Shown here: positions 1 through 64,000 of the stretch, piece after piece
Position numbering within the stretch: position 1 is the first letter of the stretch
How the letters are laid out: each line of letters begins with the position of its first letter
NCBI GenBank assembly: GCA_963924565.1
Contig: OZ004613.1
Coordinates: 7,068,001 to 7,132,000 of the forward strand
Direction: 5' to 3'
From: Ascidiella aspersa
Lineage: Eukaryota
Length of the DNA stretch: 64,000 nt
Notes under the pieces: generated by a model
Database searches by the model: none
What the model saw: only the letters and a program-made list of their open reading frames with translations
What the model was told of the DNA's origin: nothing
Position numbers and translations under genes: made by a program

Positions 1-900
1 CATAAAGCCCAGCACGTAAACAACGGCACATTTAAACCAAAACGCGTTTATCTTGATTTGATAAGGGGCGATAGAAAGGCTAAGTGATTAGCTTAGTCAA
101 ATTACAAACACGAAGTTTGCAAAACGACACAACGAAATTGAGATCAAAACTACGCCTCTTTTTTCTGCGTAAGGCGAGACATAAGAGGACAACGTTAGGC
201 CTTCACAGGGTCGGCTTTGGTTGCGGTCAGGCCGGTCTTGCAAGTCCGGAAGACGGCGTAATTACGGCAGAAAATTTAATTAAGCCGATATGGTCTTAAG
301 GCAACACAAGAGCCCACCGCCAATCGCGTCATCAAGGAAAGCGACAAGCAATAAATCATATTTAAATTCTCATTTCAGATTTCGCGTTTAATCTTCTCTT
401 AGGCGCCTTTGTGTTAAGGAATTAAAATCTTCTTTGTCGACTTAGATTTGAGGGCAAAGTCTGTTCTCGAAAATGACGTAATCGGTGAAGAATTAGTAAG
501 TTTTTGTCATAAAATTTGAAGATGATATTCAAGTAATGACAGACATAATAGCACAGTCACCCCAACTCGTTGTGCTTTAGTATTTAACAAAAACTAAATT
601 GTCATCTAACTGTTTAATTACCATATATCAAATAACAAATGGCAAGATATAATGATCATTTCAATCTAAGATGTTTAGAAAAACATTGTTTTTTTAGCCA
701 ATATCCCTAATATTCCAGAAATAATAAATTTACCCATGTTTAAAAAGACCTGATATCGTACTCAACTATAAGGAAAAATCTACTTTTTTAACGTTGACAT
801 TTAAATTCATTATTGTGAAACTTTGCATTTATCTTTATATTGATTAAAAAAGTTAATAAAAATTTATTGATAAAACCAAAGTCATAATAATGGTGAATTA

Positions 901-1292
901 CAGTGTTGTAATGACTTAAGTCAAGGACTTGATTTGACTTGACTTAAGTAACTGTTTTCAAATGACTTGACCTTACTTAAGTCTTTGAAGCAAATCGATT
1001 GACTTGACTTAAGTCTTTTGAACAAATGACTTTTTTATGGAAATGAAGTGTTTTCAAGGAGCATTGCTTATAAAATTGGTTATTTATCTCAATTTGCACA
1101 TAAAACAATATGCTTGCTATAAGCTATTGCTCATAATTAAACGAGTTTGTCAATTTCATTAGTTTAACGTTTTTTTAAGACTTGACTGGACATGTCTTGC
1201 TAATAATGACTAGACCGGAACTTGACTTGTTATTTTTGCAAATGACTTGACTGGGACTCAAGTCCTTTCAAAATGACATTTTTACAACACTG
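901..1292. mobile_element. hAT-type MITE, GACTT/AAGTC-rich family
   Basis: TIR CAGTGTTGTA / TACAACACTG with many subterminal gacttga/gacttaagtc repeats. TSD is degenerate. Confidence 0.75.
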
Positions 1293-3478
1293 GCGGATTT
1301 ACGTGTGGGCTGTTTGGAACAGTTAAGCCGTGTTTACATCAGTACATGGTTTCTGTCGAATACAGTCATAAATCGCCGAAGCCTGCATATAATCACAACA
1401 AAGGCGGCTGCTAAAAATAACTTTCCGTGGAAATTACAGTGCAAGAAACGAAATCAAACAAAGAATCAAACTTGTAAAACCGCGCTTCGGAGTATAATCT
1501 GCATAAACCGGAATGGATTAGAGCGGAGAACAACTTCGTCTTGCGTTTGTTGAAGCCGCAAATCAAACAGTCGAGCGCGTGTGTAAGAAAGAACACACGC
1601 AAAACTCTAAATTAATTTGCTCTGCGAAGGTCATATTTTGTGTTTTGACAACTCAAATGCATGCGTTTACGAAAATCCTATAAGAAAATAATAATCTGAT
1701 AATCATGTGATCTCGTTTGTAGAATAAAACTTTAATAGATCTTAATGTACGTTTACCTTAGGAACAAATTAGGAAGCTACTGATTAATCACCCATCAATA
1801 CCATTTTTAAAGAAAAGCATCCGGCTTGTTCATTTACATTCTTAACAAGGTGTACAACAGTACTTATACAAGTGAATATGTGTGGGGTTAGAATTTTTTT
1901 TTCGAAGCTTAGTAATTTCGACTACTTGGGACCTCAAAATTAATGCCGGTTGATGGGATGCAGTCTCGTTTGCTTGAAATATATAGAAAGTAATTTTTTT
2001 TAAGTAGGTATTTCAAATTTCGTCCAAAATGCCAGAAATGCTATTTGCAACTGTAAGTTCCGGACAATAAGACACCCGTTTTAGTAGTATTTACAACAGG
2101 ATAAACTGACGGTTGCAACTTCAATCTTGAACGCAGTCGTCAAATCAAACGCAGACAAATCATTTTAATGAAACCAGTCCCATATCAAACATCTTAGTGA
2201 TTATTACCAATAGCAAGCACCTAGGTTTGATATTATTTCCCAAAGTCATACTCCATATTGAAAAACCACATTCCGCAGTCGTAAGTATGTCTCTCTAGTC
2301 AGCTTAAACCTTCAAGGGGATCAATGGAAGCAAGCGTTGACGTCGTTTCGCTGATATTTATCGACAAATCCGGAGCAGCTTAGGCGAGGTAGTACGTAAG
2401 ATTTTGTTGTGTGCGTGTTTTGGCGAGCCGGGTTAAGCTGCTTACGCCGTAAGAGAGGCGTGACCACCGCGTATCGCTGCTTATACAACGGGTGGGAGAA
2501 TGGTGGACACGTGTCGGATAAAGGACACGACCGCAAATGGACGTGTTTTGGGCAAAACAGCGGTAGCCCGATTCGATAGCAAACCAAATCACGTATTTAC
2601 TGAAGTCATAAAGTAACATTTAGAAACTTCAAACGTGCCAAAGTAACGTTTTTTTAACGTTTTTTTAAATGTTTTTTTAGATATCGGAGCTGAATCAATC
2701 GAGATTTAGTTATACTTACAGAAAACAATAAAATGAGGTGCTACATCGGCATTACCTAAATAAACTAAAACACTGTAAAGTACTGTTAGGAATTCCCGAA
2801 ATCATGGCATTTGGTTGCACGCAGAGCATTGGTGGCCAAGAAAAGGTTCATAGTAAAAATACTCTATTGCTGGTAAATGTGACTCTTAAGGGGCTGTTTT
2901 AAGGTACGAATTTGTCTATTTTCTCAAATTACGTGATATTTGTGCAAACTTAGGCGGCCAAGAAAATGTTCATTTTCATTTTCATAACGCAAAATTAGAT
3001 ATTGGAAACTTTTAAAATGATAGCAACTTCTGTATGGGCTTCTTACTATACGTCTTAATACAACACCAAACCAATATGTTTCAAACTTTCTGTTAACGTT
3101 TTAGTCTAAGTTTAGTAGCAATCTTACAAAACGTTTCGCACGTAAAAATAACACTCGAACGTTGATTTTTCGTTCCTGTTGTTTTGTGTTTTTTTTTTCG
3201 TGTGATGATATCAAATGGGACGATTTTCTTTTCTAAACCGCGCAAAATTTCCAAACTACACCCACGTCCCTTCAGTTTTAAAAACTGGGCATTCGCAGAT
3301 GAGATTGCACACGTGTTTCGTAAGAGCTGACATTTTACGCTAAACAAGGCTAAACTTAACAAAAGCAGCAGGTGCTGTCATTTCGCGATACCAATCGATC
3401 CCACAATATTTAGAGCCTCAAAAAGCGGCACAGCGCAATAGCTGACGGTGCAGCTCATTTGCATACGCTTATATTTAC

Positions 3479-3616
3479 TGCAAAGCCAGAAAGGTCAAGT
3501 AGATCGACATCATCTTGATTTGAAGACGTTTCGATACAAACTTGTATCATCTTCAGTTTATGAAAACGTCTCAATCAAGATGATGTCAATCTGCTCGCCC
3601 TTTTTGGCTTTGCAAT
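3479..3616 (-). mobile_element. Fold-back short repeat (family B) with intact minimal hammerhead ribozyme motif; Penelope-like pLTR derivative
   Basis: Minus strand 3558-3523: aa-CTGAAGA-T-GATACA-agtt-TGTATC-GAAA-CG-TC-tt. The arms tgcaaagccagaaagg and cctttttggctttgca are inverted repeats. Confidence 0.75.
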
Positions 3617-3804
3617 TCATTATCAAGCTGCGTTAGAGATACGTGCGTAGTCTACCCGCCTTTATATTTACGTTAATTAAAACTCAAAACCGTCTGTCAA
3701 ACAGCGACTATTTGGACACAAACACTGGCTGAGTCCGGACAAAACTATATAAAGATTAAATCGCATTCGTGCGTTGGAAGCACTTATTATCTGTGCATGT
3801 AAGG

Positions 3805-4348
3805 CAGTGGTTCACAACCTTTTCTGGCTTACGGTATCGCTAGAAATGATTGTTACACCAATCTAAGGCGCCCTACTCAACATGCTGTCGGACACAAAGC
3901 GCTACACGAAAAGCCTCCAAACTGATTTTAATAAAGGAAACGTTAACCAAATAACAAAAGGCGTAAAACATTCAAAGCGGCCAACATCTAAGAAGAGTCA
4001 GAAACGACAATTAGGACAGTTTCGAAACGAATATTAGTCTCCCCAAACCCGACAATAACACATACACGCACGATAAAAATCGGTGCAACATAATTAGTAC
4101 ATTGCGGCACTCCTACAAGAGGATTATCGTTGTATGTTTTACTGTAATTTCACAATAAACGAAACTCTTTTTGGAGAAACAAAAGAAAGCAACTTTACAT
4201 GATATACAGAATCAAAATTTAATATCGTACTCTAATCGTTCTACCGAAAGCTGGGCCATTGGGGGAAAAATCCGATTGTTAAAGAATCGAAAATACCCTC
4301 GGCACCCTTAAAAATTAAATATTCGGCCCACTGGTTAGGGAACCATCA
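3805..4348. mobile_element. hAT (Buster/Charlie-like) MITE, degenerate
   Basis: CAGTGGTTCACAACC left TIR and a decayed right TIR (ggttagggaaccatca). Confidence 0.55.
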
Positions 4349-4539
4349 ATATAAAGGGACAATCGAGCGTGTGCAAAAAATAAAAACTATCCGGGGAGTC
4401 TCAAATTGTTGTTATTGAATGTGACGTAAGGTTGTATTAGATCATCTTTCAGAAAGCCATAGTTTTCTTCTGACAACCTGTTTTTGTTTCTAAACTTTTT
4501 GTCTTTTTTATTAATTTTGTTGTATTTTACTTTATTTTT

Positions 4540-4640
4540 AGGAACTGACGATGCCAGTATAGCCAAAATGTATATTCCTTCAAAACAATGTCTGATCCTG
4601 GTTTCACTCGGGTTTTTAATTTAGAGTTTTATTATTTCCA
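4540..4640 (+). mobile_element. Hammerhead-bearing repeat (family E), degenerate
   Basis: AGGAA-CTGACGA-T-GCCagtataGCC-AAAA-TGTA-TA-TTCCT. The tail tgtctgatcctggttt recurs at 4976-5060 and on the - strand at ~39885-39970. Confidence 0.6.
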
Positions 4641-6214
4641 TCTGGGGACGGGGTTCAAAGCTAACGAGTACTGTGTGTGCTTGTGGGGAGCATTGCGTCA
4701 GATCTGGAAGGCAAAAAATGCACATAGAAATACTACGGGAAATTCCTAAATTCCTTACATGGAAAAGTGTTTCGGTTTCTTTGAATTCAGATAAAAAAAC
4801 TGTTACTCTGGTGTCATTTCTAATGTTCAATGTTCCCCCGAGAGATATTTTCGAATCTTTAAGAATCTGGGGAATGGCAGGGAGCCGGTGAAATAGGCTT
4901 CGAGCCAGACGCCCGCTTTGTATCACAATGGGCGATACAATCGGCAAATGACGCTATGTATTTTACTTTACTTCTAGGAAATGACGATATTTATTCCTTC
5001 AAACAATTCTCTAATTCTGGTTTTACCCGGGTTTTTAATTTAGAGTTTTATTGTTTCCATCTGTGAAATGGTACGGAGCCGGTCAAATAGGTGAGATTCG
5101 AGCCAGCCGCCACTTTGTATCATAATGGGCGATACGATCGGGCGTGTGACGCGGCGCAATCGGGTCCGCTCGGCACCATGAGAGGGCCTATTGTTCCCAA
5201 GTGGTCCTGACTCACGGCACAAGCCTTCGCGCAGGTATTTACGCCCTCTCTATACGCCGCCGCTGCTGCTGTTGATGCTTGTTGATGCTTGTGGTGGGTT
5301 TTTAATCCTGTTGTGATCGCGCGTCTCGCATCCGAGCTGACGACTTTTGGCGCGCGTCGCCTATCGTTGATTTTACGACGGGCGCTCGTTCAAGAACGAC
5401 TCGTCAAGAGTTGGCCGTTTTTTTCGTGTAATAGAGAACGGTTGACCGAGGACGTTTTTCGTGTTTTTGTAGCGTTTACTTCTTTGCGATTAGGGATTAA
5501 ACATTTAGATAAAAGTAGAAATAAAGCTGGGCAACTAAGAATAGAGATCTGATAAATAGCTCAGTCATTTTTTTCGAGTGAGTGCAGGCACAATTTTAGA
5601 AAAAGCAACAGGTAGCCTATTGTACGAATTGCGTAAAAAGCAGGGGAAATTGGTACAATTTTTTTTCAGTTGTTTATATTCTCCTTATAAGTTTTAACTA
5701 TCGAAGAAGAGGCGATTGGTTGATTGGATATCGCTATCGGATTGAAATGTCAAGTATTGGACATCTCTAGTTGTAACGGCCAAAAGCACAGGAAAACACT
5801 TTCGCAATCACGCCAATATACTATATAATGCATTGCATAAACAAATAACATAAACAACTGAAGGTCGGTGAAGTTTTACATAATTTTTTTGTTCGAGTGG
5901 CCTATTATTGTAAAACGCTTTATAGCAACTCAAGCAGGTTGAGTTGTAGCGGTTGATAAAAAGTTGCACATGGCGACGCCAGCTTTCTAAAACTAAAGCA
6001 ACATGGCGGTCGCCAATTGGAAATATGAAGGCAATTTTTGAGGGCTCACCTTGTCAGGTTTTGTCTTGCAACGAATAGCTAATATAGGGTACAAAAAATT
6101 GTCAATAAACTGTTTACTTCTACGAAAGGGCACTTTCGTATGTCTTCAGGTTATTATCTGCAAAATAAAGTTGTTTGGTGCGATTCGTTACAAAAAATTG
6201 TTTAAGAAAAAGTC

Positions 6215-6790
6215 ATGATAAGATAAGGACTTTTAGAAGTATGACAAATACGTTAGGTAAATCGATTACAAAAAAATATCTTATGTATTTTTAGGACAAG
6301 TAAGGTTTATGTTAAAATATTAAAAATAAGTAAGGTGCATTGATTAGGAAACGCTTTATTTTTTTAAGACAAGAAGGGTTTTATTTTAAAGTATTAGAAA
6401 TCAGCTAAAGGTGAATTGATTAAATTAAACTTTATGTATTTTAAGACAAGTAAGGTTTATTTTAAGCTATTAAAAATCAGTTGGGTGAATTGATCAAAAA
6501 ATTTATAAGACAGGTAAGGTTTGGAACACTATATACGGATCTGTTCATAAGTTTAATGGTGAAAATAACGGCCCAGATAGACATTCAAAGCGACATGCAT
6601 TATTTTCAAACGTTTCAAAGTGCGTATAAACGGGTGCAACCGATGTGGCCTTCATATCACTGATGATGGCATTAGAATTAGCCGAAACGTTTGAAAATAA
6701 AGCATGTCGCTTTTAACGTCTATTTGGGCCGTTATTTTCACCATTAAGGTAAGGTTTATTTTAAAGTATTAGAAATCAGCTAGGTGACGC
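6215..6790 (+). repeat. Degenerate ~75-bp minisatellite interrupted by the family A element
   Basis: Repeating unit gacaagtaaggtttattttaaagtattagaaatcagctaggtgaattgat. Confidence 0.7.
6523..6746 (+). mobile_element. Fold-back element (family A) with intact minimal hammerhead motif and ~11-bp target duplication
   Basis: 6657-6694: TCA-CTGATGA-T-GGC-attagaatta-GCC-GAAA-CG-TT-TGA. About 65-bp inverted arms (ttaatggtgaaaataacggccc / gggccgttattttcaccattaa). Flanked by aggtaaggttt at 6512-6522 and 6747-6757. Confidence 0.75.
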
Positions 6791-7217
6791 GCTGCATTTT
6801 AAGTCATAAATAATTTTTTATCGGATATTTACCAAACGTGACAGCGGAACCCGATTACCTCATACATATACATATACACAATACTATACGAGAGCTGGAT
6901 TTTTTCCCGACGCCCTATTCAAAGGTATGCGGTCGCCTGTTTGGGCAAACATGCCGGCACGTTTTTTCGCCCATGTTGTTTTATTGCCTTGTTTTGATTT
7001 GGGCCTGATAACGGCGCGCGTGCCATAAGCGTTTGAAGATGGCCGGGCGGCCGGGCCATGTCGATAATAACCCCGTGTGACTTCGCCACTACGCCGCTTG
7101 TAATTTGAAAACGAGGAAATTATGAAAAATTCCGACGTGGCGGGATACGTGAAGGAATAATAGATACAAAATAAAACATTACAAAGTTGTATAGAGGTAA
7201 AAAAATATTGACTGGAA

Positions 7218-7561
7218 GAGCGTTTCTCAACCAGTGGGCCATGAAAACATTTTGACGGGGGCCTCAGACCAATTTGAAAAAGCTAGATTTATCGAAAAAG
7301 TTAGTTTCATTTGTGTCACTTTACTTAGTTTAAAAAAATAATGGCTTTGGGAGGAATTGAGAAGGAATGTAAATGAAATTTACATTTATTGTTCAGCAGC
7401 AAATATCCCCCTAATGCACGGTTAAATAAATAATCTGTCTTAAAAGATGTTCTGCTTTTTTGTTCCAAACCTATTTATGATTTTTATCTTTCATTTATTG
7501 GGCAACAGAATTTTTGTGCCAGGAAAATGGGCTACGAAAGAAAAAAGGCTGAGAACCACTG
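7218..7561. mobile_element. hAT (Buster/Charlie-like) MITE
   Basis: Termini gagcgtttctcaacc / ggctgagaaccactg; TSD GACTGGAA/GATTAGAA. Confidence 0.65.
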
Positions 7562-10500
7562 GATTAGAACTATTCTTCAGCTAAAGCGATGTGACAGCAT
7601 GTTTATATTCGCGGACGAACGCCCATCGCAAATAGCTTTAGGCTTTTGAAAGCTTGATTTTTGGTGATTTAAAATAATAAATCTATGAAGTTTTTTTAAA
7701 AACAGTAGGTTTACTGAAAAAAGGTTAAACGTATAAAAAGAAAGTTGTCGGTACATTCGAACAGGAAAACTAACTATTTTTTTTCTTAATTTTAATTGTA
7801 CAACAAAATGCCGGATTTTTTGTTGTTGTTAGAGATAATTATTTTAAGATATGCCTTGAACATATTGTTTGGCTCGTTTGTTCAACGGTAGCTATAATTT
7901 AATTGTTTTAAATTAAAACTATATCGTAACTTGAATTATTTAGCAATTAGCAAGGTTAGCAGAACGCAAATTCATTTCACGTTGATTTTCCTCAAATAAT
8001 CCCATCGCCTTTAATTTCCGCAGCGTCGCAAATTTCATCCCCCCCCCCGCATGTTTTCGCGACGCAAAAGAATCCCCGCGGAATTTCGAGCGTTTGCTGA
8101 CGCAACAAAGGGTGTCGCGTGCCGCGGGGGTTTGGGGGGTCACAATTTCAACCCATCCGCGGCGGCGCGTGAGTCGTTAGAAGCCCGCGGAGCATTGTTA
8201 AACAGCGAGGGGGCTTTCGGAACGAGCGACCCACAAAATCAACAGACGAGAGTAAATTTCCTGAACGGCTACCGGGGTTTCACTGCATGGGGCGCGATTG
8301 GGACTTTGATGAAGGAGCACGACCCCAGGATAACCCCAGGCGCCTGGGGCGGGAATTTTGGGTTCACTCGGTAAATTGGGAAGCTTGGAGAACATGGGCT
8401 GTACCGCAATACTTTTGGCTGTGCTAATTGTTTTAATATTTATTAAGACGTTTAAAAACGCTCGAATTTTCAAATATTCACCATCTATCAGTGAGTCATA
8501 ATTACACACGTAACACTTATCAGTTCTAATAAAACTGTATCTAATAATCTAGGTTAGAGTTTAAAGTTGTCTCAAAATTTGAAGTATACTTTTGAATCAA
8601 TAGTCAAACGTATTGTTTAGTCGACAGACGGTTAGCGCGTCTAAACAATGTAACAGTATTTTTAACCTTTATCCCAAAGTGAAATGTCGTTAACGCAATA
8701 CAAATATGCCACGGATGCTGTGCAATTCAATTCCAAACAAATTTGGTTTTTAGGCGGTGTGCAATGTTAAAAAACGTAAAGGCCAATAACAATTTATCAA
8801 AATCGTAACAAGTGCAGGAACCTTAAGGGTGCCACGACATAAGAGGTTGTGTTAAACCGTGAGAAATTAAAGTGTCAGTCATTTGAATTTCGCAAATACT
8901 ATAAGGTGAAAACCTGTATGGCTAATCTGGTTTATTTGTCAAAACAATAATTGCCTGGCCAATTTTCTGAAACATTGAAAAACCTTTAAAAAAATATTTA
9001 AAAAATAACATTTTAAAAAAAAATTCCGAAAGATTAAATGACTAACAATAAAGCAGCAACGGTATATTCATTGAATAAAATTTTGCCGGAAGAACAATTT
9101 TACAAAAAACAATGCCTGGCAGCACCAGTATATTCATTAAATGGCTACCCTATCCAGGTATAGGGAAAGCGGGACGAAAAAACACGTGACTTATTTTTTA
9201 ATTAAGTGTGCCAGAGAATTCTTCTCATTTCTTGTCGGTATGCTGGAAGTGACAAACGGTAGCGGAGCGCTAGTGCAGATAAAAGTAAAACAAATAAAGC
9301 ACAAAACCAGCAATATATCTCCTGAACGAAAACAAAGCGATTGTTGCCATTCCTAGAGGCGACCGCTTAACGAGTCATTGCGATGACGCAATAAAAACGC
9401 GTTTGAACTCACACGGCAGATTCTGGAACTATGAAAAACTCGTGCAGAGATGTTTTCAGTTCATCCCCTTGAAAGTTGCGTGCCTCTAAGTGGCCAAAAC
9501 AAACAGGAAATGCTTTGGTTCGTTACAAAGAAGCAAAATTCTGCGATATTTGTCCCAATATCAAAGACTGGCGTGGCTTGTAAGTTAGCGACTCGCGTGC
9601 CAAGACGGTAGTCGTGGGTAAATGTAGCGTGGTGGCGTTTTTAATTAGCGAGGAAAGTTTTCAACTATCAAAACAGCGCTCAGCGGCGGTAAAGCAAAAT
9701 TTCTGAGTGTCGAGTCGGGTTGGAGTCGGACAGGAACCCAAGCTGATGTCATTTTCGCTTGCTCTCTGACTAGTCCTACATGTTGACGTCGAGTTTTTCA
9801 CATGGTGGCGTTTGAATAAATCCGCGAAAAAATAAGATAGATTAGGGCTTTCCAAGCTTTTTAATCTGCCGCACCTTTTGATTTAACTCTCAACGGCCCT
9901 TTAGGACGAAAAAAAAACATCACGTTTCTCGTTGTTTGCTTGTGCACCCTCTTATTAAAGACATGTGCTACTCAGTTGGGAGATTTACTTTTGCATAAGT
10001 TATGGTTAGGAATGCAACCTACACCCCTACATCTCGTTGCGGGAAGGAATTCGAAGCGGTTTTTAACTGTAGACCTGGACAACCTGTGGTGGCACAAAGC
10101 AGCCTTCGTGGGGCAAATATAATATAATATAATAATCTCTTTTCAATATGTAAAAACATTTTATTCACAGCAAACTATCGCAAACTTTAGCAAGGCGACA
10201 AATGACTTAATGGATTTTAAATAATCATAATTTTCTAACAGAATCTGTCAGAATCCCAATGGTAAAAAACAAACGATTCTGGTTGCACACAGAATCAAAA
10301 TATGATGATTTTAGTAGCAAAATATATTTATTATATAACATCCCAATAAACTGATTTTCGGTTTACTAAGTTCTGTACTTAGTTTAATCTTTTTCAATTT
10401 AGAAAATTCCCAGTAAAAAGCAAGATAACATATACTATTTTGGCAACTTCGAATTTATTTCCGTTATTTCTCACGAAGAGCATTACAAAAACGCCCTGAA

Positions 10501-10602
10501 AACCAACAACAGAAACTGCCTAAAAATGTAAAAGCTAACTCCCCACCCCCAATAAAATGAAGAAGCTCATTTAACCAAAAAAGAATGAAAAAAGCCCCAG
10601 GC

Positions 10603-10761
10603 TATATAAGGTCGCAAACTACCTTGTTTCGTTCCAGTACAAAGTTGCGACACAACGTGACAAAAAAAAAATGAGGAAAGTTAAAACAAACGAGAATTTT
10701 GGTTATAAAAAAATTACAGTGTTCAGCAATTCGTTTAAATATGAACGTCAAAGCCTGATAG
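10603..10761 (+). promoter_or_regulatory. Putative TATA/Inr core promoter and non-coding first exon of the C13-like gene
   Basis: TATATAA at 10603, CCAGT initiator-like sequence ~30 nt downstream, donor ag|gtagag at 10761/10762, and a strong acceptor (ttttctattttttag) ending at 11244, just before the ATG at 11273. The acceptor could instead be an SL trans-splice site. Confidence 0.4.
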
Positions 10762-11272
10762 GTAGAGTAAAGCGACATCATCTAAATAATGTGTAAAGAG
10801 TTCAAACTTATGATAAGAGTGCGTACCAAAACTTCATTATTAAGAACTTGTCGATTTCTTGACCTATGTGGCTTTGAAGTTTGTTTTAACGCTACATTAC
10901 AGATCCGCCCGTGGTGTATACTCGGCAATTCGTGTTTCAGCACAATTAAGGTCAATTCAGAAGCGTAATGATTGGAGGTTGTAGTAAAACGTAATAAAAA
11001 TATCGAATGCCATACAGTAGTACGTATCATTTTAAAAGTTTCGAATAAATCTTCGTTGATTTTCGATGTTATAAATGGTTAAAGAGTTCGAAACGTTCGA
11101 AATGATACGTACTTCTGTGTGGGCTGTGATATTCTTATAAAGTCAATTTACCTGGATTGTTTAAATTAAGTTTAAAAAGTTAAAATTTTATATAAAAGGC
11201 GGCATATTGCCCCGAACTAAACGAAGAATTTTTCTATTTTTTAGCTTTATAACATAAAAAAATTCAAGAAAA

Positions 11273-14200
11273 ATGGTCTCGCGGAAAAGCCTAGCCGTCA
11301 TTTTTGCCGTGTGCATTTTTCTGACTCAATGCGAAAAGGCGGAAACGCTCCGTTTAAAGCGAACACCGACGATTCCGCAAGAAACGGGGACCCGACTTAC
11401 AGTAAACAACGCCACACAAACAACGCCGTTAACCGACAACCGGTTCGGACAACGGGCAAAAGGCGGAAACAACGAAACGCGGAACAGAAGGCCGGAATAC
11501 GGAGCCGAAATTGCGGAAGGGATTTCCGCAAATGAAGCGCGAGGAATGAGAAGATCAAATGTGCCGGAGAGCGCGAACGAATACGGCTCTGTGTCGCGAC
11601 TTCAGCGCAGCAAGACCTTTGTAACGTGGCTGGCAGCCTTTGTTCAGGTTTGAGTTTGAATTGCGTTTTTTAAACTTCGAAGTTCTAAGTTAAGGTTTAT
11701 AGCAGGGAGCACATTGTAAGTAGCTCGGTAAAGTTTAATGCAGGGGTAGGCAACCTACAGAGCGCAAGCTGCATCCGGCCCGCCAACTCAAACTGCGCAG
11801 AAGGTCAATCGTTGTATTTTTTTGTGTATTTTAACTGTGTAAATGGATAAAAGTTTTTTTGCACACTAAACTAGATTAGCGATCAAATTTATCGCGTTTC
11901 TCTAAAGTATTTTTGTTATACCTTTCCATTGTGATAATGGATGACGCTGTGTTGACTTGAGCATAAAATCAAAGAAACGCGTGTTTGTCTTTACAAGTAG
12001 GCTAATGAGACCGATTTTAAAATGCAAAAAAAAACTAGCTACGCCCCTTATGTTAAACTAAACGCTTTACAGAAGTATCAGTTAAAATTCATGACGGCTC
12101 GCCGGACCTTTCTAAGTTTGGGTCGGACCCGCGACTAGGAAAAGTTTACCGACCCCTGGTTTAGTGTATAGCAGGCCTACACAACACATAATTTACAAAG
12201 TAACATGATATGAAAATTCATGTTTTATATTTCAGAATATTTTTCCACTTGCCCGCGGCGTACCGGGAAGCGCAGGCAAATCTGATCACGTTTTATTGTT
12301 CAATGCTTTTAGTTAGATTCCGAAAGCGTTTTCTTCTAAATTTCAGGCCGAGATAAGTGGTTCCTAGTGAGGGATCGGTTACAGGATTTTCCGCGGGTGC
12401 ATTGGAAGTTAGGAAAGCTGTTTTAAAAATATTGCTGGAAAAAAGGAGACTTTTTATTTCAACCACAGTTTTAAAATGAGACATTTTTAAGTTGAATACA
12501 GTTTTAAAATGAGGCTTTTTTAATTCGGCTACAGTTTTAAAAGACAGGTAAATAAAAGCGTCCGTTAATTTAACAATGTCTCGTAAATAGGTCAGAGTAA
12601 AAAAAAATCGGAAAAGGCTATTCACCCGTACATCTAAGTAGTTCAAATCAGCATTTAATCACTAACGGGTGCAAGGTAAACTTCCTGAGGTTACTTCCCG
12701 GCTAACGAATCATTTCAAATCGATTTTCTATGCAAACTCCGAAAAATACAATATGATATTACCACCATCCAAATTCAAACGCTAACCCTGGACCGTATTG
12801 GTGCAGGCGTAAAAAAACGATCAGGTCAAATAGCCGTAAAAAATGGGAACCACTGCTTTGCGGCAGATTTAATAAACACGGCGAAAATCACATCAAGGTT
12901 TTTTTGCAACGTTTTAAAACAAATTAAATTAAACAATGTAATACAAAAACGCGTACAATAATCCGCAGACCTTCATCAAAGGCATCAACTGCAAAGCGGC
13001 GAGACGATATTTCACGAGCGAAGCGCGATGCGAAATGGTGAAACGAACACCTTTCCACAACATGAGGTTCTACGGCACACAACGAGAACTCAACGCGGTG
13101 TATTCGGTGGTGAGTTGATAGTGTGATATAATGTAGCAGTAACCTATGCAGCACTTTAAGCTGCGCCAAACTTTGTCCGCAGACACAGATACATTTCGTC
13201 ACCGCTGAAAAAAATGAGAGACCACAACTATTGCTTCAAACCATTAACTGCTAGTCTTCTGCTGTAGTCACAAAAATAAGACTAAAATACCTTAAGTAAA
13301 CACTGTCCCATTTGCCCAAATTGCATACCTATACTAAGATATAGTACTGTATATAGTAAAATACGGCAAACTTTGTCATTCTATACCAGGGGTGCGCAAT
13401 CTGCCAGATGCGGCCAATGCAAATTATGCGGCCTGCGACCTATTTTACAAACAGGTCACTACGCCATTCTTCATATTTTTTGCCTATTTCAACTAGTGAG
13501 AAACAAATTTCTTAAGTTTTGTTCCTGCATCGAGTGCAAGTTGTACTTGGACAAATTTTTAATTGCAAAATACGCTAGTTTTATACCTGATCAACAGTCG
13601 TTGTTGTTATAACAAGATGCGTGAAGTCTACAAAATTAATTTAACAGATCTTTCTGAGTTCAAAAAATGTTCTCTATAAACAGCAAGACTTAAAATGCAC
13701 TTAGAGCGACTCTATAGATACCTCTTCGATAACTGCGCGCGCCTTTGTAAAATTAATTTAATAAATAAAAACAGCAAGACGGGCGTAAAAAAAATTATAT
13801 TTAATTTGCTAATATTCGAGATCAAATAGCCACACAGCTTGGAATACAAAATCAAAGACGTTGGTTGTAACTACATCTGTTAACTTAAAATAACTTTTAA
13901 TCATGTTTTCTTTACTTATTTTGTCAATCTACATCAATCAATTTCTTATAAAATCTCATTTTAGGCCCTACACTTCAAAAAACTGTTATTTTTAAATAAG
14001 TTGGACCTAAAAAGTTAAAAAATATCGCTGCTAAAAATTTGAAAAAAGAAGCAACTGTCACTCACTTTTTCTTATTAAAGGCGATTCCTGAAGGTCGTTT
14101 GCGCGACCTTGCATCTCACCACGCGGTGGCAGTAGTGGATCCCTTCCCCTCTGCCAGCTTCGGTCACTTGGTTCTTGTTTTTTACGTCGACGGAATGACA

Positions 14201-17200
14201 AAGCTGGCCTGCTTCGAACGAAAGGGATTGTACATGGGTAAGGTTAGGCTTAAACATTGGGGCAGCTAAATGAATGTTAAATTTTTACATTGAAACTAGT
14301 TATTTGTCGATATCTCACAATTTCGATTGCGCGTCTTTAGTTTCTTGGCCAACCATATAGTTAACTAGTTACTTGCAGTCAACGAAATAAATAGCTTCGA
14401 GGGGCACGTCACCATTTCAACCTATACATTAACAAAGAATATAGTCCGTACAATTATTTAGTTTTAAAAACTTTTAGGCTGCAATCCCCTTGACAAAATT
14501 TAACAAAACTTGCGCACCCTTTTCTAATATTATGTTTTGAAGCCACAAGGTGCACATCATGCTTGTTACTTTCCGTGTAGAATGATCTACATTATTCTAG
14601 CAGTGCTTACATTAATATAAACATCGCTAAGCGAAATAGGACGCTTAAATGTTAAACTATGAAAATATGCAAAATATTGGTAGGAATATTAAATCCGATA
14701 CAGAAGTCGTTCTTATGTTGAACGATTCGAAAATGATGATACTGGAAACGTTCAAAATGATACCTACTTCTATATCGGCTTTGATATTCTTACTACGTCT
14801 TACTACAATATGAAAAACATGTTTGATATCTGCGGCTTACATTTTTTCATAGTTGTCTGCGATTTTCGTCGGTTATACGTAAGCCTAACACCTTTTTGCT
14901 GACCTAATCGCACGTCAAGTAACCCGAAGTTGTTCGTACAGGCGACAACCTGTGCATCAGCCAAGCGCGAAGGTTCAGATGTCGCAATCACTTCCGCAAC
15001 CAACTGACGCCCGACCAGGTCGCCAAGAAGTGCGAGATCAACTTCATACCGACAGTTTACAACACACAGGAGGAAGGTATGTAAGCTTAGTACGTTTTGT
15101 TGCCATACCGATACCCACAAATTTTGACAAAATCCGATCAGACGCCAAATTTCGTCATATGCTCAAACGTAAAAGATAGATAAAATTAAAACATTGGAAA
15201 TTAAAAAAACACCTGCGTTGCGAAAAATAGCGAATGATGGCAGAAAATTTTGTATTAAATACCACACTAGTATCGGAAGAATGGCGATACTACAACTTGG
15301 TTTCGGGTATATGTATGACCTCCGACCCGATATTATAGGACATTCCTATCTGAAGTGACTATAACAGCCCCTTGTAACCTAACAGTGGCACATAAGGATG
15401 GTGATTTCAAAGCGTCCCTCAGCATGATGTTCGGTAAATCATAAAACACAAGCAACGAAACAGAAATCTACAATTTAATAATGGTTAATCTAATGCTTAC
15501 GTGCACCAACAATGCCGTGTTTTAAGTAATGCAGCCATGCTCAATTGTATTGCGGCTGATCGCAATTGCTATTTTAACAACAAATCACCAATTTACATAC
15601 TTTATTCGGCATTAACTTTCTAAAACAAATTATCTTATAATTATAAATTCAATAAACACCCAATAATAAAAACATTACGTGTACATTACATGTACATTGT
15701 CTGCCTTGGGAATTTATTAGTGTGAAATAAAAACAATTTTCGGAATAATGAAGTGTGAATACAACTGAACTCGAATGTTTTGCAGTGCTTCTTTCGAGCC
15801 TGTAGGCAGTGACCTTACGCAAGTAGCATAACGTGTACCATTTAAAAATAGGAATTTGCCCCACCAGGCAACACAATATTGGTGTAAAAAAAGTTATTAA
15901 ACGACGTCTATTCATCAGGATAAATAATTAAAACGTCGGTTATACCGCCGTTTAGATCAAACGAATTCTATCTATTTACACATTTTGGTTTAATATATTA
16001 TACCAGTTGAATTCTCTAGAAGGTTCATAAACTCAAATTGTGATTTACATATAAAGTAAGCTGTTTGTTCTGTCATAGGCCCAACAAGAGTCCAACAGCT
16101 TGAGTGTATTCCTTACCTTGCCGGTTTTGGGTCATGTCCACTGCAACTTGCTACCGAATCAGAGATCATTGAGAACTGCGAGCTTCAAGCCAACTCAAAG
16201 AGGTGCTACGTTAAGGTAACTTCGCGGACTTGTGACTCTTCTAACGTTTCTAGTAAAACTGTTTATATTTTAACCTCAACCTTAGGCGGCTTTTGACAAC
16301 ACTTGATAAGCTTAAGATGATTTTTAATTTCGGATAATTTTTAAAATGCGATTTAAATAGATAAAATTTTGCACTAAAAACTTTGCTCTACGAAAAAAAT
16401 AATCAAAACAAATTACGGGAAATACCCGTTAAGATAGAAATGGACAATTAATTAGTATAATTTTATCCAAAAAGGGGTTACTAAACATTCCAACAACAGT
16501 CAATTTTTCCGAAAAATAATTTCATTACATTGTGAAAAAATATGTATAGATAAGTACTAAGTACATAAATGAAAATACAAAGAATTTCGTGAAATTTAGA
16601 ATTATTGTTATAACTAGCAAGTATTCAAGTCAAACCCACTAATGATAACAAGACGATTTTAATCAAATTATCAAGGGTTTTTCTGACAAATATGTATTCA
16701 GCGCCGACGTTTCTATCATATAACAGGTAATCTTCTTCAGGGCAATAAACTTGTAACTTTACAGAAGGGTATATATACAGTGAGTCAAACGACCAAAAAC
16801 AAAATAATTAATCTTGTTCTGTTCAGGAGTCAAAAGCCCCAGAAGCGAGGTTGCCGCTGTGTCGTCTCTACGCCCGGTGCGACCACGCCGTGACGTTGTT
16901 CGGAGGGTGGAATGACGTCACTATGTTTACACGTCACGAGGATCACCTACAGCGATTTTACACGATGCTGAAGAGGAACGGATTCAAGAAGCAGAATATA
17001 CAAGTGTTCTATAACGGCAACGGCAATGTTCCACGTGGGTTGAAATTAAATTTTTTTAGACTTGACTTCGAACACAATATAAACCAGTGTCATAAACATG
17101 TCACTTTGAAATGACTTAAGTCCAAGTCAAGTCATTTTAAATAAATACTTAAATAACCCAATATATATTAAAAAAACACTTAATGAAAACCCTTTATTTC

Positions 17201-20200
17201 AACCCAAGCCAATTATCTTAAAGACTAAGTCTAGTCAAGTCATTTTGTCTAAAAGACTTAAGTCAAGTCATTTGAAACCAGTGACAAAGTGCACTTGAGT
17301 CAAGTCATTGACTTAAGTCACTACAACACTGATATAAACTTATATTTTTTTATAATATGACATATGACGCTTAAGAAGATAATTTGCATGGAAATTATTT
17401 ACGTGCGATGTCCAAATACCGTGTTTTGTATGTTGTTAAGATTTCCTCTCGTTGAAACAATGTGACCATGAGAGTTTAGAACTGCCACACTATCGATCAC
17501 TATTTAGGCATGCATAATGTTTTGAAAAAAATTGCAAAATTTAAATAGTTTTTCTTGGCCATTGCGGTTAAGTAAAGGCAATTATTCAGGGATATTTGCT
17601 GTTCCTAAATTGTGACAAAAACTGTTGGCAAAATTAGTTACATACTGCACAAAGGGTATTATTTGCATTGTCTCTAGTCATACAGATTTTTTGTTGGCTA
17701 CTTTCTTGCATAACACTATTGAAACTGATCCTAAAGCCGAGCTTCTTAAAATCGCAGTGGGTGACTCCTACCGCCATGGATTACCAGCAAGCAGCAAGAA
17801 CGCAATCCGTAATCACATCACCACTCTTTGTCGCTCTGCTGTCTGCGTCGACTCGTTCGTGATTTACCTGAACGGACCTACAACGTCGGACGGGTCGATT
17901 CTGCTGTGGGACAATAACGGAGATGGAGAGGTGAGAATGGCAGTGAATTTTTAGAGTGGGTGGTCGGCAGAAATGCACCTTTAGTGTGGAACGTTTTGGA
18001 AGGTTAAATTAGAAGGTAGTCTGGCGCTGGTCTCAAAACCTACCACATCTTCGTCTGGGGGTTTATATTGCTAACATGATTTGGGTTTTGCAGCGAGTTG
18101 ACCATTGGGTTTGGGTAAGTCTCGTATTAGTATTATATTTATTCTCCCATATTTATTTCTTCCGTGTAATTTTTTCGGCGCAGGTCTAGAATTCTACCAC
18201 ATTGTGGTTCGGGGGGTTATATTGGTAACATTCTTTGGGTTAAGGTGCGAGTTAGCGTTTGGTTTGGGTAAGTAAACAAGGGTAATTTGATTCCGACATA
18301 TTTGCAAACGGAAGGCCTTCAGTTCATTCACAACACTAATTACAGCAAAGATTATAAGTGTTTTTTAAATGATCCTTGGGGACCACATGGTGGCCTATTT
18401 ATAGGTTCATGTATATTTCTTATGAAGTTATACTTTTGTTGCTGAGTAGCAATGATGTTTTACCGTTTCAAAAAAATTGTTGTAAACACGTCATTTTAAA
18501 TTGACTTCAATTGAAGTCAGGTCATTTGTAAATGTCCCAGTCAAGTCATTTGTAAAATAACTCAAGTCCAAGTTATGTCCTTTTGCATAAATAAGAAGTC
18601 AAGTACTCGTTATTAGAGCAGAACTTCGACCAAGACAGGAAAGTCTGAAGATTATTTGCCAAAAAGTATTGAGAAAATTAGCGTCGATCTCGGGACGTTC
18701 TATACGTTCCAGGCACCGAATGATGCATCGATTAGAAAGTGTACATACACACAAAGTCACGCAACCCTTAGCGTTATCTTAACTTTCTCCAAGCCTTACT
18801 TACGCAATGGGCCAGCTAACAGCCTACAGGTTGTGTCTGTATATGTTTCCCCAAACAAGATATTCCTGGAATACGTCAGTCGTCAGTGCACGCGCGCTCG
18901 AGACTGACATTTCGTTGTTTAGCTTTAGCGTCCGGTCACGCAGTAAGGCATTTACAGAGGGATACAGGATCTTCAGAAACCAATTAGTACGCAAATATGC
19001 AACTGAAGTTGGGTCTAATCGCGAAAATAAGCGTTTCTTTGGTTTAAATTAGCTTTTTCATAATTTAGGAGACGGGCGCATAGGGAATAAACGAGATTAG
19101 CATATTTCGCAATAAAATGGCATTTGTAGATCAATTTAGCACAAACCGTGTTTTTGTAGAGTGTATAAGTTCACACGCCGCCTTTTTGCTAAAACCTTTG
19201 GCTAATGACGCTTTCGGGTCGTGACCTATAAATCTAGGGAAAGCACATCTACATCATTTTGGAAATAATGTTGCACTGAATATGTGATTTTTGGAAATCA
19301 CCTTGACCTGTACAAGATGAATGTTGACCCCAATTCCTAATCAGTAACAGCAGAAGAGTATTCTGTTTGAAAAAAATATATTGACGATGCCTTTGCTGGC
19401 GAAATATATAATTATATATGTCGTTTAGTATCTATCAATAGTGTCTAACCTGAATAACCAGGCTTAAAAGTTTGTTAACAATATGTTAAGCTTTGGGTAC
19501 AGTGCGAAAAATGAATTCCGTGGTTCTGATAAAATCTTGGACAAAACTGGACAACCACCAGATTGGAAAATACTTAATCAATAGGAAAAACTTTAAATCA
19601 CGTGTGGATGAAACAATAACTACTGTTAGTTAGAATAAAAAAATATTGAGTCCGCGAGAAGTCAAAAAAACATTTGCATAGCCTACACAAAGTAACATCC
19701 TAGATCATTGGTTCTCAAACTTTTTAAAAAACAATACGCAACGGTCCTCTAGCAATGTTTCAAATTGCTCACGGTCCCCTTAAAAATATACACAATTAAA
19801 CACCAACTAACACGTTGTTTTTAATGGTGTCAGTAGGCTTGGTCATACCGTATTTAATATTGTAACGCTAACTAAATCACTTTACTTAATAGAAGTAGTC
19901 ACGAACAGTTTTGAAACAGTGGTCTCACAACCCACAGTGGCAGCACAGCAAGCTGTAAAAACGTAATTCTCATTAGCACAACACAATACTATAAAAATTT
20001 GTTAGGTGCTTTGCGGTCCCAGAAAATTGTCTCGCGGACTCCAAAAGGACTGCGGACCCTAGTTTGAGAACCACTGTCCTAGATCCATATATTGACACGT
20101 ATCCCCGAATGCCCGTCGTGCTAACACGTTGCACGTTACGTGTGGCTCCTGGAATGTAGATTTTTGCGATACGAGGATTGTTTAGGGTGTTGTGGTACAG

Positions 20201-22313
20201 TCGATGATTGCCATCGAGGTCAGATATGGCGAAAGATAACCAAACAGGTTGTAGTTTGTTAAGCGGGAAATTTAGTTTGGCTACGTTATACAACATTCAA
20301 TCACAACGAAAGGTTGGCACGACCTGTTTAATGGAAGACTAAAAGGCTTATCCCCATATTAACCACCAGTGTAGCCATTGTGACGTCCAAGTCAAGTATT
20401 TTTGAATGGTTAACAAGTTAAGTCCCAGTCAAGACATAATTAAAACAAGTCAATTGCAAGTCAAGTCCTTGTCCAAAAATGAAACGTTAAAGTATTAAAA
20501 TTGGCAAGTTCGTCCCATTATGAGCAATAACTCAAGTAAAAATGAAAGAAAAACACAACATATAGCAAGCAAATAGCTCAATGTGCAAAACTTAAGATAA
20601 ATAAGCCAAATTTATAAAATATGCTTAACGAAAACATTTCATTTTCAAGTCATTGGTCCAAAAGGCTTAAGTCAAGTCAAGTCTTTTAAAAACAGTGACT
20701 AAAGTCAATTCACTGTCTTAATTCTTTGCAACACTGCTAACCACGCTTCCTTGTTTATCTAATTTAGCACCAGCCTATGCAAACTAGTTTCTATACAGAG
20801 AGGCCCGCAGACAATTTTCCAGGGGGGCAATACGAATATATACACACAATTTAGCTTAAATATTACACATATAAACAATAATAATAATCGCATTTAAAAT
20901 TCCAGGGGGGGGGGGGGGGGGGCAAGTGATTAAAGAACTTACAAACACTGTTTCTTGTTTAGAAAATACAGCGCTCGCAAAATGCGTAGAATGCGCCTTG
21001 CCTGTCAATCACGACATTCAAGCCCCGCCCTAATTTGCGTTCTAACCCAATTTTCTAAAAAACAAACTTAACATCAATAATATTTTTCCCACAAACTCAG
21101 GCCCAACCGACCGAGGCCTACAGCGTCGACGAGTTCCTTGATGACGTCACAGACTGCGAGGCCAATCACTTGTTTGTCTTCGCCGAGCAGAGCTACGCCG
21201 GAATTATGACGTCACGTATGCGCGCCCGGATCCAGAACCCGGTGTACCCGGCCACAAGGGCCTCGTGGTCCCGCGTTGTGCTGCTCTCTAGTGGCGGAGA
21301 GTTCGAGTACTCGTGGGGCGATGACGTCATTAGGCACTGGACCGGCCTCTCGCCAATGCTGCCCGTGTCATGGGCCTATGACGTAAGAAACTGCTTGGTT
21401 ATATTTTTTAATTTTTGAATTTCAGCATTTTGTGCAGAAGCTGGCTTGTCTCATCGCTTTAACTTAATGTTAAGCTGTTCTCCCGGATTTTACCTTGACT
21501 GTGGTTATTGGGAAAAGTTTATTATCTTTAATATGAATGTAATTTTAAATTATCAATTCATATTAAACTTAAGTATAGTAAAAATTATACATTTCCCGTG
21601 GTTAGTGTTTCATGCTAAAGATAATAAATTAAAACGGCGCTTGTCTAGAATCCGAGCACTTTTTAACAGTAACGAAACGAGCTGTCAAAATTGAAATTAC
21701 AAGGAGGAAATAAATATGGTGGAACAAATATATTAATATTCCTTGACCCACCCAAACCCAAACGCTATCTCATACCCTAATACATATAATATTAGCAGTG
21801 TAAACGCTCGGACGAAAATGCTAGCTTTTTGGACCGAGATGGTTTGGATGAAGTCTGTTATGTTACAATAAGAAGTGTAACCCGATTAACATATGCAAAT
21901 CAGAATGTATGATGATTTTGGTTTGTAAACCAGCGCCGAATTTCTTTCATGATCTGTGATAGGAAACACACAGCACAGAAAAATATTATATCTACTGTAT
22001 TTAAATTAATATACTTAATTTATAAATTAATTTATACAGCGAAAACTATAACTCTTGCGTTGTGTTCTAAAGTAATTTATAGTTTCCTGCGAATTTTCAG
22101 AACATCGGCTACACACACAGCACCACCAATATGCTGCAGAAGCGACGGGCTCAGGAGTACACCTTGTACGGGGCTCCCATCATTTACGGGTTACCCGTAC
22201 TCGCCGAAAATCCGACTGAGTTACGACGCGAGTACATGGGCTGCCAGGATCTACCCGCCGCTGAGTGGATACTCGAGTTCAACTCGGAATTTAATGAAGC
22301 GAGTCCCGAGTAG
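11273..22313 (+). CDS. Secreted protein (~606 aa) with Cys-rich region and C-terminal legumain/peptidase C13-like (clan CD fold) domain; probably catalytically inactive
   Basis: Exons 11273-11647, 12969-13109, 14081-14237, 14942-15076, 16079-16215, 16827-17034, 17758-17930, 21101-21382, 22101-22313. All introns are GT-AG and the phases join into one ORF. Signal peptide MVSRKSLAVIFAVCIFLTQCEKA. The motifs HAVTLFGGWN..RHEDHLQRFYTMLKRNGFKKQNIQVF, DSFVIYLNGP and HLFVFAEQSYAG align by eye to legumain AVLVAGSNGWYNYRH..AYQIIHRNGIPDEQIVVM, DHVFIYFTDHG and MVFYIEACESG. Confidence 0.85.
11741..12158. mobile_element. hAT (Buster/Charlie-like) MITE
   Basis: Termini CAGGGGTAGGCAACC / GTTTACCGACCCCTG; TSD GTTTAATG/GTTTAGTG. 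Confidence 0.8.
12410..12545 (+). repeat. ~30-bp tandem repeat
   Basis: The unit ...acagttttaaaatgagrc.ttttta... is repeated 3-4 times. Confidence 0.6.
17085..17331. mobile_element. hAT-type MITE, GACTT family
   Basis: CAGTGT...ACAACACTG termini with a perfect 8-bp TSD, ATATAAAC. Confidence 0.85.
19706..20076. mobile_element. hAT (Buster/Charlie-like) MITE
   Basis: Termini CATTGGTTCTCAAAC / GTTTGAGAACCACTG; perfect TSD TCCTAGAT. Confidence 0.85.
20367..20736. mobile_element. hAT-type MITE, GACTT family
   Basis: CAGTGTAGC...GCAACACTG termini; TSD TTAACCAC/CTAACCAC. Confidence 0.8.
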
Positions 22314-24541
22314 ACGCGAAGCGATTTTCCGAGTTGCTTTATAAACAAGGACACATTAATGATCTCAAGAAGTGTTTGTCAACATAATTTTCAAGGCAAC
22401 TTCAATGCTAAGCGCAAATTTAAAGGCGAAGGTTTGGCGACCATATTCCTTTTACTGAACTTTTTGTAAGATTAGAGTTAACAAAATACACAAAAATAGT
22501 TAATAAATTAAAATTTAGTTGGTATGAGTCATATCTATGTTTTACTTTAACCATGTGAACTTTTGTCCGATTTCGGGCCGCCACTCATATATGGTCAAGA
22601 AACACTGATCATAAGGTATATTCGCTGTCGCTTGTCTATAATATTTTTATAACTCTTTCACTTTGGTTTCATGTTGAACGAAAATAATATAACCACATAA
22701 TATTCTAAACTTTAAAAACATTTCGAATAAAGAGCGAATGCGTATAACTTTACCATGAAGTAAAATCCCCAAAAGTGTTGATAAAAAATTGACAACCCCC
22801 TTATTTTGCTTCAAAAATTACAAAATTAAAATATCCTAAACTATTCCATTAAGAGATCTTAACTTGTATTTGTGTTGTTATTTTTTGTTGTTCGTTCTAT
22901 TGTTTCAGCCTAGCGTAAAAAAACAGGTCTTGTTTTCAGATGTGCCCAAAAATTAAACAGCCCTACTTTTAGGCAAACAGAACTATTTTCTAAAATAGTT
23001 GAGACATGATATCTTTTTTCTGCTTAATCACCACCCACAAGCCAGTTACGACCGATTTTTGTCTTCAATTTTATCTTATCGTTTGTACAGTTTCGTTTTA
23101 TTGTGGATTTTTGCTGATATTTATTTATACGTTCGTCGTCAACTTTTTAAGGCTATGTTTGTTTTTCGCACCTCTGCTTTTCGTGACCAATAAAAAGCTT
23201 GTGCCGGACAAGTTGTATACAAACAAAAGGATAAATATACTGTTGCTACCTGGCATATGGTATACTAAAAAGAAGCTTTAAGTACCGACAGAGCTTCTTT
23301 TATAATACACATTAGGATCGAATGAAAGTTAACATTTCGGAATGTAAGAGAGGATTTCAGTTGCTAAACAGTTTTAGTTTAAGCTGACAAATTGGACTTT
23401 TTGTCTATTGTGAAATGGCAGTCTAAAAAAACAACGCGTAAATTATGAGCTTGTATAGTATACGTATTCACGCGATTGTATTTCGTATTCACCATAGATA
23501 AAATAGAAAAATGCAAAAAGAAAGGGAAAAGAGGAAGGCAGTTATAAGCAATATACGAGTGCTAAAAACACAAAACGAGAAACCTTAGAACATTATCAAT
23601 TGCACCGTAAAACCGTACCCTACAATTTTCCAACATAATCGTTTTTGCAAAATTGACAAAATATTCGACAACAAACCACCGAACAGAAATACTGTCTCAT
23701 TCAAAAGTTCGTAAAGCCAAACACGCATCTACCGCAAAGTTTTATCATAGGAAATTCACAGTTTTCGTCGCCTGAATGCAAATTACAAATCTACACCAAT
23801 AATTCGTAGTAAAGAGATAGTCCTTGTAGATTGCAATATTTCTTTGACCATAAGCAACAAACTTAAATATTTGAAATAGTTTTAACATCTGCCCTTATTC
23901 TGCAATATATATCAACTTTATATTCATCCCTTAAAATCTTAAATGATTATAAACTTGATTTAAAACAGGAAAATTTAGAATTTTGTTTTATCTGACACTC
24001 TTTAATACTTTAAGATAGCAAAGTCCGATATTTGTCTGATATTTAAGGCAAAACGCGCTACCGACACTATACCAAATGACGTCATTACTACATCAAACAA
24101 GCAATATTGGTCAATATGAAATGTTAAAACGTGATGTTTTTGGGTGGTTGGACCAAAAAAACTTTAGCGCTAATAAACTTAACTTCAATGTGAATATGCT
24201 ATTGTCAAAATAAATATTTGAAGTTCGAGAAAAATTAAAATTAGATGGCAAGCCATGCCTTAAAAGCAAAAAAATAATTCGGTATCGGATGGGCAACGAT
24301 ACCACCCTAGTATCGCGCGAGTACCACTTGGAATCGGGTATCGGCTGCGATCTGACAATATCGGACATCGGTATTTTGTAGGCTTTTAAAGAAATACGCT
24401 CAATCCTTAGCAACAAGATAATAAATAAATAAGCAATATCGAATCACGACCAGCTTGTCAACTTGTCTTTGTCCATGTAAGTCTTGGATGTATTGTATTT
24501 ATAGTTTTTTATAGTTTTTTTTTTTCTATTAAATTGTACAG

Positions 24542-24583
24542 ATAAACTGGTGATGCCATTTACTTGGCGAAATGCATATTTAT
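24542..24583 (+). ncRNA. Minimal hammerhead motif with A6G core change, antisense in the presumed CSL 3' UTR
   Basis: ATAAA-CTGGTGA-T-GCCA-tttact-TGGC-GAAA-TGCA-TA-TTTAT: 5-bp stem I, 4-bp stem II and palindromic stem III. Confidence 0.55.
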
Positions 24584-24657
24584 ATTAAAAGTTTTCCAAC
24601 TTGCTGAGTGATTTTTGTCGAAGCGGTGCGCTTCTCAAGCTTTTATCGAATCGCGAA

Positions 24658-42602
<17,945 letters not shown>

Positions 42603-43304
42603 ACAGCCAGTCGCCACAGGAATAGTCAAACAGAGGCGGTCGAGGTATTGTCGAATAGGATACTCTCAATTAAGGCGAGACAATAGCTTCTGAATCACGG
42701 AAAACGTACTTCGGGCGGTGCCCACGTTTCTGCATCGGGAACGGGTTTGATTACTCCCTTTCGGCTTGTGTAGGGCCACGCGCTCCACAATAGGGGCAAC
42801 AAGAGGTTAGAATAACTTACACGGAACAAGGCGACTTGCTATCACCCGATATGGCCGGCGCGCGATGCGTTTGTGCGCTGGAAAACAACAAGACCCTTGG
42901 AGTCCTAACGTTTGCGATTTCTCGAAAGCAACTGGTTTGGTTTCGATTTGATGGACGAACGAAATAAGATACTTCAATGAGCCGTTAATCAATAAACCGG
43001 ATGACGTGTGTATCTGATCATCAAACCTTGATTTTAAACGATGATGTATCAATAGCTATGTGCAGTTATGTAATGGCTTAAGTCAACTATAAAGTCAATT
43101 ACTTTACTTAAGTACACAATTTTCACTATTTTTAAAGACTTTCTGAGACTAAAAACAGAAATGCAATATAAAACGTAAATTCCATAAACAAAAACAGAAA
43201 AACGTGTCTATATGGATTGTCTCAATAACTGCAGACAGTGGTTAATCGTGATTGAAAAGCAATTACGCAATGCTTAACCCGTGCGGCAGAGCGATGGCCG
43301 ATCG
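42603..43304. promoter_or_regulatory. Putative bidirectional promoter between CSL and the 3-TM gene
   Basis: A partly CpG-rich interval of ~700 bp between two divergently oriented putative first coding exons. Confidence 0.5.
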
Positions 43305-46300
43305 ATGCTATATCGCACTTCAGAAAGCCTATTGTTTACACAGCCGTCGGATGGAGTGTCGGTGTTGCCCTTAACTGAATCACGGTAAGCATAGAACGTG
43401 TCAAGCAGTATACACTGTGTCTGTGTCCGTTTTGCTTAGTCAAGTACTAGAATGAACTGTATAAATGCCACAAAGGTGATGTGTTTGACGCTATAGGCAT
43501 TTTATCCGATATCAATAACCAATATTGTGGACAAAATTATCTTAATCAAATTCGATGTGAAATGATGTCATTATTATGCTCAAACAAGCAAAATATATGG
43601 AGTTTAAATGTTTAAAGGCATTTTTAAGGTTGTGTGCTTCAGTGTTAAGAAGCTTAGCTAACTTCGGTTGTTCTTACTATTTTTTTATAAATCTATGTTT
43701 TCAAGGTAGAATCGTTGCGTTGAAGCAAAAATCATAGCCGTAATGCCCATGTCATTTTGGTATCGGATCGGCACAGATATCACCTTAATATGAGTTCCGA
43801 TTCTACCGCTTGGCATTGGGTATGGTATCCAATCCGAGATCATTGGACTAGCATAAGTCAAGAATTTTCAGCAGCGCATTCAGGTATATTCTGCAAGGAA
43901 TGACATATGTCTAAAAGCGGAAATGTAAAAGGTGCTTGCAGATATCGGCATATATTCAGTGCGGCGTTCAAAACTATTGGAATTGTAAATTTGTATTTGA
44001 CCTACAATAGGTTACAGTCCGGATCCTATGCTAATCAATATTATTTAAGTAGATTATTTTCAGTGGTACTAATTCATATCAATCGCAACAACAAATATCT
44101 AACACGCCAGGAGATCTAAGGTTGCTTCATTTTTCGTTTTGAGTCGAATCGCTAGCTAAGGGTAATTCACTTATCGGTTGTAACTCTTTATTCAACGGGA
44201 CAAACTTTAAACTCAATGTCCAAGGAGCTGTTCTTTTTAACATAAATGCGAATCAGGTGTTTCAATCTACTGAGTGAAAGACAGTTATGTTATTTTGTTC
44301 AGAAAGATAGAGAACGATTTACACGGTGTAAAACAGGACCAGAGTAAGCTGATGTCATTCAATAGTAGTACGATCTGACATAGCTTACGTAGCCACCCTG
44401 CGGTGAATTAATCAAGTTGAACACTTTTAATTCTTAAAACCTGTTTAATGCGTTTGGCGAAATTAGTGACTAAATATTCAGTTAATACGCCAAACAAAAA
44501 ATGTAACTTATAAACACCAAACAGGTCCTTTATTTTAGGTTTTAGATTGTACAGGTGTTACCTTCAATGCAAAAGTTACAGCAAAGGTATAGATTCGCGC
44601 ATAGTGCAAAACGACTTTGTATTGTTATATCAAACTTAATAAAAAAAAGTTAACCTTTTATTTCCATTATTTCATGCGATAAGATGCACGACGCCTTTGG
44701 GGCTAATAAGCCATCCTAGAAGCAAAATGGGATTCAAAAAAAGTTTGCATTTACTCTTAAAATAGGAAAAAATACAGTGTGGGGGAAGGCATGACCAAAT
44801 AGCCCTCTGTGGTTTAAAAGGTTCTGAATATGATTTTATACTACCGTTATGCATCTTTCACTGACTATATGTCTCAAATGTCAAATCGTTTTACAGCAGT
44901 TGCAATATCATTTGTCCAATCCTGAAGCTATGGAAAATAGCAGCAAGTCAAAAAAGTGAATGAGGTCTCCACACGGGATACGTGCTGAAAAAGCTGAATA
45001 CGGCGAATGCAGGAAACTTGCACTGGAGCTTGATTAAGTGACATGTCGTCCGACACTGTATAGCGCGAATAACGGAAATGCAGTTGAGGGCTCAGTTGGG
45101 CAGGCAGGGTCATGCTGGAGGACGTTCAACTGCTGTAGCCTACTGCGCATTCAGCCACGAGTATAGTCAAAAGCCACCACGACAGAAATTATGTTGGTTT
45201 GTTAGTGTATAGCAGTGTTTCGCAACCTTTTTTTTTAGATTGCAGGACCCTACAGAAATTAGAAATAGTTCGCGGCACCCTTGATCGTATTTTTGCTGAG
45301 TGGTTAACTGTAACGTTACAATAAACGAGATTAAAACAGCACATTAACTGTGCAACAATGTTGAAAAACTTTAATTTTTTACACCTTTAACGTACACAGA
45401 AAATTGTATCAAGAAGCTTACCAATAGAGCAAAAAATTGGATCGTAAATAAGTTAAAATATCTCTCGGCACCCTTAAACGTTAAAAATGGCGGCCCAGAG
45501 TGCCGCGGCGCACCAGTTGAGAACCACTGGCGTATAGCATTATAAATGACAACGAAATGTCATTGAATGGCTAAATTTCGCTCGCAAGTTATCCATTTTA
45601 TTTTACCCATCGAATTGTTACCAGTAAAGTGGCTATGTTAAAATAAGCTTATAACTCCGGCATGCTTTGCGAAAAACGGTTTAGCGACCTGAATATGGAA
45701 ACCAGATGACACGTTTAATATGTAACAATAAAAAGTGTTTAATTTAACTGTAACTGTTGTATCTATACAGCAATGTACATACTGTACAGGCTGTTGCATG
45801 AATTTGGGTTATGTAATTAAAAAGACTATATGTCGAACAAGAAACCCCGTTAAAACAGGAAATGCGTCAGTTTATTTTTAAATGCGCGAACCCTGTATTG
45901 CTAATGTCTTCTGAAAATAGGACGGATTTCGATGTTTATCTGTCGGAAAAGAGAACGAAACATAATAAGGAAATCGTTGCATGGTTTATGATTTAAATTA
46001 AATTATTTTTTATCCATTTACAAGGGAAGCTTTAGCCACATAAGCAAGGCATTTCTTCAAATGTATTTTTAAACGTACATCCTTCTCATTTTTAGAAATT
46101 GAAAAAGGAAAGAGGCTATTTTAGAACCACTAATGCATCTTCAAAACATGGTTATAAAATGACCTTGTCGCTTTTCAAAGTGGTCTTGTTACGCATATAC
46201 GTTAAACTGCTAGCCCAGACAGTGTGGTTAAGTATAGGTGTGTTGCAATCGTTTGCAAACAATAAGCGCCCGCCAGTTGATATAGGACAAAGTGCAAGGA

Positions 46301-49300
46301 CCAAATTGCAGCTCGTTATGCATATCTAACATGAAGAGACTTGGTATGGCTGCTTTTCTGTGATGTATGGTTTATATTGGGTCGATATAGCGTTTTGTGC
46401 AATGTAATTAACTCTGGCAAGAATATTAAAGCCCATACAAACGTAAAGATGTTGAAAATGAATAAAGAGTTATTCAAAACGTTCAAAATGACACCTACTG
46501 CTGTATGGGGTTTGATATTCTTGCTACGTCTTACGACAACCTCCAACCATTATGCCCTAAAATTAGCGGTTGGTTTGACATTTTTTTCTGATTTATAAAG
46601 GATTTAAGTCTTCGAACGTGCAGCAGAATGTACTGAAAGTTCAGGAAACAATTAAATAGGATCTTAAACGGGTACAAATAGCCCTAGCTGCTGTTTAGCC
46701 TAATTTGCATCAACTGAGATTCAAGATTTGGTTTCATTCAAATTGTTACCGCTGAAGGTACTATTTCGGGGACTCCTCATATATAGCTTATGGCCTACAT
46801 AGACTACAAGCTAATAGCTTCAGTAAAAGCGCAACAGTACAATTTCCTTTTTCGTTTCAGGTGGAAGACAATTGTGGCTAGTTGTCCATTAGTAAGTATA
46901 GAGTTGTATTGAAAGGAAAACTTTTATGTGTTGCTACCTCCCAACAATCGCCCTGTAGTCTTAATCACGACAGGAAATAGTTTGACGAATACGTTGCTCG
47001 ATTGCAGCGCCGAACAAATGTGCGATTGTGTGTGCTGTGAGGGTATTGTAGCCTAATAGGCAGGCTCTGTCAAAGAAAACAAATTGCCTGTGATCAAACC
47101 TGAAGCGTACTACAGCTCTAATGAAACCAGAAAAAGAGAAAAAGGTGATTTTAAATAACCTGTGGTTTCAGAAAACAGTTCCTATTGCCATTTACTTAGA
47201 ATACCCCGAAAATCTAAGACCAGAAGTGAAGGTAAAACAAACTATGGCAGAAGTTGGCGTTTTTGTTTTAATGAGCCAAAGTTGTTTCCGGTTTTAGGTA
47301 TCTAGGTTTATAAACGTGGTTTGGATTCAGCTGTTTTTTGGCCGGCCCAAACCCAATAAACCTGTTTTTTAAAACCCAGCTGAAATTAGTTGCGAGCCGT
47401 TTTTTTGTATAAAGCAGTGATTCTTAACTGGGGTGCTTAGCACACTGTGGTGCCAATTTTCAAGCTAAGGGTTGCCTAAATGCATTTTAGATTAGATTCG
47501 GATTCCAATTTGATTTGAGTATAGTTCTTGATTTAATTGATTGTGTTAGTGCAATAAATCAAAAACAAATTTCCCTCATTTTGTCCAGTAGATGTGGGCT
47601 GTTTTTTTTATATTAAGCATCACAGTAAAACTTCTGAGCGAAATGCTAATAAAAGGAGGGTACAACCATTTCATTTTTGTCTGTAGGGTACCTTTCGCCT
47701 AAAAGTTGGAAAACCACTATTGTACCTTAAGTGCTAGCCTCACAAAAAATCTCAACTTAGTATGTTTGGCAAAGCAAAGATTCATTTACGTAATGGAAAA
47801 GTCAAGCGCACGCCCAGCAAAAGTAAACCGCGAGTCGTCTCAGTCAATAACAAACCTCAGCAAGTCATTTAGGCAAGTTTACGCTTGTGCTGAATGTAGT
47901 TGAACAGACCTCTCAGTAGGGCTGATTAATGAATAACTCGCGACGGCTTGCTGCCTGTGCTGAGGTTGTTGTTATAGGGCGCCTGGCAAAAATGTGGGGC
48001 GGTTACAACGCACCGTTAGACGCCAATGCTAATTCGCGCGGGCCTAACTTTAGTTTCAAAGGCCATTACTGTAGTTTCGGGACATTTTTTTACTTTGGCC
48101 AATTAAGTCAGTGTTTTAAATAACTAGACTTGAGTGTTTTGAAAAAGACTTATGGTAGACTTAAGTCCATAAGTCAGATTTGGGCTGAAATTTAGTGTTT
48201 TGATTGAATATTATTTTATAAAGTGGGTATTTTTTACTGAAGTAAATAAAACGTAGTCTCATGACAATATTTTACTTTTGGCACTTATGTTTGGAGACTT
48301 TTGGAAAAAAGACTTACGTCAAAATACTTAAGACTGAAATTTAGTAGCTATTTGCATTAAATATTGCTTTATACATCGGGCTTCTTCATCTTAAATTTTG
48401 AACGTAAAAAATTTGTTTCTATATGTTGCGTTTTTGTATGTTTTTAGTTGAGTGAATACCCATTATTGAACGAGTTGATAATGTTCTTTTAAGTTTCAGT
48501 ATTATGTCACAGACTTGCATTGGAGTTGACTTGCTCCTATGATGACTTGCGATCTGTTAAAATTACTGGACGTGTACTTAAGAGTGTTTTTTAATAACTT
48601 TTTTGAAACATGGAAAATAAGAAGCCAAATTGATTGATGTAAAATGTAACGGAATTTTTTCAGCGGTAATATGAGGTAGCCAGTTTTCTGTCAGTTTACG
48701 TCAGTTTTCGGTATTGAGGCTTTCGCATAATTAGATTTTCTAATGCGTATTGATCAGGCGCCTTAATCGACTGAGCATAAGCCCCCAAAATGAAAAAAAT
48801 ATAGGTTCGTATAATGATACACATAGTAAAATATATTTTTCGTGATAAATCGCCTAAAGCTTAGTGCTGTATACAACAGACTATGTTTTAGTCGACGTTA
48901 GTTAACAATGATTTAAATTTTTTACAGGCAGAATGATCCTAAATTTGCCTGCGCAGCTGTTTAGCCATTTTTGGGGCCACATCAAGAGTTCAGTTTACAG
49001 ATATTACAGTAATTGAAGAGCAATTTCTGTAACTTCTATGATAATGATTAAATAGAAAAACTTTATAGTTCAGAGGTATCCATATAAATGAGCTAAAAAA
49101 GCTTCAACGCAACAAAAAAACATTTTTACCGAAAAGTAATTACGGATTTTTCTAGACAAGAGATTCATTTTCTACAAATTGACTTGTCACCGAAACAAGG
49201 CTCGTTTTCAGTCACGCCGGTTTTGTTACGTCACGAATGAACGAGTGTTGCCTTTGTTACGTCACGAATGAGCGCATTGTTGCCGAAACCGCTGACGAAC

Positions 49301-52300
49301 GACTAGCTCAGTCAATTTTAACCGCTCTTAACAGCCTACAGTCAGCATCACGATCAACGTGACATGGCACTATGGCAGTATACAAGCTGCTGTCGCATAA
49401 TCTTGGCGCAGTATTAAGTGTGTCCTAAAGGCAGACTTGTGGTTTCGAGAATTTTAAGTTCAGTTGGTTATCAAGGACGATACAAAACATTGACAGTGGA
49501 AATACCGATTTTTTAGAGTTTTCTCGATAACAAAGTTGCGGGTATTTCCTACCTGGCAGTTGGTGACTGAATATTTTGTTAAACTTTGAAACAAAAATTC
49601 CACGTGTCTTAAGCTACAGCTGGCGAATTTGTTATGAGGATTTTTTCATTCGTTAAACATATGTGACGTATTTCGTTGTGAAGATATTTTTGTATAACTC
49701 GTTACGAGGACTTTTATGTTGTATCTAGGTATGATAAGTTTTTTTCATTCGCTATAACAAGATTAGGTCAGGGCAGTTCTATAATGCCAGCACTTGGGAC
49801 CACAATATTTTAGCGCGATTTGTTTAGCGGGCTGCACACTATATAATTTAAGCTGTCGTCCTAAAATTTGTTTAAAACTTATTGTTTTAAACATTTTGAA
49901 CATATGTATTTTGGTTTGGCATTGTTGTTACGCCAACAATGTATCAAGCCTAATGGTACGCAAATGAAAAAAAAAATTGGCGGAACTATAATAAAAACAA
50001 CTTTTAGCGGGATAAATCAAATGATGTCGGGGATCAATTTGTACCACTCTGATTTCGATTTTAGAATAGAATGAAAACATGCGATAGATTACATACCTAC
50101 GTGCGATTAACCCATGTTTATATCAGCCAAGACCTTAAGTTAGGTTTCAAAAGCATTAAGTATAGGAAAGTTTGACGCAAGGCAGAAGTGACTGGCCAAT
50201 AAATAGCCAGGAACCAGTGGACCGAATCGAAGAGAGAGAGAAAGAGAGAAAAAGAGAGTTCGGGCGGTTTTTTAAGCTAGTTGTTTACTTCTAGACTTTA
50301 CCCGGCAATTCTTGGGGTTTCAGTGTAAAGTGGACAAGGCTTTTATTTGTTCAGGCAACTAACAGGCCGCGATTTTTAAGGGTTCCCAGAGACAAGGAAT
50401 TGCACTTCAGCTGACAAAGGGGGCTCCTTATTGCTTGGCTGGACGCGGTTCAATTTCAAGGGTTTCTGATGGCCTATTCTTCTGGGCTTTGTACTTAACT
50501 GCTGGCAGCATTCATTGTGTGGGTTTCAAAGTGCAGCTGTGTTCGGTTCGCGTAAACGATCAAGTGAAATTGGTGCTGGTTGAAAAGGGAATAGTGAAAT
50601 TAGTGTTAGAAGGTCCTGTTCAGGCTTTGTTCCCTTGATAAATAGCTTTTACAACAAACTATAAGGTTTAAAACACGCTTAACTCGCTACGATTATGAAT
50701 TGTTACGGTTGATGTGGTATGTATAGCCACGCGTGGAGATTTGAAAATAGTTTTACGGTTAGATAAATCACTTAGTCGGGCTACACGATCAGTACCAGCA
50801 TAATGCTCTAGCGAAGCTAGCAATACAGGCCAGACACTATTAAAATAAGGTATTCTGCTGAAGTGTAAAACAGATTAGTTAAAACATGTAGGAGAAAGTT
50901 GTGGAAATCGCGTTTTTAACACCCGTACTAAATGTTAAACAGCAGTGTTTCTGACACCACGTTGGCCTTCTACGTGTTACCTCAATAAATTCAATCGCAT
51001 TTCCCAAACTCTTACTTATGTGTGCTAACTTTTCGTGTGGAATACATTTTTCGAAGTGGGCATATAGACGTAAAGGAGTTTTCGATAACGCTACGGGGTT
51101 GCTTTTTAAAATGCCGTGTAAACCAATCCTTAAACACACGTGTTTCATTTTTTTTTCTTATCTGCTCCATTTATGACTTGACTAGGTTAAATAAAACTAA
51201 GTGTAAACACAATTTTCTTGCTATTATTTGTGCTGTTTTGGTTAAGTTATTATTCATAATCGGATCAGTTTACCAATTTTAATAGTTGGGACTTGACATG
51301 TAATTTATTTAAAAAAAACCTGACTGGGACCAAGTCATTTCAAAATGGTTTGTTTACAACACTGGTTAAATTTGCTAAAGCGCCTTGCTTAATACAAGTC
51401 CCTATGAGTATATGAGTTCACAATTGCCAGTTATGTGGAGTGACGTTCCTCGAATTAAACGCGGTAAAGCGAAATCTGCAGGTCACGTTGTTGTTTTAAT
51501 GCGCGTCAAGCATGGCGCCATTAACTCGTAAAAAGGCTAATTAACCAGTTGAACGCAGACTGTTTCAGCCCGTGTCTTTACCCGCAGAATATCATTGTCA
51601 TAACTTAGGACTATGTACTAAAGACAAATATACTGTAGTTATTGCAATGATTGTTAAGAAAGTCTATCAAAGGGTCTACTCTACGCAGTATAACATTTTA
51701 CCTTATTCATCTAAGACTGCCAGGTTAATGTTGTTTTTTGCAGTTACAGTAACTTTTGAGCCAGGCGAAAAACTTGTTAATTACTTTTAGGCAGTGTTTT
51801 GTTGCAAATGCAAAGTGTTGTGCACGAGTCATGTTGAAATGACTCAATTCCCAGTCAAACCCACATGTCTTATCTAAATCATTTTCAATATTTTCAACAA
51901 ATAACAAGTAAAGTCCCAATCCGAGTCATTGTCATCAAAATAAATTTGTAAAATTTATAAAATTAGTAAACTCGTCCAGTAACAAACATCTAAAACAGAC
52001 TTTCTTAACCTGGGGTAAATTTACCCCTGGGGGTAAATTTCCTCGTTTTAGGGGGTAAATCCAAGGATATGTATTCAAACTTTGAATATTCGAATACTGT
52101 TTTCTTTAACTAACCTATGTGAAACGGCTTCTCTGCATTGCCTAATACTATCAAATCTAAAACCGACTTAACATGTTGACTTTGATATTCGTTGTGCATA
52201 ATTTACTGCTTTACCAGACATTGAACAACTCGTTGCCACAATAACAAGGGCAGCTGTCGCGCTGAATATAACTGATGTAATTTTTTACTTTCGTTTTTTT

Positions 52301-55300
52301 AATAAATTAGGACCACTTTATATATTAGAGTAAATTTAATATTCATTTTTGTTAAGAGGGTAAAACATACAAAAAAGGTTAAGAACCCCTGATCTAAAAT
52401 GTAACGTTATGATAGTAATAGACAACACTAAAAATTCAAGAAACCGTTCGTATTTCAAAGGGCGAATTTGTATGCTTTTAGATTAAAAATAACCCGAGCC
52501 CCGAAAAAACGGCACGTAAAGCGGAACTGGATTCAAAAAGTTTTTAAAAGGCCGTTTGGCATTGTCAATTTTTTGCATTCGCTGTTTTTCCAGCAGTACT
52601 TTTACACAATACGGTCACAAAACCTGTGAGATCACCAAGGCAAGTTTAGTTCACTGCTAGCGACTTACAAAACGAGTCACGTTTCGTAATGTCGTGATTA
52701 AACGTGCTGTTTATCATTCATGCGGTACCACTGTTTTCTATTTTTGCTGTGTGCTCACAATGGCCCGTATTGTGACGCAAAACAAAACAATTGTGACGTT
52801 GTACAAAATTAAGTGGCGACGTTAAGTTAGGGCTTGAAAGGTACAGCTAACTGATAGCCTATAAAGTTAAAACTAATGTTTTTCAGCTTAAGGAAAGTGT
52901 GTTATTTAGCTTTGAAGCTCATAGTTATAACTTTCATCGTAATCATGTTTTTCATAGCTCTAGAACTCCTTTTTACCGGAAAATTGGCAAAAAATATTGT
53001 ATTTCTTTTGAACTGGCTTTTAAACTGGATAAATTGTCTAGGGTGTGTTAAAAACTGTAAAAACGCAATCCAGCCTCTTGTAAGCGATTATGCAGCAACT
53101 AATTTGAGATTTATGTTTTATATTTATATTTTGTTATACACCTAAATAATGAACAACTAAAAGTATGCGTCGTATTTAACCTCCATAATTAGAAATGTTT
53201 TAGTCGCGGGTTAATGTAAAGTTTTAAATTAGAATGTGACGACAATCGTTTTATTATCTACTTTATTATCGGTGGGGAAATAAATAGTACAGTAGTTACG
53301 AACGCCAGATTCGAATTTTTGTTAAACTATCTTTTACAGAACATTTATTTCGTTTAACTTTAAAATAAAGATGAATTACTTTTGAAGGGTTAATTAATTT
53401 CAGGAGTAGGCTAAATAATGAGATATGGTAATGAACAAAAGACTACCAACTTCGTGAATTAAACAGCGTATTACAAACTTAATAAATATATATCGCGTTC
53501 TAGGTACGACTGTTACGGAAGGCTGTGCTTTATTAGTTGTAAAAACAATTGTTGTGTTTTTAACTTCGTTAAAGGAGAAAAATGCGAGTTTTTTTCGTAT
53601 CGTTAATGTAAATCAATAAATCAAACGGTGATAAGAACTCTTAAGACAATATTTGTTAAGTCAAATAGGGACTGTAACTACAGGTTGTGTCTGTTTAAAT
53701 GTGCAACAACAATATTGTGCTTTTGGCGTCGTTATAAGACAAAAAATATTGTGTTCACAGGGCCAATGTAGGTAACTTTGTAGCTGTTTGTAGCAAAGGG
53801 TGGTTGAAGGAACACTTTGAAATCATTTGAATGACGCACCTGTGTGCCACAAGCCTACCCTGCAAGCATATTTGTCAGTTCATCGGAACGCCACTGAACC
53901 TAATCAAACTTATCCAGATTGTAAGTAAAAGGCGATTTTAGCCAATATCAATTTGGCTGGACAGATTCTATTTTGTATGCTTTTTGAATTAGGGTGTTCA
54001 TGGATCTCCTTAAGCCAGTTCACGTACCCCAAATGGGTACATGGCCCACAGTTTAAGAACTCCTGGTTTACAGGCATAACTTTGTCTTGAAGTCGTACTG
54101 ATAATAAACTACCCCCACGATAAATACATGAGAAATACTCACCCTTCAAACCAGGGCTGGGGAGCCGGAGCCGGAGCTGGAGCCCGGAGCTCGGAGCTAA
54201 GCATTTTCTCTGGAGCCAGAGCCGGAGCCGGAGCCATTGTTATTATTTTTGTGGAGCTGGAGCCGGAGCCGGAGCCATTTTTATTATTTTTGTGGAGCTG
54301 GAGCCGGAGCCGGAGCCCTTTTTATTATTTTTGTGGAGCTGGAGCCATTTTTCAATTTGTGGTGCTAAAGCTAAGAAATTATATTTTGTTCCATCTCCAA
54401 TGTTAGTTAGCCAAAAGCAATTTGTAAAACTTGCCATTGAATAAGTGACTGGTGGCACCGGAGCTGGAGCCGGAGTCATTGGGTGTGTGTTTGATGGCTC
54501 CGGAGCTGGAGCCGGAGCCAAAGGATATGAGTTTTACTACTCCGGAGCTGGAGCCGGAGCCAAAGGATTATGTTTTACGACTCCGGAGCTGGAGCCGGAG
54601 CTAATGCAATTTTGCGGTGGCTCCCCAGCCCTGCTTCAAACAGACGGCACCTGCTGAAGGACTAGAGGCAGTCGCTAATTACTTTCTTATCGTTTTGTTG
54701 CTCGCGTTTATTTCTGTTTTTTTTTCTTTTTTTCCTTTCCATTTATTGTACGAGCGTTCAGTGTCAATCACCCTGACGAAGGCGGCTTGTATAGGTTGCC
54801 GAAACGTTGGTTAACAATTACAATTACCAGAGAAGCTGTTTTTGATTTATATTACCATGCCTGGTAGCAACAGTTTATATAAGTCGTCACTATTATAATC
54901 CCAACATCCGAATTGTTAATCCTTCGCTCCAGATTATCATCTTGATCGATATTTGCTCTTAGTCCGAACTGTGTTTTATTCCGTCGTTATTGTTGTTCGT
55001 ATATTGGTCTTATGTTTTGGAGCCCGCTTTTGAACGAATTAACAATAAACTATATACCCTGACACATAAAAAAACTCACCCTTTATAAAGTAGTCATTAA
55101 ACAATCCTAACATCCTAATTGTACCTCCTTTATTCCAGATCTTCATCCTGATCGACCTGATCGCCACCGAGTCAGTCTTCCTCTTCCTAAACTCGATTCA
55201 GGTCGACTGGAGGACCGGAGGATTCCTGAGCTTCGACCTCCAGAGAGTGATCCTCTGTCTCACGCTCCTGACAACCTCCGCAAGCCTCGGAGTCTCGTGG

Positions 55301-58027
55301 TGGTTGAGGAGGAGCAAGGATGAAGAGGAGAAGAGATGCAAGTCCTGTGGAGGAGCGGAGAAGAGTGGAAGGATAAAGTGGAACAAAGGGACGACCGTGG
55401 ATAAGTGCGACTGGGATTTCGCGGTGAGTAGTGAGTCAGGGAAGATAAACAAACGAGTATTGCTAGTGCTGGGATAAGGTTTACTTTTGCGAGTAATAAC
55501 AAATGTTGCGAGTTAGGCATGTCCGATACCCGATATTTTGGACAAAAAGTATCTCGATCCCATCCGATACCAAATGACGTCATTGCTATAGCCAAACAAA
55601 TACCAAGTCAAATGCGATTGGGATTTCGCGGTGAGTTTAGCGAGTTAGGGATGATAGATAAACGAGTATAGCTACTGTTGAGATAAGGTTCGCATTTGCG
55701 AGTAATAACAAATGTTGCGAGTTAAACATGTCCGATGAAAACGTTTAAACTAAATTTCCGATATGTGTCCGATTAAAAAAAGAACTATCATAAACTTTAG
55801 AGCATAATGGTTGGGGGTTGTAGTAAGACGTAAGAAGAATATTAAAGACTACGAATGATGTTGAAAATGAAGAAATAGATATTCGAAACGTTCAAAATGC
55901 TACTAACTTCTGTATGGGCTTTGATATTCTCGTAATACACCTGAATGCGGTCGTAAATAAACATTTCTCGTATTCAACCGGTACTCGCACCTTGGCGTAT
56001 CCGCACTAAATACAAAAACTGTACTAAAACTCGCAATCAGAGATCTCCGATACTTGACATTATATTCCCGATAGCTAATACCAAATGACGTTATTACTAT
56101 GCTCAAACAAGCACAAATGAAATTGAACAGTTTAAAGGGATTTTTTAAAGTTTTTACGTGAAAATTTGCTGTAGGTTTAAGAAGTTCAGTTACTGTTATT
56201 TGTTAACCGATCTTTTTCTGATAAATTCACCTTTCAAGGTCTTTCCCATATTTATTTAGTTGGTATGGGATCGGCAACGATACTAGCACTTGACATCGGG
56301 TATCGGCCCCGAACCGATATTATCGGACACCCCTAGTGGCGAGTTAGGGATGCTAAATAAACGATTTGCTATATACTGTTGGTATAAGGTTCACATTTGC
56401 GAGTAATAACATTGCGAGTTTAAAAGTTTCCAGCACACTGTTTGTATTTATTGAGGATGCGCTAAAGAAGGGGTAGGTTTTGCGAATTGAGTTCGACAAA
56501 TGTTTGCATTGAAGTATACGAGAGCATTATTTTTAATCAGATAAATTTAGAAATCAAGTTTCGTTAAAAGATACCCATCACTAAACAAAACATTTAGTGT
56601 AAGTCTAGAGAACCTATTACCACACATATCGGGAATTTTATTTAAACGTTTGTACCACACGTTTGCTGGGAACGCATTCATTATAAAAAGAAAAGGTTAC
56701 AAGAAAAAAAAGATTGACTATACATTTTAGGAATGCTCTATAAATAAGGGAAGTTTCCTAGGAAATGGTATTAATGTGTAATTTTTTGTCCTACTATAAT
56801 GACATTCTGAGCGTGAAATTTTTTAACACTTTTCCTGTTTACTGGAAATGAGTTGGCTACTATAGGGCTCGGTACAAGTATTGGTCTTTTTAGTAGCTTA
56901 ATGGTATAAGTTAGATGTTTTATAAATTTGCAATATGTTGTTTGTTGATCGGAAGTAATTTAAAGTTAGGTTGGTTTGTCGCACCTTAAACCTTTTAAAA
57001 TCGATTATAGATAACGCAATCACTGAGTTCGTTGTTTGCATTTTTATCTTGTAGGATTACATCCATTCCCTCCTAAGCGCCTCATCGTTTATCGTGTGTG
57101 CTGTTTGTATGATAGCCTACGTACCAGACGACTATCAGCATCCCGTAGAGGTAATTACCTATTAAATATATTTCTCTCTTATGGAAATCTAAATCTGCGA
57201 TTGTTGCATTTTTGTAAACGATAATTTTTTGGGAGCATAACAATTGAAGGTTGTATTAAGACCTAGTAAGAACATCAAAGTCCATAAGAATTAGGTAGCA
57301 TATTGGACGTTTCAACTAACTCTTTATTCATAAACATAGACTATGTAAAATGATACCTACTTCTGTATGGGCTTTCATATTCTTACTATGATAGTTTAAT
57401 TTTTTTCATAATTCATTAAATAAGTGCGAGTTAGTTGAAGCACCCTTCGGGAACCGTAACTGCGCAAAACAATTATTCGAAACGTTTAAAATGCTACCTA
57501 CTTCTGTATGGCTTTAGTATTCATTCCACGTCTAACTATAACCTCCAGCACCGCATTATACACCAAAGTTTATCTAAAGTCATACCCTCCTCAAACAGCC
57601 CAGATATATTTACTACTATTTTTTAATTAGTATTTTTCATAATTTATCGAAAAAGCGTGAGTTAGTAAACGCACCCTACAACATCCTGCGCAAAACAATA
57701 CGCTCATAGCACTACAGTATACCTTCGATTTATTTTCAAAAGGTGGGAATCAAGGTTCTCAGCTTTCTCCTTGACCTCATCCTCTGCTTGCTCTTCACAA
57801 AGTCGTGCATGTCGTCCTACTTCCAGTACTACGGACCAGGCGACCTGTGCGAATGCGAAGCTCGACTCGTGGCCATCTACGACAGCTCAAGTGCGTCGTC
57901 TAGCGGTGGCGGATATTCGGACGAAACGACCGCCGACGAAGACTCGTCGCGCATTTCGCTGGTCGCCAAGAAGTCGAAGCGGAAAGGCGGAAAGACCTAC
58001 ACGATGCTCGACAACGAGACTTCGTGA
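43305..58027 (+). CDS. Uncharacterised ~226-aa membrane protein with three predicted TM helices
   Basis: Exons 55139-55423 and 57743-58027 are clearly coding (GC-rich, strong splice sites, phase 0). Upstream exons 43305-43384 (ends cg|gtaagc) and 46861-46891 (tttcag|...tta|gtaagt) splice in frame but are less certain. Hydrophobic segments: WKTIVASCPLIFILIDLIATESVFLFL, VILCLTLLTTSASLGVSWWL, VGIKVLSFLLDLILCLLFT. Confidence 0.7.
45213..45529. mobile_element. hAT (Buster/Charlie-like) MITE
   Basis: Termini CAGTGTTTCGCAAC / GTTGAGAACCACTG; TSD GTGTATAG/GCGTATAG. Confidence 0.8.
46415..46560 (+). mobile_element. Family D repeat (representative copy): degenerate hammerhead-like head plus ~80-bp tail
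   Basis: Consensus TGTTGAAAA-T-GAATAA-agag-TTATTC-GAAA-CG-TT-CAAAATGATACCTACTTCTGTATGGGCTTTGATATTCTTACTACGTCTTAC. Other copies at ~3003-3075, 10958-11138, 14676-14808, 40935-41030, 55795-55935, 57248-57390, 57472-57560, 61852-61966, 62449-62562 and 63555-63642. Confidence 0.75.
47415..47719. mobile_element. hAT-like MITE, degenerate
   Basis: Termini CAGTGATTCTTAAC / GTTGGAAAACCACTA; no clear TSD. Confidence 0.5.
51996..52391. mobile_element. hAT (Buster/Charlie-like) MITE nested in a GACTT-family remnant
   Basis: Termini CAGACTTTCTTAACC / GGTTAAGAACCCCTG; perfect TSD ATCTAAAA; subterminal palindrome ggggtaaatttacccc. Confidence 0.8.
54152..54633. mobile_element. Young hAT-type MITE with GGAGCC/GGAGCT hexamer arrays
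   Basis: Perfect 15-bp TIR CAGGGCTGGGGAGCC / GGCTCCCCAGCCCTG and perfect TSD CTTCAAAC. Confidence 0.9.
54770..54880 (+). mobile_element. Penelope-like pLTR fragment (family C) with intact minimal hammerhead motif
   Basis: ACC-CTGACGA-A-GGCGGCTT-gtat-AGGTTGCC-GAAA-CG-TT-GGT. The tail tgcctggtagcaacag recurs at ~25106 and inverted at ~23240. Confidence 0.75.
55514..56335. mobile_element. CCGATA-family hAT-like element(s), rearranged; related copies at ~24030-24380, 29130-29420, 30975-31375 and 43500-43850
   Basis: Termini TAGGCATGTCCGATA / TATCGGACACCCCTA, the shared internal motif ataccaaatgacgtcatt, and multiple ccgata/tatcgg repeats. Confidence 0.6.
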
Positions 58028-61000
58028 CGTATAGGCACGTCGAATTGTCATGACGTAGGCACGTGGTGACGTCATTTTCAGTAGCGAAATGACATCGACA
58101 GTTGCGTAGCCACCGTACTGTCGGACACATCAGGGTGCGCTTTTGTTGTTTTGTAGTGTTTTTTTTCGCGCCAAATTGACTGTACTATGACGTCATTTGA
58201 AATGTGTTCACTGCACTATGACGTCGTATAAAATCCAATGACGTCACGTCGATACGCAGATGTCTTGCCTTTTTGAGCACTTTTAGAGAAACTCGCCTAT
58301 CGGTTGTTATATTTTCTTTCTTTACTTGTATCGTTTCTCACCAAATTAGAAAACAAACAAAAATTAAAAAGTGTGTGTTGCTAGAACCATCCAACCATTG
58401 CACTACTAAAATGATTTTCGTTTATTTTTGATCAAAACCTTTAAAAACACGCTTTAGCAAATTATGGATCCTTGCTTTCCTTCTATATTACCTTTTTCAT
58501 TGCTATTTTGTACGTTTTACATTCTTCACTTCGCAGGTGCCTAGCTTATTTCTTCATCAGGCCTTAAGTGCAATACACTGAATAACACGAATTATCAAGT
58601 CTAGTTTTTGTTTCGACTAGTTTTACATGCCATTTAGTTTGTATTTTGCCCGAATAGAGGTTCGCAAAATCAATTATAATTTTAAGATGACAAACTCCGA
58701 GGAAGTGAACTGTTTTTTACCGGTTTTGTACAAGTTTTAAACGTGTTTCAAATACAGTCAAGTCATGTGAAAACTGCGGTGGTCACTACAACACTAAACA
58801 ATGGACATCACTATATACAACAGGACTATATCTAGTTTTTGGTAATATTAAACAAACGTATTTACAATCCATAAAATTATTTTAGATTTAAATTCGACAT
58901 TAGAAAGACAAATAACTTGCAATATTCCTCGACTGCGCTAGTGAAGTCAGCCATTGCACAATCTTCTGTTAACAAACCTAGATAAAGCTAGACAGTTTTC
59001 AGTTTGGGATTTGTTGCACTTAATCATTAGGCGACGTCACAAAAGCGGAATTTGCCGCGGGAAATCGTGCACGCGTGATTGGATAAAAAACGAGACATTT
59101 TGGTTTTATCGTGTTCGAATTGTTAGCCTTGCCCATTATGGTTGTTGTGGAAAGAAAGCCATATTTGTTATACGTTTAAACTTTAAAACAAATCAAATAG
59201 AAAAAAATGCTGAAAAATATAGGACCGTGGATGTTTTTTGTTGTATTACCAGTCCAACATGATGCCTTACAAAAATACGTCATTACAGGTACGAAAATAC
59301 ATATTGACTTGTCTTGTACCCATGTTTTGAAAACAAGTACCAAGCTCACCGATCATCTATCAGACGTTCAAAACACACTATGGTTAACATCAGAGTTCAG
59401 CAAACTTTTTTCATGAAGGGCTGAATAACTGTTAAGGCCAGGCTAGATATCAAATTTCGTGCCGAACATTTATAATCTGATTACCGCGACCCTGGTGACC
59501 GTAATTTTGTGATCCTGCTTCAAAAAAACGAATAGCAAAAGTTTGGTGAACCATGGAACATCTTCTTTTATTGCTGCACCAACTAACAGTTTAAACTGGA
59601 CACACAATCAGGACCAAGTCTTTTTTTAAATAAAGTGTTAACTAACGACCAACGTAGCTTTGAAAGATTAAATAAAAATAGTGCGTTGACACTTTTGAAT
59701 GAGAATAGTGTTAGTACTACATGTTTAATTACTACTGCGACTTTCGTCTATATAAGAAGTTCTTCAAACTGGCGAGTGTTATCTGATCGTTTGATGGTTA
59801 GTTGTATTACTTTCTTACAGTTCCAAACTCGCAGAAATCCGCTTTAGGTAACCATAACAAAAACTGACGGTTTTTCTCTTTTATTCATTTCTGGAGCGCC
59901 TCGTACAATGTACATGAATGCCGGGGTGTGTACCAAAAAAAAAATACTTTTGAGAAACAACGAAAAGGGAAAGTCGCTACCGCTACAACACAAGCAAGCG
60001 GGAAAAGAAGAGAAGGTAAAAGGGGAAGGAGCGTTCGCGAAAGTTCGCGGGGTTTCGCAAAAGTTCGCGGAGTTTCGCGAAACGCGAACGCGTCGGCCGT
60101 CAAACGCATTTTTTCTTATATACAACAGGTTAAAATGAGCCTAAAACGTAAGAGGCGGGTAAATGGAGAAAAAACGACGGTGGCCGCCAAGGGTGGGCCA
60201 ATTAAAAGCGAAAAACAATCGATGACGTCATCATTGGCAAAACGTGACGTAGAAACCAAGCAATGTGGCACGAAATGTGCCGAAGTCGCCGTACGTTTGA
60301 ACTCTAGAATAATTTGAGCGCGAGTCGAAAATAAAAGAAAGAAAAGAAAAAAAGCAGGCGTCGCCGCATGGTGGCGCCACGGTCAAACGAAATAAATAAT
60401 AAACGGGGCTCGATTGAAACGTCACAAAGCGAAAAGTCCGAATAATAACAATAATATATTGAAGCAAAACGGAAGAGCAACGCTTTATTGTCCAAATATG
60501 TTTTTAGGTAAACAATTTTATTTTAGTTTTCTTTGTAATTTAATGGTTTGTAAAAAAACTTTTAAAATAAAAGTTTTAAAACTGATTCTAAGGCCGAAAT
60601 CTGTAAGCAAGATAAATCAAACCCTTTTAATTGGCATTCGTTTTTATCCTGGTTAATTTGTCCATGGCCATGTGTTTTGCCGAGAAACATCCTCAATTAC
60701 ATCACCCAGCTTTGCTCGAATTGATAATTCCTTATTTAAATTAAACGACGAGGGTGCCACAATATGAGTTACTGAAGCTTCACCATAATATCGTCATCTC
60801 ACAGTCTACAAAGACATTTTCCGACGCAAATACATTTTCTGGATAAATGTTAGTTTACCAAGGCGTTGGATTGGATTAAAAAAAACAACAACATTTAAAA
60901 GCGCTTAAACCTGGCCTTCTTTCTTCGCACCTACACTTCATCCCTCGACCACAAATTACCGCAAATACTTTCGCATAACAACCGCCAACGTCCACAAACC

Positions 61001-61116
61001 ACCGCAACAGCATCCGATCCTTGTCACGCACGTCACAGAGGCTCTGTGACGTCACAAAAGCGCGTGCGTGCTTCAAATCGAGCAATGATTTATTTTAATC
61101 TTCAGCGAAGGCGGTG

Positions 61117-63927
61117 TCATTCCTGTATCGAAAAGGGGGCGACCCCTCTCAAGCGCGGGTAAACACCGTTGACGTCACAGGTAGGACTGGTGGGTGACGT
61201 CATACCGGGGGCGTCCCCTTGCTGCTTGAACTTGAGCGTCAAGTCCCTAGCGGCGCTGCCTAATGACTGTGGGTCGCCCATCTCTGGCAGCGAACCAATA
61301 GGAGCGCCGTTGTTGTTATTATTTGAATTTGAGTTGTTATTGTTTGAATTGTAGTAGTAGGCGCTGACCGAGGCGGCCCGCTGCTGGCGCTGTTGGGCGA
61401 TTTCGGCCGGGTCTGGCGCCCTGAAGGTCGACATGAGTTTGGCCACCGGGCTGGGGGGTACGGTGGGGGTTTGGACCGGTTTTGGGACATTAGAAGTCCG
61501 TCTGACCGAGTTGAATTTGCTGGAAGGCTTGCGACGAATGGTGGCCGTGCCAGGGTTGTTGATCTGGGTAGATATCACTGCGGAAAGAATACGGGATTTT
61601 ACAAATTTAAAGCTTAAAGTGTTTTTGTTTGTTGCAGAAAAATGGTTAGTTAGTGTTGACATCTTCTGCAAAGAAGATTGGCAACAAAGCCGTTAACTTG
61701 AAGTTTTATTAGGAAAAGGCAAGAATGGTTTGACTTGGACTTATTTTTCATTCCTGGACTTGTACTCTTTTTGAACAGACTTGTTTTAAGCACTGACAAA
61801 AGTCCTACAAAAAACTGTACTCATTTAGCATTAAGTAGAGTTTTATCGACTATGTTGGAAATAAATAAAGATTTATTCAAAACGTTCAAAATGATATCTA
61901 CTTTTATATGGGTTTTGATATATTCTTAAAACGTCTTACCACAACCTCCAACCGTAATGCCCCTAACAATAAACCATTCAAACTATCACCAACCAGCAAT
62001 TTACGCTGACCATATGATGCATAGCTAGAGATGAATAAAAAAAATCTGCGTTGTCATTAACTGCCGCATTCTGTACTAATCGCTGTTAAGTGAAATTCGC
62101 CAATATCGTTTTCGCATAGTTTCAAATTTACCACCAATTTTTTTACAATCAACCAAATAAAAACATCATTTTTTTGCAACTTACTGGTCCCGGTCGAAAG
62201 ACCAGCGGTGGAAGCTGGTCTTCTGGTGCGTGGATTGCCATTATGGTGTTCGCGGGACCTGGGCATGGTCGAGTACATGTTGATCTGCTGGTCCATGGCG
62301 GGAAAGGCTGGTGGCAAGTGCTGGTTGTTTTGCGAGGATGGATGGTCGTCGCCGTTGGTCGAACCATAGTCGGTGTCTGCACCAAAACATTTCAAGTTAA
62401 GCTAATTTGCCGCAAATTTTTAAGTTGGTGATTGTTGCAATCAACTGATGCATAATGGTTTGAGGCATTGGTTGGACGTTGGAAGCGTATCAAAGCCTAT
62501 GTATAAGTAAGTGTCATTTTGAACGTTTATACAGTAGATAACTCTTTATTTATTTTCAACATATTAATAAGGCACTGATTCTGAATATACTCTAATACAG
62601 GGGTCGGCAACCCCTGAGGTGATTTTTCAGGGCACGCCAAATTATTTAACGCGCTCGTTAAATCACCTTAAAAAATGCAACCATTACATCACTATCACAT
62701 CATTAACATTATTATTACATGAATAACACTAGCGCCAACTAAACTGTTGCACACATTTCTAGTTCGATATGCAGTGTTTGTGTCACAAATTAGTGTCTTA
62801 AATGGTGTATTTAATATTATTCTTTTGTGGGCGTTATACTTGTTGTCTACGACTAACCGTTTGTATTAAGTCACAATAAATGCCCTAAAATTGGCGCGAT
62901 GTTTACTGCGGTAAAGCAGGGCATTCTACATTAAAGTACGTACGTGTGTTTTTGTGCGACTGAGAAACCTAGCTTAAAGCGAAACTGTAAGTTAACACTT
63001 CTAAAGTTACCGGCTGAAAAACGTTGAAGCGTATTCCAAAGTAGCGGGCACAGTATTGTGTTCGTGACAGTTTGTTTTTTTCAGCAGGGTTAAGGAATCT
63101 TTACAGAATTTAACTTATGAAATTAGGTTTAATGGCGTCTCCCAAGATACGTAAATTAGATGTCAGATGATTCGCAACTTAGATGTCAGTAAGATCACAG
63201 CAGGGTTGCGGAGTCGGACTCGGGACTCAAGTAAGACTAGGTAAAACTACCCGAGCCCGAAATGTGCGCATGCGCATAACCAAATTTCGAAACTATTTTC
63301 CATGAGCCCTACAAAGGATTGCGGATTATCCATCTTGTTTTATTTACGTAAATCGGTGAAGTAAAGGCTGTTGAGTCTGAGTCGGACTCGGTTGTTTTTA
63401 ACCGACTCCGCAGCCCTGGTTGCCAGTGCAAAACCAAACATACAAAAATGTGCACGCGAGTTGGTAATATTTTGAAATTATTCATAATTTGGCACACTGT
63501 ATACGAAAGGTTGCCGAACCCTGCTCTAATATATATCTTTAGTATCAGTACCTTCTCAACATGTTGAAAATGAATAAAAAGTTATTCGAAAAGTTCAAAA
63601 TGATACATACTTCTGTATGGGCTTTGATATTCTTACTACGTCCGTAAAAGTTTATAATACTTATTTTTTTTAAAGTGGCGCACAAACGCTTACCATGCGA
63701 TGCTATGGTGTCTTCCGAGCAAGCTGGAGTTGTATTCTGACTGCTGTAGCCGCTACTGCTGCTGTACTGAAGACTGTGGTTGCTGTTCTTTCGGCCCAAG
63801 GTCATCGAAGCAAAGTCACCCGGTATCGGGGTGGGGGCTGTCCCGTACAGGGGCTGGGTAAGCTGGGGCTCCTTCTTGGGTAAAGGGATATGGGTAGGGT
63901 CCGGGGGACAGTGGCCGTTGGACAGTA
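61117..63927 (-). CDS. MTSS1: MTSS1/MTSS2 (Missing-in-metastasis, I-BAR family) homologue; last three coding exons, gene continues beyond the window
   Basis: Exons 63927-63694, 62376-62185 and 61577-61117 in consistent phase. Motifs SLQYSSSSGYSSQNTTPACSEDTI, STMPR, RRPASTAGL, PGTATIRRKPS and QTPTVP match the vertebrate MTSS C-terminal region (SLQCSSGYSTQTTTPCCSEDTIP, STIPR, KRPASTAGL, PGVATIRRTPS, KTPTVP). Confidence 0.9.
62598..63523. mobile_element. hAT (Buster/Charlie-like) non-autonomous element carrying a nested GAGTCG-family MITE (63201-63418)
   Basis: Termini CAGGGGTCGGCAACC / GGTTGCCGAACCCTG with perfect TSD CTCTAATA. Inner termini CAGGGTTGCGGAGTCGG / CCGACTCCGCAGCCCTG. Confidence 0.85.
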
Positions 63928-64000
63928 CTGAAATAAATAGGTAGATTGAGGTATAAGGAAAGTAAATGCTGTGTGAAAATAAAATTGGAAAAATTGGAAA

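Follow-up and report, generated by a model that had tools for sequence, protein, structure and literature searches.

What is the short repeat that recurs through this locus with a hammerhead-like head reading TTGAAAA in place of CTGANGA, and why does it so often take the form of a hairpin? We call the repeat family D, and refer to the whole 64-kb stretch of DNA analysed here as the window. The original prediction had counted about 11 copies, and 11 insertions are indeed found (Table 1), 10 of them within 10958..63642 and one at ~2978-3095; the cluster tally is 10 with the insertions at 57229 and 57467 merged and 11 with them counted apart. Hairpin form is frequent, as had been proposed: six of the 11 insertions have arms in both orientations, and five fold with z <= -3.3 on both strands (vs mononucleotide shuffles). 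The window is animal DNA and carries a Su(H)/CSL-type gene on its minus strand; the insertion at 40937..41030 is upstream of Su(H)/CSL-type exons.

The core reads TTGAAAA-T-GAA at 46452, 55861 and 63564 and the more degenerate TTGGAAA at 61855, just as predicted, but the description of these heads as well preserved has to be given up: 46452 carries G12A, 63564 carries C15.2A, which breaks the ACGU palindrome, and 55861, although the core nucleotides of 55861-55892 are intact, has a mismatched helix II. Private core lesions are present in three of the four heads (46452, 61855 and 63564), and the window copies appear from their sequence to be mostly dead. The hammerhead position numbering used throughout, and the role of G12, are in part general background.

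Table 1. Insertions of family D mapped in the window
Feature	Position	Strand or arms	Remarks
Old family D stub, degenerate head	2978..3095	+	outside the range of the original prediction
Head-to-head insertion, core decayed	10962..11144	long arm - with tail, 10962-11064; short arm +, 11065-11144	fold z -6.0 / -6.6
Head-to-head insertion, 5' truncation in both arms	14681..14808	both orientations	arm mapping, folding
Head-to-head insertion	40937..41030	both orientations	~137 nt from donor-like site on - strand
Full stub starting G+ATG (46447-46561) with short inverted arm (46419-46445)	46419..46561	+	core 46452-46483, G12A
Head-to-head insertion	55795..55930	truncated long arm -, 55795-55847; short arm +, starting G+ATG	core 55861-55892
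Head-to-head insertion without head	57229..57388	both orientations	arm mapping, folding
5'-truncated stub with tail	57467..57568	+	arm mapping
Stub with tail, core A6G and G12A	61852..61966	+	core read
Stub with tail, insertion disrupting the G12 region	62450..62562	-	73 nt from acceptor-like site at 62377
Stub ending at ~+82	63561..63642	+	core 63564-63595 with C15.2A; 51 nt from donor-like site at 63693

Family D is the 5' end and pseudo-LTR of a Penelope-like retroelement

The family D repeat is the 5' end and pseudo-LTR of an intact, autonomous Penelope-like retroelement (PLE). Upstream of the repeat, one copy that has an inverted structure of 1 kb passes into a GIY-YIG C-terminus, full elements occur as tandem units 2.67 kb apart on C4 and C9, and intact copies of an 840-aa RT/GIY-YIG ORF sit elsewhere in the genome. 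This ORF matches RVT_1 above the cut-off (E 1.8e-9) and GIY-YIG just under it (E 7e-4, 20.2 bits against a cut-off of 22.6), and has the endonuclease motifs GVIY at 742, CxC at 749-751 and YIG at 755. Its ATG stands immediately before TTGAAAA, so that family D corresponds to the first ~113 nt of the element, repeated 3' as the pseudo-LTR; a truncated copy precedes the full copy in a partial tandem. The element has the marks of an EN+ PLE, namely, a single ORF with RT and C-terminal GIY-YIG, pseudo-LTR partial tandems, an inverted 5'-truncated copy with a tail, and target duplication at AT-rich sites; as regards placement in the Penelope/Poseidon clade, only two scattered cysteines (626 and 699) are present between RT and EN, and our RT tree is one without named reference elements.

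The stubs greatly exceed the ORF-bearing matches, of which there are a few tens. A 31-nt head pattern has 762 exact matches in the 308.6-Mb genome and a downstream 30-mer has 1,411, with none for the reversed control in either case. Bystander insertions, at 18 per 441 kb, extrapolate to roughly 12,600 genome-wide, so the window is richer in family D than average. The family is about seven times more abundant than its canonical sister family. A helix II variant with a U-A swap at pair 6 has only two genomic matches and was rejected as a subfamily, and a metagenome scan gave one short stub and no new lineage.

Two further structures were considered and set aside. A 60-nt in-frame intron running from GTATGG to the AG of the tail was rejected because family 2 lacks the donor and the encoded segment is conserved; in one RNA run none of the joints listed matched this intron, and RNA depth ended before its far side. 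A non-LTR retrozyme would form head-to-tail arrays; a single array was observed, made of 2.6 copies of a rearranged 143-bp unit, and the sampled copies are otherwise dispersed stubs.

The U3:A8 core and its activity

With the flanks held fixed, 762 heads genome-wide read U3..A8, 11 have C3 (nine of these with A8) and none has G8; U3 and A8 are thus jointly fixed, and the consensus is not a CUGAAGA with independent mutations, one of the outcomes that would have overturned the original prediction. Older bystander arms give 10 U3A8 and one U3-gap among 11 scorable. In family 2 the heads among the 100 matches listed of 127 are C3G8 (96) or C3A8 (4), never U3, and the sister PLE families, each tied to an RT/EN ORF, have CUGANGA at the same position. 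Invariant in a gapless alignment of seven family heads and four window copies are U4, G5, A6, A9, the extra U, G10.1, A13, A14, G16.2 and U16.1. Eight of the 11 pairs show double changes, 3:8, 2.1:1.1 and 2.2:1.2 among them, and the share of cells that pair is 87.6%, as against 21-46% in slid controls; these covariation counts come from related sequences and are not probabilities. In helix II, 6 bp long in family D, four of the five scored pairs change on both sides across families. Helix I of family D has 2 bp followed by a mismatch, and both of these pairs covary across families.

From the CUGANGA of the sister families, together with the double changes in helices I and II, the family D motif can be recognized as a minimal type I hammerhead. 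It has the core, a Watson-Crick 3:8 pair, A15.1-U16.1, an H17 that is U or C and never fixed as G, the extra 9/10.1 nucleotide, G10.1-C11.1, the covarying helix II and a palindromic 15.2-16.2. The reading frame that crosses the motif is closed after two codons in family 3, where the core is therefore not maintained by an ORF. Rfam covariance models run over the window at E <= 5 gave 11 matches, none to a hammerhead family; the same scan also misses the canonical CUGAAGA motif at 3556 in the window.

In the RT tree (14 rows, midpoint root) families 2-4 form the sister group of family D, and families 5-7 branch outside them. Of the other families, those with a readable core have C3:G8, one old copy with C3A8 excepted, and this nesting among C3:G8 families makes U3:A8 the likely derived state in family D. 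On the sequence evidence U3:A8 reads as a lineage variant and not as decay from CUGAAGA. The proposal of a natural U3:A8 hammerhead variant is accordingly borne out in part, as far as joint fixation and homology to C3:G8 hammerheads go. Its premise, that a compensatory U3-A8 pair can stay active, agrees with natural U3-A8 hammerheads reported active in vitro in the accessible text of Perreault et al. 2011.

We consider the motif likely to be a weak ribozyme, of doubtful activity. The predicted helix I duplex is unstable, at +0.9 kcal/mol for family D, compared with 0.0 for the older subfamily and -0.8 to -4.8 for eight non-D families, making it the weakest of the 10 families or subfamilies compared. 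Minimal hammerhead motifs are described as cleaving weakly, and as dimers only (PMC4209133, in part), and the hammerhead of the PAc element as needing the element's protein and being dispensable for insertion (PMC11167929, in part). A footprint of cleavage at +36 had been suggested by a head-biased sample and is unsupported in the downstream-anchored one, where seven of 93 arm ends fall at +36-38 (two of the seven being indel artefacts) vs 24 over +9-35. Family 2, with a canonical core, likewise shows no cut-site pile (1 of 66 ends at +33), so such an absence does not separate a live motif from a dead one. The family D core is in frame behind the ATG and reads Leu-Lys-Met, so coding may help to keep it. 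The predicted cut site lies 26 nt after the A9-U-G codon in family D, and an in-frame AUG follows 5-14 nt past the cut in families D, 2 and 3.

The motif might then be a catalytically dead relic in lineage D, in which U3 and A8 drifted and which is kept as a protein-binding hairpin, as start-site context or as the first ORF codons. This is a real possibility, though we lean against it. Helix I is down to 2 bp, transcripts starting at +1 would keep only 3 nt of its 5' strand, the cut site leaves no pile, and insertion by PAc is reported, in the available text, to be unimpaired by hammerhead mutants (PMC11167929); TTG/CTG and AAA/AAG are moreover synonymous in the frame of family D, so that both 3:8 changes are silent. 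A relic free to drift is nonetheless hard to reconcile with a 3:8 change that is exactly the one preserving pairing, or with young and old D subfamilies that keep all the other core positions, A15.1-U16.1, H17 and a perfect 6-bp helix II, and the missing pile is equally a property of family 2.

Insertion ends, copied template and host transcripts

Among young copies the 3' end is constant and borders on a short direct repeat of flanking sequence, and the 5' end differs from copy to copy. Of 85 tail-bearing arms, 56 have a target duplication of 9 bp or more, vs 4 of 85 controls (a count that includes overlapping loci), with a mode of 12 bp and 74% AT; the duplications measure 10–14 bp. The 5' ends were read in a downstream-anchored sample of 99 arms from the first 100 matches listed, reduced to 93 by removing eight duplicated loci. 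Ahead of the ATG the template sequence is ...CTCTCT, which lies 32 nt beyond a TATA-like TATATATA box, and 35 of the 93 arms end at one of two places, 28 at +1 and seven at -2. An untemplated G is found on 25 of these 35; for ends that are internal the figure is 8 of 32 (p = 2e-4 by Fisher's test, in which paired arms from a single insertion are not independent). In a head-anchored sample of 57 insertions, 30 independent ones end at +1, with G in 22 of the 30 (expected 27%, p = 1.6e-7).

An untemplated 5' G is treated, in the part of the L1 literature available, as an accepted sign of cap copying. The G-bearing ends at +1 and -2 would be explained most simply if the pseudo-LTR promoter gave rise to a capped transcript that was copied without being cut. 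An origin of the G in trans-splicing was rejected, since no AG stands at the junction in the template and since the G is preceded by varying bases, as was general tailing by the RT, since internal ends have G in only those 8 of 32 cases. The G is also part of the target duplication in some single-arm copies, which fits annealing of the terminal C. In family 2 the 5' ends cluster only loosely, with 15 of 66 falling between -13 and -6, and show no clear G excess, so the G footprint may be particular to family D. A cap-derived G or twin priming in PLEs is stated in no paper found by a search that missed most subscription journals.

The hairpins of family D are PLE insertion products. We compared the arms of 75 head-to-head pairs, leaving out seven duplicated or array loci and letting a few loci contribute two pairs. 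The long arm mostly ends at +108 to +121 (mode 113) and the short arm mostly at +71 to +87; the peaks lie at 113 and 78-81, which places the two 3' ends ~33 nt from each other. The head is reached by the long arm only in 20 pairs, the short arm only in 24, both in 25 and neither in 6. The arm that extends to the head may be the long or the short one, so it cannot be that one of them is always a copy of the other, a pattern that fits priming from both target strands; PAc is reported to extend both strands in vitro (PMC11167929, in part). At the polymorphic position 17 the arms are identical in 45 of 50 pairs, vs ~26 expected for independent draws, so that they mostly derive from one RNA or one subfamily.

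That agreement at position 17 would also follow if hairpins arose by fold-back, with one cDNA or an antisense RNA template priming itself and the second arm being copied from the first, as in the self-priming model in print (Arkhipova et al. 2013, PMC3846280, in part); some arm junctions are in fact perfect palindromes. We judge this unlikely. Copying of one arm from the other calls for a constant containment that the 24 short-only and 20 long-only pairs do not show, the two arms of a pair can each finish in G at one shared start position and be separated by filler, and an antisense template gives no reason for a sharp G-bearing end at the sense start. Agreement at position 17 is expected too from a single RNA or a subfamily era.

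We therefore prefer, at a probability of roughly 0.8, to read family D as the ~113-nt 5' end and pseudo-LTR of an intact PLE, holding a minimal type I hammerhead with fixed U3:A8 that is likely a weak ribozyme, its short copies likely reverse-transcribed from capped, uncut, sense RNA. Transcripts would start at +1 or -2 from a TATA promoter in the upstream pseudo-LTR, and the element's RT would prime internally at ~+113 and ~+80, as PAc does in vitro. Priming near the mRNA's own 5' end would yield a stub only, running to the cap and gaining the G, which would explain the great excess of stubs. Both nicked target strands would act as primers, one per site, giving two overlapping cDNAs that are joined head-to-head into the hairpins. 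Cleavage by the hammerhead, after +35, would require a dimer formed through the ACGU palindrome and probably help from protein as well; insertion would not need cleavage, and the window copies would be dead passengers in introns.

A wider proposal, which we advance tentatively as something close to an even bet, is that the stubs are a footprint of PLE replication: a sense transcript, capped and uncleaved, whose start lies 3 nt ahead of the core, would be primed at two internal sites from both target strands, the cap-G cDNAs would be joined head-to-head, and the hammerhead would have been detuned, by U3:A8 together with a helix I of 2 bp, as the family grew. PLE hammerheads may then be brakes or translation switches, and not processing enzymes.

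In one RNA run with the same species label, 1,057 reads fell on the element, nearly all on the stub, with ORF depth < 5 per strand. Of these reads 93% run into unlike sequence, which marks the stubs as passengers in host transcripts. No pile of read starts or ends was seen on the element in this run, whose randomly fragmented cDNA may not show one. The original prediction had placed many copies in introns, 50-200 nt from splice sites; seven of 10 copies do have a splice-site-like motif, identified by eye, no more than ~200 nt away, RNA depth in the window being too low to confirm the exons. Orientation alternates among the copies at 63.6, 62.5 and 61.9 kb, which by folding prediction could pair either inside an intron or over a 192-nt exon (-96 and -81 kcal/mol vs about -26 and -31 shuffled).

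Such pairing and proximity to splice-site-like motifs are what one would look for if the host kept the intronic hairpins to affect splicing or editing. We think this quite improbable, given that the copies decay privately, that the splice-site distances stand without a null expectation, and that A>G in RNA is not clearly above other substitutions (A>G 4 and T>C 13 of 49 mismatch places on the element, with non-editing changes similarly raised and without matched DNA). That the repeat is a DNA-transposon MITE resembling a hammerhead by chance, as its high copy number, short length, long inverted repeats and duplicated target might suggest, is refuted by its continuity and sequence identity with the end of the RT/GIY-YIG element, and by asymmetric arms, variable 5' truncation and many single-arm copies where fixed symmetric ends would be expected, leaving this reading a negligible chance.

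Comparison with known systems

Family D closely resembles the minimal hammerheads of PLE pseudo-LTRs as given in the accessible text of Cervera and De la Pena 2014 (PMC4209133), sharing with them the core, the extra 9/10.1 nucleotide, G10.1-C11.1, a palindromic, loopless helix III, a predominance of solo copies and the occurrence of opposite-strand pairs. The 2-bp helix I is also that of the Drosophila virilis Penelope hammerhead described there, helix I in these motifs being otherwise 4-5 bp, so that family D matches only this atypical variant. The same source has U3-A8 covariation in the Cercyon elements of S. mansoni, with ~1,300 U3-A8 minimal motifs in Schistosoma PLEs. U3-A8 in PLE hammerheads is already known in print, and, as hairpin insertions are a known PLE feature too, the finding as originally written is an ordinary one. 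Schistosoma is a different host and lineage, whereas family D can be compared with C3:G8 sisters in one genome; here U3:A8 appears, from the sequences, to be derived together with the shortened helix I. The cap-G and two-arm footprint is the less ordinary part and is worth following. A single genome here contains an intact PLE that was recently active, young insertions by the hundred that are nearly identical, and several sister families with C3:G8.

PAc, the Poseidon element of Anolis carolinensis (Frangieh et al. 2024, PMC11167929), is like family D in its single RT-GIY-YIG ORF, its hammerhead at the ORF start with a cut 26 nt after A9UG, its AT-rich targets and its use of uncut RNA as insertion substrate, so far as the available text goes. 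In both elements two internal RT starts bound the tail, the outer one 111-118 nt into the ORF in PAc, and ~+113 and ~+80 in family D. PAc differs in having C3:G8, and the available portions of the paper report no untemplated G or start site and no reconstitution of head-to-head formation.

Non-LTR retrozymes (Li, Clavereau and Pollet 2026, 10.64898/2026.07.22.740005, in part) are likewise short non-coding hammerhead sequences related to PLE pseudo-LTRs, but they form head-to-tail arrays, whereas family D consists of scattered stubs, single or head-to-head, whose sequence is almost identical to one end of the autonomous element.

Penelope of D. virilis and Pen of Adineta vaga share with family D the partial tandems, pseudo-LTR promoter, inverted 5' copies and a 30-40-bp tail, with target duplications of 8-10 bp in Adineta (Schostak 2008, PMC2377424; Arkhipova 2013, PMC3846280; Craig 2021, PMC8557442; each in part). 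Penelope is described as having a TATA-less internal promoter and a 5' intron, whereas family D has a TATA-like box 32 nt before the inferred start, and no intron was seen. The ends of family D insertions bear on which RNA strand and form PLEs copy and on what PLE hammerheads do: the Adineta paper, in its accessible text, favours antisense self-priming and leaves the question open (PMC3846280), whereas the family D ends favour a sense, capped template, and the replication footprint, if true, would favour a sense template over the antisense self-priming model.

Family D sequence and copies around an exon

At H17, the nucleotide preceding the predicted cut (family D +35), the youngest copies and the intact ORFs carry C and older copies carry U; either is compatible with H17, and in frame the U/C change exchanges Phe for Ser. 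Family D also occurs in tandem, both as long units, which in those read bear frameshifts near the C-terminus, and as a shorter, rearranged unit (table). Within the window, a predicted exon of 192 nt (62376-62185) in a minus-strand gene has family D copies on both sides, three in all, whose orientation alternates. The middle copy could, as modelled, pair with either neighbour, and such an arrangement could favour exon skipping or circularisation of the exon.

Features in the window and family D tandems elsewhere in the genome
Feature	Location	Strand	Remarks
Family 4 (sister PLE family) head-to-head stub	window 3473-3626	-	core start 3556 (strand given is that of the core); canonical CUGAAGA minimal hammerhead
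Multi-exon gene	window ~11273-22300	+	signal-peptide-like start
Su(H)/CSL-type gene	window ~24660-41900	-	LAG1, BTD, TIG_SUH exons
Arm related to family 4 stub	window 27787-27850		
5S rRNA	window 36147-36265	-	full-length match, 109.5 bits
36-nt coding-like tandem repeat	window 41275-41481		in one low-complexity frame before Su(H)/CSL-type exons
Canonical CTGANGA...GAAACGTT-type motif	window ~54773-54808	+	family with 8-bp helix II; position as we infer it
Region of minus-strand gene holding three alternating family D copies	window 61666-63693	-	
Family D tandem	G000 (genome) C9:23485079-23495660		at least 4 units at 2.67-kb spacing
Tandem of rearranged 143-bp family D unit	L031 (genomic locus) 1633-2010		2.6 copies; adjoins head-to-head junction

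Other genes and hammerhead motifs in the window

Long low-complexity frames precede the exons of the Su(H)/CSL-type gene, and the 5S rRNA match apparently lies within one of its introns. For the multi-exon gene, the six exon frames tested gave no above-cut-off Pfam match. Helix II of the family 4 stub is 6 bp long. Another canonical CTGANGA...GAAACGTT-type motif probably falls within the 94% hairpin of 6553-6747.

The AUG after the predicted cut

In family D and the sister PLE families 2, 3 and 4, an AUG stands 5-14 nt 3' of the predicted cut (genomic sequences L074, L105, L214, L210, L213 and L212), and the N-terminal segment that it opens is similar across the four families. The frame of A9UG, the ATG codon at core position 9, is in family 3 an upstream ORF of two codons. 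The post-cut AUG of these families may be compared with the ribozyme-linked translation initiation of RNA viruses described in PMC13725137.

Follow-up and report, generated by a model that had tools for sequence, protein, structure and literature searches.

We have found that the window, a 64,000-nucleotide stretch of Ascidiella aspersa DNA, carries on its forward strand a predicted single-copy gene (positions 11273-22313) whose nine GT-AG exons splice into a frame of 606 amino acids with no internal stop codon (Table 1). The gene begins upstream of the coordinates given in an earlier note on this DNA (16827..22313), a span that holds just exons 6-9. We predict the exon chain from the sequence, and three observations agree with it: 57% identity to a Ciona protein (LOC100181449) along 487 residues, the finding that this protein matches exons 2-9 and nothing else genome-wide (8 of 8 matches), and ends of exons 6 and 7 that are the same in another locus (L015). 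Across 113 codons compared with L015 we count 54 synonymous and 26 non-synonymous differences, and the gene is kept under purifying selection. The claim that an intact nine-exon frame is not a pseudogene thus stands: a pseudogene or a chance reading frame is ruled out by the intact frame, the Ciona matches, the codon differences from L015 and the shuffled-control profile test described below. Also ruled out is that the gene is the genome's own legumain, an intact, spliced copy of which lies on contig C1. We note that 6% of an RNA run from the same species contained no reads from the exons; this blank says little, since the legumain control, in the same 6% of the run, was covered at six junctions by only 4-16 reads each.

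Table 1. Predicted features of the gene, in window coordinates
Feature	Positions	Strand	Remarks
Exon 1 (aa 1-125)	11273..11647	+	ATG; signal-peptide-like hydrophobic stretch at aa 7-17 (KD11 3.34)
Exon 1, after the hydrophobic stretch			Poorly conserved, likely disordered; Ciona counterpart has pLDDT <50 at 25-108
Exon 2 (aa 126-172)	12969..13109	+	Conserved Cys-containing N-terminal domain begins
Exon 3 (aa 173-225)	14081..14237	+	N-terminal domain; conserved D-P-x-P-x-A-x-F-G-H loop
Exon 4 (aa 225-270)	14942..15076	+	N-terminal domain; motif C-E-I-N-F-x-P
Exon 5 (aa 270-315)	16079..16215	+	Cys-rich linker
Exon 6 (aa 316-385)	16827..17034	+	Clan CD domain, first strand and helix; R351-H352
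R351	16932-16934		In FTRHED (aa 349)
H352	16935-16937		In FTRHED
Exon 7 (aa 385-442)	17758..17930	+	N423-G424-P425-T426; calcium-loop motif starts at D436 (17910)
P425	17877-17879		CCT; in IYLNGPT (aa 420)
D-x-[DN]-x-[DN]-G-x5-E motif (aa 436-447)	17910..21115	+	Split by the intron after E442
Exon 8 (aa 443-536)	21101..21382	+	E471-Q472-S473; S513, D516
S473	21191-21193		AGC; in AEQSYAG (aa 470)
Exon 9 (aa 537-606 and stop)	22101..22313	+	Final strand of the fold; short conserved tail, G-A-P...G-C-Q; neither LSAM prodomain nor membrane anchor

The protein is likely secreted, judging from an N-terminal hydrophobic stretch that is found here and in 18 full-length homologues (KD11 1.5-3.4). No later 19-mer exceeds a hydropathy of 1.63 in those 18 homologues, and the maximum after the N-terminus of the window's protein is 1.51, at residue 188. 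Behind this stretch lies a conserved domain that the earlier note had missed, with near-invariant D192, P195, G200, H201, F259 and P261 and a pLDDT near 90; none of the library structures matched to the models singled this domain out. His201 is conserved in 24 of 24 homologues, His404 in 23 of 27 and Lys398 in 27 of 27, and the family has many conserved cysteines.

The C-terminal half is predicted to adopt the clan CD fold. The predictions are of two homologues, the Ascidiella protein being known here by its sequence: in VIA-align, the Ciona model matches human legumain (4aw9) with Z 19.7 and rmsd 2.5 over 204 aligned residues, and the Lymnaea model with Z 20.0 and rmsd 2.6 over 206. Clan CD matches to the two models overall have rmsd 2.5-2.7 over 204-208 residues, and the first unrelated rows score Z 8.7 and 7.9. 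Legumain is also the best Foldseek match (E 2.3e-7), and the kind of fold comparison the earlier note had proposed gives a clan CD-like result. A profile of the family aligns with profiles of active clan CD enzymes at 92.6% and 95.5% probability, a match that is not due to chance, since none of 20 column-shuffled controls rose above 1.5%; against a single legumain sequence the probability was only 0.6%, and comparison with single legumain exons was uninformative. Eight of 26 members match PF01650 at E up to 0.1 (best E 2.1e-4); P0033 scores 17.8 bits and exon 6 gives 13.5 bits (E 0.052), the curated cut-off being 22.8 bits. The feature profile of exon 8 is nearest to bacterial C13 (score 0.95). 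The models and the profile alignment therefore bear out a legumain/caspase-like fold, while membership of C13 in particular is likely at most on these predictions, since metacaspase 4 ties with legumain, with Z within 1 in both models.

Within this fold both catalytic residues have been replaced. Alignment of the family profile with those of active enzymes sets YlNsPa against fyAGHG and DQSYSG against D-x-C-x-sG, which places P425 at the catalytic His and S473 at the catalytic Cys; the register proposed earlier, with Pro and not Asn at the His position, was right. The His-Gly pair required of active clan CD enzymes is absent, Pro425-Thr426 standing instead. As to N-G/S-P and [DE]QS[YF], whose conservation across invertebrate homologues the earlier note had proposed to check, the His column is Pro in 27 of 27, N423, D/E471 and Q472 are near-invariant, and the Cys column, in agreement with the Cys-to-Ser change proposed for AEQSYAG, is Ser in 23 of 26, Thr in one and Asn in two, with no Cys among these 26 homologues. 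As every sampled lineage has the Pro, the loss is old. The codon for this Ser is AGC, a single substitution away from TGC (Cys), both in the window and in 8 of the 9 metagenome loci with the motif (some of them near-duplicates); L054, also a metagenome locus, has TGC (Cys) at the nucleophile and keeps the Pro. Peptidase activity is thus likely to be absent, by sequence; excerpts of PMC3220528 report that Trypanosoma brucei MCA4, with the Cys-to-Ser change alone, has no activity, and the present protein has lost the His as well.

The residues of the S1 pocket in legumain are Arg44, His45, Ser216 and Asp231, according to excerpts of PMC4357240. All four have equivalents in the window's protein: R351 and H352 align with Arg44-His45, and S513 and D516 with Ser216 and Asp231, the latter mapping spanning a 12-residue gap and resting on a weak single-sequence alignment and residue spacing. 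The RH dipeptide, noted earlier as kept, is indeed kept here, but it is no family trait, being present in 10 of the 25 homologues having the region and in none of the three other full-length tunicates. RH and the Asp occur together in 10 of 26 sequences and one without the other in 2; neither is present in 14, which include those three tunicates, amphioxus, urchins and arthropods. About four changes on the tree suffice for this pattern, and a Fisher p of 2e-5 overstates it. Because 14 of 26 sequences lack the set, groove binding by S1 residues is not the core function of the family; Asn/Asp-type S1 residues persist in the window's species and in many spiralians. A single base separates the H352 codon from the Asn seen in Ciona, Styela and L015, and the His may have arisen late.

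Just after the dead His position lies a Dx[DN]xDG calcium-loop motif that the earlier note had not seen. Its defining positions (here D436, N438, D440, G441 and E447) are present at one aligned place in 26 of 28 sequences, the misses being one truncated record and one sequence with an insertion. The pattern matches one described in excerpts of PMC3123361, and the loop may bind calcium.

Homologues are found in tunicates, amphioxus, urchins, molluscs, one annelid, one nemertean and arthropods; they carry only "uncharacterized" names and belong to no Pfam family. Among 33 homologue-search matches, the repeat proteins P0002, P0017 and P0020 are unrelated and not members, P0026 lacks the motif, and P0011, P0030 and P0032 were left uninspected. 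With exon 8, neither a word-index search nor phmmer against the PDB gave a match; the best E of the family profile against PDB sequences was 0.12, with 8 of 11 rows being asparaginyl endopeptidases or ligases and 3 unrelated. A scan of genome contigs brought up no prokaryotic relative, none of its 20 pattern matches being confirmed, a weak test. Our literature searches, which took in neither MEROPS and InterPro nor supplementary tables and subscription journals, found no paper on the family, which seems undescribed; those sources may include its members as non-peptidase homologues.

Taken together, these findings suggest a product that is likely secreted and whose clan CD half, its dyad replaced by Pro and Ser, does not cut but holds a partner in the old groove, a reading to which we give a probability of roughly 55%. 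The groove would hold a protein or peptide, a calcium ion would likely stiffen it, and where the S1 set persists the partner would most likely be anchored by an Asn or Asp side chain, because S1-type residues remain in this species and in many spiralians. The earlier proposal of a non-catalytic extracellular binder agrees with this as regards the fold, the dead dyad and the intact frame; binding itself we infer. It is also possible, though clearly less probable, that the groove is vestigial and the clan CD domain a calcium-stiffened scaffold, contacts being made by the N-terminal domain or the Cys-rich linker. The absence of S1 residues from more than half of the sequences and the near-invariance and confident prediction of the N-terminal domain would fit such a scaffold, but the residues that rim the dead site (N423, P425, D/E471, Q472, G476) are just as invariant as that domain, and RH and the Asp are mostly kept or lost jointly.

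A groove that binds without cutting must also be weighed against changed chemistry, in which Ser473 would serve as the nucleophile or as an oxyanion donor, with assistance from Asn423, Gln472 or a distant His or Lys, in a hydrolase, ligase or transamidase-like reaction. Asn423, Asp/Glu471, Gln472 and Ser473 are conserved beyond what a dead site needs, and His201, His404 and Lys398 exist as candidate partners. We consider this rather improbable, however: the canonical site has no general base, the nucleophile column admits Thr, Asn, and Cys in L054, so that with Asn in 2 of 26 a hydroxyl is not invariant, a Lys is often found at the position of Lys398 in the active bacterial profile too, and MCA4 with Ser is inactive though its His is kept (PMC3220528, in excerpts). 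Least probable of all, in our estimation, is that the protein regulates legumain by binding it or by competing for its substrates or inhibitors. An active-type legumain is encoded in the same genome, S1 equivalents are kept here, and c-FLIP, a regulator of caspase-8, would be a model; excerpts of PMC3220528 add that MCA4 interacts with an active metacaspase. Against such a role, the gene is not adjacent to legumain (contig C7 versus C1), S1 is lost in half of the family, and monomeric legumain is active (PMC4357240, in excerpts).

The protein represents a further predicted clan CD family in animals, single-copy in this species and common to protostomes and deuterostomes; the C13 proteins usually ascribed to animals are two, legumain and PIGK. 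We offer only tentatively, as a doubtful proposal, that it is a third animal branch of the legumain/GPI8 group that died before the protostome-deuterostome split, the groove becoming a calcium-dependent extracellular Asn/Asp-peptide receptor (or a His-less Ser catalyst) and the N-terminal domain having a new fold. As a candidate extracellular pseudo-protease it lends itself to testing, since its dead site is defined, a calcium loop is predicted and one natural variant (L054) bears Cys, and with orthologues in Ciona, amphioxus and urchins, knockouts and pull-downs are feasible.

Among known systems, legumain (C13, PF01650) shares the predicted fold, a signal peptide and, in the window's protein, the S1 equivalents, but the family differs from it in the His-to-Pro and Cys-to-Ser changes, the calcium-loop insertion, an additional N-terminal domain (about 190 residues) and a Cys-rich linker, an identity of only 14-17%, and the lack of the LSAM prodomain; Legum_prodom had no match in 26 members, and the structural match of the Ciona model runs to residue 592 of 611, leaving no room for it. 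Metacaspases and orthocaspases (C14B; 6w8r, 8a53) tie with legumain in fold (Z 19.4-20.0) and share a Gly/Ser before the His position and an Asp two before the Cys position, and it is the bacterial G-H-G / D-x-C profile that aligns at 95.5%; unlike them, the family has no dyad, is likely secreted and disulfide-rich, and is borne by animals, in which metacaspases are not known. PIGK/GPI8 (C13, 7w72_K; Z 17.9-18.7) is likewise a protein of the secretory pathway, but it has a C-terminal transmembrane helix, and the family has neither dyad nor C-terminal membrane anchor. Dead clan CD proteins are already known, and these, compared by fold and dead-dyad pattern and not by a sequence tie, likewise combine an intact fold with a dead dyad: MCA4 has Cys to Ser (PMC3220528, in excerpts), bacterial pseudo-orthocaspases have Tyr/Ser for His/Cys (PMC6426788, in excerpts), and the c-FLIP domain (3h13) matches the models with Z 13.4-13.7. 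The present family is set apart from all of these by its His-to-Pro change, signal peptide, bilaterian distribution, own N-terminal domain and calcium loop.

The gene, the predicted fold and the replacement of both catalytic residues described in the earlier note hold up and were correctly read. The range it gave, 16827..22313, belongs to a genuine gene but takes in only the last four of nine exons. All predicted introns are GT-AG and the joined frame runs for 606 amino acids without an internal stop, in agreement with the intact nine-exon frame it had reported, and its three motifs, FTRHED, IYLNGPT and AEQSYAG, lie at residues 349, 420 and 470 of the spliced protein. The gene model is 57% identical over 487 residues to Ciona LOC100181449, and that Ciona protein matched exons 2-9 of this gene and no other place in the 309-Mb genome (8/8 matches). 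Over 113 codons of exons 6 and 7, the codon differences from a scanned homologous locus, L015, are synonymous in 54 cases and non-synonymous in 26. In the 6% of the same-species RNA run X3 that was read, no reads fell on the pseudo-peptidase exons; the canonical legumain of the same genome, with His and Cys motifs intact, is spliced in that run across six junctions with 4-16 reads each.

Positions of the pseudo-peptidase gene and other features (window coordinates unless a contig is named)
Feature	Position	Strand	Remarks
Pseudo-peptidase gene	11273-22313	+	nine predicted exons, 606 aa
Pair of similar short segments 5' of the gene	4549-4900; 4970-5130		suggest local duplication
Second high-copy element	~14745-14808
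High-copy dispersed repeat	17105-17300; 18534-18573; 20384-20720		short AAGTC-type units, in parts of introns 6 and 7
Suppressor of Hairless/CSL gene	24661-37672	-	LAG1-DNAbind, BTD and TIG_SUH matches
Long open frame	38423-39235	-	upstream of CSL; no Pfam match
Long open frame	41043-41903	-	upstream of CSL; no Pfam match; short tandem peptide repeat
Canonical legumain (L008)	G000:C1:8667774-8671992	-	elsewhere in genome

The CSL gene lies tail to tail with the pseudo-peptidase gene, about 2.3 kb away, and the two open frames upstream of it may belong to CSL, as a long N-terminal extension, or to another gene. A PIGK gene is not among the PF01650 matches in the genome, probably reflecting a limit of sensitivity. 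We also note that one bacterial genome (G178:C1; L066, L083, L086-L091) encodes at least eight long open frames of 1384-2661 residues with a caspase-like domain whose His and Cys are intact.

Homologues were collected with exon 8 as a HMMER query and then in two further searches. Among the matches listed they come from Clavelina, Ciona, Styela, Branchiostoma, Diadema, many molluscs, Owenia, Lineus, Limulus, Caerostris and Artemia, and all but one are labelled 'uncharacterized', 'unnamed' or 'hypothetical'; the exception, a UniRef 'C-type lectin domain-containing' label on the spider fragment P0027, has no Pfam support. These word-based searches listed no cnidarian, sponge or prokaryotic member, and the taxon range is a lower bound. 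The 27 homologues aligned, from which single-exon fragments and near-duplicates (P0034, P0036, P0037, P0040-P0044, P0049, P0050) were left out, share 28-50% identity with the window's protein, which in a tree of 24 sequences falls among three tunicate orthologues with support of 100/100, pointing to a probable ascidian source. Unnamed clusters in the ESM Atlas comprise 84 and 52 chordate proteins and 69 arthropod proteins (scores 0.96-0.98), and a further 54 loci, with many near-duplicates among them, came from scanning metagenomes. At one locus, L040, the homologue exons, which stand beside a CA-type repeat, resemble fish sequence; if they are from a fish, the family would reach vertebrates. 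No paper on this family was among those listed by the literature searches.

That both catalytic residues are replaced is borne out by alignment to active enzymes, for which we used the genome's own legumain and the 15 of 27 bacterial loci showing both His-Gly and Cys motifs. The family profile aligned at a probability of 92.6% with legumain included and of 95.5% against bacteria alone, compared with at most 1.5% in 20 column shuffles. N423-G424-P425-T426 falls on [AST]-G-H-G and E471-Q472-S473 on D-x-C, and therefore the His became Pro425 and the Cys became Ser473. Pro occupies the His column in 27/27 homologues, and the Cys column holds Ser in 23, Thr in one, Asn in two and a gap in one. Ser473 is encoded by AGC in the window, as is the Ser at eight of the nine metagenome loci where our script located the motif; the remaining locus, L054 (2014-2016), has TGC (Cys) and keeps N-S-P at the His site, and its Cys may reflect a reversion, a different allele or an error in sequencing. 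The codons fit descent from an active enzyme, as a single base separates AGC from TGC and likewise CCT from CAT.

The clan CD assignment holds in structure predictions of two homologues standing in for the window's own protein, from Ciona (mean pLDDT 70.7) and Lymnaea (81.3). These matched legumain 4aw9 (Z 19.7 and 20.0, rmsd 2.5-2.6, 204-206 residues aligned), metacaspase 4 (Z 19.4 and 20.0), PIGK (Z 17.9 and 18.7) and caspases (Z 14-17), so that by these models legumain and metacaspase are tied. The sequence evidence leans to C13, because PF01650 matches 8/26 family members (best E 2.1e-4), weak PDB sequence matches are mostly to asparaginyl endopeptidases, and the ESM Atlas features of exon 8 are nearest to bacterial C13. 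The 190-residue N-terminal domain is confidently modelled; unlike legumain, the family has no room for an LSAM domain.

The legumain S1 pocket is described as Arg44, His45, Ser216 and Asp231 (PMC4357240), and the residues aligned with these in the window's protein are R351 and H352 and, across an alignment gap, S513 and D516. The RH dipeptide, noted earlier as kept, is indeed present here but is not a family trait: it occurs in 10/25 scored homologues and in truncated P0069, all of them spiralian. Across 26 sequences (P0069 and P0027 dropped for gaps), ten have both RH and the Asp, 14 neither and two only one; the tree needs about four changes for this pattern, and therefore few independent events lie behind it. 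Because Ciona has QN at the RH place, Clavelina FY, and Styela and L015 RN, His352 may have been either kept or regained.

A hairpin follows the dead His, and immediately beyond it D436-x-N438-x-D440-G441-x5-E447 fits the pattern of the Dx[DN]xDG calcium loop, a putative calcium site. The pattern stands at the same aligned place in 26/28 sequences, with D436 and G441 in 27/27 homologues and E447 in 26/27, and such loops are reported mostly from secreted or surface proteins (PMC3123361). The N-terminal hydrophobic stretch, the lack of a later membrane segment by hydropathy and the many Cys conserved in the family point to secretion.

We favour, at a probability of roughly 0.55, a secreted, disulfide-bonded protein in which calcium would stiffen the clan CD domain and a partner would be held in the former substrate groove, or next to it, and left uncut. 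That the domain is a scaffold and the groove vestigial seems unlikely, and a role as a regulator of legumain, whose gene is present and spliced, very improbable. Taken together, the non-catalytic readings are highly probable; the chief puzzle is that the Asn, the Gln and the acidic residue surrounding Ser473 are near-invariant. New Ser-based chemistry, for which conserved His201, His404 and Lys398 exist in the family, is improbable, if a little less so than regulation of legumain; in T. brucei MCA4, Ser at the catalytic Cys place is reported to have abolished activity though the His was kept (PMC3220528).

Dead clan CD proteins, such as MCA4, the pseudo-orthocaspases and c-FLIP, are an already known kind. 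The c-FLIP domain is itself among the structural matches of both homologue models, and pseudo-orthocaspases are described as carrying Tyr and Ser in place of the catalytic pair (PMC6426788).
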